From NCBI GenBank assembly GCA_010093815.1, contig ML996583.1: DNA of 64,000 nucleotides. One strand, written 5' to 3'. Shown here piece after piece: positions 1 through 64,000 of this stretch; the first letter of the stretch is position 1, and each line of letters starts with the position of its first letter. Under the pieces are notes generated by a model that saw only the letters and a program-made list of their open reading frames with translations, did not search any database and was not told the DNA's origin. The position numbers and the translations under genes were made by a program. Source of the DNA: Pseudovirgaria hyperparasitica (lineage: Eukaryota).

Positions 1-157
1 ACGAGTTGAAGGCTGAATATCTTCTCTGGGCTCTATATGAGGAGCCCGGGAATCAAAAGCATTGGCGCGTTCCCGGACCCGAAGGAGCAGTTGTTCAATA
101 GGCACACTATCTATCATACTACGAACCACAGCTCCCCTATGGTCGTATCATAGACCT

Positions 158-645
158 CTAGGCGTAGACATATATGTTTTGCGGACTCGATTCGCCCATC
201 CAGTGGTCCGCCTGCCGAAGAGCTCGGATTAGAAACTGAGAAATATCAAACCCTCTTACTATCCTAGCCTCCTGAAGCATAGCTATAGCCGCCATTGTCC
301 AAGTGACATAGTTCTGCTGCGGCGTTGCGTTTTTGACGGGAACCGGTACAGTAGCTAAGATCGCCTGGATCTGATCGTTTGTAATATCGTTAGGCACCTT
401 TCCTATCAGGACCCTGCCAATAAGATGACCGCTTTGAAGAGGATTAACTCCCTGCTTGGCCGAAATACCCAGTTACGGTCGGGATTTAGGTCTTGCCTTG
501 CTACTGGATCAAGTACAATCCCATCGGACACATCAATCGCAAAGCAGTCGTGACCGGTCGATTTTTTTCGGTGTGATAAGGATGCTCCAGTGATAAGCAC
601 TATATTGTAGCTCAACCCGGTTCTGTCCAAGTGATAGTTCGTCAC
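158..645 (-). pseudogene. Degraded hypothetical-protein gene (two broken frames)
   Basis: ORFs 406-645 and 158-397 are adjacent on the same strand and read like one interrupted protein (…ILLAG / …PNDITNDQIQAILATVPVP…QQNYVTWTMAAI); TpA-rich surroundings. Confidence 0.3.
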
Positions 646-842
646 GATGATGGATCGAAACGTAGACTCGACGTTTATCGCTCATAGTCAATCTGAATTG
701 TTAGCTCGAGGCTATATACAAGAGAAGCACTGCTTACAGTGTGTTTCGAAGACTAGTTGTTAAGGATACTCGTTGTGCGGGCCGTGTGGACTGTACGTAG
801 GCTTTCTTGCTGGAGGCTTTCTCGAAATCCCTTCCTACTTAT

Positions 843-1411
843 ACACCGTGAATGGCGCTGTGCTGATTAGCCTGCCTAGTACCCCAAACTTAGTGTTAGC
901 ATATTCATTGGATAGGAGCCCATGAAAGACGGTACTTATCTCTCCAGCCTCGTAGGAGCTCTCTAAGTAGACTACACTAGGCAGCAGTTAGTATAAACAA
1001 TAGTACGCTGCGCTTATGTGGCACAGTGCCAGCACTTGCTTTTAGACTACTCTTGACATAGATAATTTATTGAATAACGTTGGGATGAGGATTCCGTTCG
1101 AGGAGTTCCAACGCCTTAGCGCTTACCGTATATAGGGTTCAGAACCTCCATTAGTATATAATCATCGACCATGTTCGTGGTGAAAGTGCGAATTCGGGTA
1201 TACTTCCCTTTTGGTCCTTCACCATAAATGGCGCTTAAACTTAGTATTAGCATATTCATTGGACGAGAGGCTATGAAAGAATGTACTTGTTTTTCCAGCT
1301 TCTCAGGCGCTCCTCAACGCCATGCAGTCTATCACCAGGCAGCAGTCAGTACGAACAAAAGTGGGCTGCGCTTATGTAGCACACTTGCTTTCAGCCTGCT
1401 CTTGGCATAGA
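843..1411 (+). repeat. Diverged direct repeat of about 200 bp (843-1062 and 1221-1411)
   Basis: Shared blocks in the same order: AATGGCGCT, AAACTTAGT[G/A]TTAGCATATTCATTGGA, ATGAAAGA, GGCAGCAGT[T/C]AGTA, GCTGCGCTTATGT, CACTTGCTTT, CTCTTG[A/G]CATAGA. Confidence 0.75.
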
Positions 1412-1839
1412 TCTTCCATCGATTGTCGGTTTGACTGATTTGGTATGCAGCTTAAGCCGAAGTCACAATTTGGATAAATGGCGTACATAAGCCGCTGCTC
1501 CGCGGCATCAACAGCAAACTTGCAACAACTCTCAAAAATAACTTCCAACATCGTCATGTATGTGCTATCCTTAATTCTCTCCGCTTAACCTAATTCGAGA
1601 TAGGTGTCACAACCGAAGTATCACGGTTATATTGATCGTTAAGGGCAGCCCCAGAGACTCTATGAAGTAGTCATCAGCGACTACAGAAACTCTTAGTATG
1701 TGGGACCGGCTAACAACCCAGCAAATAACGAGACTACAAACTATCCGATCCAGCTTTGCAAGCATATTGGGCGCAACATCGGGCCACTGGTCAAGAGATT
1801 GCTCGTAGCAGCTATTGATCTATCACCTTGGCGCAGTCG

Positions 1840-2453
1840 ATCATGCTTCCTTATCGTGCTGCTGTGATGAAGTCTTCTATCCTGCGTCTCTAGTAACGAC
1901 TAAGCTTTCTCTAATGAGCATATAAGAGCCTAGATCTATGAGATTCCATATGTCGTTCGCATGAATTATGGTATTACTGGGTTTCATATCGTTATATGCA
2001 AGGACAAAGGAGTGAAGATGTGTCGCTACGGCCTTAAATTCTATTAAAGCAGAGGTCGATGTTAATTTCAGAGCTAGCAGTCCGAAGGTATTCCTCGAGT
2101 GTATGGCGATATCATTCCAAGGTAAGACTAAAAATACAATCGCGATGAACCAGATAGCCGTGATATCGAATAATATCAAGATAAGGATTCCGTTCGAGAA
2201 GTGCCAACGCCTCGGCTAACCCCCTGAGCTCGTTGTAGAACGAGAGTGGAGGTCCTTTCAAGACATAGTTCGTGTGATTTGTAGCCGCTCTTGTGATATG
2301 TGTGGGAGCTGAAGGATAGACGTCTTTTTCTGGAGCAAGCTTTAAATTTTCTCCAAGTATCTTAGGACGAAGTAGGCATCGTAGACCTGCCAAAGTAAAC
2401 CCAATGGTCGTTATCGATAACGGTAAACGTGGAGTATAGAAATCGGTGCTCAC
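1840..2453 (-). pseudogene. Protein-kinase-like pseudogene
   Basis: Split frames give YVLKGP…LERNPYLDIIRYHGYLV, HLHSFVLAYNDMKPSNTII (HxDxKxxN-like loop) and LIDLGS (DFG equivalent); frameshift near 2112-2179 and an in-frame stop at 1877. Confidence 0.65.
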
Positions 2454-2974
2454 CGTTAATAGACTTAGAGTGCTCGCAAAGTGTCTTTAATTGTTCACCT
2501 TTGGACGGGCATTACGTATTATAAGAGACGTCTATCCATGTATGGCGGCGTAGAGTTGAATGAGCGCTAGAAGTACTATCCATTCGCTTAGTCTCCGCCA
2601 CTAGTAAGACTAATTAGTGTCTAAAGCTAATTGAGAATCCTTAGAAGATTTCAAAAATACATTTTAGAAACCTAGAAATTGTTAAGAATCGAGATAGATT
2701 GCGATATTAACTACTATGAGCCACTACACCAATTCGGACAATTATGTTTAAAATTCTCAAAACATGTATATATCAAGCGGAGTACCACACTGAATTATCG
2801 TTTTCGCTACATGCCATCGGGTAACACTCACGTGTAATCAAGGGATTCAGTCGTCCTTGTTTATACTAGCCCACCACAGAATTTATCACGTGCAGAGCTG
2901 GATGGCTCGGATCTTCCAAGCCTCAAAATATACGTTATTGAGTTTACATATATAGATATCTATACTCACTCTCC

Positions 2975-3130
2975 CTCCAACCGATTCGTTTCGATTTAAC
3001 CGATCGATTCGACACTTCGAATCGGAATCGAATCGAAGTATACTGATTCGCTCAAAACCATAAATCGGATCGTGAATCACCGATTCTGTGGGACCTTGAA
3101 TCGCCACTGAATTGATTGATGCCAACTCCG
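2975..3130. mobile_element. Relic end of a DNA transposon (hAT-like), GAATC/GATTC-rich subterminal region
   Basis: Dense GATTCG/CGAATC motifs ending in GATTGATGCCAACTC; the same terminus (GATTGGTGCCAACTCTG) ends a similar tract at 19699. No TSD found. Confidence 0.4.
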
Positions 3131-3769
3131 GCCGTACGCTGAATCAAATGTATGCCTTGTGGCGTAAACAGTGAGATGAGACATGGAATCATCAGGCCAA
3201 CCCAGGCTGACGAATGAGAGCGGAGTTGTCTTACGAACGCAACAATTCCCGCCTGAAGGGTGTCCTAGGTGATAAGGGCGCCCGTATCGCGTGGGTCGCT
3301 ATAAACAGTTCAACAGGGGGCTCCCAATTCATACTCACCAATCGCCAATATATATCCGCGTGCAGGCAGCATCACCGGAATAAAGCTCAAAAACGTTAAT
3401 TAATTAGATAGTCACGACCTATGACCATAAGTACTAGTCTTATGGCAATAAGCCTGGCCTTTGTAAGTAGTACTCAATTATAGGCAATACTAGGGCATGT
3501 TATCATGGTTGAAAGATACGTAGAAGGATATGAGGTCCGCGATCGGTGAGTATTGGTAGCCCCTGTTGTTTCTTATGCCTTGTGGCGAAAAAAGTGGAAC
3601 GAAACCCAGAGCAAGAAGGATGATAACACCAGAGACAGAGAATGGCTTTCAGGGCTTGTTGAGGCGTTATAAGAGTTAGAGATATACCCAGTAATCTAAT
3701 TTATTCCAAAGGTCCTGCATCCTTCTTTCACTCAGGTTCTTCTCATTTTCTTCTATGAATTCATTCATC

Positions 3770-5374
3770 ATGCCAGGTCTTTCTTTCCTCCTATCCATGC
3801 GATCTGCTGCGCTGGGACTCGGCCTCTTGGCTCTGTCACCCGCGGCGACAATCGCTGCTCCACTATCAACTGTACCTCGTCAAGATGCTAGCTCTAGGCA
3901 GCGGGCCGACGATCTCTGCAGCTCCATGAATGCTGACCCTGCAGATGGTTTCCAGAGCATTACCACGCTACCTACGGAGTCTGGGTACTCCACTGGAATA
4001 GATATCAACTGGTAAGTGATCTATGGTACGCCCCCGCCTGGAAGCATATAAATGAACCTCTGTAGGTCTGCCACTTGCCATAAGCAGGCCAGCTGTATCG
4101 TGAGACCCGAAGAGACAAGTCAGCTGCAGCGACTTGTCCAGAGGTTGGTCGAGAACGATGTAAGATTCGCTGTCCGCAGCGGTGGCCACTCGCCTAATCT
4201 ACTCGCGGCGGCCATAGAAGACGGTATCCTCATCGATATGTCGGGCTTCGACGAGGTCACCATTGACAAGGATAACGGTGTCGTAGTCGTTGGCTCCGGA
4301 CAGAGATGGGGAGACAAGATCTTCCCGGCACTCACCGCCGAAGGCCTGATGGCCGTTGGAGGTCGTGTCCCAGCAGTCGGTGTTGGTGGCTTCTTGCAAG
4401 GTACTGGTCTATCATATCTATCCGGCCGTTACGGTCTTGCCTGCGATAATGTCAAAAACTTCGAAGTTATCCTTTCCGACGGTTCCCTCGTCAATGCCAA
4501 CACGGACGAGAACCCCGACCTTTTTAAAGCCATGAAGGGTACTGGCAACCAATTTGGTATTGTCACCCGGTTCACCATCTATACCTATCCTCTAGGCCAG
4601 ATCTGGGGTGGTCAGAAATTCTACGGCCCTGAACAACTCCCCGCGCTCTTGCAAGCTTCCCTCGAATTTCAACAAAACGCTGCTTTGCATGACGTTGACG
4701 CCAGCATAATGCTTCTATACTTCCCGACTGGTCCAGACGCTGGCGGTGTGCTGAGTATGGTCTACCTCAAACCTGAGGCTAATCCTCCGGCCTTCGCTCC
4801 CTTCGAGAACATTCCCACGACGGACGATAACACAAAAATCCAGTCTCTTACCTCGATGATTGCCGGCGCGCCCGTGCCCCCGAACCCACGCTGGGACTGG
4901 TGGAACGTAAACTTCAGGCCTACAGCGGCGATCTATGATCATTTTCAACCGCTCCTCCAGGGTCAGCCTGTTGAAACCATTTCGTCTGTTAAGAACAGCA
5001 CAATCGCGGTTGGGCTCAACTCCATCGGACCGAACGTAATTCAGCGTGGCATAGACATGGGCGGAAATCTCCTTGGCAACACGGTCGAGGCGCAGACGTG
5101 GTTTGCGATCAATGCTGGGTGGGCGAATGCAGCTGACGATGAGACCGTACATACGGCGGGCGGAGAGCTTATCAGGCAGATGAGAGATGTAACGATCAAG
5201 GAAGGCGAGCATATCGAGTGGCTGTTTCCCAATGAGGCGAATCATGATCAACAGGTCACCGGCTCATTTGGCGTACAGAACGTGGAGGAGCTAAGGAGGG
5301 TGAGAGATAAGTACGATCCTCAGCGCGTCTACCAGAGGCTTTTGCCAGGGGGTTTCAAGATTCCAGGCTCGTGA
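3770..5374 (+). CDS. Secreted FAD-linked oxidoreductase (berberine-bridge/VAO-type), copy 1
   Basis: Signal-peptide-like N-terminus; intron 4012-4065 (GTAAGT…TGTAG) joins INW|SATC; RSGGHS covalent-FAD histidine motif, VGGRVPAVGVGG, C-terminal KYDPQRVYQRLLPGGFK. Confidence 0.9.
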
Positions 5375-6018
5375 TGGCAGAGATCCCTTCGCGGAGAGGG
5401 TCTCTAGAGTGCTATCAGCAACAACACAGCTTAACATAGTATACATATTGCTCGAAGACTAAGAATGGAATCAATGGATACCATTGACTGAGTCCGCTTG
5501 GGATCCTTTGGGCCCACCTGTCCTTGACCCGTCTCCCGAATGTAGCAGAAGGGCAGTGGATCGTGTATGGTGCTAGATGTTGCCGTTTCATTTGGGTAAA
5601 AGCGCAGTACGTGGGGTCCAGGCAGTCAGCCTTAAGCAGGGTCGTGTATCCACCGCCACCGAGGGAATTCCACGGGCTAATCATCAGCTTAGAGAGGTAG
5701 TGCCAGCGAAATTTCCCGATTAGAGACCGACCAGTTTGGGCATAAAAACGAGTCCTGGTATCGGGAACTGAGAATCTCGGGGACTCAAGATACTCACTAA
5801 GAATCCCACCATCCTCCCGAAGATCCAACGGAATTGCTCGAGTCAAGCTCGCAATCCGAGTGGTAACCCGCGGGTAGTCATCGCATGCAGGCCATAGAAG
5901 GACCAGCCATTTAATAAGTGGGCAGTAATCTCAGCTTCCGCTTTCCAGAAATGAAAGCCAACTTGAATTTTGGCTCAGTGAATGCACGACCGGTCTCATT
6001 ACCATCCTCGATTTCATA

Positions 6019-7129
6019 ATGCCGTTGCAAGCCGCAATTTTTGTCATGTCCCTCGAGTGCTCGCCTGCACACTCGTTCGCGCACAAGCTTGATATGGCCA
6101 AGAAGTACGTAATCAGCGGCATTGAGCTGTGGTGGGAGGATCTTTTGGCAGTGCGCAAGCTGCGAGGCATGTGTGACAAGCATTCCTTGCAGATAATCTC
6201 GATACAGTCGTTCTATCATTACGAGGGGCTTCGGGACCGTTCCATTCACGAGCAACGTACTGCTCGGCTCCAGGAGTGGTTCTAAGCAGCACACATCCTT
6301 GGCACCGACCTGATCCTGATTCCGTCCAACTTCCTGTCTGCAGAGGAGCTGACTGACGATGCGGCGGTTCGGCTAGCGGATTTGCGAAAGGTAGGTTCCA
6401 GTCCACCTCCACCGTCCACTGTTCAAGCATGTCGACGTCCATTGCACCGTGGCGTTCAGCCTTGCTCCATTTTGAACACTTTGTCATGCAGATGGCCGAC
6501 TTGGGACTTGACAAACGACCAATAATGAGGTTTTGCTATGAGAGCTTAGCGTGGGACACAAATGCGGATACATGGGAGAAGAGTTTGGAGGTGGTACAGC
6601 AAGTGGACCGCCCCAACTTTGGCATCTGCCTGGACGCCTTTAACATTGCGGCCCGGGTCTTTGCCGATTCCGCCGCGCCAAGCGGATGTGCCCGTGATGG
6701 CATGAAGGAACTCGTGTCTAGTCTCGAGCGTCTGCGGTGTAGTGTTGAGCCAGCGAAGGTGTTTCTAGTCCAGCTTGTCGACGCAGGACGTCTCAAGGAG
6801 CCGTTGGTAGAGGGACATGAGCTCTACCAAGCGGCACAGCCAAGCCGCATGTCTTGGTCACGCAACTGCCGCCTGTTCTATGGGGAACACGGTGGATATC
6901 TTCCAATCAGGGAAATCGCCTGGTGTTGCTTCATGATCTAAAATATGACTGCTGGGTTAGTTCGGAATCATTCAACCGGCGAATGTCGGACGACGATACG
7001 GGAGTTGCTGAAGAACTCGCCAGGCGTGTTCTATCCCAGGATATGGATAGAAGGCAGACCGGGGGATTGCCGTGCCATGGTGGTTTTAATCGTGATCTTA
7101 TCTCGCATTTGAATGCTGCCCCGTTGTAG
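6019..7129 (+). pseudogene. 3-dehydroshikimate dehydratase (QutC/QA-4-like, xylose-isomerase-like TIM barrel), inactivated
   Basis: Motifs HKLDMA…GIELWWEDL, HYEGL, AHILGTDLILIPSNF, RFCYESLAW, VDRPNFGICLDAFNIA, RMSWSRNCRLFYGE; in-frame TAA at 6283-6285; intron 6391-6491; frameshift near 6930 (continues HDLKYDCWVSSESFNRRMSD in another frame). Confidence 0.8.
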
Positions 7130-7493
7130 GTGCAAGGCTCGGGTAATCTATGGTGTATCATGCATACATAGCATTGGCCCCTTCGTTTAATATCAATATG
7201 CAGCGGAGAGAGTATTGTTGAAAGGTGGATTTGTTCCCAGAGAAAAAAGATTATGCATCCATCGCTGGAGACTCGTAGAATCGGCGGCGTAGTGAGCACT
7301 AGTTACTGCAGTAAGAACACAGTTTTCAACATGGGTTGATCATGATCGCGTTCAAAACGCCAACTTGAACAACCTTGGATCTAAGGCACGCAATTAAGGC
7401 TGACATGGACACCTTAGGTATTATTAGGGCGTGCCTGGTGTGAACCTTAGTGCTTTAACGTCTCGCTCGCGGCTCTTCCAGTAATCCATCGTG

Positions 7494-9641
7494 ATGTTCA
7501 CGACTTTCTCCATCAAAAACAAGACCGAGGACGTGGCTGTTCGAGCTGATCAGCCTCGGACCAAAAAGAAGCCCGTCCCACTCGCCTGCGAGTATTGCAG
7601 GAAGAATCGCGTCAAGTGCGACAACGCCAAACCCTGCCGACACTGCACCTCCAGAAAGCTGAACTGTGTTTACTTGGAGCATGCTGACGTCCGCGTCCTG
7701 GTCAAGTATGTCCTTTGCAATGTCTTGGAGCGCCAGACTGACGTCAGCAGACAGGTACAGTGCCTGGTCGGCAAGGTCCGCCATCTCGAAGACCGCCTGG
7801 AAGAGGAGCAGCAGAAGACGAAAGCCCTCGCGGTACAGCAAGCCTACAGTCAACACGATGCAACGTCCATTCACCTCCGTCCCGCTACCGTCAGTATCTG
7901 CTCGGATGATCTAGCCTCTCCCACCGACGAGCCCTCGCTCCGGCTCGACCTGTCCACCAATGCCTATGCCGCAAAGATTGACACCATCCTCTCGCAGCAA
8001 CAGGTGTGCGTCCCTCTCAGCGTCGCCTCCATAACCTCCGGAGCTTCTTTCAACATCAGCACGCACCAATTTCTTCCAAGCCCTCGTCTTCCTCTGTCGC
8101 GCAAGCTGCAGGACCATTACAATCGACTCTATTGGCGAAGGCTTCACCAAGCACTTCCAGTACTGCAAGCAGACTCGTACAAGGCACATTATGCCATGCT
8201 GTGGCATTCGGATGGCTCGCGCCACATATCTTCCCTTGTAGATATCGTGCACGCGCTTGCCGTCCAGTCAGAGTACAGTTCCAAAGTCCCAGATCTTTCC
8301 GATCAGCCAGGGCTTCTAGAGACCGATAGCGCTAAAGACAAGGCTCGGTCTCTAGCTAGCTCGCTTTTCCAATCGTGCTCAGACGTACTCAACAAGGAGC
8401 ATGATTCTCCGACCTGGACTACTCTTCAATGCTACATCCTTCAAGTGCATTACCTCCATAATGAATGGAGACACAAATCTGCTTACCAAGTCCTAGGCCT
8501 GGCAATCCGGGCCGCACATATCCTGGGCTTGCATCAGAGAGCGCCCCAGGGAACTCCAACTGATGACCTGAATACACAAGACCGAATGCGAGATCTCCTC
8601 TTCTGTCTCGATACGCAGCAGCTCATTGAATATGGTATGCCATGCGGCCTCCCAGATCGTACCCCAAAACGATATATACCACCACCAGATCCTGAGAATA
8701 GAGACTTCTGGTTCTATTACTCGAGCATGATGATCATTGCCAAAAGCATACACAATCATTTGAACACAGATTTACAACCTTTAGCGTCACGTCCTACCAC
8801 GGGTACGAATTCGGAGATCGGTTTCGATGCGTTGAAGCGAATGGAAGTAGCTTTGCCAAAGCTGTGTCTTGTGGTGGAAGCATGGGCAGAATCTCTCCCC
8901 CCCAAGTTTCAGCTGACTCAGGCAAATGGAGAGACATCCCTGACTATGAAGCCAGCCATGCGCATTGATCCTGATGTACCTGTATGGCATCTTCGACAAT
9001 ATGTCCTGCTGGATATCTCGTATCATTGGGTTTGTCTGACCCTGGTGCGATGGTTCTTGGACCCGAAGAGCAATGTTGAGCCATCCGAGGTTCAACCTTT
9101 CGACCAATTTGCAATCCGGGCAGCCCAGCACGCTACAGCTATCGTGAAAATCTTAGATGTTACCAACAACGAGACAGAAGCGCTGCAAGGCTGGCTCATC
9201 GCTCATCGGATCGTATGGGATGCTGCGCTTGCTCTGATCGGATTTCTTCATGGTAGACCCGGACATTCGCTTACCGCCGAAGTCATATCGGCGCTTACCA
9301 TGTCGGGCACAATCCTAGAAACACAGGGCACGAGGTTCGCCCACGCTGCCTTTCCTGTTATTCGTGAAGTTCTCCAAAACATGGAGCCACAGAGCAGCGG
9401 TAGCGAAAGTTTATCAGCGGGCAGCTCGACACTATCGTCCTCTCGTGACATGGCACAATCACCTCCATCCTTGAGTTATCCTGACATAGACCTGGGTGAC
9501 ATTATGAATGACGCACCTCACGAGATATTTGATTTTCCTTCGGTGGACTTTGACCTGATGCCGATACTCGGACCGGCGCCGCTAGTCTTGCAAGACCATA
9601 GGACGAGACTTGAATCCGAATTACTTGATTACATCACTTAG
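7494..9641 (+). CDS. Zn(II)2Cys6 transcription factor with fungal TF middle-homology region (likely cluster regulator)
   Basis: ACEYCRKNRVKCDNAKPCRHCTSRKLNC zinc cluster, coiled coil, LGLAIRAAHILGLH motif; uninterrupted ORF. Confidence 0.92.
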   Translation: MFTTFSIKNKTEDVAVRADQPRTKKKPVPLACEYCRKNRVKCDNAKPCRHCTSRKLNCVYLEHADVRVLVKYVLCNVLERQTDVSRQVQCLVGKVRHLEDRLEEEQQKTKALAVQQAYSQHDATSIHLRPATVSICSDDLASPTDEPSLRLDLSTNAYAAKIDTILSQQQVCVPLSVASITSGASFNISTHQFLPSPRLPLSRKLQDHYNRLYWRRLHQALPVLQADSYKAHYAMLWHSDGSRHISSLVDIVHALAVQSEYSSKVPDLSDQPGLLETDSAKDKARSLASSLFQSCSDVLNKEHDSPTWTTLQCYILQVHYLHNEWRHKSAYQVLGLAIRAAHILGLHQRAPQGTPTDDLNTQDRMRDLLFCLDTQQLIEYGMPCGLPDRTPKRYIPPPDPENRDFWFYYSSMMIIAKSIHNHLNTDLQPLASRPTTGTNSEIGFDALKRMEVALPKLCLVVEAWAESLPPKFQLTQANGETSLTMKPAMRIDPDVPVWHLRQYVLLDISYHWVCLTLVRWFLDPKSNVEPSEVQPFDQFAIRAAQHATAIVKILDVTNNETEALQGWLIAHRIVWDAALALIGFLHGRPGHSLTAEVISALTMSGTILETQGTRFAHAAFPVIREVLQNMEPQSSGSESLSAGSSTLSSSRDMAQSPPSLSYPDIDLGDIMNDAPHEIFDFPSVDFDLMPILGPAPLVLQDHRTRLESELLDYIT

Positions 9642-10084
9642 CTCTGTCAGTATTCGGGATATTAATTCTCCCAATTGTAAAGTCTTGAGCGTTAGTCTCG
9701 GCGTTGTGGGAAACGCTTTCGCCCAGGTCGCGATGAGGGAAGCGACGCACTCATTAGGTACCCGTGTCTGACGCATGTCTCTCAACGATGGATGATGCGC
9801 CGTGCATTTCCTAGGCAATGCACCCCTGAAGGCACTCGGGCTCTACATAGAGATCTGCCGCTAAGCTCACGCGAGACTGGCTACATATGGTCTTCCGATG
9901 ATGGCCCAATTAGGCTAGCCTGAATAGACCTTGCAGTTCAGGCGTATAGACCATGCCTTGCCTTTAAGGCGAGGTCAGCAATTATATAACTCTTTTACTT
10001 ACAAGACTATTCTGTATGCTGGTCAAGGTACATCTCCGGCTATTCCAGTCCTCTCGTGAATTCCTCGCATCCTGTCGCTTCACG

Positions 10085-11688
10085 ATGAATACCCATCCTC
10101 ATGTTATTATCATCGGAGCAGGTATTGGCGGCTTGACGACTGCGATAGGTAAGCTATTCAGTTTCTTCCTCAATGTAGCTCTCTCTAACAGGCCCCCAGC
10201 ACTGTGTCAAGTCGGATGTAAGGTCACCATTTTGGAGCAAGCTTCTAGGCTTTCCGAAATTGGAGCAGGTATACAACTTGTAGGCGCAACGTAACTAGCT
10301 TTTTATCCTAACTAATGTCATACGGGCCCCAAACGCTACACGCGTACTTCAAAACCTGGGCGTTCTTGCAGAGGTAACTATCTATGCAAATAAACCCGCC
10401 GGTCTTGTTGTGCGCCGCTACGATGATGATTCAGAGATTGGACCCCGCTCACATAGCGATGGCCTCGACAAAAAATTCGATTCTCCAATGCTAGTCATCG
10501 TGGGTGCGCGCCAGACCAATCGTTTGGAGCTCTGCTGATACTTTCGTAAGCATCGAGCCGACCTTCAAAGAGTACTGTTGAAGGCTGTCCATGCCCAAGG
10601 CGCCCGCCTTCACATGAGCGCTCGTGTCAAAACTGTCGACCCTGATTTCAACGCCAAAGTTGAGCTTGAGACAGGACAACAGTTCGAGGGTGATCTTGTC
10701 GTCGGGGCGGACGGGATAAACAGCCAAGTCAGGGCACAGATGGTAAGATATTGGGAGATCCCAGACGAACTCACAGCGACCGGCGATGCAGCATATAGAG
10801 TCACTATACCGCGGCACAAGCTGCTTGAATGTCCCGGCCTCATACAAGAAATTGATGGCAGAGTCAGCAGTCGGTGGATCGGCCCTCATGGCCATATCAT
10901 GGCATATCCACTCCGTGGCAACGAGCTTTATAATGTGGTCATGGTTCACCGAAATGAAGAGGCTGGACTGGATAAATCAAACATATGGACACGCCGAGGA
11001 CGTATGACGGCTTTATTGAGGTTCTATGGCAGCTGGAGTCCTCTGGTGAATATTCTGGCGAAACAAATCAACACCGAAGGACTCGTGCAGTGGCCATTAG
11101 AGACCCGTCCACATTTGCCAAGCTGGTCCGTCAATCGAATCTGTCTTCTTGGAGACTCAGTCCATGCCATGCTACCATATGTGTACGTGCATTTCTAAAC
11201 GTATTGTCTGCTGGACTCCTTCATAACAAGTTTCGAACAGCGCCCAAGGGGCTGCGCAGGCTATCGAAGATGCCGCTGTTTTAGGCACTTGCCTTTCACA
11301 GATCAGTGATATTCCGCAGGTCCTTTCGATATACGAGCGTGTCCGCAAAGCAAGGGCAGAGTTCATTCAAAACTCTGCTTCTACGATGCGGACAGTCCTA
11401 CATTACGAGGACGGAGTCGATCAGGAGAAACGCGATGCCATAATGCGAGCGCCGAGAATCGCCGGCTGGAAGCACCCGGATCTTTGGGCTGATGCAGAAT
11501 ACCAAAATACCGTTTGGGGTTATGATGTAATTGCGGAGACTCAACGAGAGTGCAGCAAATGTCTAGAACCCCCAAATAACGCAGAGAGGCAAGTGAAAAG
11601 ACGGTCAAGGCAAGTTGAGTACGTAGTAGTCTTCATTCTTGTGCTCTTATTAGAGTGTATGCTTAAATATATCTGGTGGGGCTCCTGA
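10085..11688 (+). CDS. FAD-dependent aromatic monooxygenase (salicylate/hydroxybenzoate hydroxylase family); one non-canonical splice acceptor
   Basis: IIGAGIGGL, EIGAGIQL|APNATRVL, I|HRADL, VVGADGINS, LLGDSVHAMLPYV|AQGAAQAIEDA; introns 10149-10199, 10280-10325 (ends CGG), 10500-10550, 11183-11240; C-terminal hydrophobic tail. Confidence 0.85.
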
Positions 11689-12056
11689 CATGTTTATGAT
11701 TACGGACTCCACAACGAAGAGCACAATGGATGAAGTCTCCATGAACCTATTTCAAAGCCCCTTCGATAACTCAGCGTTTCTAAGCACTGCGGGTGGCACA
11801 CTCTCCGACCTGAGTCCACCACTGCCTTCCCTTATTCAACTGTAAGTTTACTCTGATCTTTAGTCCCCCCACGTCGTCCCTCTTTGAAATTACGACCTTT
11901 TCCCCGCGTCCTCATCACCGCCACCTCAATCCGTCATAATAAAAATCATCTGACGTAATGTTCAGGATGTTTTCTGTACCATTGCTACCCAGGCCCAAGA
12001 GACTCTACGCCAATATTTTAAAGAACGATAAGCTCTCTTGTCCAGGGACCATGGTC

Positions 12057-13484
12057 TTACTCTGACGACTTTTTTAATTGTATCAGCGAATCAGCACTTC
12101 CGTCTGGCTTCACGACTCCAACCATCTCCAGAGACTCGTCTGCCCGTTGGAACAGACCCTCCCAATCCTCCAGGGTTCGCTCTTTGCCGCCGAATTGGAC
12201 CATCATTTGCATATCTAAGGCTCTCATCACTCGTTCCCGCTCTCTGTCAACAGCTCCTGGCATGCTCATGACCTGTTCAGCGACGATGATGCTCGCGCCT
12301 GGTTTCAAGCACTGCGTCAATTGACGTAGAATCGTGATGCAATCTTCGTCAGCCCAATCGTGAAGGATATGTCGAAGCAAGAAGATGTCAGCGCCTCGGC
12401 TAGTCGATTTTTGAGGTTCAAAGAACGAATGCGGTGTGAACGTTACGCGTCCTTTGAGATGCGCTGGGATTGTTGCATCAGCTACCTCTTGAAGATTGGT
12501 GCTATCCTGAATCATCAAGGTAAGGCTTGGAAATGCGTCAGCAAGCATCACGCTCACGAAACCATTCGCTCCTCCGATCTATCAAACCGGCATCAGCGAG
12601 TCCAACGTCGACCAACGAGCCACGAACTTACGTCAACGACAAGAGCCTCACCTAGCGACTCCCACGCAAATCCTCTTACGACATGGCTTACGTCGTGTGG
12701 ACCACCGTTCGTGATCAATTCCATGTACCGTCCATAGCCTTGAATAAGGCTCGGCCGCTTTCCAGCATACTCCCACCATGAATCTTCCGTGTGGTGCGCA
12801 ACCTGAAACGGAGATTTTATCGCATCCTCTTGTCCCTGCTTGAGCCATCTGATGAGACCTAGTGAAGATGGCAAGCAAACTTCCAGCTGGTATGTAAGTA
12901 GGGGCTCCAACCTCGGTATCTCCATGGAAGTCACTGTGTGTGAAATGTATCCATTGCGGGGCTCTCGGAAGACCTGATATGTCATTGCTTGTCGCAGGAT
13001 CCGAGCGAGTGTATCGGCTGGCAGTTTGACTTTGTCTGCCAAGGCTTCGATACTGATGTCACCATTTGCTGGAACTAATTCGGCGATTCGATAATGGTTG
13101 ATCGTCTGTAAGGATACCAGACTATGCTTGTCCTGCGTTTTGTTAGATGCTTTAATCGCAGGCTTTGATGCAGCTTACTACGAGCGCCATATTTTTCGAA
13201 GTCTCAGTAGGTCCCTCCAGCGCATTGATCAAAAGCCGACATGCCTGCACTAATCTTGTACGGGCGTTCAGGCTTTCTCTAAAGCCATTCTCCGTCTTGC
13301 TGGGTCCCTTGGACTCATTGACTGCCTTCTGTTGCTCATTCTGGAGACTAGCATCATGTCGTAGGAAGTAGAAGCAGCTTTTGATCGTGTCAACCAAGGT
13401 ATCTATGGTATCGACCTGTCGCGGCGGTGTAGTAGCTGGCGAAACAAGTCCAGTGCCAAGCGAGCCCATAATTTCTCTGTTCAT
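12057..13484 (-). CDS. SAM-dependent O-methyltransferase (class II, OmtA/COMT-like)
   Basis: Two introns (about 13133-13178 and 12579-12631) splice in frame; VVD|IGGANG SAM motif, LRHILHDWADEDC, DMQMMVQFGGKERT. Confidence 0.9.
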
Positions 13485-14099
13485 GTGTCTGTTTAGGATG
13501 TGTGCAATGTGAATGTGGCAGTGTCAATGGTTCAAGCAAGCCTGGTGTCTTTAGTCGATGTGGTTAATGGCAATTCCGTCTTCTGCCTAGACGAGGTATC
13601 TAATGCCAACGGACCGTTGTGCCATACACGTAACGTGCAAGCTGTGCACAATCCTCATACCGCCTTCAGCGTTACGCCAGTCCATAGCCCGGTCGCTCCT
13701 AGGAGCAATGTGCATTGGCTACCCTAATGGCTACCTCCGAAACATGAAGGTAACGAGCGCAGGGGGGCAGATCTCCTGTTACAGATTTAAGCACTACTAC
13801 GAGTAGTATAAGTCTGGTGAGATATCTTCCATTTGGGGTTAGATTCATTTCTGGAGAGGGCCGGAGCCCAGTCTAACCAAAAATAGAAGCTTCATGGACG
13901 TCCTCCATTCGTCTTCATTTGGCGTACGAGGTTGGTACACGCAGTACGACGCCATTCCACCTCGATGATATCTTGCTCACATCTTGACCGCGACTGACGA
14001 CATGAGCAGCGTCTCTTTGACTATCCCTTCACTGCCAACGCTTCAAGTCGCAATACCATTCCCATACCCGTTCCCGGTCCCTCCATCCCATCCGCCAGG

Positions 14100-15212
14100 A
14101 TGTCTTCGACCAAGACTCTCCAACAGCGGAAAATCTCGAAAGCCACCACAGCTGCCACTTCCCCAGGCTCCGAAACAGAAACTAAACACGCTGGGAATTA
14201 TGGTGGCAACAGCGTCAAAGGCTGGGTAGGGTATCTCCCCCAATCATGGGTCCCATATATTCAGCTTGCCCGCCTCAGTCCCCCCGCTGGCCTCTTCCTG
14301 ATCTACTTCCCCCATGCTTTCGGCCTCCTTTTGGCCGCGATCAAGCAGCGTTCCGACCCATCCGACGTCCTTTTCGCAGCGGGCAAATTACTCGCCGGTT
14401 CCTTCTTCGTCTCAAACGCAATTCACATCTGGAATGACCTGATCGACGCACCGCTCGACGCCAAAGTCGAGCGGACACGCCATCGTCCAATTCCACGTGG
14501 CGCCGTCTCCCCCTCCGCCGCGCTCGTCTTCACGGCAACGCAGGCTGCCGGCGCTGCTTATTTCCTGCCCACCATGGAAGGTGATACATGGCAGAACTTT
14601 CTGTACTCGGTGCCTGGGATATTGGGCTGGACTTACTACCCCTATGCGAAGCGCCAGGTGCCCGCTCCTCAAGCCGTGCTCGGATTCTGCCTCGCATGGG
14701 GCAACGTTATGGGTGAGAAGACGATGGGCGTCGAAGCCTTCACGACTGGACTTCTAGGCTCGAATTCCGTGCCCGCGGTTCAGTATGGGTCCGCGGCGCT
14801 GTTTGCGGCAGTACTGCTCTGGAGCATGATCTACGACACCGTGTACGCACACCAGGATCTCGAGGACGATCTCAAGAACGGCATCTTCAGTCTGGCGGTA
14901 TTGTGCCGGGGAAAGACGAAAGTGCTGCTGTGGCTGCTGCTTGCGCTCATGGTTGGGTCGCTTGTTGGGACCGGGATATGGGAAGGACTGGGAGCGGTGT
15001 ATTATCTTGGAGCGGTAGGTGGTGCGGCGGCGAGCTTGGGAAGCATGATTATCTTTGTAGATCTAAAAGATAGTGAGAGCTGTTGGTGGTGGTTCGGGAA
15101 TGGGTTTTGGTATGCCGGAGGTGCAATTGCCACGGGATTGGCGGGTGAGTATGCGATGAAGGCAGGGCTATTGGATCTTGTCCTCGAAGGCCTACGAATG
15201 GAAGGGATCTAA
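14100..15212 (+). CDS. UbiA/COQ2-family aromatic prenyltransferase
   Basis: Asp-rich motifs WNDLIDAPLD…VERTRHRPIPRG and YDTVYAHQDLEDD, YPYAKR, multiple transmembrane segments; intronless; divergent from the O-methyltransferase. Confidence 0.93.
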   Translation: MSSTKTLQQRKISKATTAATSPGSETETKHAGNYGGNSVKGWVGYLPQSWVPYIQLARLSPPAGLFLIYFPHAFGLLLAAIKQRSDPSDVLFAAGKLLAGSFFVSNAIHIWNDLIDAPLDAKVERTRHRPIPRGAVSPSAALVFTATQAAGAAYFLPTMEGDTWQNFLYSVPGILGWTYYPYAKRQVPAPQAVLGFCLAWGNVMGEKTMGVEAFTTGLLGSNSVPAVQYGSAALFAAVLLWSMIYDTVYAHQDLEDDLKNGIFSLAVLCRGKTKVLLWLLLALMVGSLVGTGIWEGLGAVYYLGAVGGAAASLGSMIIFVDLKDSESCWWWFGNGFWYAGGAIATGLAGEYAMKAGLLDLVLEGLRMEGI

Positions 15213-16005
15213 CGACGCGAAGTGATGCGATATCGGACGTGGGTATTCTCGAGGAGAGAACGGGATCTTGGTGGGTCGTCGACAACTTACAAGGCCTGAT
15301 ATACCGAGAATGTAAGCAGGAACAACGTCCAATTGGAGTGAGTAGATGTACAGCATGTTTTGCGGACCCATACAATGGCATTTCACTATGTAGGACTCAG
15401 AAGGAGATTGTATGAGATGCTACAGGGCCGGAAAGGCAACAGAGGTCATTGGAGTGAGGGCGGGAGTGCGAAGTAGCTTCTTAGAACCTTGTATTGGATG
15501 GACAGTCTTGAATTTTGGGTAAAAATTCGACTTGACTCCATGTAGAAGATCCAAAGTAAATGGATAGCTGTGTTGTTCAGGCTGTCGATTTACATTCGAT
15601 CTTATGTCGACGCCGCAGGGCCATGTGATATATGACTTCTAGAAGTTCCAGATCTCTTGAGGATACACATAACAGTGCTGTCCGGAGTTGTCGGAATTTC
15701 ACTGCGTGGAAACTGAGATCTGGGGATCCGGGCAATCAACACGGTGATGCTGTGAAGATTTGCGAACGAGACCCTTCGTGGTCCAAGAGAGTCTACAGTA
15801 TTACGCCTTCTGTCCATTGCCCAAGAGGAGCCCACCGGTCGACTCGTACTAAGCATGGGTAGGTAAGTATATGAGCCATGGTTCTATAAAAAGACATAAC
15901 ACTCTGCAATATACGAAGAGCTGCCTGAGCCCTTAGTCACTGCATTTTTTACAGAGCGAGATAGAAACCTAAGAACAACCCGAAAGTACTTAACCTGGCA
16001 TCAAC

Positions 16006-17695
16006 ATGATTTGGACCTCACTGTTTCTGGGCATAATATCTGGTATGGTTCTAGCGGCAGGTTCTATCTCGAAACTATCACCATCCGCAAAATCAGCTTG
16101 TTCAGAGCTCGCACACACGCTTGATGGGGGAGATGGGAGTATCGTAAACACACCTCCACTAAGTACAACATCCGTCGAAATCAACTGGTAAGCAACCGCG
16201 CCCTCGTTGTCTCCATTCGGGCTTGACCAACAGCTCAGGTCCCAATCATGCATCTTCAACTCCAGCTGCATTGTGCGTGCCCACAATGCGGAACACGTCT
16301 CAACTGCCCTGGCGATCATCGTCCAACATGAAGCCAAATTTGCTGTCCGCAGCGGTGGGCATTCGCCGAATCCGGGCTTCGCCGGTATTGCGGATCCGGG
16401 TGTGCTCATTAGCCTTGAGAATTTCCTGCAGGTAACCCTGAATGAGGATAAGAGCGTTGCTAGTATCGGACCAGGCACGCGCTGGGGGCAAGTATATGAT
16501 ACGCTCGATCCGGCTGGTCTCGCTGTCGTAGGGGGTCGCCTCCCTTATGTAGGCACAGCTGGTCTTGTTCTCGGAGGCGGTTTTTCGCATTTCTCTGGAG
16601 AGTTTGGCATGGCGGTTGATAATGTCAGGAATTTTGAGGTGTGTAGCAAGATCAGCTGTCTGCTCGAATTGACTGACCGGCTTCGCTGAAGGTCGTTCTT
16701 GCGAATAGTTCGATTGTAGATGCCAATGCGGATGAGAACGTCGAACTTTTCTGGGCTTTAAAAGGCGGTGGTCCCAACTTCGGCATTGTGACGAGATTCG
16801 ATCTCAACACGATTACAGTAAGAGATATCTGGTACAGCATAAGAGCCTATGCCGTGGAGTCCGCGGATCATGTGTTGGATACCCACGCAGCATGGCAAAT
16901 GGATGGTGGAAGGGATCCCAAGGCAACTGTAGCGCTCGTTATCAGTCTAGATGTCATCACTCTGGTGCTGGTGTACTCGGAGCCAGTTCAGAACCCGCCT
17001 GCATTCGCCGCATGGGACAACCTGAGTACGGCTGCCGTCCCAGTACCACCGACGCTCGGTACTGTCGCTTCTTTGACAAACACTCTCGGCGGCTCCTTCG
17101 AGTTGCTGCCCCAAAGGTAACAGGTGCGAATCATGTCGGAGTTCCTCAGACTAACACAAGCAGACATGATTACCGCGGAGTCAGCTCCAAAGTCGATGCT
17201 CAGCTTTACAAAGACGTCTATGCGCATTGGCTACCGGCCGCGTTAGCTACAAGGGAGAGGACCGGTGCGAATCAGACCTTCTCATTGCAACCTGTTCCCG
17301 CGAACATCGCGGCAGTCGGTGTCACGAATGGAGGGAATGCACTCGGTATTCCAGCCGTTGATCATCAGTGTAAGTGTCGTGAGTAGATCTCAGTTCTGGA
17401 AGCATAGCTCAAATTCCTAGGGTGGACTACATTGATCGACTGGAACAATGCCGTCGATGACGACGATGTTTGCTCAGCATCTTTCTCGACTACCGAGATG
17501 TGGACGAGCTTGAGCAGGGAGCGCGGACTAGATGTGAATTACATCTTCATGAACGACGCCTCTCGAGACCAGAACCCTCTCAGTACACAAGGTGCGGAGA
17601 ATCTTGGCAAGTTAAGGTCTATCGCAGGAGCGTATGATCCTAGTGGTATCTTCCAACGATTGCAGAAGGATGGATTTCTACTTTCGAAGGCTTGA
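16006..17695 (+). CDS. Secreted FAD-linked oxidoreductase (berberine-bridge/VAO-type), copy 2
   Basis: Signal peptide; introns 16188-16238, 16639-16691, 17117-17163, 17370-17420 splice in frame; [52 protein letters not shown]. Confidence 0.9.
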
Positions 17696-17856
17696 TTCTA
17701 TATATACAGTCGGATCTCGATATAACGATACGAAGACGGCCACGTCGATTACATCGGTATAGCGAGATTATCGTATAATTGATTCTTATATAAGCTGACC
17801 TTTAGGCGCTAATTGGCTACCTTCATTTTTAGACGATGTGAGCCCCTATTTCTAAT

Positions 17857-18096
17857 TATCAAGGGTCTCCTCTCAACTCTACTAATACCTATTTTATATC
17901 TATTTATAACTTAACATAACGATAAATATAGGTAAAATAAGACAATTTATGAGATATTAGAATTCACGAAGAAGACACCTGCTATTTTAATAAAGTGGAT
18001 AGAACCTATTATGAGTCCAAGATTAATAAGTAGGTAAGAAGAGAAGTAAATATAGAAGTAGATAAAAATAGATAGATTATCATAAGGTCCTTGATA
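17857..18096. mobile_element. AT-rich relic, possibly a RIP-mutated solo LTR or MITE
   Basis: Abrupt AT-rich island bounded by inverted TATCAAGG…CCTTGATA (would be TGTCAAGG…CCTTGACA before RIP); no TSD visible. Confidence 0.3.
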
Positions 18097-19544
18097 GGCT
18101 GCGCGACCAGAGTGGCATTCCCCTCTAGGAGATGATGTTCATCGAGTACGCGATCTCCCCGGTGACAATGACTATCCTCCTCATCGATTGGGCCTGAAGA
18201 CGGTCAAAGTGAAGGACCCGGATGGCATCCATGCTTGTCTCAGTAAGTAGGCTCAGGTCGAGAAGATGGATGCTTAAATATAGAGACCGAGACGGACGGT
18301 GAGTCTTGGGAATATTTATTGTATTTCCTGTCCCGCATTACGATCTAGTGATCGATGTAGAGCGCCAGCCTGATGTGCAATGGCTCTAAATCTACTGCAA
18401 GGGGTGGTCTTTTTGAGGACCGGCATACAACTGCGTCGGCTACCAACGCACGCGAAGTAATCGAAACTTCATCAGAGCTACCTGGAACCCTTATTAAATC
18501 TGCTTATTTTCGGAATTGAGGTTGTCAACAGATATAAATACGTGTTCCACTAGTGACTACTGTACTTGGTTAGCCACCCCTAGTGAATCGCGTAGCGTCT
18601 TCGTCTCTCTATACTAGTTAGTTTAGTGAATAGTCTCTTGAGACACAGCACGCTTTGTTGAAGTGTGAAGACTGCTCGATGCCTTAGAGAGACTGCGAAG
18701 TTACCAAGAATGCCGCCCTGATGACGTCCCTTCCCGAGGCAAGGGTGTGATGAAGAAGAAGCTTATTCGAGGCCATACGACTTCTATCATACATAGCCGA
18801 CCCTGTGCCTGCGCGGTCATTGTATCGATGGTGTCGTCTCAATCAGTAGCTCGTAGAGATTGCGTATATATCGAAGCTGTCAGCTTTCAAGCGCAAGATG
18901 AAAGAGCAAGGTAGGCTTGGGCAGTGTTGTGGAGGAGAGGAGCGTTAGGTAATTAGGCGTTTCGGCTTATGAATCGATAAGGCAAATCTCGTGATATTTC
19001 TCATCATAACGTAGACATGTAGAATCATCTATACAATCACGCTGCGTACACTAGAGATCCTCGAACACATTCTCGAGATATTTCTGAACAGTCGTACCAA
19101 GCCGCCCAGGTACGGAAGAAGAACATCCGAAAACCGCTGGCAATGCGATTACATCTAGGGATGCATCAGGCATCAATGTCGACACCATAACGCCCGAACA
19201 GCAGTACGACCCTCCACCTGTACCTAGCCTTGATACTTCTTGAAGTAGAAAATCGACCAGAACAACCAGGCCCAAACCCAGACAACTACCCAGACGCTGA
19301 GCGAGCAGACACGGAAATACGCAACAATGATACATCAAGCATCGGATCACGATGAGAATGAGGTTGTTTCAGCTGAGAAATTGATTACCTAATAATCTAT
19401 TTTGTCGTTCTCTACAGCAGTCGATTAGCTGAGCCGTTCTGGCGTGGATGAGGTCCAACACCGAACTATCGCGATGCTAGCCTTTCTCGACATAGTTTGT
19501 GATCTTAGCCCTGCTTACGTAAAAGTATTCTGAAGGCCTACCTT

Positions 19545-19699
19545 CCCTCGATTGGAGCTCAGATTCAATTCAGTTAGATTTGATTCTGCTCTCCCATTTG
19601 GGCGATTCAATTCGATTCGACGATATCTCAAATCGAATAACTTCAGTCTGTTTCGACTCGAGGTCCAGCATCGGATCGAATCGATTGGTGCCAACTCTG
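19545..19699. mobile_element. Relic end of a DNA transposon (hAT-like), related to 2975-3130
   Basis: GATTC/GAATC-rich tract ending GATTGGTGCCAACTCTG (reverse complement begins CAGAGTTGGCA). Confidence 0.4.
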
Positions 19700-20001
19700 T
19701 GTCGGCGAGTGAAGCAACTGTCACTACTCTATCAGTTAGTGGGGGTGAGTGTTTCATTTGCTCTGATTCACATGTCAGGTTACGTACAGCGTAAGCACTA
19801 CGCTGGCATCTGATCGGCGGCCCAGCTTTCTCGGTGGTCTCCTTTAGTCAAGCAGCTCCGAAGCAGGAAAGCCGAAAAAAATGAAATATGCGACCCAAAA
19901 ATCTCTCATAAACTACTGACGTAGGTGTTCCTGTGTCGGATGATGTTGTACCTGTGCTGCGAGTCTTCTGCCGAATTCCAAGATGTTTCTATCAAAGGAA
20001 G

Positions 20002-20787
20002 ATGTCTCGAAATTTCCGAACCCACTATTCGTGGCGTGAGTCTCACGTGGCTCTTTTTGATCCCAGGGTGTGTTTACAACATAATCACAGCTTCGAGGGA
20101 GCAATCATTGTGCGGCTCCTGCCTCATGCCACGAGAGCGTTCGTCTACGATATCACTTTCCATCTCAAACACCCGCGACTTCTGGCACTGAACTCAAAGA
20201 AGCCCCCACTACACTTCCATCCTTATCAGAAGGAGTACATGCAAGTCTTGGAAGGCGAACTCTTTGTGGAAGTCGATGGTGTAGAGATGGCATTGGCTCC
20301 GGAGCACGGTGAGATCACCGTGCGCCCATGGCAACATCATCGCCTTTATCCACATCCAAGCGGCGGTAGGGACACCATGAGATTTCTGCTATCGGCAGAC
20401 GATACTCCGGAATCGTTCAAGATTGACAACGTCTTTTTCCAAAACTGGTACGCGTACCAAGACGAGGTTGTACTACACAAAGGGGGACATTTCGACGTGT
20501 TGCAAGTCATGAATGTAAGTTGATTTTACTTGGTGTTAGTCAACCCAATAGTTATCGGCTGAAAACGAGAGATGTTCGACGCTGGGGGTTCTTATCTCTC
20601 CTTACCGACCTGGATGCCTTTCCGATGTCAAATATCAAGAGCTGCTGGAATATTACTGGGAAGATGGATTGGCGGTCTTGCAGGTTATCAGCCATTTCGC
20701 GAAGAATGGACAACAGAATGGGAGCTTGCATGCAAAAAAATGAGCGAAACATGGACTCTGCGAAGATTCGCCCACGGCATACAATAG
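20002..20787 (+). CDS. Cupin-domain protein (YanE/AtD/PatJ-like candidate quinone epoxidase)
   Basis: PPLHFHPYQKEYMQVLEG and VRPWQHHRLY cupin metal motifs, FFQNWYAYQD; intron 20515-20571 joins QVMN|MFDAGGSYLSLP. Start codon uncertain. Confidence 0.8.
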
Positions 20788-20943
20788 ATGTAATAAACTG
20801 CTGTATCACTTGCATTGTATGCCTGATCAAGCAGTCCGAATAGCTACAAGCTAGATACAGAAATGGGAAGCCGCATGCTCAATCGAAAGTCTCCTCGGCG
20901 GTATAGAAAGCTGATGATGTAACACAGCAAACGTTCAAGATCG

Positions 20944-21933
20944 CTAATTGAGAGGAAGAGCAGACTCCCTGACGCGGCACCATTCCACGGTCTTTTTCCA
21001 TAGATCGTCTTGAACATTCTCTTTCTGGCTGTCCGGCGAGCTTTCATCCTTCTTATACATTGTGAAGAATCCCATTTCCCCTGGAGAAGCCTTGTTGGTG
21101 GCGAACTCGGCGATATCGACCGCGGCTTCCTTGGTAGTCCGCATGGTAGGGTCGAGGAAGCGTAGAAGAGGACGACCGGGCCCAAGGATCCATTTCGACA
21201 TGAATTGAACCATGGCAGGGGTGTTTTTACGGAGTGCGGCGGAATCAGTCATGTTACCGGGATTAACAGCGATGGCAGTAATATTGCTCATGTTATTCCT
21301 CTGCAGGCGACGGTTTAGAGCATGAACCCACATGGTCACAACCAGTTTCGACTGCGCGTACTTGAGGAAGCCTTGCGCCATATTATCATGGGGCTCTTTG
21401 TCTTCAGGGAATACGAGCTCATCAAGGTTCGAAGGGATAAAGACGGGAATTTTTTCAAGTCCGTTTTTACCTGGCCAATGCGCATCGCTTGAGAACAGAA
21501 CAACACGACCTCCCGAACGCTCGAAGCTTCCAAGCAATCTTAAAACCAGAGCTGCGTGACTAAGGTGGTTGATCTGGAAGGTTTGCTCGTAGCCGTCGCT
21601 AGTGGTGATGGTGTCTTTGTTGAGATTCCAGAAATAAGCATTGCCGATGATGCTCGAGAGCGCTGGAAGCTTGCCGGTTTTGATCTCCGCGATTAGCTCA
21701 TTGGCAAGCGTGTTGACAGATGTGAGCTTTGAAAGGTCCAGACCGCGAACCGTAGCCTTCCCCTTAGGAAATCTTGCAATTGTTTGTCGTAACTTTTCGG
21801 TGTTTATGTCGTCGCCACCGGGGTTTCGCACCGTCAAAAGTAGTGTATGTTCCGGGTAGTTCGTGAGTAAAAATTCGACGGTAGGGATAGCAAGCGAACC
21901 ATTGGCGCCGGTGATAAGGATGGTGCCGCTCAT
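20944..21933 (-). CDS. Short-chain dehydrogenase/reductase
   Basis: MSGTILITGANGSLA Rossmann motif, FQINHLSH, catalytic YAQSK, AVNPG; convergent with the cupin gene. Confidence 0.9.
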   Translation of the reverse strand: MSGTILITGANGSLAIPTVEFLLTNYPEHTLLLTVRNPGGDDINTEKLRQTIARFPKGKATVRGLDLSKLTSVNTLANELIAEIKTGKLPALSSIIGNAYFWNLNKDTITTSDGYEQTFQINHLSHAALVLRLLGSFERSGGRVVLFSSDAHWPGKNGLEKIPVFIPSNLDELVFPEDKEPHDNMAQGFLKYAQSKLVVTMWVHALNRRLQRNNMSNITAIAVNPGNMTDSAALRKNTPAMVQFMSKWILGPGRPLLRFLDPTMRTTKEAAVDIAEFATNKASPGEMGFFTMYKKDESSPDSQKENVQDDLWKKTVEWCRVRESALPLN

Positions 21934-23027
21934 TCTGGCGATGTAAAAAGTCACAACGATGGTTTATGATATTGTTACTTTCAAGGAAGAAAGGTGGCCA
22001 AGTAAGAGCTCATGTCCGCAGCAAGCTGGGTGAAGGATTCAACTGAGGTGGGAGTTTGGGTTGCCAAGAGTCTGAGCCACTGACGTTTATGGCAATTCAG
22101 AAATGCGTTCCAGCTTGGCACTGGGTAGAGTTGGGAGGAAGTGGTGAAGCCCACGCCCGTGTGGGAAACCCGGCGACAGAATGTGAGACCAAGTGTTGCG
22201 GCGCGTTGGTGGTCCAGTGTCTGATTTAGGGAATCTCTCGGAAGGGTCCGAATGACCCGAAAGCGGCTAGCGCACGACTTTTGACGCTCGGGCTACCATA
22301 ACAAACCAAAGGCTTTATTGTACATTGGGGGCAGCTGGAGTAGCTTGATAAGCTACAGTCCCAGCCACCAGCGAGGGCCAGTCTGGGATCAATCAATCAG
22401 GCAATCTATCTTCTTCTGGCCATACAGATAGTACATTTCATCAGGTTCTTCGCGGAAGACAAGTCGGTCGGCCTGCAATGTAATTGGTAGTAGTGGATGC
22501 ATTGAGAAGAATCTGCGAAGCGTTCCTTGTTTGGAATGTACGATTATTTGCTGCACTTTTTACCTCATAATATGGTGAGGGTTGTGGTATTTCCCTCCAT
22601 GACACCATTATACGTTCCCTAGGCGAAGGTTCAAACTCTTCTCCAGAATGCCTTGGGAATCGAGGTAGGAACTCGCTACCGAGAATTTTGTTCTTGGAGT
22701 CTGTGTAATTTGATGCGCTTGTAGGGCAATAACGTCGATTATGCCCCTGATAGGACATTCGGCTGCTTTCCGATGAGATGATAAGGCTCCTTCTGCTTAG
22801 CTGACCTGCATAACTCTCGATGTGGATTATAAGCTTAGCTGACTTGCATAGCACGCGATATAGGTCATAATACCAGGGGCCATGGTAAGGTTGCACACCA
22901 GGTACATGGATATGTTGTTCGGTCAGTCCAGCAAAAACCATAAGCAGGTATTTCTTCTGAAATCCTCCGGATTCATATGCATATACTGTCTGTGCCGGCA
23001 TCTAGCTGCTCGATAATTGGAGTAACT

Positions 23028-24840
23028 ATGCCGGTCCCCAACTACCTCGCTCTCGGAGCAGTTCTTTTGCTGGTAACACTTTATTTGTTGTGTCTACCGC
23101 GACCGATACCCGGGATACCCTTTCGAAAGAATGCCAGCAGATCGATACTAGGAGATATGCCTGCCATGGCGAAACATTCTAGAGAGACCGGGCAGGTCTG
23201 GGATTGGATCGTATCTCAGACAGTGTCATTGAATTTGCCCATTGTTCAGGTGTTTGCGAGACCGCTGGCCAAGCCTTGGGTCATTCTATCAGACTTCCGA
23301 GAAAGTCAAGACATTCTGATGCGAAGAACGAGGGAGTTTGATCGCAGCACGCACGCTGGAGAGATATTCCAGGGACTTCTACCAGATCACCACAATTCCA
23401 TGCTCTCAACTGCTCCGCAATTCAAAACCCATCGGAAGTTGATCCAAGACCTCATGACAACGGCCTTTCTAAACGAGGTACCCCAATAGAATATCCACCG
23501 TTATGGGCGCTAAATGATAATCAGGTCGCTGCGCCTCGCATTTATGGAGCCTTCGCCGCTTTATGCGATCTTTGGGTCCATAAAGTGCGATTGAGTGAGG
23601 GACATCCGTTCTCGGCATATCACGATGTTGAGAGAGCAACTCTCGACGCGATTTGGATGGCGGTTTTCCCATTGGCCCAGCAGGATGGACTGAATGCTCG
23701 TCAGCAACAACTTCTCTCCACGATACCGGACATGAATACATCCATGTGTGCTTCAAAAGATGATCCTGTGGAATTCCCGGAATCGCCAATGCCGCATGCA
23801 CAGCAGTCGATTCTTACCCTTACCCAAAGTCTCGAGATAAGTATGAAGTCGCCATTTCCGAGATTGGCTCATTGGTTTCTTCGCCGAAGGTCGTACATGC
23901 GCGAAGCACGAACGTACAAGGAGAATATGATAGTTCGCGAACTAGAGAAAGCAAAGTTGCGGTTCACTGGTGGGCTAGATGGCGGCCAGGAGACAAGATG
24001 CGCCATGGACTTTGTTCTCCGCCGAGAGTTGATGTCAGCTGCTAAGGAGGATCGAGCTCCGAAGCATGACACCCGGATGCTGTTTGACGAGGTATTATAC
24101 AGGTCTTTAGCCCATTTCCACGAGCCTGAACTAAAATTAATCGCAGTTGTTTGGTTTACTAGTGGCTGGACACGATACGACCTCGTCTACTACCTCGTGG
24201 GCTTTGAAGCTCTTGACAGATAACCCCTCAGTTCAGAGGAATCTAAGGAGCGCGATGAGAGCTGGGTTTCCAGAGGCCAACGCCGGGCAGAGATGGCCAA
24301 CAGTGCTAGAGATTGTCAAAGCGCGCATCCCATATCTTGATGCTTCGCAGGAGGAAATATTTCGGCGGTCGATCGTTCAACCTTTCGTGGCGCGCCAGGC
24401 TGCGGTGAATACCGTCGTACTGGGACATCGCGTGCCCAAAGGTACTAACATCTTCATAATGGCGAATGGCCCCGACATTGTGTCACCATCGGTTGGATAT
24501 CCCGGAAGAAAAAAGACATGAAAGCAGTAGAATAGCGAAGGGACGCACGGGCTCCTGGAATTCTTCTGATATCCATCTGTTCCAACCTGAAAGATGGCTG
24601 AGACAAGAAGCCAACGAGGTAGTATTCGACCAGAATGCAGGACCCATGCTAAGTTTTGGGCTCGGTCCAAGAGCGTGCTTTGCGAGGAGAATGGCATACC
24701 TAGAGATGAAGATAGCGCTGGTACTCCTTGTCTGGAACTTCGAGTTTCAAACCGTCCCAACGACTCTGAGTTCATATGAAGCGGTAGACAAGCTGACTCA
24801 TCAGCCGGTTCAGTGCTACATAAGACTTCGGAAACTTTAG
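23028..24840 (+). pseudogene. Cytochrome P450, frameshifted upstream of the haem-binding motif
   Basis: Membrane anchor + LPRPIPGIP; introns 23478-23524 and 24092-24146; AGHDTT (I helix), EIFR (ExxR), PERW, FGLGPRACF; one extra G at 24491-24492 shifts the frame. Confidence 0.85.
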
Positions 24841-27331
24841 ATATGCAAGGGAGGGAAGGCTAGCGGAGTGCACCGGGTGCGGAGATTAAGACGTAACGCT
24901 AACGCGACATCAACCAAGAAGGCATATGCTCAGGGGAAGTTCTGGCCATAACCTGAGTGAGAACGGTTCAAGTTATATATATCTGAGAGAAGGCAAGGGA
25001 CATTGAAGGTATGCACGCCGAACTGACATTCCGAACGCGGTAGATGTTGTTGCCTGTTGACTGCGTCCAAGACTACTGTCTTAGCCCATTATATATATCT
25101 TAGATATGTATACACAGTGACAGCAAAGCCTGGTCTTAGCACAGCTTCATACTTGGTTGTGTATACGTTGTAAGGCGCACTGTGCAGGTGCAGCTGCCCT
25201 ACAGGTGAAACACCACCTCGTGGCTACGATAATTTCACTGTTTGGAACGAATCACCAGGCAGCAGAAACCTTGTCTTGGTCTTTCATCGGTGTATAGATC
25301 GTAAGTCTATGGTGACTATTCTGTTGTAGTCTTCCTTACATGTCCAGATCCCAAACTACCAAACCAGTACCCCTTTACCTTTTACAACAAACTAAGTATA
25401 CTCCATTTCTTCCTTTATCGTCGGTCAACATATAACTATAGTAGGTGCGGTAATGAAACTATGATCATAACCACGACAGAAGGCCACGACAGCCAGGAAT
25501 CCTGACATCGATTCGTGGACTGTTTGGGCGCAGAATCTCCTTATATAAGTAATGCATCCAGTGAGTGACTATAAAGCTAGATTAAGAGCTTCTGTAAAGG
25601 AAGCTTGTCATATTATTGCGCAGAAATGGCGAGAGATCCTTCGCACCATCCTACTGTACCTGCTATGAGGAGACGGTCCCCAGACTATAGTGAACGGCAT
25701 AACCTATGACAATAAGTCTGTCACCATTGTCCATCATGATATTTTTTAGGATTGCGGTCGCTGTGAGCTAGTCCGATAGAAATAAGGTGATTCACCACTC
25801 CATTCATCGCATTGAAGAATATATCGTAATCAACTTTCCATCTGTGAAATCAGGCTTCCAGCTCAAGCATGAAAGGATATCTAACCCGCAAGACAATCCT
25901 ACACCTTTTTGTAATGGCGCTATGACAGTGTATGATGCTCGGTGCGTATCATGCTACCAGACTTTCATTATTCCAGCTCCGGCAAGGAGTGATTCTCGTA
26001 ATATTTCTGTACCGATAAGCTCGTATGGCATGTTTTGGGTCTGCGACAAAGATGCTGCTTCGGATCGAAGTCGAAGTAGTTGTAAGCAACCCACACGAGC
26101 AAATGCCCTTAACGATAATCCTTCAATTCTGGCGACCGCACCTGAATACCGGCCTAGCCGGCTCTGCGAAGCCAAATACGCAGTTAGCCATAGCGAAGTA
26201 AAGCGGTAGCTTTTATTTACCGCCTAATTATGATGCGAGCACACTCTTATCTCTGTAAATGTTTTCACTGTTTCGACGAAAACATATCTGCCTAAGATTA
26301 AGCAAGCTATCATGTTTGCTGCCTTGCAGCATGACGATCATTTAATCGATCTCGCTATATCTAAATGTCATCAGGTTGCGTCGAATCTATTATTAGTTCT
26401 GGCTGTTCCCGCCATGCTACGCGGTGCAAACTATACTAGATAGCAGTTAAGTGGACTCATATATTGACAGCGAACGTGAGGAGACTCCAGCTATACAAGA
26501 TCGGTTGGCTTCGAGGTATTGTCGACCTCATCGAGAATAAATACCAGAAGAAGACGAAGCTCTCAAGAAGTGGACCGGCCTACCGAACCTATCAAGTGTA
26601 TTAGGAATACTGCCTGCAACAGTTGATCCACCGTGCCTCTCTTGACGCTACTGGCTCGCACAAACGTATATTAAGCGTCTACGACCTATTTTGGCTCCCC
26701 TTAGACGTGCTATATACGATGGATACCTCATATCTGTTCATTTACTGCCCTATTACCTACTCTTTGTGTGGCCTGCGATGATAGATAAAGCTCTAAGCTT
26801 TGCTGAGCCATAAGTTAAAGCTCGATGTTACACAGCAGGAGGTCAAACAAAACACATTCGTGGTGTGGTATCGCAGCTTGCCTACCTGATGGTATGTCGA
26901 GCTTTTCCTGTAGGTCATCAGTGCATCTCCGGTCTTGGTTGGCTGATCAAGGTTGACAACTTCCAGTCGCAGCGCCTTACTTGAGTTAGCGTTTGGAGGT
27001 GCTGTTCATTTCTCACAGTTCCCTTTTTTCTACAGTGCGTTGTAGGATCGGCTTCCACTCTCCATACGACCATCTGATAACATTTCTTGCGTCGTGAGTC
27101 TACTTGCTATTCCGCTAGCCTCATACGGTCCAGCGTTGCTATGGCGGCCACGTCCATCATGTAAAACACATTCAGTCAGCCATTTACATTTCATTACATG
27201 CACTTGTGAAGCGGATCCGAAATCATTCGAAAGAAAACCCATCCGATAAGAGTGCTTTGCAAGTAATAAATATCTGCTCTATAAGCCTTCTTGTCCATTT
27301 CCGTAAGTCCCTAGTTTTACGAGGATCTTGA

Positions 27332-30300
27332 TCATCTAAGCCCTGGATGCCGAATGAACATACCATTTGTGTCCGGCGGCAATAGTGGTCTCCACTTAAG
27401 CGCGGCTAAACGCTGCTTGAGATCTATATAGTCCCCAGACGAGGCTACAACACACGTGTACCTAGACAATGTACGTTCGTACATTGCTTTCGCCTTCTCC
27501 GGTCTATATTTTAATAGAAGATCCCCGAAGTTTTGTAAAGTTTTATTAGCCGCTCGATAAGTATCGACGTGGTCGATGTTGATCACATCATCATACCCTT
27601 CCAGCGCTCGTACGTACATCTTCTCCGCTAGCTTTAGCTTTCCTTGGTCTGCATAGAGGCGGCCTAGGTTGTTAACCACGGAGAGTGTCGACGCGTGCTT
27701 CGGTCCAAGTGCCTCCTCGTACCCTTGCAGCGCTCGCGTGTATAAGGTCTCTGCCGCGTCTAGCTTGCCTTGACTAGCGTAGAGGCGACCCAAGTTGTTG
27801 TATGTATTAAGTGTCGACGCGTGCTTCGGTCCTAGAACCTTCACCTTCTCAAGCAATGACTGCTTGTACATTGCTTCTGCCTCGCCAAAGTTGCCCTGGT
27901 CCTTAAGCATGCTCGCGAGGTTGTTTTTCGCTGAACTCGTGTCGGGATGCTCGTGGCCAATAATCCTTTGTCTCCTCTCTAACACATCTCTTTGCATTTC
28001 TATTGCTTTGCTGAGCTCACCCTGATCTTTGTATGAGCTTGCGAGATTGTTCATCGCTGAGATCGTGTGGGGGTGATTGTTACCAAGACTACGTATCCTT
28101 CGGTCCACCACATGAATTCGAATGGCTGTAGATTCTTCGAATTTACCTTGGTCTCTATAGAAACTAGCAAGGTTGTTTAAAGCCGTTATCATATATGGGT
28201 GATCGTTTCCATACAAGCTTTTCGTCTTTGCTAGGACTTCAATTTGCAGCTCCACTGCCGAGGAATACCGGGCTTGTTTCCAGAATATCGTTGCAAGGTT
28301 CGCCATGCTTGTCAACGTAGAGGGATGTTGATCACCAAGTGTCCTCTGTTGTGCTGCCAACACACAGACTGCGATATTCTCCGCCTCAATCCAGCGTCCT
28401 TGATTCCAAAGTGTTGTGGCGAAGTTTGAAACACAGCTTAAAGTGTCAGGATGGGTTTCGCCAAGTGTCCGCTTCCTTATCTCTATTACCTGTACTTCTA
28501 GCCGCCCAGCTTCCGTCCATCGTCCTTGGCTTCGGTATGTGGACGCCAGGTTGGCTTTGATAGTCAGAGTGTCCGGATGCTTCTTACCTAGTGTTCGCTC
28601 CCTTATTCTCATCACCTGAACCTCTAGCTGCTCTGCCTCGTTCCATCGTCCCTGGTCCCAGTATGTGGACGCGAGGTTGGTGGTGAAAGCTAGCGTGTCC
28701 GGATGCTCATCGCCCAGCACTCGCTTACTCGTCTCCACCACCTGTACCTCTAGCTGCTCTGCTTCGGCCCATCGTCCTTGGCTTCGGTACGTGGACGCGA
28801 GGTTGGTCATGATAGACAACGTGTCCGGATGCTCATCGCCCAGCACTCGCTTACTCGTCTCCACCACCTGTACCTCTAGCTGCTCTGCTTCGACCCATCG
28901 CCCTTGGCTTCGGTACGTGGACGCGAGGTTGGTCATGATAGACAACGTGTCCGGATGCTCATCGCCCAGCACTCGCTTACTCGTCTCCACCACCTGTATC
29001 TCTAGCTGCTCTGCTTCGACCCATCGCCGTTGGCTTCGGTACGTGGACGCCAGGTCGGCTTTAACAGTCAAAGTGACCGGATGCTCATCACCAAGCGTTC
29101 TCTGTTGCTCGTCCAGGACCTCGTTGAAAGAGTCTTCAGCCTCATTATACCTACCGTCGTTGAGAAGACACAGACCAACATTTCTAGCTAGTTTCGCTCG
29201 ATAGTCGTTATTATCGATCACGAGCCGCTGCCTGAGTGTGTACATTGCGCTCGATAGATACGGCCTCCATATATCCCTTTTGTTGTGATTGATACTTGGA
29301 AATTGATCTGCCAAATGGGCTATAGTTTTCTCAGTCCATGTGCGTAGAAGGTCGTGCTTGGACAGCCAGTTCCTTGTGGCTAGGTGTACCAAAGGATGCA
29401 CATCGAGCGATTGATTCATATTTCTCCATGCCACAAAGGAGTAGGCATGTAGTATCCCAATAGCGTCAAGATGCTGTTTTCGCGAAGCGCCGCATGGGAG
29501 TAACGTCAGCGGAATGTCTTTCGGTTCGATGCAGGCCATAAAGGATAAGTAGTCTGCAGCGGTAGGATTATCTCTCCTGATGTGCTCGAAAGAAATGAGC
29601 CAGGTAGTAGCTATCGTGTTGTGGGTGCCTGGATACCTTCCCTCGTCATCGAAACCTTCACTGAGCAATGCCATTGTAGTTTCGTCCTGCTCTTTAAAGA
29701 GTTTTAGATAGGCGGCAATCGTGATGCCATTGGTGTTGATATACGCCGACGCCTGGACGATAGCAAGCGGAAGGTTGGCTAACGCTTCTAATAGAGTCTC
29801 TTCGATAGCGAAGTCAGAGGTGAGCTGTGGTTCGGCGAGACGCATCCTTAGGAGTCGCAGAGATACTTGTGGCTGAAGTTCTCCTATTTTGATGACATTC
29901 TGTTGCGATAGCTTCACAGCTACCTTCCTGTTTCTCGTCGTGAAAAGAATGCTGCCTTTGGGATTGCTCGGCAAGTGATGTACCAATCGATCCTCTGTCC
30001 CCTTAGTCTGGTGAAAGGCCCACATATGCATGTCGTCAATATTATCGAGCACGAGCAACCACGGATTCGTACTCTCCTGGTTCAGGTTGGCGTGCACCAG
30101 ACGTATGACGTCCGCACTTTTCTCATCTCGACCAGGGATGTCAAGCTTCTCTGCGATCGCTCGGTATGACTGTAGAAGACTCTCTGAATCGGTCGCATCC
30201 GTCCAGAAGACTGAGAAATCTTTGCGTTCATCCATCATCCGATAAGCAAACTCCACAGCTATCTGTGTCTTGCCTATACCGCCAAGCCCGACGACCGCAA

Positions 30301-31224
30301 TCTGTGAGGTATGGCTGCGCTTGGACAGTAGTGATTGCAGCCTCAAAATTTCTTCTTCTCTTCCAACGAAATGCGGATTGCGTTCGAACGGCATGACGGA
30401 CACAGCACAAGTTCCTAAAGCTTGTCAACTTGAAGAAAGCAATTTGTATCGCAAAAGCCGGTCTTACCATCGTGTTGCGGCCACATGCCTAATCTAGCAA
30501 TACCCTTCTCAAGACGGTGGAATGCGCTTTCTTCGCCCTCTCCGTATATGAGCGGCATGTAGACATTACAGATACCAAGCATAGAGTACGCTTTATCCTC
30601 CGGTAGAGTGGTCTGCCGGTCCCTAATCCAGCTTAAGCGCTCTCCAAAACTAAAGCTATCCAGATTCCCTGAGCGGAGAGCTTCTGGATCTATACCAGTC
30701 GCGGTATAGATAGTCGGTAGAAGCGACGCTTTATCGCCTAACCTAATACCCTTCCGGGAAAAGAACTCAATCCGACGAGGTGCGAGCAGCTCTTGGACCG
30801 TCCACCCGCGACTGAACCAGCGGCTATTTCTGAACTGTGTATTCCATGCAGTATGCGAAGAGTGTGCCTTCGGAGTATCAACATCAACATCTGTGAGGTA
30901 GACATAGCATCGCTCTGCCTGCTGATACCAGCGATACATGGAGTTGATGCTCTCGGTAAGCTCGTTGACATTGAATTTGTCTATGCAACATGTATCGATC
31001 CAGAAATATTGGAGACCGTCATTTCTCGCCTGGTTGCTGCAGAACCGAAGCTTTTCCATACCTTCTTTAGCCGTCCCAAGACCCCTGGACACATCGTTGT
31101 AGGTAACTTCCTCATCACTCTCGTGAGCCCAGGTGTGCGAAAGGATTGCGTAGGCAGGCGTGTCGGTTCCAGAAAACGAGGTGAGCTTGACACTACCATC
31201 GTCGGAAAGCTTCAGAAGTCGCAT
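27332..31224 (-). CDS. Fungal NLR: HET effector domain - NB-ARC - TPR repeats (about 1279 aa)
   Basis: MRLL…YAILSHTW…YFWIDTCCIDK…WFSRGWTVQELLAP (HET); intron 30415-30467 splices in frame (QHD-G-TCAVSVMPFERN); GLGGIGKT P-loop, LLVLDNID, LPLAIVQA, DVHPLVH; array of 42-aa TPRs (LGDEHPDTL). Confidence 0.93.
28539..29100 (-). repeat. 126-bp tandem repeats encoding near-identical TPR units
   Basis: GTGGACGC[G/C]AGGT recurs at 28539, 28665, 28791, 28917 and 29043 (period 126); the central units differ at only a few bases. Confidence 0.95.
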
Positions 31225-31692
31225 TTTCAGTTCTAAAAGATTGAGTTATAGTCTTGCTGAACAATCTAGGTAAAGGTTATGCTGCATGACAATAGAGTTC
31301 ACTGCAGATTGTAGAGTAGAGCGGGACTTGAATGAGTTCTGGCGCGGGTGAGATCATTGAGGTCCAAGCGTCTCAGGACTCCAATAACCAATACTGAAAG
31401 GCATCGGGAATGCGGGGTAGTCACATCCATGTTGCAAAACTGACCTCCAGTGTGTCCTTGTGCAGACTCCAACACGATGGTAATGCGTTTGCCGATTACT
31501 TTGTCAGGGTAGGAGTTTGAATTGCTACTGCAGAATACGATTGCTAGCGGATCGAAGCAGCTTGACGACTGAGCTTCATCAGTCTTGTTGTGTCATGTGT
31601 ATATGTTTGTGATCTTCGTTTGTTTGAAAAGCAGTATGATTGTACTGATGCCTGCTGGCAGGTGTAGTAAATAAGAAGACCTAATCGTACCG

Positions 31693-34107
31693 ATGGAACA
31701 CCTTGGCGAAGGTATTGTACACTGCGTTCCACGCGTACCATATATTGTCCAAGAGGGCGAGCAGTATGACGGGAAGGGTTTCCTTGAATTCCCGGTCCGC
31801 TGCGGATGGAATCTTGGAAAGAACGGAAAATTTAGTGTCCCACCTAAGTCGAAATTCCGCCCTGGCCCTCTAGGATCTTTGGCCGGACTTCTCCAGGCCT
31901 GGCTCTTTTTTGGATTGCTCTCCGAAGTATTAGGGAGCAAACAAGTCGTTGTCCTGCAACATTTCATCACCATAGATGAGCACGGAAAGCAATATCTCAC
32001 CACGGAAAAGCTACCAGGTTACCTGGAACAGTGGAAGAACTCCGTAGATAAGGATACATCACGGAATTTCGCCACATTGATACGAATACACGTCGCCCTC
32101 AAGAAAGCCCATGACCTGGTATCTCGTTTTTGTTCTGTCAAACCTAGGAATGAGAGCTCTACTTGGCCTGTGGACGAGCGAATATCCCTTTCTTTCATGG
32201 TTCTTGGCGAAACCCTTACACACGCCTATAACATGATCGTCAAAGCTACGTCAATCCATTCACATGATATGAACGGGTTCAATCTTGGCAGCTGGGGTGA
32301 GAGCGCAGTCATCAATAGAAGATTCACCGAAGAAGGGTGGTGTCCTTACACCGTCCATACCCTAACAGGCATAATTGGTCAACGGAACAGCGGGTTACTA
32401 CTCGCCCTAAGTGTCTCCCACCCAAAAGCTCTTGCATTAAAACATGACCGTTGCTCGCGCAATGAATGCATTGCACGTAAGTCGGAAAATTTCGGAGGTA
32501 GATGTTTTAAATTAGGAGGCGACTGCACCTGTGAGCACATTGGTCCTAAGGTCGGAGAAGTGCTTGCAGTCCTGAGAAAGGGCAAGATCCCACTCTTGCA
32601 ATATGATAGTGGAAGGCAGGTTCTAGAAGTGGTGGAATACCGAAGCGGTCTCAAGTATTTTATTATTTCGCACGTCTGTACAGATGGATTTGGCAGCGAT
32701 ACCAACTCTATGTCACTTTGTCGCATTAAGTATCTCCTGGGAATTTTTGGGAAAGTGACAACGACGGAATCAGCTTGGTGGTATGACAACATCTCGAGCC
32801 AGCTGCATACACCATACCTCTTCTGGATTGATACCCTGGCAATCCCTTTCGAAAAGGCTCATCGGCTCGAACGACGAGTCGCTATTCGATCGATGGATGA
32901 ATTCTATCAAAACGCTACATGCGCCATCGTTCTCGATGCTGGAATAATGGAGCAGGAAATTGGCCGTACTTTCGCCTCAACCGCTATGAGAATTATGACA
33001 AGTACCTGGATTACTAGACTTTGGACTCTACAAGAAGCTTTCCTAAGTAGACGACTCCTTTTCAAGTTTAAAGATGGGATCATTGGAATTGACGAGCTGG
33101 AACGCATGGACAAAATGACCGTTGTCTCACCGCTCCCCTCTATTGCCCAGTTATACCTTAAATGTTTGCTGGGTCACCAAAAGTCCTTTATTTGGGGAGA
33201 AGATGCTGGAACTATCAACGGCAATCTCATAGGATCGATATGGAAGGCGCTTCAGTCGAGAACGACTACCCATGCGCAACATGAGCCACTCGCTATCGCC
33301 ATTCTATTACGTCTGCCCACTGCTTCGCTAGATGAGTCAATTGACATAGAGCCAGCAACCAGAGTAGGTAATCGAGACAATCATGATCGGATGGTGAAGC
33401 TTCTGAACCTTTGCTCGAATCAGACCTTTCCTGCGGGCATGGCATTCTTGGGTGGGCCAAAAGTTGACGTCCAAGGGTACGGATGGGCCCCACTGTCATG
33501 GATGCAGACACAGGGACGCACCCGTGTAGAGGCAATGAATGCACCGTCATTCGATGCAATGATCACTAGCGAAGGACTGCGGTTCAGAAGTGCCGGGTTC
33601 ATGATTCATCCACTATGCGCTCAGTCAGAAATTTTGCATGGAAGCACCCTAGTTCTGACACTAATCGAAGCTGCTTTCGATAAAATAACGATCGAGGCCA
33701 TCGACACGGTGGGACCTGAGTATTGCTATCCTAGTGATGCAAATCTCGCAATCGTTCTACAGCAGGAAAGGCCAGAAGATGCACAGCAGGTTGCTTTGCT
33801 AGTGATAATCTATAAGACCATGGACAACACCTTGTATTCATCCATTATCAAACGCGTATGGGTCTCGATAGGACAGAGAAACTCTGAGACTGATCAATTA
33901 GATGCTTTTCCAAGCACATCAGATACGATTTACGCTATCCCAACGAAACAAGTCCGGCGCTGGTGCTTAGATGGGCCACGCCGTTTTTTGAGCACGTCAA
34001 AGCACGACAGCTCTAGCAGAGGTGCCTTCGCATGGTCCGACATCCGAAAATGGGCCTGGAAGGAGCCACAGATCTGGGCTGAAGAAGAAGCGCTTGATGG
34101 CGGTTAG
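31693..34107 (+). CDS. Stand-alone HET-domain protein (804 aa, central HET domain)
   Basis: LLQAWLFFGLL, GWCP, HDRCS…C N-terminal motifs; YFIISHVCTDGFG, FWIDTLAIP, AIRSMDEFYQNA…VLD, WITRLWTLQEA, GYGWAPLSW; intronless. Confidence 0.85.
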   Translation: MEHLGEGIVHCVPRVPYIVQEGEQYDGKGFLEFPVRCGWNLGKNGKFSVPPKSKFRPGPLGSLAGLLQAWLFFGLLSEVLGSKQVVVLQHFITIDEHGKQYLTTEKLPGYLEQWKNSVDKDTSRNFATLIRIHVALKKAHDLVSRFCSVKPRNESSTWPVDERISLSFMVLGETLTHAYNMIVKATSIHSHDMNGFNLGSWGESAVINRRFTEEGWCPYTVHTLTGIIGQRNSGLLLALSVSHPKALALKHDRCSRNECIARKSENFGGRCFKLGGDCTCEHIGPKVGEVLAVLRKGKIPLLQYDSGRQVLEVVEYRSGLKYFIISHVCTDGFGSDTNSMSLCRIKYLLGIFGKVTTTESAWWYDNISSQLHTPYLFWIDTLAIPFEKAHRLERRVAIRSMDEFYQNATCAIVLDAGIMEQEIGRTFASTAMRIMTSTWITRLWTLQEAFLSRRLLFKFKDGIIGIDELERMDKMTVVSPLPSIAQLYLKCLLGHQKSFIWGEDAGTINGNLIGSIWKALQSRTTTHAQHEPLAIAILLRLPTASLDESIDIEPATRVGNRDNHDRMVKLLNLCSNQTFPAGMAFLGGPKVDVQGYGWAPLSWMQTQGRTRVEAMNAPSFDAMITSEGLRFRSAGFMIHPLCAQSEILHGSTLVLTLIEAAFDKITIEAIDTVGPEYCYPSDANLAIVLQQERPEDAQQVALLVIIYKTMDNTLYSSIIKRVWVSIGQRNSETDQLDAFPSTSDTIYAIPTKQVRRWCLDGPRRFLSTSKHDSSSRGAFAWSDIRKWAWKEPQIWAEEEALDGG

Positions 34108-34179
34108 TTCTCATTCCCTGCTGCCACGTGTTGGTGTCAGGCACATCATTCTCGCTGAAGTCAGTAATGTGACTGTCAT

Positions 34180-35230
34180 CGGTGTGTAGGCGAGTGCTGC
34201 ACGGGTACGAAGGGACAGACTTCCTATCAATCAGTTCAGTTCAACTTTGGGCATCTAGTTGAACTGGACTGAAGTACTTCAATCCTAGCCGTCGTAGAAT
34301 TGGATTGAACTGTCAATCCTAGTAGTAGAATTGAAGTTGAACTGGACTGGACTGAAGAATATTAGTAAGATTAGCTAAAAGTCTTAAAGATAGAAAAAAT
34401 TCATAGTATTTTGAGGCTATATATCTATATTACCTATATAGTAATTCTTAATATAAGTAAGTAATAGGCTAAAAGGAGACTATTTAGGTTATTAATATAT
34501 AGCTATTAGTAGAGAGACTCTATGTGGTTTTTTATATATGAGAGTGATGGATAAGTCACGTGATAGTCACGTGATTATCACGTGGCTTCACTTATTCCAT
34601 CACATGATGGCTCACGTGATATAGTCCATGATCGCTTACCTAGCAGGAGTCACATGCTTATTATGTGATCACGTCACATGACACATCACGTGACATTGAG
34701 TCACGTGACATCTTCCTCATGAATCTACCCGAATCACCTAACCTCAAGAGGATATCTACTAATATACCTATCTATATATAACTTCAGTTCAACTCAACTA
34801 TTAGCAACTCAATCCTACCCTAGAATTGAATTGGACTGAAGATCCAACCCTTGGCAAGAGGCCTCAGTTGAACTGGACTGAGTCAATTCTGGAGAGGCAG
34901 AATTGAAGTTGGACTGATTGATAGGAACTCTGCGAAGGGATAGAAGAGATACTTGTGCTGAAGTACACGTCAATACTTGACACGGTCGGCAACCAGGGCA
35001 TTTTCTGCGTAACCTAAGGCAAGCTAGACGAGGCAGAGAAGATATATATGAAGGATATGAGGAGGCACTCGGTACTGAGCTCGTCAATACGTATATCTCC
35101 GCCCTTAGTATATCAGGTAATATAGGAGACTTCGTCTCCCACAATAGGCGCAAGCACGCAAGATAAATGTACATAAGAGCTTTATCTGGATAAACGGTTG
35201 TCCTTGGTGCTGCACCTCTCGGCCGGCATT
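34180..35230 (+). pseudogene. Decayed TPR (NLR C-terminal) coding relic, interrupted by the hAT-type element
   Basis: Removing the element and one TSD gives RRVLHGYEGIEEILVLKYTSILDTVGNQG…*GKLDEAEKIY, then after a shift EGYEEALGTELVNTYISAL; compare ALQGYEEALGPKHASTLSVVNNLG…QGKLKLAEKMY…VDTYRAA in the neighbouring NLR. Confidence 0.7.
34216..34932. mobile_element. Non-autonomous hAT-type DNA transposon (MITE-like, 717 bp)
   Basis: TIRs CAGACTTCCTATCAATCAGT / CAGAGTTCCTATCAATCAGT (19 of 20 match); exact 8-bp TSD CGAAGGGA at 34208-34215 and 34933-34940; subterminal AACTGGACTG repeats; no transposase ORF; TpA-rich core. Confidence 0.92.
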
Positions 35231-35950
35231 TTTTCGTGACCATAAGTATCATCGAGGGTAGCAACGCGAATAGCATAACTTAGCTAGAAACAAATATGAA
35301 ATGCGCGTGATAAAACTTTAATACACTTTAAAGACCTATCTAAGTGTTCTATCGACTTTAAAATAATAATTACCGGCATAATAGGCTGGATATCGACGCT
35401 AAATTGGTTTTAGGGTATGGTCGTAAAGGTTGGTCTAGTGATTGCGCAAGCACCGGTGGAAGTTGGAACCCTAAGGAAACGTCGCAGGCGCGAGACAACT
35501 TCTTCCGTTTGACACATACGACGTAACAAGGCCGCAAATCAAAAGACTTCCCGAACCGAAAGCGAAAACTTATGAAGGAGCATTGCTACGGTATCTCGAA
35601 ATCTCTAGGGTCATATAAAGTGTTATCTCTACGGACGGATACGGAGATACGGAACGGCTAGAAGCTATGTGTAAGGAAATATATATATTCTGATTAGCGC
35701 TCTGTCAGACCAGGATATAATGCCGATGGTGTTAACATTACTACTTCGCTTTCTATAGAAATGGGAGAAGTCGCGCGGGCGGAATGCTATATGATCTAAA
35801 AGTCGGCCCGATCTATGGTAATTAGTATGGATAGTGTTTTAGCTAAGTCAGTCGTCTAACGGTCGTAGTGATTTGCGCCTGAAATAGAAGATATATTTTT
35901 CTGAACTCGACAAAGAATATATTTTTTTGGTGCTAAAATTGTGCATAGCA

Positions 35951-36042
35951 TCCGAATTGGTGTAGTGGCTAACATCGCTGTCTCTCATTGGTATTTTCCA
36001 ATCAGTACACAGCAGCCAGGGGTTCGATTCCCCTATTCGGAA
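35951..36042 (+). tRNA. tRNA-Glu(CTC) with 20-nt intron (35988-36007)
   Basis: Acceptor TCCGAAT/ATTCGGA, D arm TGGTGTAGTGGCTAACATC, anticodon stem GCTGT/ACAGC with CT-CTC-A, T arm AGGGG-TTCGATT-CCCCT, downstream T runs. Confidence 0.93.
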
Positions 36043-37305
36043 TATCCTTTTGGTTTTACGCCGAATATACCCACGTAGAATTCTTTTTATACTTCTAGCT
36101 AAGAAGGCTCAACATTAGGTTAAAAATGATCTAGTAATGTAAAGAGACGTTATTATAGATCAGTGCCTAGCTAGAGAGAGAGGTACGAGCCATTAGAATA
36201 AAATATCATTATAGATCTATCTATCCATATCACGTTACTACGGGACCGGCCGTAGCCTCTATGAATGCTCTAACGTCCCCTTTACTCCACGAACCTTCGA
36301 AACCAACGACGCATAGTCTTTCAACTAAGTTCGTAGTTTACATTAACTAGAGTGTCGATGGGAGGGAGGCTAAAGCAACGATCTAGACCGCTAAAAGCCG
36401 CCCTTTCATTCGCCCGATTAGCGCAGACAAGATCCCAGCTGTACGCAATTCATTGCTGCCATCCCACAATTTCTTCATCGCTTTACTGTGCGTATCACGT
36501 CTCCCACACGATTTTCGTCCTCTTGTAAAGTGGGAGGAAACTATAAGCATTCCTAACATGGCCAGCGTCGGTTGTTGACTGCCGGGAAGTGATGGCTGAG
36601 AGTCTACTTTTATTAGCTTGTATATAGATATAGAAAAATAATGAAATCATTCTCATCCCGAGGTTTCATTAGTTAAGCACGTATCTTACTAGTCTATATG
36701 GATAGCTTGGTTTGTGACTTGTAACAGTATTGCCAAGCCGGGCACGTGCCATGTCTGAGCATTCCTCACCCGTTCACTCGTTCCTCAGCCGAATTGAGCC
36801 TGAGTTCATGCCACGCCAACGTTTCAATATGCCATCCCTGTCTACCAACGAACATACATAGGATAGCGGCTGACTTGCAGCTAGGACCAACTGACAGTGA
36901 CACGGACTTGAGTGGCCCACAGTCTACAGTGCTCGAGAAGATTATGCCATCCCGGGAACGCCGTAATCACAATGTTGTTTGAAAACGCTATGCGGGCTAT
37001 GTCACTGGTCATCGAGCTCCACAGTGGCACGACATTCACTCCTGACATGCACGAAAACGATCCCACGCCGTGTCGGGTGGTCTGCTAGAATTCCATAATC
37101 CTTGGTATCATGCTGTAGCCCCCCCCCTCCTTCCTCACGGCGAAATTATTAACGCCGTCGGCGACAGCAGTGACACACTTCAGGCTCAAGCACATTCCGA
37201 GTGCCACAATAACAGAAGCTTTCCGTCCGTGAACCTCGAGAAATCTCGTCGATGTTCTCCACTTCGATCTTTGTGTCCACGTTCGTCGCCTTCTCGCGCC
37301 TTGAT

Positions 37306-39488
37306 ATGTGTCCACGCTTCTTATGCCTTCTCCTCGTGGACGTATTCATTTCCTGTCCGTTCGTTAATGCGATATCCGTGAAGAGCAACATATTGGTGAT
37401 AGCCCAGAACGACAATACACTATCCACGGCGGATGCTGTCCTGAAAGGATACGGGATTCCATACACCAACGAGCTGATAGCCACATCGACCGACAGTCTC
37501 CCTAGTCTCAATGACTCCGCGACCAGTGGCAATTATGGAGGTTTTATCGTCCATGGCACCGCCCTGAGTACTGGACAGCTGCAACAGATCTACAGTTACC
37601 AAGCAGCGTTTGGTGTTCGAATGGTCCGATGGGATGTCGTGCCCACAGCAGAGTTTGGAATGGCAGAGGCACGTAGTGGCTGCTGCAACTTAGGGACAGA
37701 ACAGTTGGTCTCCATCACCGATACTACGTTCTTTCCCACGGCTGGGTACAAGACCGGAGCCGGCATTACAACAGAACAACTGTGGCATACACCAGGAACG
37801 ATTGCAAACTCCTCGATTGCTACAGAGGTGGCACAGTTCGCCAGTGCTGGAACCTTCAAGACTTCTACCACCGCAGCAGTGGTCAATAAGATTGGAAACA
37901 GAGAGCAGCTGGTCTGGTTTATGCCCTTCGAGGCCGCATGGTCCGTCACTTCGCATATCCTAATGCATTCCTGGGTTCACTTCTTGACCCGGGGAATCTA
38001 CACCGGCTTCAGACGCGTCAACCTTGGCACCCAAGTCGACGACGTCCATCTAGTAACAGGCCTATATTCACCCAAGGGCTCAACTTTCCGGCTGCGCGCC
38101 CAAGATCTCGAGATACACAAGACATGGCTTCCGACCATCATCTCCAAGATGAACCCAGGATCCAACTTCTACATCGAACTAGCTCACAACGGCAACGGCA
38201 ACGTTGCAAACGCCTCCTCCCTCAACTCGAGAACATGCAGTCCAGGCGCCATCACCTACACACCCAACCCCGAGACGACGGTAGAGTTCGTCAAGCCCCC
38301 AGGCACAGGAACAAACGTCTGGCCCAGCAGCCCAACATCCTTCTCCTGGACGACGCAATGCCTCGCCCTCGACACAATGGAGCAATGGTTCGCCGCGGCC
38401 GCCAACCTCAACACCTTCGCCCACCTCTCCCACACCTTCACCCACCTCTCCCTCAACAACGCCACCTACGCCGACACCGCCCGCGAAATCGCCTTCAACA
38501 AGGCCTGGCTCACCGCCTCCGGCATCGCCAGCGCAACACACTTCTCCCCAAACGGCCTCGTGCCCCCCGCCATCACAGGCCTCCACAACCTCGACGCCCT
38601 CCAAGCCTGGCTCGACAACGGCATCTCCTCCGCCGTCGGCGACAACACCCGCACAAGCCTCCTCAACACCCAAAACGAACACTGGCGTAAGCAATCCCCC
38701 TTAACCACACACAAACATACATCCCTAACCAATCCCCACCCCAGCACTCCTCCTCACCGCCCCAGCCCCCTTCACCATCATCCCCCGCTGGGCCACAAAC
38801 ATCTACTTCAACTGCGACCTGCCCGCCTGCATCGAGGTCGAGTACCGCGACGCCTCGGGCGGCACGGCAGCCACATTTGCACAGGTGCTCGACATCGAGC
38901 GCGAGACGAACGTGCGGCACCTGTTTGCGCTGCGGCGCGACCCGTTCATGTTCCATCAGGCGAACATGCGTGCCGTGGACGTGGCGGGCGGGAAGAGCCT
39001 GTTGATGACGTGGATTGAGACTGTGGTGGGGGAGTTTGTGCGCATGTAGGTCTTCTCCCTCCCCCCTTTTTTTGTTTCCCTTCCCCCCCCCCCCTTTTTT
39101 TACCGCTCACGTCGTTCTCATTTGCTGAGAGGGATGCTGATTGACTGACTGACCGTGTGTAAACAGAGTATCCTGGCCCATTCTCACGCTCACTCACGAC
39201 GCCCTTGCGCAGGCCTTCCTCGCTCGGCGCACGCGCGACATGTGTGAGCCCTCGTTGGTGTATAATCTGAATGCCGCGGGCAACGCCATCGAGAGCGTGA
39301 CGGTGTCGGCTACGAACATGAATTGCGCTAGTCCGATCCCGGTCTCACTACCAGGAGATGTGGTAAGTCGCGGGACGGCGACGGCGGAGCAGGTTGGGAG
39401 CGACCCGTTGACACTGTGGGTGCAGCTGGCAGGCACAGCGCAGACATTTGTGCTGACGAGCAGCGTACCCGTCGTTCGAGGCTCTTGA
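37306..39488 (+). CDS. Agd3-like secreted polysaccharide (galactosaminogalactan-type) deacetylase
   Basis: Signal peptide; GNYGGFIV, TQVDDVHL, HNGNGN, HLSHTFTH, PPAITGLHN, VGDNTR, PRWATNIYFNCD, DPFMFHQANMR; introns 38687-38744 and 39046-39166 splice in frame. Confidence 0.85.
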
Positions 39489-40002
39489 ATAGACTCTGGC
39501 AGAAAAGCGGTACATATACTATGGTGTCTCAAGTCACACAGTAGCACATAATATAACTGTCGAAGTTCAACTTCATTCTACTACATCTGTTCTCTCTTCC
39601 AGCCCTTGAACCCAATTTTCTCCTCAATACGAGTTACAAGGTCTATATCGCCCTGTACGAGCGTAAAATAAGGTGAATAAGGCTAAAAACCAAACGCAAG
39701 TCAACAACAACCGCACATTAAAGGAGAGACTTGTGGAAGTCCACCAGCAAGACACCATGTCATAACATGCTTGGCGCTGTCGCGGCGCTATGCGGGTATG
39801 CAACCAAAGAAAGTGAGACGTCTTAAGCAAAGTGTTAGGAGTTATAGAGATAGCAGTAAAATGCCAAGGTGGTAGTACTAAACATGACAAGGAGAAGATC
39901 GCTCAATCAGCAGATAGGAACCGGGTATGCACAGTTGGAACCTTTTTTCCGTCGCGCCTGTATTCACACGTTCACGTTGGAGTCGTTATAAAGACGCAAG
40001 TC

Positions 40003-42278
40003 CTAGTAGGCCTGGCCTCGAAAGCCGCCTTGCGGTGGTCCCATCTCGATGTCGGGCAACCGTGGGACGCGTGTTGCTGGTGGACTGATGCTCCTGTGTG
40101 AACCCCGACCACCAAAGCTTGCGGCTTCATCAAGTAGGCCACGGCGCGTCTCGCTTGGGTTGCGAGTATGACGATCGTGGTCATGGTCACGGTATGACGT
40201 ATCAAGATGGTCGACCGAGTCGTAGCCGTTGTGGTTTAGAGGAGCAGCGGACACCATGGGATGACGGCTGTCGTCATGGCCTTTGTACTCGGTCGTGTCC
40301 ATAAGGAGAGAGTTGCGCGCATCGAGAGGAGTGAGGTTGTCGAGATCACGGTTGAGTTTTTCTATACTGGGTTAGTATTGTCCTGATAATAACAATGTTA
40401 ATACATACCGGCCTCCTTTCTCTTCTTCCTGTGTGGGTTGTCCTTGCAGCACATAATGATGGCATTGACTGCAATGAGGATCGCAAGAGCACCTGTCAAT
40501 GTGGACTGGACAACAATCAAAACAACGCCGGTAACGGTTTGAGTGGTTTGGGAAAGACCAAGCTCCTCAACAAAGACCAGGATGCAGACGACAGACAGTA
40601 CACGAACAACCTGGATAAAGATGTTGATCCAGTTGCCAGACTTTAGAGTATATGGACGAGACCACAAGAGAAGACCTAGCAGTAGGGACTCAATGATGAT
40701 CTGACCACCAGTTTGGACAAGTCCGTGGCCGTTGGCACCTGCAATAACACAGCCCTTGGCAAACATGTAAATGATTGCGGGAACGAAGATCCACCAGTAG
40801 CTCTTCTTGTAGCTGTCATAAAACAAGCTGTACTTGATCCATGTGTCTTTGTTCTCGTACAAGCCGGACACGTCGCCTTCAGACCTCTTGTACTTGTTTG
40901 CAAGCTGGTAGATGCGGAACGTGAAGAATCCGAGGACCGCGGTAAACATAGCGAGGGTGACGCCGGCTAGTGTCTTTGCTGCCCAGGAATCGCCATTGGT
41001 GAATTGGTAGACACAGTACAAAACCCACACGCCGTAAAGGATAAGAATCAAGTTGGTGATAGTCTTGGCCACGAGCCACCAGTACCGTTTCCTGAAGCCA
41101 GTGAGGCCTTTGGGGAACGTGCCAAAGAGAGCCCAAGTCTCGAGAATGACTTTGAATAGCAGTATGCCGACGATAATGGCACCAACAACACAGGCAAAAA
41201 CCAAGAGGATGGTCATAAAGGTGTTGGCTTGTGGGATAGTAAGCGCTTCGACGTAGCCCTGTATGTTGGCAACCAAGTGTTGGTTCTTTCCTTCGCTTTC
41301 TTGAGCACCGGCGTCAGTGTTGTTGTCGGAACCGACTTGTAGATCGTCTCTGCCAAACAGAGACAGCGAGTCGAGGCTGCGCTTGCTCACCGTGTTCTTT
41401 GTGTATACTAGTGTAGAGTTTCGGAGGTAGGCCACGCTGTCTTCAGTAAGATTACCACCAGTCTTTGCACGGAAGTTGTCGATACTTGTCTGCAGACCGT
41501 CCCAAGTGACCAGACCCGAGCTGAAGGCAAAGTTCCGGCTGAAACTTTGATAGACCTGAGGGTACTTGACCGACATCATGCCGTTCAGAGCAATGCCCTG
41601 GAACCATCCCATAGTCTCACCGAATGTAGGACTCGGCGTAGGAGTACCCGGGTTGCCCGCTGCACCCAGGGCGGTCAGACCGGAGAGAACAAGTGCGGCT
41701 CCAGCCATACCTGCGGTGACATAGGACACCGCGGCAACATCGAAACTCTTGCCATTGTTGACTGTGGATTGGATACATGAGAGAATTTCACCACTATCCT
41801 TAGTCTTTAATTCAAGTGTTGCCATTCCATCGAGGTTAGGAACGGTGAAAGCGATGGCAGGGATCTTGTTTAAGTATTCTTCAGGAATGCTCTGAATGCC
41901 GCTGGCTGAGAAATGCCCCTGTGGAACTGTAGTAAAGTTAGTTTGGATAGGCGTTTAGTTCAATAGAGGCTTACTTGGACACATTTGATCCACCTTGTTC
42001 GCCTCGTCACAAGGGTCAAAGTCTTTCTTATAAACCTCTTTACCATATGCAGTCACGATGATGGTACCCGTGACCTTTTGTTCCTTCAGACTGGTACCAG
42101 CGACGTCGAAGTTGACGACGTTTGCACCTTTGCTGTACTCGATGTTGACCTTCTGGACACTGACGTCTGTATTGGCAGCACAGTTGCTGAAGCCCTCGGT
42201 CCTGAGAACATCGTCTGCAACTGCAGTAGAGGCCAATAAGAGCGTAGAGCCCAGTAGTGAGGATACCGTTATCCTCAT
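40003..42278 (-). CDS. FLC/TRP-like (Pkd2/spray family) membrane protein
   Basis: Signal peptide, ML-like N-domain (DPCD…QMCP), GWFQGIALNGMMSVKYPQVYQSFSRNFAFS, many TM helices, cytosolic tail RDLDNLTPLDARNSLL; introns 41927-41974 and 40362-40408. Confidence 0.88.
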
Positions 42279-45247
42279 CCTGTATATGTGTTTGCGATAG
42301 GTGAAGAGTGTTTTGCTGATGCCAACAGATGGCAGGCGTTACAGTCGTGAACCCAGGCGAGATGTTGGGTTCTTGTAATGGATCGTGATGGATTCGAAGT
42401 CGAATGTGGAAGACAAAGAAACAAAAAGGTGTATTAAACGTAAGGTGTGGGCCACGCAGGATCAACCTTTGTCGCGGCGAAGAAAGGTGAAAGGGGCGAG
42501 ATGAAGATGCTGATGGAAGGTTGGAGAGCGTGATCGTGAGGTCGCCCGAGATGGTGAGGAGTCAGAACGAATGTAAGAAGATGGAGAGACTTGAAACGAG
42601 AGAGGTGAGAGAGGGGTGAGGAATGGAGAGAGAGAGTAAGGCTTGGAACGAACGAAGGCGTGAGAGAGAGAGATGCAGAGAGAAGCAGAAGTAAAGGTGT
42701 GGAAGCGACAAGAGGACGAGCGGTAGCGTATTGTGTTTCGAAATTGGGAGCGCGACGGATGATTGGACAGGAGGGCGGGCTAATTGCTAGTTGCTGGAGT
42801 TGCTGGAGTCGCTAGCCGCTATTTGCCCGGATCGTGTGCGTAAACCCCTGGCGCCTCGATGCCCCAAAAGTCCAAATCACAAAAACATTAACTAATTAAT
42901 AGTGCGAGCGGGCTGTTGGGACTTGGGCCCTTGCTTTGAAGACTGTGGCCCACTCTATCCTCGCCCCTCGCAGTAAGATGCACGATTTTCGGTACGGGAC
43001 AGCGTCTTTTGAGTAGGGCGCGCGGTGTGGAAGATGTGAGATATCTGGCGATCAAACACGACGAGGTAACAGCAGACCAGCGTCCTTTTCAGTCAGATCA
43101 GAGACACGCAGAGCTGGCGTTGATGGCTCATCAGCTGGACAGAATACGAAGCCTTTCTCTGCTGCAACTGCAACTATAACTCCAGCTTGACGGTGAGTGG
43201 GCGTGGGACGTGGGCCCGCGATATGCGTGGCTTGCGCCGGAGCTTATTAGATTCTAGAGGGTCTAATGGCAACATGGCCGCTTGGGGATGACCCGCTGCT
43301 ACTACCTCCCCCCTAAAAGGCATGACCCGCCCTAACTTTTGGCGAGTACCTGCCTAAATACCGTGCAATTAGGGGTCTCTGGTGCCGTCTGGCCGCCAGT
43401 TCCAGCGCATCTCCGCGCCCCCGACTTCCAGGCTGCGACTCTTTGTGCATGACAGCCGTTGCGGGACAATGGGAGTCGGGACATAGATGTAACAGCATGC
43501 ACAATTATCCCTCCGATATGGCCGCAATCTCGCGCCTTGACTTCTTCGAGGACATGATACAACAGCTGTCAAGAAGAATTACCGAGTACATGTGTCGTTA
43601 TTGTCGCATGGCACACTGCTCAATGCGTGTTGCACACACACACATGTTACGTTGCTGAGATCCACCGTCACCATAACATCCATTTTTCCTAGCAACAGCG
43701 AGCAAGGGCCAGGAGTGGCTAGAGGCAATAATCTTGGAATGGAACCGCGTGGCAGTGCAGCTCTGGCAGTTTCCATTCCTGATGCGCCTATTTTTGTCCA
43801 CCTTGCCCCATGCCGTTGGCCCGTTGTACATCGCAGAAATAGATCGAGGGAATTGACATTACTGTGACAATAGCAGAATATGAAGAGCATCTTCTTGTCC
43901 ATCATTCTTTCAGAGCGAAGGCCCGTGTTATCGTTTTGTGGCGCAGACATCCTTAGGAGCCTCGAGCATTGACCTTGTCGAGCTTCATTTCAATCATCAA
44001 CCAGTCCCAGTACTATGTATAATGCAGATTGCAACCTCACGCCTATGCCAGACACCTCAACAAAAGAGACAGCAGCGGCGACTTGCATGACAATGACATC
44101 CTTCGCCTCGTTTCAAGAGTCGAGATAACATCTTGGCCGCCAGCCAAGCGCCACAACCACTCTATGTTGATATCGGGAAAATTATGCTCTATTTGGACAG
44201 TTTTATTCTGTATAGAACACTATTATTACTTGTATAATGAATATTCTACCCCCTTTATGTTCAAATGCAAAGTACTCAAGTACGATGGTGACGATGTATT
44301 CTACACCCTCGCGCGCTGCCCCGAAGGATTCTGCATGCACCGTCATACCGCTCCTCAGCCCCTCACATTTCACTCTCAGCCTCAAAATCTCGTCAGTTCC
44401 ATCGTCACTCATGACATCGCTTCGCTGGTCACATTCTTGGAGTGGAAAGCGAAATACCTGGTACTAAAAATGCAACGTAAACTTTAAGTGCGAGGGCTCA
44501 TCAATCATCCATCCCCACATGCCTTCGATCAAAGAGCTAAACTGTCCATATTTAGAGACGGCCGAGTGGGTTTCTCATGATAGGCGTCCTGATACGTAAG
44601 CAGATTACTGTCTCACTGCGTTTTCAACTTCTTCTAGACACGTCACACACACCACTCACTATGTGTCTCTCCTGCCCAAATGAGAGCTGTGCCTAACCAA
44701 CTCACTACGTTGTGATTTGCTACTCTGTGATGAAACTGCTGGCCCTGGCTAAGATCTATACATCTATGTAAACTCCTCCTCGTGCTCAAAATCTCCGTCT
44801 CTATCGTCCATCTACCTCTGAAATGATGAATAGCGAAGAAGTGTAATAGAGTTGAAAAGCGTACAGTTCTTGGACTGTATCAACGACTAATAGCTCAGCG
44901 ATATAGCGCGCACGCAATACGTCCGATGGGATTTTCCAAGTCGGGCTTCATGTGACCACGTAACATGTTTTGGTCAGTTTACAAATTTGTCACTGCTCGA
45001 TGTGCTCGCAACGAAAGTCGCTTGTCCCTACATTGATCTCCGACGACTTCGATCGAACCTCAGGGATTGGGATAGGCCTGTTACTTGTTCGTGCAAGGCC
45101 TCGATCATATCTGACATATGATCTGTTCGAGTACGCACATACAACACTTGATCCATGATGGACATGTCTGCAAGTTGAGCTTCGGTGACGATCTGTCTGC
45201 AAAGATCATCAACACGGCACTCAACGCTCTAGAATCCAGATATGGGC

Positions 45248-45745
45248 CTACATGTTGTCATTGACATAGCTCCTCGCGATCTCGATATCCCTCTCTGCTT
45301 TGCCGAGTCTCGTGATAAGCGTCTCCTTGAACCACAGATATCGCAGCAGACTCTTGAATCGCGTCCGGCGATGTATGTCCAAGCCCGGCACCATCAGTCG
45401 ATCGAAAAGGCTGTTGAAGGCGAACATGGATGCCATAGCAGATTGGACAAGACCGACTGCAGTATCTAAATCTCTGCCTCGGGGGCCTGTCACGTCCTGT
45501 TCTAGACATTTCGATATTGTCTGCTGGACTTTCTCGATCGTGGCGACGTGCACTCCGAAGCGTTGTTTGGCTTCTCGCATTTCCACGGCTGACTGGCGTG
45601 CATCTTGGCTTAGTTGGTATAGTACCAAGTATGTACCTGTCAGGACGGCATAGGCGAACGTGAGGATGCCGGTTATGCTAGCGGCGACGGATAGGTTGCT
45701 GTCATTGCAGTCTAGAATGATAGTCGAGTTTGGTGAGACCTCCAT
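45248..45745 (-). CDS. Hypothetical helical protein with N-terminal hydrophobic helix
   Basis: 165-aa ATG-initiated ORF, LSVAASITGILTFAYAVL followed by predicted coiled helices. Confidence 0.5.
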   Translation of the reverse strand: MEVSPNSTIILDCNDSNLSVAASITGILTFAYAVLTGTYLVLYQLSQDARQSAVEMREAKQRFGVHVATIEKVQQTISKCLEQDVTGPRGRDLDTAVGLVQSAMASMFAFNSLFDRLMVPGLDIHRRTRFKSLLRYLWFKETLITRLGKAERDIEIARSYVNDNM

Positions 45746-47394
45746 ATTGAGAGAATTCGACCTTCTTTGTTACGCATATCGAAGACGAAGATGTGATATC
45801 GTGGAATCGTGAACCCCTCAGCTGCATGTTGTCAGCTACAGGGGTATTACATGCATGATGATGAAAAGGCGGCCAATATCAACGTTGACGTTGTTCTGTA
45901 CTGGAAAACGATCATGAGTACTAGGAAACAGACTGTGTAGTATAGATTGGCAGATTGAATAGAAGTACAATGAAGCGATGACGAGATGCCATACGTCAAG
46001 ATTATCAACCCGTCCGGTGATATGGCAAGCCTTGAACTTCACCTACGTAGAGACTTACCTCGACAAGGCGACCATGGTAACAATGAGAACATCTGCAAGT
46101 GTGGAATGACGAAGCTGAGAATGTAGCTTCCTGACCAAAACACAATTGATCGAATATGAAGTGCCATGCGAGCCGAAGTTATGCTCACCGACAGTAGGTA
46201 GCCATCATGGCGGTGCAGGTGTATACGGCGTCCAGTGACTCTTTTGCTCCTAAATAAGTGATAGCAGAACAAGCATGCCTTCGTGCCGTTTCAGGCTGAC
46301 ATAACCTGTCAACATGTCTTCTATACGGCCTCGGATTCGCTCGAAAGAAGCGCTACAGAAGACCGTGGGAAGATTGCATTGCCACCAAGGGCCGTGTGGA
46401 ATGCTTAAAAAGTGGATATCTGGCGCCGAAACATCAGTATATCACACCGGCTGATTGTGGCGAGGCTCTTGAATTGAAGGATTTCGAGTGTAATATGCAA
46501 AGTCTGCCCTGTCAGCGAACAATCTCGTGCTTGTCATGATGTTGCTGGGATAGGCTTAAGCAATCGTCGATGGCAAATGTCGTCTGCCGTCACAACCGTT
46601 CCCGTGTCCCGATGCAGTATCTTGGATGGATATGGAAAACGTTATACTGTAATGCCTGCGCGATACGTACGACGAACATCCATCCGGAATGCGAAACCAA
46701 GATGCGCTCCAACTGTTCCTGTTCACAAGGAAGAGCCAACACTGAGGCTCAGCTGTTTCCGGATCTGTCCGCGATGACATATGATTCGTCTCTCATGGCC
46801 AGAGATCAAAGAACGGCTGGCGGCAAAGATTTAAGATTCAAGGCAGAATCGATCAAGAGACGAAGTGCACAGCCCCGTCAGGAAGTCGATGATGGGCATG
46901 GATGTGCCTCCGGGAAGCGCATGACCGAACGCGGATCGAGGGCTAAGCTTTACAGATGCAGCGCTAGGCCACGCGACGGCTGGCTGCTTTTCTGGAAGCT
47001 CAACATACATTTCACGCAGTGAATTGCGATTGAGAGATCTCTAGAGTCTAGAGACAAAGTGGACTGTGGTTGTGATAGTTACCATAGACAATGAAGCTGT
47101 GATAATGCGTAGAAAGGGCTTGACTGAATTCCTGGCTTCTAGGAATGCCAAACAAGCTCGGGGTAACTGGAATCTCAAAGCGGCAAGGCGCAGTCAGGAA
47201 ATGCGGAGGAAGCTAGGTAGGGAGCTAGGGCCACATTCACATCCCTGGCCATCTGTCAGAGACGCAGAATGCACTACGTCTATATAACACGCTTACGTTC
47301 CCCTCATCTGTGATCGTCCCCGCAGCAGTCTGTGTGCTTGACTACTCTGTATACCTCACTACATCCACCTCATATACCACCTATCATACACAAC

Positions 47395-48490
47395 ATGAGT
47401 GGAAAGTCACCTGTCACGAACGGCCAGTCGTCGCACGGATCTCACGAACCTATTATCAAGGTCCAACCGCCACGCCGTGAAGACCTGCAACCATCCTATG
47501 CACAGGTTATCAAGCCCGATACTGAGGATGAGGCGCAACATGGTTGGTATGGTGGAATGATAAACAGCCTTGGATCGATCATCGGAACTTGCGGTGCGAT
47601 TCCATGCTGTTTCGTATGCCCCAACCCTTTCAAAACCGTCACCCAGGGTCAAGTTGGTCTGGTAACGAGGTTTGGACGCTTTGCGCGCGCAGTCGACCCA
47701 GGTCTCGTTAAGATCAACCCGTTGTCTGAGCGCCTGATTCAAGTGGATGTCAAGATTCAGATCGTTGGTATGTGTTAGCAGGGAAGCGTATGTCGCCAAC
47801 GACCACTAACAGCCGTCTACAGAGGTCCCCAAGCAAGTCTGCATGACCAAGGACAACGTCTCCCTGCATCTCACCTCTGTCATCTACTACCGCATCACCT
47901 CGCCACACAAGGCTGCCTTTGGCATCTCAAACGTCCGCCAGGCGCTCGTAGAGCGCACACAAACCACCCTACGCCACGTCGTCGGTGCCCGCGTCCTCCA
48001 GGACGTAATCGAGCGTCGCGAAGAAGTCGCACAGTCCATCCGCGAGATCATTGAAGAGATTGCACTGGGCTGGGGCGTCGAGGTCGAGAGCATGCTAGTC
48101 AAGGACATCATCTTCAGCCAAGAGCTCCAAGACTCGCTGTCCATGGCAGCCCAGAGCAAGCGCAGTGGTGAGGCCAAGGTCATTGCCGCGCGCGCCGAAG
48201 TCGAGAGCGCCAAGTTGATGCGTCAGGCCGCCGATATCTTGTCCAGTGCTCCAGCTATGCAGATTCGCTATCTCGAGGCCATGCAGCAGATGGCCAAGTC
48301 ATCTAACAGCAAAATTATATTCATGCCTGCTATGAATCAGTCGGTTCAGGCTGCGATCGCGCAGAATCATGCGAATGGCGAAGCTTCTTCGTCGCAGCAG
48401 TACCAACAGCAGCCTGAGGATGATGGAATGCAGTCTATTCTCAACGCTGCCAACATCGAAGCCATGGGCCGTCGTACCGAGAACATCTAA
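47395..48490 (+). CDS. Stomatin-like band-7/SPFH protein
   Basis: GLVTRFGRFARAVDPGL, V|EVPKQVCMTKDNV, AQSKRSGEAKVIAARAEVESAKLMRQAADIL; intron 47768-47822. Confidence 0.92.
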
Positions 48491-49186
48491 GCATGTCTAT
48501 GGACGGTGGGTCTGTAGCTTTGCCAGACTGTAATGATTTGATGTTGTATTGTAATGAGCTTGATGGTATTTCATGGTGTTTGATAATATCCCGGGCATAG
48601 CAGAAGATGAGGCGGCACTGATACCCTGGACGTTATTTTTCAATTCCAATATTTTGCTTCAATATTTTCTATACGTACTGTGGAATAAACACATCGCAAC
48701 TCCTGGCTGTTTCTCCTATGCTCGACGCGCCAAGTAGTGAAACCCGCTGTGTGCATTTGGCATTACGATGGCCTGGAGAAATATAATCATATACCGCTGG
48801 GAAATTCGCACACTTACCTGTAGTGGTATGTAGCCCCCAAGTGCGCATTGCCACATCACAAAAATATGTAAACATTCGCCCGATTTAGTAAGCGACCATT
48901 GTACAGGCGGCACCAGCAGCCGCAATTCTATTGGTGGAACACCATCTTGATGTCCCAGACTGTATGCCTTAAAACATGATCATTGCCGGCACAGGCTCGT
49001 TCGAGGCTGGATTTATAATCTGAATCGGTGTTCGGCATGACGTACCGCGTATGCTAACCACACACTAGTCTATGGACGTGAGGAGCATGCTACACATATA
49101 AAAGATCACAGTGACTTCGCTAAACAGAACCATTACCAGTCTTTGAGGTGACCCCTGGAGAAATAGGACCTTGAAATTTCATCAGA

Positions 49187-50128
49187 ATGGCACCCAATTA
49201 CGACGCCACATCTCTCTTCTCCGTCAAGGGCCTCGTCGCCGTCATCACGGGCGGTGGATCCGGTTTGGGCGCAAACGTAGCACACGCACTGGACGTAAGA
49301 TCCACGACCATACAGTATACCCCATCACTCACTAAATGACTCTCGCAGGCGAACGGTGCAAAAGCAGTCTATGTTCTCGGCCGTCGTGCCGAAGCTCTCG
49401 AGCGCACCGCCGCAGAAGCCAAAAACGGCAGTATCAAACCCATCGTATGCGATGTGACAGACAAGTCACAGCTCGCCGCGGCCGCCGCGAAAGTGTCCTC
49501 GGAATCCGGATTCATCAACGTGCTGTTTGCAAACTCAGGCGCCATCGGGCCGCCAACGGGCGATTTGCTGTCGCGCGACACGCCGCCTTCTTTGGACGAG
49601 TTTACGAGCAGGCTGTGCGAGGTAGAGATGAGTGACTTTACTCAGACGATGCATGTCAATGTCACGGGCACATTCTTTACAGCGCTGGCGTTTGCGAAGC
49701 TGCTGGACGCAGGCAACAAGGCTGCGAACGTGGTTATGAAGAGCCAAATAATCGTCACATCGAGTATTGCGGCGTATACGCGTGTGCCGGCGGCGGGGTT
49801 CAGTTATTCATACAGCAAGGTTGCGGCGTCGCATATGGTGAAGCAGTTGTCGACGGTGCTTGGGCCGTATAAGATTCGGTGCAATGCGATCGCACCAGGG
49901 TTCTTTCCTAGCGAGATGACGGAAAACATGCCGTGGAACAAGACCGGCAAAGATCCGAGGCAAGAAGGCAACTTGCCGGCAAAAACTTGTCCCCTGGAGA
50001 GGACGGGTACTGAGGAAGATATTGCCGGAACGGCCATGTGGCTGATGAGTCCAGCAGGATCGTACATGAATGGATCTATACAGCTGATTGATGGGGGAAG
50101 AGTAGGAGGTCAGCCAGCGACTTACTAG
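49187..50128 (+). CDS. Short-chain dehydrogenase/reductase (classical)
   Basis: LFSVKGLVAVITGGGSGLG, intron 49295-49348, ANSG, YSYSK, IRCNAIAPGFFPSEMT, IDGG. Confidence 0.92.
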
Positions 50129-52199
50129 ACTTCGAAGCTGGGAGAGTGGAGCGATCATTAATGTATGGCCATTAGAGACTTAGGAGGCGGGAAACGATCT
50201 CTATGATTCGCATTCGTGCGAATCTAGATATCTCTGAACCCCCACTGCACATTGAATATCATTGGTAGCTGTGATACACACAACAAACTTCCCGGCATTG
50301 TGGATACGATAAGATGCGGAGGTTGCGATAGAGATATAGAGTTGGGGCTATATGTTAATGACAAGCTTCGTGGAAATCGCGAGTACCCGCTTGAGAGATG
50401 ATGTGCCCGAAAAAATCAGGACAGTGCGGCCATCATCGTAGAGCTGCCGCCTGTACAAGGAGGGGAGAACAGTAATGATATCGGATCGCTGGGATGATGT
50501 CTATCGTACGTTTGATGCTGATTAGGTCTAGGTCGTGAAGACACTGTTCTGCTACAGTAGTCCCTCTTGATGCTCTGGTATTTGCACAGCAGCAGAATCG
50601 TATGTTCTCACCGGAATAGAGGAGGTACAACAACAGTCGACAGTCGTTCTCACTGGTAATCGAACTGGCATTGTTTGGGACGTGGGGCTTGTGAACGCAA
50701 GATTATGTTTATGTTACGTGAGGTGAGCGAAGAAATGCGTTGCAGATGTCAACGGCTGACACGTGAAAGGCGTCAGCCCACCAGATTGTGGCTGATGCTA
50801 TCGCAAAGATGTTTTTCGCCATCAACGCGTCCGCATGGTAGCGCCATTATTGCGTAACTCCAGCGAGTCTGGGCAGAGCTAAACGAGGGTTCAAAGATGA
50901 TTCGTGCAATTCCCTGCATTGATTCGTGGTCATAGATTTATGAACGGGCATTGCAACGTTCGATCCGCGGGATTTCAGCTCAATCCGTGTTCCAGGCCTC
51001 TTCTTAGGAATCCAATGTGTACGATGTCCGCAACATGTGGGTATGATGCGTGCGTAGCGTTCGCGACGGCGCGTTGCTTTGCGCAAGATAAGGTGACAAG
51101 GCCGGGCCCATGTGTACTACGCTCAATATCCACCACTCCACGCGGGCTGGATAGGAAGCGACTCAATGCATTGAGACTCGCTGCCGAGAGGCGGGCGTGA
51201 ATCAAACATCTGTGTCACGCCACGCCTTTCCAAGATGTTGAACCGTGAAGCTGTCCCGCTGGTCCCAACCAAAGCCATCACTGCGTTGCATGGTTAGAGC
51301 TTCGCGGACAATGATGGCGTGCCGCAGGAAGCACAAGTCAAGGTTTTTGCTGCTTGGGATATGCCCATGGCTGTTGACATTGTAGCGAATAGGATCATAG
51401 CGCAGCCCTGCAAGACACCGATCGACCGGATGCGATGGTTGGAGCTAGACGCATATTAAATTCCCCTTCTGGTCGATTCAGCGGGCGGTGCTGATAATAG
51501 AGCTGTAGGAGCGTTGAGCGTTGTACTCGTCAAGAACTCGCGTATGTAGGGCAATCTGCAAGTCCGACGAAAGCTTGCATGTGAGTGTAGGCAACATCCA
51601 TGATGACAGGCCGCAACTTGCACAGCAGCAGTAGAGGCCAGACGGACGTTGAAGCCATATACAGAGCAACGGTTGGAACCGGAACGGTGTTGTTGAAGTT
51701 CTTATCTTGGGCCATAATCAATCAAACCCTGCGCGGGCGGGCGTTATTCTAAGGTTGTTGGCGTTAGTGGCCAGTGGCCCCTGCACTTTCACATGCTTTT
51801 CCACCTCCCAGCTTTTTTGCAGGTCTAGCAAAATGCAAATGCAGGTGGAAGGAGAGGGCTGGCGGGATGTGCGATGTGGTGTAATATCTGTCCAAGGGCG
51901 ATGACATGGCATATAAGAGTGTTACATCGCCCTGCCCTGCTGCCTGCTGCCTTGTTTGATATCAAATCCAATCGTTCTGTCCTGTTGACTCGTACACACC
52001 GCCGTAACCGTGACGCAGCATTCAAGGACAGGTTTCAATCATAGGTGCGTTCGTCATTGTTTGTCACATGCCAATCGCCTACCACTTTTATTCTAGCGAT
52101 CATCACATTTCACTCAACAGAAATACTCTGCTACGGACAAAATTGTCTCATCCTCCCTTTCACGCATACTAATACCTTATCTTGCTACAGCTTCTTTTC

Positions 52200-52953
52200 A
52201 TGCCCCACGCTGAATCCGATCTCAAAATGAGCAAGACACAGACCCTCGTCAATGGCGACGCGCCACAATCGAAGATCCTCTCCGTAAGTCCTTGTTCATT
52301 TCATGCTCATCTGCTCAAAACGCATGGAAAACATCGTCCGGCGGAGACTTGCTGGTTGTTTCCATAGTATCAGTGTCGACAGCTGATTATGGCTTTGACA
52401 CTGGAACTATCTTTGCGAGCTTGTTCGACACACTGCTGACACTGTGCCACAGCACATCACCTCTTACCCAGTCGTTCATGACTCAATTGACTACTACAAA
52501 TCCAATTCCTACGGTCAGAAGTCTCTGAATATCGCTTCAGATGTCTACGACCGCTTCGCCAAGCCCTTCTTCCCCTACCTTCAAACACCATACAGCTACG
52601 TAAAGCCCTACGCCGAAAAGGCCGACAGCCTAGGTGACGATGGCTTGAGCAAGATTGAATCCTACGTCCCCATCGTGAAGGAGGACACCGAGAAGGTTAA
52701 GACCACCGTTTTGAACTACGCCTTCCTACCTCTTCGCGTCGCTGGCGAGGGCAAAGACTACATCTTTTCCACATTCAATGACGAGTACAAGAAGACCGAT
52801 GGTGAGGGTGTCTTCAAGCTCGCCAAGGCCACTATATCTACTGAGATGAGGGTTGGGCTTGACGCATACCAGCTGTTATACCAGTACCTTACGAAGGCCA
52901 AGGACAGTGCCCAGGCCAAGGGTACTGAGATTAAGGAGAAGACCAATAACTAG
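52200..52953 (+). CDS. Perilipin-like lipid-droplet protein (CAP20/MPL1 family)
   Basis: VNGDAPQSKILS|HITSYPVVHDS (intron 52284-52452), PYSYVKPYAEKADSLGDDGLSKIESYVPIVKEDT. Confidence 0.85.
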
Positions 52954-53463
52954 ATTAGACGACGGGTTATTGTATAGTTGTCTGGTTCGATTGCACCTTA
53001 GCGATGTATCATCTTAACTCTCCCCACGATACTCTCCCCTTTCTGGTCTTCTTTCTGGTATTCTTTCTGGGCAAAGACTGTTCATCACAAACTGCTCACT
53101 GCGAATTGCTTCCGCAGTCAGTATCCTACGACGGTGGTGGAATCTTCGGTATGGCGGTGACGTGCTTGTCTTGACTCGGTGTCATAAATATCGATGGATA
53201 TCTCAGGGACTTATAGACGGTTTATTGGAAATGACACTTTTACGATCTGCACTGAGTCCGTGACTGTGAGGTTACTTGCGAGATTGTCGTTTGTTCATAT
53301 TCCGATACTGCCTTAACGCTATGTAGGACAATGTTGGAAGGGTACGAGTATTTGGTATTGAACCCATCTAGGTTGCTTTTATTGAGACCCCATACCATGG
53401 CATGCAAATAGGAAAGCCATCATCACCACGACCTATGCTCCAAATCCACCCGAAAAGAATCGC

Positions 53464-54108
53464 TTAGAAACCTGAAGCAATTGTTAGCAGGGCTTTTGCC
53501 TGTCCCGGGCACAACCACTTACGCAGAGGAGTGAAGAACCACCTGTTCTTTCCACTCACGTATCGCTCCTCGAGTGTCTTCTTGACAGTCTTCTTGGCCT
53601 CCTCACGTTGGCTGGGCTCCTTGAATGTGTCGTTGCTCACTACGCCCTTCAGTCCTTCCAGCTCGAGAGTGTAACGGGTGGGCATCAGGTGGTTGTAGTT
53701 GACGGTCTTGATGAAGGGCTTGACCTTTGAGCGCTTCGCCTGGGTACCCTTTGACATGCGGCGGGTGATCTTCGACGGGTAGCGTTCAATGCCGGCAACG
53801 AGAGCATGAGGGAAGGGGTGAGATTTTGAGCCGGTGTCGAGAGGCTGAATGATCACAACCTATGCATCCGTGTGTCAGCCTTCGGTCCAATGCGTAGTCT
53901 TTGTGACGTCTCTTCTTCTGCGACCACTGTGCATTCCATTATGGTATTGTAAAATCGAGTTCGTGAAGCGCGAGGGGGTCTTGGTATCGTACCTTCTTGC
54001 CAGCATATCGGCCCCGGGTGATAATGGCGACACGGCCTACCTTGAGGACTGGCGAATAGAGTTAGCATCTTCAATGGACGAGGCTATCGCATTGCACTTA
54101 CACTTCAT
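53464..54108 (-). CDS. RPL27: 60S ribosomal protein eL27
   Basis: [27 protein letters not shown]…[19 protein letters not shown]…[12 protein letters not shown]; introns 54049-54101, 53860-53992, 53472-53522. Confidence 0.97.
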
Positions 54109-54322
54109 CTTGATTGAGATTCCTGCTTTGTTAGTAAAGTGATCGTGGTGCTGTCGGTGCTCGGCTGTCGACAGAGGTTGGAATTCTCTGTGAGTGTGCG
54201 CGAACCGGAAGCGGAAGAACAAGCGAGCCGTCTAGCGGAATTTGCCGTCTCGACGCTAGTCAAAACATCAAAAAAGTTACCGGGCCTGCAGCTTCAAGCC
54301 ATCTCGCCGCACGAATTCAGCC
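54109..54322. promoter_or_regulatory. Short bidirectional promoter region RPL27/SOF1
   Basis: Only 214 bp separate the two divergent start codons. Confidence 0.6.
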
Positions 54323-55716
54323 ATGGTAAGGAAGCGGTACACGTCGTGGATGAGAAGCGCATACTGACTCGGCAGCAGAAAATCAAAGCGCTTTCGCGAT
54401 CCAGCTCATCGCAGCAGCTGCCTGGCACAGGCGTCTCACGAACGCCCCGCAATCTCAACCCAGAGCTGCATCCTTTTGAGAGAGCACGAGAATATACGAG
54501 AGCACTCACAGCGACGAAGCTCGAGCGCATGTTCGCTGCACCGTTCATTGCACAACTCGGCAATGGACATGTGGATGGAGTATACAGCATCGCGAAGGAT
54601 CCCAGTTCGCTCGACCGGTTCGCCAGTGGAAGTGGTGACGGCGTGGTAAAAGTGTGGGATCTCCCGACGCGAAATGAGACGTGGCAAGCGCAAGCGCATG
54701 AGAACATAGTCAAAGGAATATGTTGGACCAGAGACAAGAAGTTGCTGTCTTGTGGAAGCGACAAGACAGTGAAGCTATTCGATCCCTACAACACAGACTC
54801 GAACACAGCTCCTGTGGGGACATACCTTGGACAAGGAGCATTCAATGCTATAACGCACCACCGCCACCAGCCTGCGTTTGCTGCAGCGAGCTCGGTCATC
54901 TCGATCTACGACACTAGTAGACCATCTTCTTCTCCGTCGCAGACATTGGAATGGCCAACCACTGTCGACACCATCCGGACAGTCTCCTTCAACCAAACGG
55001 AAACCTCCATCCTGGCCTCTGCCGGAACCGACCGATCAGTGATCATGTACGATCTCCGAACCAACTCTCCCATTCACAGGACAGTCCTGAACCTAGCGTC
55101 CAACGCAATATCGTGGAATCCCATGGAAGCCTTTAACTTTGCTTGCGCCAACGAGGACCACAACGTCTACATATTCGACATGCGAAACATGAAGCGAGCT
55201 TTGAACGTGCTACGCGATCACGTTGCTGCAGTCATGGATGTGGAGTTTAGCCCGACGGGAGAGGAATTGGTGAGCGCATCGTACGACCGCACGATCAGAC
55301 TGTGGGATCGACGGAAGGGTCACTCGAGGGATATTTATCACACGAAGCGGATGCAGCGTGTGTTCTCTTGTGCCTTTACGCCAGACAGCAACTACGTCCT
55401 CTCTGGATCCGACGACGGGAATGTGCGTCTGTGGAGAGCGCGCGCGTCGTCGCGCCAGGGTGTCAAGTCGTTTAGAGAGAAGCAGAAGCTCGAGTACGAC
55501 GACGCGCTCAAGGCGCGATATGCCCACATGCCGGAGATACGCAGGATAGCGCGGCACAGACATCAACCCAAGACGGTCAAGAAGGCGGGCGAGATCAAGG
55601 CGGAGGAGATTGCTGCGATCAAGCGGCGCGAGGAGAATGAGAGGAAGCATTCGAAGAAAGGGCTGCGGAAGCGACGGGCGGAGAGGGAGAAGATGGTCCT
55701 CGCGGACGAGGATTAG
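54323..55716 (+). CDS. SOF1: U3 snoRNP / SSU processome WD40 protein Sof1 (DCAF13)
   Basis: ATG|intron 54326-54378|KIKALSR; HPFERAREYTRAL, WNPMEAFNF, HSRDIYHTKRMQ, C-terminal Sof1 domain. Confidence 0.96.
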
Positions 55717-56119
55717 GGGTAGCGGTGTTCTCTCTTCTTGCGTCTTGTGTCTCTTGTAGCATAGCATAGCCACGGCGTTCAAAAGGTGGTCAGATGCATT
55801 GTTGGCGCTGGGATATGTAGTTGTTTTTGGTGAAGTTGCACAGACAGGACAATATGTTACCCGGGATGAGATGGATACTCGTAGACTGCAATCAATTCCT
55901 TGCCGCACACCCTCTTAGATGTCACAATGGTAGACGAAGCCCCGTCTTGCGAATAATCTCGTGCAATCCATCCCAGTCCTGAACGCACACGGCCCGTCCC
56001 GCTCTCCGTCGACCTGCACCCAAGACCCAGCTCCAAAAACATCACCTCCCACTCTCCACTCTACACACAACACAACACGTCAAAACCCAACCCACCCACA
56101 CGAACAAACAAAAAAAACC

Positions 56120-57184
56120 ATGACCAACAATCCCCACGACCACCCGGACCCCGACCCCGACCCCAACCTCGAAACAGACATCGACCCCGCCCTCGCCGCC
56201 GCAATGGGCTTCTCCGCATTCGGCTCCCAGCGCGCGCCCAAACGCATGCGCTTCTCCGTCGACGACGGCCCGGGCGCAGACAGGCATGAGAATAGGCACA
56301 GGCATAGGCATAAGCAGACCACCAAGACGGGTGCGAATGCTGTTGCTGTGGGTGTGCGGAGGGGTGGTGGTGGTGGTGGTGGTGATGCTACTGCGTCTGC
56401 GACTGCGACTGCGACTACGACTGCGACTGCAGGCGGAGGGAACGGGGATGGGGATGGGGATGGGAAGGGGATAAGGATTGGAGGTGTTGTCAGCGGTGGT
56501 GCTGGGCGGTGCAATCAGGATGAGATTGATCTGGATCTTGACCTGGATGTGGATGCGCTTGAGGACGCGCCTGAAGATGGTGCTGAGCGAGAGCGAGGCG
56601 AGGACACGCTTCTTCCGCTGCAGGGCACGACGACGAGCACCACCACAACATCAGCGTCGACGCCAACGACTACGACAACCACAGCTGGTACAGCAGCAGC
56701 AGCAGCAGCAACAACAGCAGCAGCAACATCAACAGAAACAGCAACAACAGCACACCCCCCCAAACCCCCACCCCCCAAGAAACGCACCGCAGCACCCGCA
56801 TCCAGCCTCGCCGCCTTTCTCGCCAGGGCACACGCGAGCAAACCCCGTGGTCGGGAACCTACCGCCACCAGCACCACACAAGCCCCAGTTCCAGACGCAG
56901 AATCAACATCACAAACACAACCAAACCTCCCCCAACGCCCACCACCACACCTCTCCCATCCTACACAACTCACGCAACCACTCACGCAACCACACAACCC
57001 CACCCCCACCCCAACCCACAGAGAGCACAACAACAACAACAACAACAACACATCAATACCACCAACCCACCGCCTCTCAGACCTAACCAGCAACCAGCTC
57101 GCCGCGCTACGCAAAGGGGTACGCAACGAGCACGGCGATGTAGAGTATTTCTTGCCTGGGTTTATTGGGGATCCGTGGGGGTGA
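56120..57184 (+). CDS. Low-complexity hypothetical protein
   Basis: Open frame with non-repetitive ends (AAAMGFSAFG…KRMRF and ALRKGVRNEHGDVEYFLPGFIGDPW) around tri- and hexanucleotide expansions that keep the frame. Confidence 0.7.
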   Translation: MTNNPHDHPDPDPDPNLETDIDPALAAAMGFSAFGSQRAPKRMRFSVDDGPGADRHENRHRHRHKQTTKTGANAVAVGVRRGGGGGGGDATASATATATTTATAGGGNGDGDGDGKGIRIGGVVSGGAGRCNQDEIDLDLDLDVDALEDAPEDGAERERGEDTLLPLQGTTTSTTTTSASTPTTTTTTAGTAAAAAATTAAATSTETATTAHPPKPPPPKKRTAAPASSLAAFLARAHASKPRGREPTATSTTQAPVPDAESTSQTQPNLPQRPPPHLSHPTQLTQPLTQPHNPTPTPTHREHNNNNNNNTSIPPTHRLSDLTSNQLAALRKGVRNEHGDVEYFLPGFIGDPWG

Positions 57185-57242
57185 TTAGCTTTGTGGGTTT
57201 AGGGATTTAGGGCTTTGTGGGATTGTGGGATTATAACAGATT

Positions 57243-57326
57243 ATGGATGATGGATGGTGGATGATGGATGATGGATGGTGGATGATGGATGATGGATGGT
57301 GGATGATGGATGGTGGATGGTGGATG
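57243..57326 (+). repeat. 21-bp GATG-rich minisatellite (ATGGATGATGGATGGTGGATG)x4
   Basis: Directly visible tandem units, last one imperfect. Confidence 0.9.
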
Positions 57327-57641
57327 ACGGGGTCGAGGAGAGGGAGAGAGGGACTGGGGACTTTGGGGAGAGGGGAGGGAGTGGAATGGGGAATGGGGTT
57401 GAGAAAGGGGTTGAAGTTTAGTGGGAGGAGGAGACAGTGTATGGTGGTGTCTAAAAGTATGATTAATGTAGGCAGACCGGGGGGGTTGGTGGTTGTATAT
57501 GTGTTATACTGTATTATATTACTGTATTGTATGTATGCTGTATATGATGTATATGATGTATATGATGTATATGATGTGATGATGTATTACATCTATAAGT
57601 ATTATATACACCCCCTCCTCCCCAGCCATTCATCCCTAGCA

Positions 57642-57840
57642 ATCCATCCATCCATCCATCCATCCATCCATCCATCCATCCATCCATCCATCCATCCATC
57701 CATCCATCCATCCATCCATCCATCCATCCATCCATCNNNNNNNNNNATCCATCCATCCATCCATCCATCCATCCATCCATCCATCCATCCATCCATCCAT
57801 CCATCCATCCATCCATCCATCCATCCATCCATCCATCCAT
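57642..57840 (+). repeat. (ATCC)n microsatellite spanning a 10-N assembly gap (57737-57746)
   Basis: Perfect ATCC units on both sides of the Ns; true length unknown. Confidence 0.97.
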
Positions 57841-58212
57841 CATCATCATCAATCATCTCTTCCCAAAAGCATACTTTTCCCAAAAAGGCACATCTTCCGG
57901 GAAGAAAGAGACACGAAGAAAGTAGCCGAAGAAAAAAAAAAACACTTCGCCATTTGCCCAGCAATCACACACACTACACACTATGCACTGATGCCACGCA
58001 TGACGACAGCAACCTATGCATGCTCACATACAATCGCAAGCTAAATACCTAAATTCCCATACTCAACACAGCTCATGCTCCCCCCTTTCCTCCATCCCCA
58101 TTTCCCCCATCCCATTTCCTCCATCCCCCTCAATCCCCTTTCCTCCATCCCCAATCCCTTTCCCCCCAACCCTCAATCCCCCATCCCAAACCCCAGATCC
58201 CCCTCCCCCCCC

Positions 58213-61200
58213 CTAATGCGTAACCCCCCTAGCAGCCTGCAACACAACCCCAAACACCAACCCCCTCGCCACACCCCTAACCTGCAAACAATCAAACACC
58301 CTGCCCAACGCCTCGCCCGTAGCCCCCTGCCCCATAACCCCGACCAACGCAGCCGGCATCCCCCTCTCAACCAACAACCGCCGCGCCTTCACCCTCAACG
58401 CCTCCTTTTCCGCCTCCGACATCTCACTCGGCCACGCGGCCAGCTCCTCGGGCGTAGGCAGTGTATTCGCGCGGAGGGAGCGCAGATGGTGCGCGATCCC
58501 CTGTGGCGAGGTATTTGCGTCGAGGATGGAGTGTTGGAGGAGGGTGCGGAGGGAGTCGAGTTGGGGGTTGCCCGGGCGGAGAAGGAAGGTTTTTGCGGCG
58601 GTTAGGAGGGTTTTGCGGATGTTCCAGGCGGAGCTGAGGGTGTAGAGTTCTGTGATGATGGCGAAGAGGAGCTCGACTGCGACTTGGGTTTCTTGTTCGG
58701 AGATGGGGGGTTTGGGGCGCGGGGGTGGGCGTGGGGGGTTGGGTGGTTCGGGAGCTGGGTTGTCGGCGTCGGGGGCGGAGTCAGGCGGCGGTGCGGTGTG
58801 GGGTTCTGGGTCGTATTCTCTGCGGAGCGGGGATAGAGGCGCGCTGGCGGGGTTGAATGTGAAGTCGTCGGCGATCTCGGTGGGTGGGGGTGGGAGGTTG
58901 AGGATTTGGTCGCCGCCCATGACGGGGGAGAGGTCGCCGCTGTCGTGGATGGAGCGGATGGAGGGGGCGCGGCTGTGATCGCGGCTGGAGATGCCAAAGA
59001 CGGAGGAGCGACGGGAGGATGTCGAGGGCCGTGATTGGGGTTCGTAGCTGGGACGACGTTCCATCTGGGGGACAGGGGTGGGTTGCGTGTCTACGATGGG
59101 TCCGGTGCGAAGACTGTCTTGACTTTTTCGGAGGCTGTCTTGGTCTTTTCGGCCTAGTTGGGGCAGTGGTGACACCGTGCTTACTGAGCGCCCTCGTGGC
59201 TCGATATCTGGTAGCGGTGGAACTGTGCTCTCACTGCGTTGATGTGAGGCACCGTTCGGCCGCCCGGGACTTGTCACTAGCGGAGCGACCTTCTTCGGAC
59301 CCAGAGCGCCGCCAATCGCTCCGGTGACGCCTCCGAAGAGAGCCTTGCCGCCTCCAGCAACCTCTTTAGGTGCGGAAGTCAGCACGTTGATCATGCCCTT
59401 GCCCATATTCTCGAAAGCTTGAGGCGTAGGCCATCCAAGCCCGGGGAAGCCGCCCTTTCCATTGCCTGTCCGTGCGATGTTGTCCTTTTCAAAGAACCGT
59501 TTCATGCCCTCACTATCAGCCAGCTGCTTGTAGCTGACCGCAGCATTGAGATATCGTTCTAGAGCGTCACGAAGCGACGCTTTCGTGTGGGTCTTCCACG
59601 TAGGCAATTGGGCATGAGACTCTGTGAACCCGGTGACTCCTGATATAACAGAAATACGCTTCAGAATCTCGTGCAAAGTCTCAAAGTCTGCGTATTTCCG
59701 GGCAATCATCCAGCCGGCGTAATGCGACGATTTGGGCTCAATCTGGATGAGATAGTCAATATTTGGCTTGTTCCGAATTATGCTTCGGTCGTTCGGCGCG
59801 GCGTCATCGAAAATAGCCATGTTCGCATTATGTAGTGTGAGAGGAGGAGGATCCTCCTTCTTGCCAGGGACGTCCGACAGCGCTGTGAGCTGCGACGAGG
59901 GAACAAATTGATCGAATGAGGTGAATGGTTGCTTCTGCTCAGCAGCTACCGGCTGCACCGAAGTCGAATATGCCTCCTCAGGTGCAGGTGATGCGACTTC
60001 CACCCCATGGATCCTCAGACCCGCAAGCTCGCCTCCGTCATTCGAGCCATCCTGTGACGACGCCGGCGTAGGCATGCCTTGGGTCGTATTTGTGGTTTCG
60101 GAGAACCCAGAAACACTATCACTGAGGCTCGTCACAGACTTCTTCTTTTCTTCCCCACGTGTTCTCTTCTCTTCCTCTTCAGCAATCATTTCCGTAAGGC
60201 GCTGGGCCTCCTTCATGGCCTCATCCATCGCCTCTTGCGCCCGGCTGACGGTTCGTTTGTGTTTGCCAATCGACTCCTCGTCGTGCGACGCCTCTTGCGC
60301 CTCTACAGCCTTGCTGTGTGCCTCCTCCGACGCATGAATCTGTTCTTTAACCTTCTCCAACTTCTGCCCCGCCGATCCTTCGACGCCCGCGTCGATGACA
60401 TTCATTAGCTCGGGCTCGCCGTCCTCGAGTAGGTATACAATCCATTCGTTTATCCATTCCGGCCTGGAACATTTCTGTATCGTCATTTCGATGATTAGTT
60501 TAGACAGAATCTCCCGCAGGAAGACGTGCGCTGCCTGGCAATTATATGTTTTAAAGTCAAGATAGTTTTGTAGAATGTCCTCGGCAACCATGTCGAGCTT
60601 TCGTGACTGGTGCTTCGTGTCTAGCACGCTTGCCAGATTGCTATCGGGCTTCATTTCCAAGTACGCGCTGACGGCCGTTGCGGCTGACGTATTTGGCGAA
60701 GCGTTGAGGGCCGCGCACAGCTCATTGAGGAAGACGATGACGATTGAAGAGGAATTCGTGAGAAAGTCAAGGAATGCATCCGCAGGCCGTTTTCGAGAGA
60801 GGTGTGAGGACGCAGAAAGTATAAAGGCCGTCAAAGTCTGTCGACATGCCGACGGGAAGGAGTCTTCCGTTGGAAGTATGGGCGAATACCACCACCTAGA
60901 CCACCACTCTTGTCAGCAAAACTCACAATCCACGCATACAGGTGTCATCGCACTTGACATAGTCTCTAATCACAGCGTCCGTAAGCTCATTAAGCGCAGA
61001 CGCAATCTCAGGCTGAAACTCGGAAAAGTCCAGCACCTTCCCAGACGACAGCTTCACATCAAGATCCGCATGATCGTCCTCGTCAGTCATGGGGTCCTGT
61101 GAGCCCTTTGACCGCGCCCGGAGGACTCTGTTCACAATCTCCAACCCAGTCTCCCGCCGCCGCTCCTCTGACGAGGTACCGGAGCTACTCCCGCTTCCTC

Positions 61201-61519
61201 TTGAGCCTTCCCATGTTGCATGTAGGACCACACCCCCGACAACACCAATGAGCACCAGCCCGACTCTGCCAAGAACTACATATGTAGCCGCACTGAGGCC
61301 CACTATGCATGCGCCCAGAGTCTCGTTGCTCGCCGTGGACAGGAAGTGAAGGGCGCGATCGGTGACGGTCTGCGCCGTAGCTTGTATTGATTGAGCATCT
61401 TTGGGTGTTTGTACGGATTTGGAAACGTTCTCCTCGGCGGGAGTCTCTTCTGATTTTCGGTCCTCTATCGCAACATCTGTGTGCGGCGCGCCATCACTCC
61501 GACTGTTCTCCTTCTCCAT
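58213..61519 (-). CDS. PXA-PX-nexin C domain sorting-nexin-like protein
   Basis: N-terminal TM segments, LTDAVIRDYVK|WWYSPILP (intron 60896-60953, PXA), GWMIARKYADFETLHEIL (PX), ELYTLSSAWNIRKTLL (nexin C). Confidence 0.87.
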
Positions 61520-62131
61520 GCTGACTGAGGGCGATTAAATGGGTGATGTAGTTGAACGGCGTAACGAAACAGGCGCAGTATGAAGCACAGAATAAGGCAT
61601 CGACGTCGTGATGATAGCGGCCGTGAGAGTGGGTGCTCGTGAGGGAAGAAACGCTTTAGAATATTATGACATTGAGATCTGGTGTTCGCTACACGGAGTT
61701 GGATTGGTTTGCCTGCAGGCGACAATTGACCGCGGTTGGATGGTTGGTTGGTGGTCGGACCCATATGCCAAGAGCCCCGGAGTAGCTTATTTTGGCCCTG
61801 GCAGCTCGGGAGCAGGGGCCACCTAGGATTTAATTAATTATTAGGGCAGGGTCCCAGAAAAGGGGTTGGCCTGCGACACGCACGAGAAACCAGATTTATT
61901 TTCTGATGTGATGATGATCAGTAAGCGGCTTGCGGCAGTAATACATGTGTGACGGGCCTACATATCAAATGGTAGTAGTCTTCATTGATACACGCCCAAG
62001 CACACACCTCACAACACCTCACAACACAACACAAGAGGAAAATCTCAGCCTTCACAACTGCCAGAAATCTGACAGATTCATTCCTCTTCAGTAGTAATAA
62101 TAATATATCGCCATCTACACATTCGCCTCGC

Positions 62132-62132
<1 letters not shown>

Positions 62133-62163
<31 letters not shown>

Positions 62164-62190
62164 TCACACACACACACACACACACACACA
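62133..62190 (+). repeat. Compound (CAG)n + (CA)n microsatellite
   Basis: Directly visible in the intergenic region. Confidence 0.95.
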
Positions 62191-62662
62191 CTAGAGAGAG
62201 ACATCCAGTCCTACCTATACCGCCATCTCCGGTATCCCAAAGAATAGGAAAAAGAAAGCCCCGATGCTTTACATGTCTCCCTCCCCCAAAACTAAAAAAA
62301 AAAGAAGAAAAAGAAAACAATCATGTACATAGCCAGATCATGTGCAGACCCGATCTTCATCCCGGATGGTACGTACAGCCAAGGGCCGTCCAGGCCCACG
62401 TTTTTCCGACGTCGAGTCGATTAAATTATGCATATGAGACGGGAAGGCCACACTGCACAGGCAGTGTTGAGAGAGGAAAAACTGAGGAAAGGGAATATGA
62501 ATGGCAGAACGAGGGTATAATGCTCAAGACAAAGTGTCAAGCAAGTAAGAACAGGGAAGTTCGCATGCCTCGTCATCGCCGGTCGCCTGGTCATGTACAA
62601 AATGAGACGTCAACCACATCTCACATCTCTCGTCTCTTTTGACAGTGCAGCTTCTACAGCAG

Positions 62663-64000
62663 CTATACGAGCACCCACTCGCTGCCTCTTTTGATGAACT
62701 TGTCGAGCATCGTGGTCAAATCGGTAAGTACGAAGCGACAAATGTAGAAGCCGAAGAATTCGGCCGCATGTCTGGTGCTCAGCTCCAGACCAACATGAGT
62801 TTGACTGGAGTGTTTGAGACCTGGATCCTCGACTTGGCGCGCAACACGATCTAGGGGCACGGGTTAGGAACATGGCATATGTATGTAAGAATTTCATTGA
62901 CTGACCAACAACTTGAACGGCGTCAAACAGCTTTGCCAAGCTGCTCATATAGAGGGCATTCGGGCCGTTGAAGTCCACTTGACTAATATCGCGCTTCGTG
63001 AATCGAATGTTCGGGAGAGAGGTCATTGGAAGGGAGCTCATCGTCAGCGAGTCTTTGCTCACATCTTTCGTTGCCAAGAGTGACAGACCAACACCGCTAG
63101 GTTTTGAGCGTAGCTTGCGCCAGGAAGTCAGATAGTTTTTGCTCTTATCACCAGCAGCCTTTGTGTTGGCAGAAGGTTCCACCGTATCAACACCAGTGGC
63201 GGCGCCATTGCCAACAGTAGTGGCGTCTTTGAAGAAGATGTTGATCCCACCAACACCGACCTCGCTGCCCAATTTCTTGCTTAGATTATTTTGCACTTGG
63301 TCAAGAATCACCTCAAGACCTTGCATCTCTTCGAGTACGGCATCCGCGTCCAATGTATCGACACTTCCCAGCTTCATTAGAGCTGCGGTCAAGAGGTCAC
63401 AGTTTGCAATCTTCTCTTCCGTTGCTTTTATTTTCACACCCTTGACACTCCATACATCACGTGGTACGAATAGTTTTGTGCTGAGGTAGCCACCGCGGGG
63501 GTGAGCAATGGTCTGGTAGAAGCAGCGCATCAGCCAGAACGGACGCAGGAGGTACGAATCCGGACAAGGTTCCAGCGGTATAGGCGCGTTGATGGCCATT
63601 GGATTTGGCGAGCCAGGGCTGTAAGGCGAATGAATGTCAGCTTCAAAAAGTTGTATACCGGCGCTGATGAGAGGCTCGTTGGAGAAACCCGGGAACATTG
63701 GAGTCAACGGTACGGCATTGCTCTGCTTTCGCATACTAATATTGGAGAATGTGCTGCTCAGCGGGGTATGTCCAGAAATATCCGATCCGTCCGGGCTAGA
63801 GATGGACAAAGCACGATTTCGCAAGCTTAGTGATGACTTGTTCTTCCTCAGCGCGCCTATGCCACCTCTCGAGCCCTTCAATGACGTTGGTGACGACGGA
63901 ACCATGGTCTGCTCGCTAGATTGGACGCGAGTCAAGGTGGAGGCAACCGGCGAGTTCGCGGCTGGCTCAGATGGACTGGGAGCCGGGACGATGGGTGGTG
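62663..64000 (-). CDS. 3' part of a conserved fungal protein (family often carrying an N-terminal MIT domain); 5' end outside window
   Basis: PCPDSYLLRPFWLMRCFYQTIAHPRGGYLSTKLFVPRDVW; intron 62851-62905 joins QVV-D-RVARQVEDPGLKHSS…LDKFIKRGSEWVL. Confidence 0.75.

Follow-up and report, generated by a model that had tools for sequence, protein, structure and literature searches.

A partly decayed gene cluster around a UbiA prenyltransferase in Pseudovirgaria hyperparasitica, and the conserved gene set to which it points

We find a fungal biosynthetic cluster that appears to have been caught mid-decay, its core still intact, in a 64,000-nucleotide stretch of the genome of Pseudovirgaria hyperparasitica (GCA_010093815.1, ML996583.1; hereafter "the window"). 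The reading that we prefer, for which we judge the case to be evenly balanced, is that a module widespread among ascomycetes, so far uncharacterised, is present here as a partly decayed copy; it would make a prenylated hydroquinone or epoxyquinoid and brings no polyketide starter of its own. As a damaged copy the locus itself is a poor target, and its value lies in pointing to a conserved gene set, which constitutes a moderate lead for genome mining.

A preliminary description of this DNA had proposed ten contiguous genes lacking a backbone synthase. With gene models built from splice signals we recover all ten in place and in the same order, and Pfam backs every family (Table 1). Strict contiguity does not hold, given a 2.3-kb gap with a dispersed repeat between the second oxidase and the cupin, and two of the ten genes, the QutC-like dehydratase and the cytochrome P450, are broken, the other eight being intact. 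The repeat occurs at 7 other places in the genome (68-81% identity), and loose ends are present at 17702 and 17741 (runs X1-X3). Runs X1 and X2 are DNA from one sample, possibly the source of the assembly, and the transcript-like contigs derive from X3 and X4, none being recorded as RNA. Contig depth, which is unfit for ranking genes, is low or patchy over the UbiA gene and the second oxidase and higher over the stretches from transcription factor to FAD monooxygenase (FMO) and from cupin to short-chain dehydrogenase (SDR). Splicing is seen for the transcription factor, FMO and cupin; among the joints listed there is none for the O-methyltransferase (OMT), neither of its introns appearing there, or for the second oxidase. 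Both borders are as first described: degraded DNA to the left, with fragments of kinase, APH and DUF6540 genes and a broken FMO fragment (84% identical to the locus FMO) approximately 1 kb left of the window, and to the right 2.5 kb without Pfam matches, followed by a HET / NB-ARC / TPR NLR gene.

Table 1 Features of the locus, with positions counted from the first nucleotide of the window
Feature	Position	Strand	Product and state	Pfam match or remark
Sol5/BBE-like FAD oxidase 1	3770..5374	+	516 aa, intact	PF01565, E 6e-26
QutC-like 3-dehydroshikimate dehydratase	6019..7129	+	pseudogene	PF01261
Zn2Cys6 transcription factor	7494..9641	+	700 aa, intact	PF00172, PF04082
FAD monooxygenase	10085..11688	+	465 aa, intact	PF01494
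O-methyltransferase (Methyltransf_2)	12057..13469	-	437 aa, two introns, intact	PF00891, E 1e-23
UbiA prenyltransferase	14100..15212	+	370 aa, single exon, intact	PF01040
Sol5/BBE-like FAD oxidase 2	16006..17695	+	495 aa, four introns, intact	PF01565
Dispersed repeat	17702..17950	.	probable transposon relic	inside 2.3-kb gap
Cupin	19983..20787	+	230 aa, two introns (both spliced), intact	PF07883
Short-chain dehydrogenase	20944..21933	-	329 aa, single exon, intact	PF00106
Cytochrome P450	23028..24840	+	pseudogene	PF00067 matches in two frames

The absence of a polyketide synthase (PKS) or other backbone synthase at the locus was likewise confirmed, since contig C19 (839 kb) contains none of the 37 ketosynthase (KS) matches of the genome. 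The gaps yielded no PKS remnants when queried by tblastn with 105 ORFs (taken from 18 PKS loci of the same genome), nor did a Pfam scan of the 77 gap ORFs of the window give a meaningful match of any kind, and no NRPS or terpene-cyclase domain occurs among the Pfam-scanned ORFs in and around the locus. The genome has 22 KS places, and at none of them do the domains follow what we take to be the layout of a 6-methylsalicylic acid synthase (6-MSAS).

The QutC-like gene is the only link to the shikimate pathway in the preliminary description, and its reading frame is interrupted by a TAA at 6283-6285 and shifts near 6920. Relative to its intact paralogue L096, to which it is 43-65% identical over three frames, it also lacks 17 residues; its match to the QuiC model (E 1e-7) is far under the model cut-off. 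The paralogue sits on contig C3, beside a phosphofructokinase and a helicase. The P450, compared with its uninterrupted paralogue L124, changes frame near 24490 and reaches a stop at 24519-24521, ahead of the haem-binding motif and its Cys, and no close relative of its exon was found in the PDB by sequence, profile or fold searches. We found no consensus intron that would rescue the lesions of either gene, and at the lesion sites of both, runs X1 and X2 contain no alternative letter or indel. Moreover, a transcript-like contig (X3 record 17) crosses the QutC-like lesions unchanged, and no indel or additional joint is listed at the P450 lesion site in the transcript-like contigs. Because the dehydratase gene is a pseudogene, with the intact paralogue elsewhere, feeding of the locus from dehydroshikimate by its own enzyme is unsupported, and the oxidative role assigned to the P450 must be abandoned, as a protein frameshifted before the haem Cys cannot take part. 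The pathway as first described, in which ten working genes include a dehydratase that draws on dehydroshikimate and protocatechuate is prenylated first, is consequently scarcely credible: for this genome it could stand only if all three inactivating lesions (two in the dehydratase, one in the P450) were errors common to the assembly and the runs, and the UbiA lacks an equivalent of Arg43 (see below), even though all ten families are present, the FMO class fits, and Dothideomycetes do produce shikimate-terpene conjugates (tricycloalternarenes, guignardones; PMC13720968).

The UbiA prenyltransferase, which has 341 homologues at E<=1e-30, is not the housekeeping COQ2. It shares the UbiA fold with COQ2 and its Asp-rich motifs are intact, yet it lacks the conserved Arg before the first of these motifs and falls in a separate clade (support 97, read without regard to two mis-picked non-UbiA rows, L021 and L023, that spoil the root) in a quick tree search of every fourth of 120 matches. 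The COQ2 role is filled by a separate COQ2-like paralogue (L002, contig C5) that is 41% identical to it. In an alignment to 4OD4, Ser105 occupies the position of ApUbiA Arg43; Ser is found here in 118 of the 120 UbiA homologues, and Arg is kept in the COQ2-like paralogue and in other true UbiA rows with a readable motif. Arg43 of ApUbiA lies near the carboxyl of 4-hydroxybenzoate, although its role is disputed within the same paper (PMC11047366). Prenylation before decarboxylation, as originally proposed, is therefore doubtful, given a UbiA clade without the Arg linked to carboxylate binding, and this clade makes a clean test case for the idea that the residue at the Arg43 position distinguishes enzymes accepting benzoates from those accepting hydroquinones. 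We observe no excess of changes at conserved columns, and no sign of relaxed selection, in the UbiA, SDR or cupin (the cupin count excludes 7 of 25 rows as distant or partial).

At family level the FMO is predicted to be a decarboxylating 4-hydroxybenzoate/vanillate 1-hydroxylase of the Mnx1/VibMO1 type. Its top PDB matches are 8x38, 8r2t and 8gsm (E 2e-28 to 3e-23), and the nearest solved relatives are decarboxylating hydroxybenzoate 1-hydroxylases, in agreement with the decarboxylative hydroxylation first suggested. The second FMO intron (10280-10325) has rare, non-canonical GT..GG ends, which would lead automatic annotation to call the gene broken for its non-AG acceptor; we ruled this out, as X3 and X4 splice all four FMO introns in frame. 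The transcription factor has a coding intron (7706-7750) spliced in X3 and X4 and a 5' leader intron (7311-7417) spliced in X4. The top PDB match of the OMT is GedA.

The cupin gene model agrees in length and ends with database protein P0121, and its predicted structure has a pLDDT of 93. Its metal site, H59/H61/E66/H101, is His-His-Glu-His, which in ParE comprises His62, His64, Glu69 and His104 (PMC12720273). ParE and AtyE were identified here through proxies, namely residue numbering for ParE and primer ends for AtyE. H62/H64/E69/H104 are carried by six proteins of the Didymosphaeriaceae group, including those of Paraphaeosphaeria, and the three ParE-numbered proteins compared share 43% identity and the metal-site spacing with the window cupin, which is 26-28% identical to P0405 and P0434, taken as AtyE-like by their primer-derived N-terminus. 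AtyE-like cupins share this spacing, and the site therefore does not prove orthology with ParE. A quick tree sets the cupin apart from the ParE-like group, in a separate clade with support 98. On these comparisons it appears to form a subfamily of its own, whose closer kin are the ParE-like rather than the AtyE-like proteins, and hence to be a candidate new epoxidase type; epoxide-installing enzymes were named as a gap by a 2025 review. In the SDR, Y192 and K196 are invariant in the alignment, and there are 432 homologues at E<=1e-30; profile scans with the SDR alignment found no relatives in genome contigs or viral contigs. Sequence, profile and fold searches of the PDB found no close relative of either the cupin or the SDR. 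The Aspergillus niger homologue of the SDR is ASPNIDRAFT_180730, which carries no yanD name, and comparison with the Atlas yields generic names only.

The cupin-SDR-P450 order, together with FAD oxidases, resembles the fog/vir/srd/px alkyl-salicylaldehyde clusters, raising the idea that these three genes are leftover helpers of such a cluster. However, those clusters contain a highly reducing PKS (HR-PKS), two SDRs and a VirC-type cupin, whereas the locus has no PKS and a single SDR. Protein lengths also disagree: PxB, PxC and PxD (homologues of FogB/C/D) measure 273, 209 and 291 aa, as against 329-337 aa for aligned members of the window SDR family and approximately 221-257 aa for full-length members of the cupin family. 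Given these lengths and the lack of a PKS, we rejected this very improbable explanation.

Members of the UbiA-cupin-SDR set recur as neighbours in other fungi, which upholds the set as a real conserved unit. Among the matches listed, and inferring a shared contig from equal contig size, 12 of 119 non-self UbiA matches share a contig with an SDR match (10 of the 12 pairs lie 1-4 locus tags or accessions apart) and the remaining 107 have no SDR link; conversely, 5 of the 7 best non-self SDR matches belong to UbiA-linked pairs. By the same inference from contig size, 3 of 22 non-self cupin matches share a contig with an SDR match and 1 with a UbiA match, and database gene model P0298 is a fusion of this UbiA family with this cupin family. 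The UbiA-cupin-SDR-oxidase set is present in at least 10 named fungi, several of them lichen-forming, and we found no description of it in the searchable literature; PKS-centred predictors are likely to miss it. Homologous loci include Viridothelium KAF2238876-80, Lentithecium KAF2688557-60 and Trapelia MMC30_004801-04, and VP1G_05619, a P450, is located four genes from a cupin homologue.

In the metagenome locus L011, a UbiA homologue of 56% identity is flanked by both oxidase types, the top match of oxidase 1 (which has one intron, 4012-4065, and a hydrophobic N-terminus) lying 3' of it and that of oxidase 2 lying 5'. Neither cupin nor SDR occurs within 10 kb, and the module is therefore labile. 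A metagenome scan with the UbiA alignment placed only L011 and L012 (1.1 kb) in the clade among the best 80 loci listed. Pestalotiopsis fici has the SDR homologue PFICI_11871 directly beside the Sol5-like PFICI_11870; in a published tree, PFICI_11984 is the PKS identifier closest to them (identifiers taken from the figure).

These two loci, the relatives checked for a PKS, bear on the possibility that the module contributes the tailoring half of a pathway primed by a PKS, of the yanuthone, macrophorin or paraphaeone type, and is orphaned here by loss of the PKS along with the two decayed genes, or with the PKS lying apart in relatives. The characterised cupins nearest to that of the window (ParE, AtD, PatJ) all come from 6-MSA PKS clusters, ParG prenylates a hydroquinone (PMC12720273), and a loss could be read from the transposon-like relic in the gap and from the decay of two other genes. 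L011 has no PKS match within 10 kb, however, and no PKS identifier lies near the P. fici SDR-oxidase pair; nor do the missing KS match on C19, the lack of PKS remnants in the gaps, the lack of a 6-MSAS layout among the KS places, the absence of a ParB-type decarboxylase from the ten genes, or a cupin clade separate from the ParE-like group accord with this explanation, which we consider unlikely but a genuine contender.

L011 also lacks any match to the FMO, OMT, dehydratase or transcription factor, as would be expected if two unrelated units lay side by side: an island for aromatic catabolism or detoxification (dead dehydratase, transcription factor, Mnx1-type FMO, OMT) and a UbiA/oxidase/cupin/SDR module, with the shikimate link an accident of neighbourhood. 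The closest FMO structure is a vanillate 1-hydroxylase, a class that also serves catabolism, and the broken FMO fragment beyond the left border indicates local shuffling. A dehydroshikimate dehydratase gene is also found in the polyketide-primed psd cluster, among many unrelated genes (PMC12573980). Nevertheless, the four genes of the supposed island sit between oxidase 1 and the UbiA, which are linked in L011, and a decarboxylating FMO both regularly accompanies UbiA in the aty, bis, pan and mos clusters and fits a UbiA without the Arg linked to carboxylate binding. We regard such a juxtaposition as rather doubtful.

Returning to the decayed module, we infer its chemical steps, their order, the substrate and the chain length, as well as the service of the FMO, OMT and transcription factor in the same pathway. 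With the dehydratase of the locus inactivated, the benzoate would come from the host and be supplied in trans; it could be 4-hydroxybenzoate, protocatechuate, or vanillate formed by the OMT. The FMO would then remove the carboxyl and hydroxylate the ring to give a (methoxy)hydroquinone, and the UbiA would prenylate this uncharged ring. The cupin may oxidise or epoxidise the prenylated ring, as ParE does, after which the SDR would set a carbinol and the two Sol5-like oxidases would oxidise or cyclise the product. In its ancestral form the cluster probably produced protocatechuate for itself, with the P450 adding a further oxidation. By analogy, the pathway is best read as one of the paraphaeone/yanuthone type without 6-MSAS. 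A more speculative and decidedly improbable extension is that ascomycetes have a third way of making epoxyquinoids or related oxidised meroterpenoids, one that depends on neither 6-MSA nor phenylalanine ammonia-lyase (PAL) for its supply and consists of the UbiA (Ser-for-Arg clade), the cupin with its separate subfamily, the SDR and the pair of Sol5-like oxidases. Lichen fungi, Xylariales, Dothideomycetes and Aspergillus would commonly carry it, and its intact relatives would draw on dehydroshikimate via protocatechuate and hydroxyquinol. If true, it could be the missing genetic basis of shikimate-terpene conjugates such as tricycloalternarenes and guignardones.

The locus has no one-to-one match among the characterised clusters compared, as first suggested, yet the novelty of a PKS-free UbiA cluster was overstated, since characterised examples exist (aty, bis and pan, PMC12720273; mos, PMC11109268). 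In the par, yan and mac clusters (paraphaeones, yanuthones, macrophorins), UbiA acts on a hydroquinone, followed by a His-His-Glu-His cupin epoxidase and then an SDR (PMC12720273). The window locus, in contrast, has neither a 6-MSA synthase nor a ParB-type decarboxylase, its sole P450 is frameshifted where those clusters have a ring-hydroxylating one, its cupin belongs to a separate clade, and it has instead a decarboxylating FMO, an OMT and two Sol5-like oxidases. The aty (asperpentyn) and bis (biscognienyne B) clusters are likewise PKS-free, with a UbiA, a decarboxylating FMO (AtyG/BisD/VibMO1 class), a cupin, an SDR and a P450. However, their PAL is absent from the ten window genes and the gap ORFs, and their alkyne-forming P450 is functional, whereas that of the window is truncated before the haem Cys. 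AtyE is 50-65% identical to BisC, IacF or VirH, well above the identity of the window cupin to AtyE-like proteins, the start of the window SDR differs from those of AtyC and AtyD, and AtyB and BisJ prenylate 4-hydroxybenzoate first, the other order being proposed for the window locus. The mos cluster (moserinol, Neoarthrinium moseri) is also PKS-free, combines a UbiA with a BisD-like FMO, uses host 4-hydroxybenzoate and was missed by antiSMASH, but it needs a Pyr4 cyclase and its six genes include no cupin, SDR or OMT (PMC11109268). Finally, the pan cluster (panepoxydone, Panus rudis) differs in being from a basidiomycete, in epoxidation by a P450 rather than a cupin, and in having a PAL, yet its FMO decarboxylates 4-hydroxybenzoate and its UbiA then prenylates the hydroquinone, which is the very order that we propose for the window locus.

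The window (G000:C19:273367-337366, in a 35 Mb assembly) contains ten gene families in the order given in the preliminary description, each supported by Pfam, and the accompanying claim that no backbone synthase is present also withstood scrutiny. None of the 37 ketosynthase matches in a genome-wide search falls on contig C19 (the count is at least 37, since the search scores the best 40 candidates only), and no PKS remnants were detected in the cluster gaps, searched with PKS ORFs of the same genome and with Pfam. By Pfam layout, the 22 ketosynthase places in this genome divide into reducing PKSs (13), adenylation-first hybrids (3), non-reducing PKSs (2) and single cases of a PKS-NRPS, a fatty acid synthase, a thiolase and a place that lacks a long PKS frame. 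None of the 22 resembles a 6-MSA synthase, given the domain layout that we take that enzyme to have. Three loci (L097, L098, L100) encode hybrid synthases with a C-terminal KS-AT-KR-ACP-reductase, and an upstream adenylation domain was found in L097 and L098. That the locus belongs to a PKS-primed pathway, whose PKS has been lost here or lies apart in relatives, is a minor but real possibility, with the empty gaps counting against it.

The assumed integrity of all ten genes did not hold, as the QutC-like dehydratase gene and the P450 are broken. Against an intact paralogue on contig C3, the QutC-like gene aligns in three separate frames (43, 57 and 65% identity), while the P450 aligns with a continuous paralogue in two, and its stop precedes the haem motif. 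Frame-restoring GT/GC..AG introns can be proposed at the three lesions (24, 5 and 17 candidates), none of which combines a consensus donor with a branch site; because this filter is strict, and several genuine introns of the locus would also fail it, more weight falls on sequence runs. Four were compared (X1-X4, from two samples and two studies). X1 and X2, possibly the source of the assembly itself, show no differences from it at the lesion sites. X3 and X4, of unrecorded kind, we read as transcript assemblies, because their joints fall at predicted introns. Record 17 of X3 spans the entire QutC-like gene without a differing letter or gap, and record 20 has P450 intron 2 spliced and intron 1 retained, with no indel or extra joint at the P450 frameshift among those listed. 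With one gene carrying a stop and a frameshift and another truncated before its haem motif, a locally fed, fully working ten-gene pathway is hardly credible. What remains of that interpretation is the absence of a PKS, a UbiA distinct from COQ2 and an FMO with decarboxylating relatives; a dehydratase and P450 of its own at work do not. The presence of a dead dehydratase gene suggests local protocatechuate synthesis in an ancestor; today the C3 paralogue is the only dehydratase that could still supply it.

Gene models, lesions and neighbouring features of the locus (window positions unless stated; gene models were built from splice signals)
Feature	Position	Strand	Observation	Basis
Oxidase 1			open frame, 516 aa	splice-signal model
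Zn2Cys6 TF			open frame, 700 aa	splice-signal model
FMO			open frame, 465 aa	splice-signal model
OMT			open frame, 437 aa	splice-signal model
UbiA			open frame, 370 aa	gene model
Oxidase 2			open frame, 495 aa	splice-signal model
Cupin			open frame, 230 aa	splice-signal model; length and ends agree with database protein P0121
SDR			open frame, 329 aa	gene model
QutC-like gene, stop	6283-6285
QutC-like gene, frame change	~6920
QutC-like gene, gap			17 residues	versus C3 paralogue
P450, stop	24519-24521
FMO intron 2	10280-10325		GT..GG ends in DNA; branch site
FMO-like piece	L005:8884-9049, ~1 kb left of window	-	166 bases, 84% identical to FMO 3' part; in-frame stop
Spliced joint	11842-11965	+	intron beyond FMO stop; contig continues over OMT unspliced
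Dispersed repeat	17702-17950		7 other copies, 68-81%
132-base piece	18096-18227		88% identical to C9:1228814-1228946
Spliced joint	19724-19787	-	intron upstream of cupin start
Tandem 38-base copies	22795-22870		two, 79% alike, between SDR and P450 starts
HET / NB-ARC / TPR NLR	27332-31245	-	HET frame 30415-31245; NB-ARC and TPR frame 27332-30424
Second HET-domain gene	31675-34107	+	head to head with NLR
Agd3-type galactosaminogalactan deacetylase	37213-39018		CBM87 domain
Assembly gap	~57700-57760		10 bases, in simple tetranucleotide repeat

Despite its non-AG acceptor the FMO is intact: X3 and X4 each have one contig from which intron 2 has been removed with the frame kept. In human and mouse, the GT-GG type is listed among rare introns (PMC1557818, excerpt). 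The strain that donated the RNA may carry a normal AG here, since a spliced contig hides the acceptor base; no letters differ in the listed pieces of those X3 and X4 contigs. The best solved relatives of the FMO are 8x38 (decarboxylative vanillate 1-hydroxylase), 8r2t and 8gsm (4-hydroxybenzoate decarboxylase). The two spliced joints in the table hint at long transcripts and antisense overlap of neighbours, contigs being no proof of single transcripts.

That the UbiA is not the housekeeping COQ2 is upheld both by its phylogeny and by one residue. The family forms one clade (support 97), separate from the COQ2-like paralogue of the same genome (L002), in a quick-search tree of every fourth of the best 120 (of 341) matches, the root of which is spoiled by the non-UbiA rows L021 and L023. 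Ser105 aligns with Arg43 of ApUbiA, and serine occupies this position in 118 of 120 homologues (the best 120 of 341), the motif being unreadable in the other 2. The ApUbiA structure places Arg43 close to the carboxyl group of 4-hydroxybenzoate, although the authors themselves cast doubt on this site (PMC11047366, excerpt). Because serine replaces this arginine, the sequence hints that the acceptor may not be a benzoate.

The cupin has the metal-site residues H59/H61/E66/H101. The corresponding residues, which for the Paraphaeosphaeria epoxidase ParE are reported as H62/H64/E69/H104 (PMC12720273, excerpt), occur with that numbering in 6 of the 7 listed members of one Didymosphaeriaceae-rich cupin cluster. 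Identity is 43% with three proteins of that cluster bearing the ParE residue numbers (stand-ins for ParE), and 26-28% with proteins whose N-terminus resembles the primer-derived start of AtyE (stand-ins for AtyE). Two further relatives, presumably PatJ/AtD-like, reach 38-39%. In a quick-search tree the window cupin belongs to a separate clade (54 rows, support 98). Judged by columns conserved at 90%, the UbiA, SDR and cupin of the window are no more deviant than their homologues, of which 32/41, 19/33 and 13/17, respectively, deviate as much as the window protein or more.

UbiA, SDR, cupin and oxidases are linked across fungi, as is evident from shared contigs, close tags or accessions, one fusion and two relative loci. 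Homologues at E<=1e-30 number 341 for UbiA and 432 for SDR, and linkage was compared among the best 120 of each, rows being cluster representatives. Twelve of 119 non-self UbiA rows match an SDR row in longest-contig size, and in 10 of these 12 pairs the partners are neighbours at a distance of 1-4 genes. Locus tags show this for six pairs (cf. Caloplaca, Xylographa, Trapelia, Xanthocarpia, Cytospora leucostoma, Aspergillus hancockii), accession numbers for the other four (Viridothelium, Lentithecium, Melanomma, Biscogniauxia marginata). The remaining two of the 12 pairs (JGI) match on longest-contig size only, and the other 107 UbiA rows have no SDR link among the rows listed. By the same measure 3 of 22 cupin rows match an SDR row and 1 a UbiA row; cupin-SDR links also occur in Anthostomella (adjacent tags) and Cytospora mali, and the gene model P0298 fuses UbiA to a cupin. 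In a metagenome locus (L011:7466-15442), the only long relative locus recovered, a UbiA (56%) and a fungal-rhodopsin-domain gene occur with oxidase 1-like and oxidase 2-like genes, UbiA lying between the two oxidases, and no cupin, SDR, FMO, OMT, P450 or PKS match is found within 10 kb; it would represent a reduced variant of the module. In P. fici the SDR homologue PFICI_11871 adjoins the Sol5-like PFICI_11870, and the nearest PKS identifier readable in a published tree lies 113 genes from this pair (PMC4320822, supplementary figure text). At these two loci, relatives thus appear to lack a nearby PKS. The suggestion that two unrelated units stand side by side in the window, which the lack of FMO and OMT matches at L011 would favour, we consider unlikely.

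We put forward, as a reading whose chances we judge evenly balanced, a hydroquinone route running from FMO to UbiA and on to cupin, SDR and oxidases, fed by host benzoate without a PKS of its own. The FMO would convert host benzoate to a hydroquinone, with the OMT acting before it (on vanillate) or after it; UbiA would prenylate the hydroquinone, the cupin would oxidise or epoxidise the prenylated ring, the SDR would reduce a carbonyl, and the two oxidases would oxidise or cyclise the product.

Our literature search found no description of this gene set or of a tricycloalternarene cluster (the top 20-30 of larger result sets were covered); this silence is weak evidence of novelty, because such clusters usually appear in subscription journals, mostly outside the search. 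PKS-free UbiA clusters are an already known kind; new here are the gene content, the UbiA clade and the cupin clade, and the window copy is damaged. The locus does not qualify as a member of the par/yan/mac, aty/bis, fog/vir or COQ2 groups, and its derivation as a remnant of a fog cluster is very improbable. The proposed hydroquinone route resembles the pan pathway in its first two steps, and the par pathway from hydroquinone onward.

Follow-up and report, generated by a model that had tools for sequence, protein, structure and literature searches.

A divergent gene pair and its shared spacer

The locus lies in a 64,000-nucleotide stretch of a Pseudovirgaria hyperparasitica contig, referred to here as the window, and consists of two genes arranged head-to-head. 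Gene A (27332-31224, minus strand) encodes a HET-NB-ARC-TPR receptor of 1279 aa and gene B (31693-34107, plus strand) a stand-alone HET protein of 804 aa that belongs to a large family (Table 1). Both start codons given in the first-pass annotation, at 31224 and 31693, and the 468-bp intergenic distance were found again in the sequence. The open reading frames called are 30415-31224 (minus, 269 aa), 27332-30394 (minus, 1020 aa) and 31693-34107 (plus, 804 aa), the 804- and 1020-codon frames being far beyond chance expectation. The same annotation had described both ORFs as intact. This stands for gene B, a single open frame, and with a qualification for gene A, whose two exons are joined over a 53-nt intron. 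The intron is skipped in transcript contigs of both runs (joint 30413>30467, CT..AC on the plus strand), and the intron-free product has the same length as a public protein with 100% identity to the 440 residues used in the search.

Transcript contigs from one sample show expression and splicing of both genes. In run X2 the contig of gene A stops at 31305 and that of gene B starts at 31427, leaving about 120 bp between the ends, while in run X1 a single contig bridges both genes. A bidirectional promoter is probably present within the spacer, around 31306-31426.

Table 1. Features of the gene A/gene B locus (window coordinates)
Feature	Position	Strand	Description
Gene A exon 2 (with stop codon)	27332..30414	-	NB-ARC and TPR; frame join checked; covered by transcript contigs
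Gene A TPR array	27626..29137	-	12 units, exact 42-aa period
Gene A NB-ARC	29756..30358	-	PF00931, 42.6 bits (cut-off 23.5), aa 13-213 of exon 2
Gene A intron	30415..30467	-	53 nt, GT..AG, GTAAGA...TTTAG
Gene A exon 1	30468..31224	-	N-terminal HET domain; Pfam HET 52.3 bits; model pLDDT 90
Shared spacer	31225..31692	.	468 bp between start codons; both 5' leaders inside
Gene B 5'-leader intron	31605..31661	+	57 nt, GT..AG; joint in contigs of both runs
Gene B CDS	31693..34107	+	804 aa, single exon; alignable with homologues over its whole length, starting at MEHL
Gene B N-terminal extension	31693..32637	+	about aa 1-315, mostly helical
Gene B HET core	32638..33102	+	about aa 316-470; from Pfam, invariant columns and BLASTP against gene A HET
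Gene B HET motifs	32668-32679; 32821-32835; 33022-33036	+	SHVC (aa 326-329); FWIDT; WTLQE (aa 444-448)
Gene B C-terminal region	33103..33987	+	about aa 471-765, helical, then beta-rich (strands aa 622-759)

The two proteins and their HET domains

The HET-NB-ARC-TPR architecture proposed for gene A was borne out, all three domains being found with Pfam, HET and NB-ARC above their cut-offs. The HET domain (PF06985, cut-off 22.5) matches over aa 25-117 and carries the blocks SHTW (aa 29-32, 31129-31140), FWIDTCCID and GWTVQE, with WTVQE at aa 141-145 (30790-30804); its glutamate, E145, is nearly invariant across 35 aligned sequences. The Walker A motif of the NB-ARC domain is GLGGIGKT (aa 36 of exon 2), and the TPR array reaches 496 bits with TPR_10 in 13 stretches. 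Within the TPR array the DNA forms a tandem repeat (28488-29096; period 126, 4.8 copies, 85% matches). Pairwise identities among TPR units 2-4 (126 aa) reach 95, 86 and 83%, which places them at the threshold of high internal repeat conservation defined by Dyrka 2014 (PMC4986451), more than 85% identity across 100 aa or more. The 42-aa units appear in part highly alike, a property which that study links to repeat shuffling and diversification. Relatives number 2430 at E<=0.001 among 8000 candidates and, set beside the HET-NB-ARC-TPR and HET-NACHT-WD fungal NLRs (HET-E/D/R), gene A shares exactly the HET-NB-ARC-TPR architecture. By itself, gene A is an ordinary member of the fungal NLRs; the novelty is its paired neighbour, gene B.

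Gene B has a confidently predicted structure (pLDDT 77, pTM 0.81). Its N-terminal extension of about 320 aa matches no known family and is a conserved feature of the gene B family. The extension had been noted as bearing Cys and His residues, and three of these, H251, C254 and C259 (32443-32469), are invariant in 28/28 aligned sequences. The C-terminal region bears a GxGWAPxSW motif. The Pfam HET match reaches 26.9 bits (cut-off 22.5) over aa 373-415 only, and no single stretch passes alone; PF06985 is nevertheless found in most of the 120 gene B homologues listed, and the blocks SHVx-DG-G, FWIDTL and RLWTLQE are invariant or nearly so in the family alignment. E448 is invariant in all 28 sequences. 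No NB-ARC, NACHT or AAA match was obtained with gene B at E<=0.01 (Pfam).

The gene B protein is also the most deviant of the 28. It departs at 23 of the 120 columns where at least 90% of the 27 homologues agree (0-13 for the homologues themselves), including four conserved tryptophans (W193M, W329C, W522S and W664K) and three conserved prolines. On these alignments, its divergence would fit relaxed constraint as well as a new function.

Both HET domains keep the glutamate of the W-T-x-Q-E motif (WTVQE in gene A, WTLQE in gene B), as reported in the first pass, and they do belong to visibly different subtypes, SHTW and SHVC. The two are distant, with 33% identity over 89 aa (BLASTP, E 3e-8). 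This glutamate is said to match a functionally relevant glutamate of TIR domains (Wojciechowski 2022). The description of HET as TIR-related agrees with the literature, and a fold search with the predicted gene A HET model appears to agree with it weakly: of the 50 matches listed, 21 belong to TIR domains and 7 to nucleoside 2-deoxyribosyltransferases, the TIR entries scoring Z 4-6, below the caution line of the tool (Z 8). The best TIR match is the SARM1 TIR (Z 6.0, rmsd 3.3, 97 aligned residues). With Foldseek the same model gave no match at E<=0.001, and fold searches with the complete gene B model brought no informative result. PMC10890737 and a review describe the way in which HET acts as not established.

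Head-to-head pairing in relatives of gene B

A profile of the gene B family retrieved 80 metagenome loci which fall into 53 clusters, 27 of them with at least 3 kb of upstream DNA. The comparison loci are metagenome contigs, all from distant relatives, whose family members share 23-38% identity with gene B. In 11 of the 27 non-redundant loci the first large ORF upstream is encoded on the opposite strand, with TPR_10 or TPR_12 repeats (Pfam). The window itself shows the same arrangement, the TPR array of gene A belonging to the opposite-strand gene immediately upstream of gene B. An unbiased local TPR scan of every ORF of at least 50 aa recovered 8 of the 11 paired loci; L002 excepted, none of its TPR matches shares the strand of the focal gene, and no TPR gene was found upstream on the same strand. 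L002 is a partial locus, 37% identical to gene B, in which a TPR_10 ORF is divergent from the family gene. As a control, TPR matches were found downstream in 2 (L064 and L002) of the 23 clusters that extend 3 kb or more on that side.

Pairing follows the family tree. All nine informative loci of the gene B branch are TPR-paired, compared with 0/13 in the other main branch. The TPR label requires 2 changes on the tree against a mean of 8.9 when labels are shuffled, and none of 500 shuffles was as low. Gene B falls in a group of ten (SH-aLRT 93) whose other nine members are all TPR-paired, and a FastTree of 150 rows agrees with this (support 0.887). Gene B has the longest branch of this group (1.37, the other nine ranging from 0.36 to 1.21), and an AU test (p 0.141, lnL difference 17.2) fails to reject a tree in which it joins the unpaired branch. 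Its position is supported without being decisive.

Four of the paired loci (L005, L044, L051 and L063) also have a conserved downstream gene in common, with 43-50% identity. Since the paired loci are not independent, as the 2 changes and the common downstream gene indicate, part of the pairing signal may be plain inherited synteny. This third gene is on the plus strand in L005 and on the minus strand in the other three, while the pair is head-to-head throughout. A second HET-family gene occurs within 10 kb in L022, L027, L050/L077, L059 and L070.

The partners have varied architectures: an unknown N-terminus followed by TPR, TPR with ankyrin, ankyrin-TPR-NACHT, ankyrin-TPR-HeLo and, in the window, HET-NB-ARC-TPR. 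They are often without a recognisable nucleotide-binding domain. Orientation and TPR are constant although the other domains vary, and what the partners have in common is the TPR array; neither HET nor NB-ARC is a shared feature. The DNA upstream of the focal gene was searched for these domains in 14 loci, including all 11 paired ones. Even at relaxed thresholds this search revealed no NB-ARC in the upstream region and, in the partner ORFs and the gap adjoining the shared spacer, no HET of the gene A type. A weak HET-like match in L009 (999-1403) and a marginal one in L030 are both located beyond the partner gene. Outside the TPR array gene A has no homology to the other partners. Within it, gene A is 22-27% identical to partners from the gene B branch and 35-44% identical to those of L002, L022 and L079. 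Its presence as the partner here may reflect replacement or coincidence.

The first-pass annotation had asked whether orthologues stay paired across genomes. For relatives of gene B the outcome is partly positive, and of a kind not foreseen: a head-to-head TPR gene is present in 11/27 loci and in 9/9 of the gene B branch, but in the loci searched no NB-ARC or HET of the gene A type was found in the partner.

A candidate sensor/effector cassette and its alternatives

Genes A and B probably act as one unit, because relatives of gene B adjoin TPR genes in the same way. We consider that they form a conserved divergent two-gene cassette composed of a TPR sensor and a HET effector, and give this reading a probability of about one half. 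In such a cassette one short shared promoter would drive both genes, and the two proteins would therefore be made together. The TPR array would be the sensing or binding part. The gene B protein would either be held by this array as a client, in the manner of a HET effector under guard or restraint, or be a second executor switched on upon receptor assembly. Cell death or signalling would then proceed via the HET domains by a hypothetical TIR-like enzymatic route. The gene models, their expression, the family memberships and the recurring head-to-head HET/TPR order in relatives are observed; a physical or genetic interaction between A and B, a direction of control and a biochemical activity are presumed in this scheme. 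More tentatively, many Pezizomycotina might possess an undescribed split immune module in which a TIR-like HET effector with a His/Cys-bearing extension is always divergent from a TPR sensor, often TPR-ankyrin, the sensor slot being occupied in Pseudovirgaria by a HET-NB-ARC-TPR receptor. If so, the sensor may have no nucleotide-binding domain and this would be an NLR-like sensor/executor system working without a NOD. Pseudovirgaria would have a two-HET circuit, with the receptor TPR array holding or reading the gene B protein.

The proposal of a functionally linked two-gene module gains support from the recurrent head-to-head pairing, but HET-HET contact as its general basis does not. That contact would imply a mixed TIR-like assembly of the two HET domains, in which the receptor would switch on the gene B protein or be held in check by it. 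The core blocks and glutamate kept in both proteins and the TIR entries among the fold matches are consistent with such an assembly in Pseudovirgaria, but the fold scores are under the caution line and the identity between the two domains is low. As no HET of the gene A type was found in the partners of the 11 paired relatives, contact between HET domains cannot explain why pairing is kept in general, and we regard it as improbable here. A different possibility is that A and B are uncoupled neighbours, both from large and rapidly evolving families of the immune type which collect in the same variable parts of the genome, their order being due to chance or to a persisting shared promoter. HET genes are indeed numerous (114 PF06985 entries over two mycoparasite genomes together; about 117 per Sordariales genome, PMC10890737), and their genomic distribution is described in a review as non-random. 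The additional HET-family genes close to several loci, the restriction of the likeness between gene A and other partners to TPR repeats, the AU result and the wider synteny in part of the paired clade all point the same way. Against it, a divergent TPR gene lies directly upstream in 11/27 loci, compared with TPR matches downstream in 2/23, and never on the same strand upstream, pairing tracks the family tree, and orientation is constant despite changing partner domains and a third syntenic gene which flips. Uncoupled neighbours seem unlikely, although less so than HET-HET contact.

The divergence of gene B raises the question of whether it is a decaying or retired copy, a leftover of an effector that once belonged to a pair and has lost its function, although the shared promoter still drives its transcription. 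Its changed conserved columns, more than in any other of the 28 sequences, its long branch and its low Pfam score would suit a relic. The 804-codon frame is fully open, the transcript is spliced, the structural model is confident and 66 invariant columns, which include FWIDTL, RLWTLQE and H251/C254/C259, are kept (as they are by construction), so that decay appears very improbable.

The cassette reading can be compared with several known systems. In plants, sensor/helper NLR pairs are in inverted tandem with a shared promoter region, as at the A/B locus, but both partners are NLRs (PMC12258605). The analogy drawn in the first pass fails because gene B has no nucleotide-binding domain (Pfam), a defining point. 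In Sordariales just 13 of 225 two-NLR clusters are head-to-head, and the authors of that study conclude that fungi have not converged on plant-type NLR pairs (PMC12258605). NWD2/HET-S is a fungal two-gene unit of receptor and death effector (Wojciechowski 2022). In clusters of this type an NLR gene adjoins a separate cell-death effector gene, as here (Daskalov 2012; Wojciechowski 2022), and the two genes serve one pathway (Wojciechowski 2022). As described, the NLR carries at its N-terminus a short amyloid motif with a counterpart at the C-terminus of the effector, a pore-forming HeLo protein, whereas gene A has a full HET and its neighbour is a HET protein. A short signalling motif of this type was considered for gene A and rejected, its N-terminus being a complete HET from residue 1. 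The NWD2/HET-S type also has an NLR, a point in which the often NOD-less partners of gene B relatives differ.

The het-B locus of Podospora anserina offers another likeness. There Bh (HET with a lectin fold) adjoins Bp (PII-like). The two are reported to cluster in 28 of 31 taxa, in varying orientation, and the HET part is presumed to act as executor while recognition is ascribed to its partner (PMC10890737). Both systems place a stand-alone HET protein beside a non-HET partner gene, with clustering conserved across taxa. They differ in that the partner in the gene B family is a TPR protein or an NLR rather than PII-like, in the constant head-to-head orientation of the gene B family loci, and in the long N-terminal extension of gene B, which Bh lacks by its description (PMC10890737).

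Gene structure and transcription of the divergent pair

In the rust-hyperparasitic dothideomycete Pseudovirgaria hyperparasitica, genes A and B diverge from start codons 468 bp apart. Both this spacing and the three ORFs placed by the first-pass annotation at 27332-31224 (minus strand) and 31693-34107 (plus strand) were confirmed in the sequence. The two minus-strand ORFs belong to a single gene, gene A, in which removal of a 53-nt intron (30415-30467, GTAAGA...TTTAG) gives an in-frame join of 1279 codons. Its product corresponds to a public 1279-aa protein, with 100% identity across the 440 residues searched and the record title "kinesin light chain 3". A word-indexed protein search returned this record; for gene B it gave neither an exact nor a near-exact match (best 39%). 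The gene B sequence is present letter for letter in the ESM Atlas.

Transcript contigs from two runs (X1 and X2), both from one sample of one study, were placed on positions 27000-34400. They omit the predicted 53-nt stretch of gene A (ends CT..AC on the plus strand, equivalent to GT..AG for gene A) and also 57 nt at 31605-31661 (GT..AG, plus strand), an intron in the gene B 5' leader. Since they skip both stretches, the contigs are cDNA-derived, and genes A and B are both transcribed and spliced. The contigs of run X2 are separate, that of gene A reaching 31305 and that of gene B starting at 31427, and run X1 yields one contig that spans both genes. The spacer fits a short bidirectional promoter, for contigs from a single sample that fix neither transcript ends nor levels. 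Nine loose letters at 31305 in one contig, considered as an upstream exon, have one match in the window (57124), which is at chance level. No direct or inverted repeats were found flanking the pair.

Coordinates of the genes of the pair, of two partner ORFs and of a third gene found at paired loci
Feature	Location	Coordinates	Strand	Description
Gene A exon 1 ORF	window	30415-31224	-	269 aa
Gene A exon 2 ORF	window	27332-30394	-	1020 aa
Gene B ORF	window	31693-34107	+	804 aa
Partner ORF	L022	4401-9500	-	ankyrin and TPR first; NACHT aa 1211-1380, Walker A at 1230
Partner ORF	L079	4221-9692	-	ankyrin and TPR first; HeLo domain aa 1560-1759
Third gene	L005	13642-15264	+	no Pfam family
Third gene	L044	14426-15745	-	no Pfam family
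Third gene	L051	8149-9507	-	no Pfam family
Third gene	L063	13247-14932	-	no Pfam family

Domain content of gene A and of the gene B family

Gene A is an ordinary member of the well-described HET-NB-ARC-TPR architecture. Its Pfam matches are to HET (52.3 bits, cut-off 22.5), NB-ARC (42.6 bits, cut-off 23.5) and TPR_10 (496 bits, 13 stretches); the Walker A motif is GLGGIGKT and the protein closest to its NB-ARC region is 48% identical. The TPR array includes 12 units with an exact 42-aa period, of which units 2-4 are mutually 83-95% identical, and appears at the DNA level as a 126-bp repeat (4.8 copies, 85% matches). Near-identical repeat units in fungal NLRs have been linked to repeat shuffling in the sections consulted of Dyrka et al. 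2014 (PMC4986451). The relationship of HET to TIR domains, as stated in the first-pass annotation, agrees with the remote HET-TIR homology described in the parts of the published work consulted. Foldseek gave no match to the gene A HET model (pLDDT 90) at E<=0.001. Among the 50 matches listed by an independent fold search, 21 were TIR entries and 7 nucleoside 2-deoxyribosyltransferases; the best TIR among them, SARM1 (Z 6.0, rmsd 3.3, 97 aligned), lies under the tool's caution line and the fold-search evidence is therefore counted as weak.

In gene B, Pfam recognises a HET fragment only (26.9 bits, aa 373-415). The protein nevertheless belongs to a large family whose members are about 800-900 aa long and align across 86-98% of its length. 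A protein search gave 218 matches at E<=0.001 among 8000 candidates (best 39% identity), mainly from lichen-forming and other Pezizomycotina (Letrouitia, Xanthoria, Endocarpon, Xylographa, Bacidia and others), and an exhaustive search gave 490 cluster representatives at E<=1e-30 and 4043 at E<=0.001. No longer fused forms (1408-4020 aa) were found, which the tool rates as weak evidence. An alignment of 28 family sequences has 66 invariant columns. These include H251, C254 and C259 in the N-terminal extension, the H327-V328, D331-G332 and N338 block (SHVC in gene B versus SHVW in the family), FWIDTL, and RLWTLQE with E448. The gene B model (pLDDT 77, pTM 0.81) has a helical N-terminal part, a HET core and a C-terminal part which is helical then beta-rich. 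Structure and sequence searches gave no match of the N-terminal part to a solved structure or known family, the whole model had no Foldseek match in the PDB at E<=0.001, and the family profile had none among PDB sequences at E<=1; a VIA-wide fold search with the whole model returned generic helical matches only (aa 20-235, Z <=6.5).

None of the other 27 sequences deviates as far as gene B, which departs from the family at 23 of the 120 columns where at least 90% of its 27 homologues agree (0-13 for the homologues themselves); the changes include W193M, W329C, W522S and W664K. These substitutions fit either rapid co-adaptation with a new type of partner or relaxed constraint. The HET domains of genes A and B (33% identity over 89 aa) are distant paralogues rather than recent duplicates.

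Upstream neighbours of gene B relatives

A divergent HET/TPR arrangement recurs among relatives of gene B. Family members were collected from 80 metagenome loci (handles beginning with L), which gave 53 clusters once near-identical loci were collapsed; 27 of these have at least 3 kb of upstream sequence. Pfam was run on 105 of the 142 flank ORFs (at least 150 aa, within 5 kb of family genes). The nearest large upstream ORF lies on the opposite strand and carries TPR_10 or TPR_12 in 11 of the 27 clusters (L003, L005, L009, L012, L016, L022, L030, L044, L051, L063 and L079). One further cluster (L071) has an opposite-strand upstream ORF with sub-threshold TPR only, one (L027) has a divergent HET gene, and 14 have none of these upstream neighbour types. 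An unbiased scan with a 42-aa TPR profile, covering all ORFs from 50 aa upwards, recovered 8 of the 11 paired clusters, and all matches, L002 excepted, were on the strand opposite to the focal family gene. In L002, a partial and oddly assembled locus, a TPR_10 ORF and the family gene (37% identity to gene B) are again divergently oriented. TPR repeats occur downstream of the family gene in 2 of the 23 clusters with at least 3 kb of downstream flank (L064 and L002). The gap between partner ORF and family gene is 0.26-1.8 kb in relatives versus 468 bp in the window. A first scan of the 80 loci with gene A NB-ARC and HET profiles, in which an NB-ARC neighbour appeared in L064 only, downstream and convergent, had suggested that the pairing was not conserved. 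This was overturned by the Pfam analysis of flank ORFs, since it is TPR and not NB-ARC that the partners have in common.

The partners have TPR repeats in common and little else. Those of L005, L009, L016, L030, L044, L051 and L063 are mutually homologous, with a Pfam-unmatched N-terminal domain, a long linker and then TPR; the complete 1338-aa L009 ORF has no Walker A motif. The partners of L003 and L012 carry TPR followed by ankyrin repeats, and those of L022 and L079 carry ankyrin-TPR followed by NACHT and HeLo respectively. This order, with repeats first and NACHT or HeLo towards the C-terminus, is unusual for NLR-like proteins. Four partner N-termini gave no Pfam match at E<=0.01; alignment A3 shows a VHG...AHG/SxG pattern which, by analogy with sesB-like domains, we take to be a candidate hydrolase-like motif. 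Similarity between gene A and the partners is confined to the repeats (22-27% identity for gene B's branch, 35-44% for L002, L022 and L079). The expectation that relatives stay paired is partly borne out, for a divergent TPR gene but not for the rest of gene A. Upstream of the focal gene, even relaxed thresholds gave no NB-ARC at any of 14 loci searched (all 11 paired ones among them), and neither the partner ORFs nor the gap contained a gene-A-type HET. The upstream HET-like matches are confined to weak ones farther out than the partner (L009 999-1403, and marginally in L030). At L009 the corresponding ORF (3-1610, minus strand; tblastn E 2e-5 against the gene A HET) is on the same strand as the TPR partner, giving the order HET / TPR / HET.

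When the 27 informative loci and gene B are placed on a maximum-likelihood tree, gene B groups with nine loci, every one of them TPR-paired (ten members in all, SH-aLRT 93). L022 and L079 form a second paired group, and TPR neighbours are absent from the rest of the tree, a branch of 13 members (0/13). The TPR label changes twice on this tree versus a mean of 8.9 after shuffling, with none of 500 shuffles as low. In a FastTree analysis of 150 rows with named homologues, gene B falls inside a 123-member group (support 0.887) which holds all nine paired loci of its branch and no unpaired informative locus; grouping of gene B with the unpaired branch was not rejected by the AU test (p 0.141). The nine paired loci are not independent events. 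Four of them (L005, L044, L051 and L063) have in common a third, downstream gene, whose conservation between loci (43-50% identity) exceeds that of the HET genes, so that inherited synteny contributes to the pairing signal. The window lacks an equivalent of this gene.

On the unpaired branch, head-to-head HET-HET pairs without TPR are present at two loci: L027 has a canonical HET neighbour (7233-8942, minus strand; PF06985, 100 bits), and L059 has three family copies, two of them divergent and about 200 bp apart (7829-9734, minus strand; 9938-11293, plus strand). L045 (993-2506, minus strand) and L050 (8034-9392, minus strand), on the same branch, have a common divergent upstream neighbour without Pfam family (53% identity); conserved partners of their own may thus exist in further branches of the family. 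Downstream of the L060 family gene, an ORF joins a NACHT_N fragment and a PIF1-type helicase (4656-6728, minus strand).

Interpretation and surroundings of the pair

A genome is taken here to hold about ten thousand genes. Two mycoparasite genomes together have 114 PF06985 entries in the supplement to Haridas et al. 2020. Head-to-head HET-HET neighbours would be expected by chance well under once per genome, yet such a pair is not absurd and the adjacency of two HET genes is therefore unpersuasive by itself; in our judgement it is the recurrent TPR neighbour that persuades. We infer that genes A and B work together as a functional cassette: sensing or binding would fall to the TPR array, with the gene B HET protein as its client or executor. 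The two-component immune or allorecognition module of the first-pass annotation included possible HET-HET contact. Most partners are without HET and NB-ARC, so this contact cannot be what keeps the pair together, but it may still operate at the window locus, where the partner has its own HET. A complex prediction for the gene A HET (aa 1-245) with gene B (aa 1-745), run without controls, scored 0.02 and is uninformative either way.

HET is among the most abundant and variable domains of filamentous fungi, and in the portions of the sources consulted (PMC10890737 among them) its mode of action is described as unknown and most HET genes as having no assigned role. Fungal two-gene receptor/effector units are also described there (NWD2/HET-S, Bh/Bp, gasdermin/protease), and in a study of Sordariales few of the two-NLR clusters (13 of 225) were head-to-head pairs (PMC12258605). 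No description of HET/TPR pairing was found in the open-access literature and bioRxiv, mainly at the level of titles and abstract openings. Gene A is of a known kind, as are two-gene receptor/effector units, and the HET/TPR pairing is the new element. If this HET subfamily keeps a divergent TPR neighbour, it would give the HET field a defined partner to test and a simple genetic unit in which to study the restraint and release of a stand-alone HET domain. It would also add a further class of fungal two-gene immune cassette beside NLR/amyloid-effector, gasdermin/protease and Bh/Bp.

The 3-kb stretches on either side of the pair (about 24.9-27.3 kb and 34.1-37.0 kb) are ORF-poor and of lower G+C (0.41-0.47). 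Just past the gene B stop, contig loose ends and raised summed depth at 34216-34340 could mark a short repeated element or the end of another transcript. Further out, 4052-24223 encodes FAD-binding oxidases, a Zn2Cys6 transcription factor, a UbiA prenyltransferase, a cupin and a short-chain dehydrogenase, and looks like a secondary-metabolite-type cluster. On the other side, 37213-41954 includes an Agd3-type deacetylase with a CBM87 domain (324 and 231 bits), which adjoins a TRP-like channel gene.
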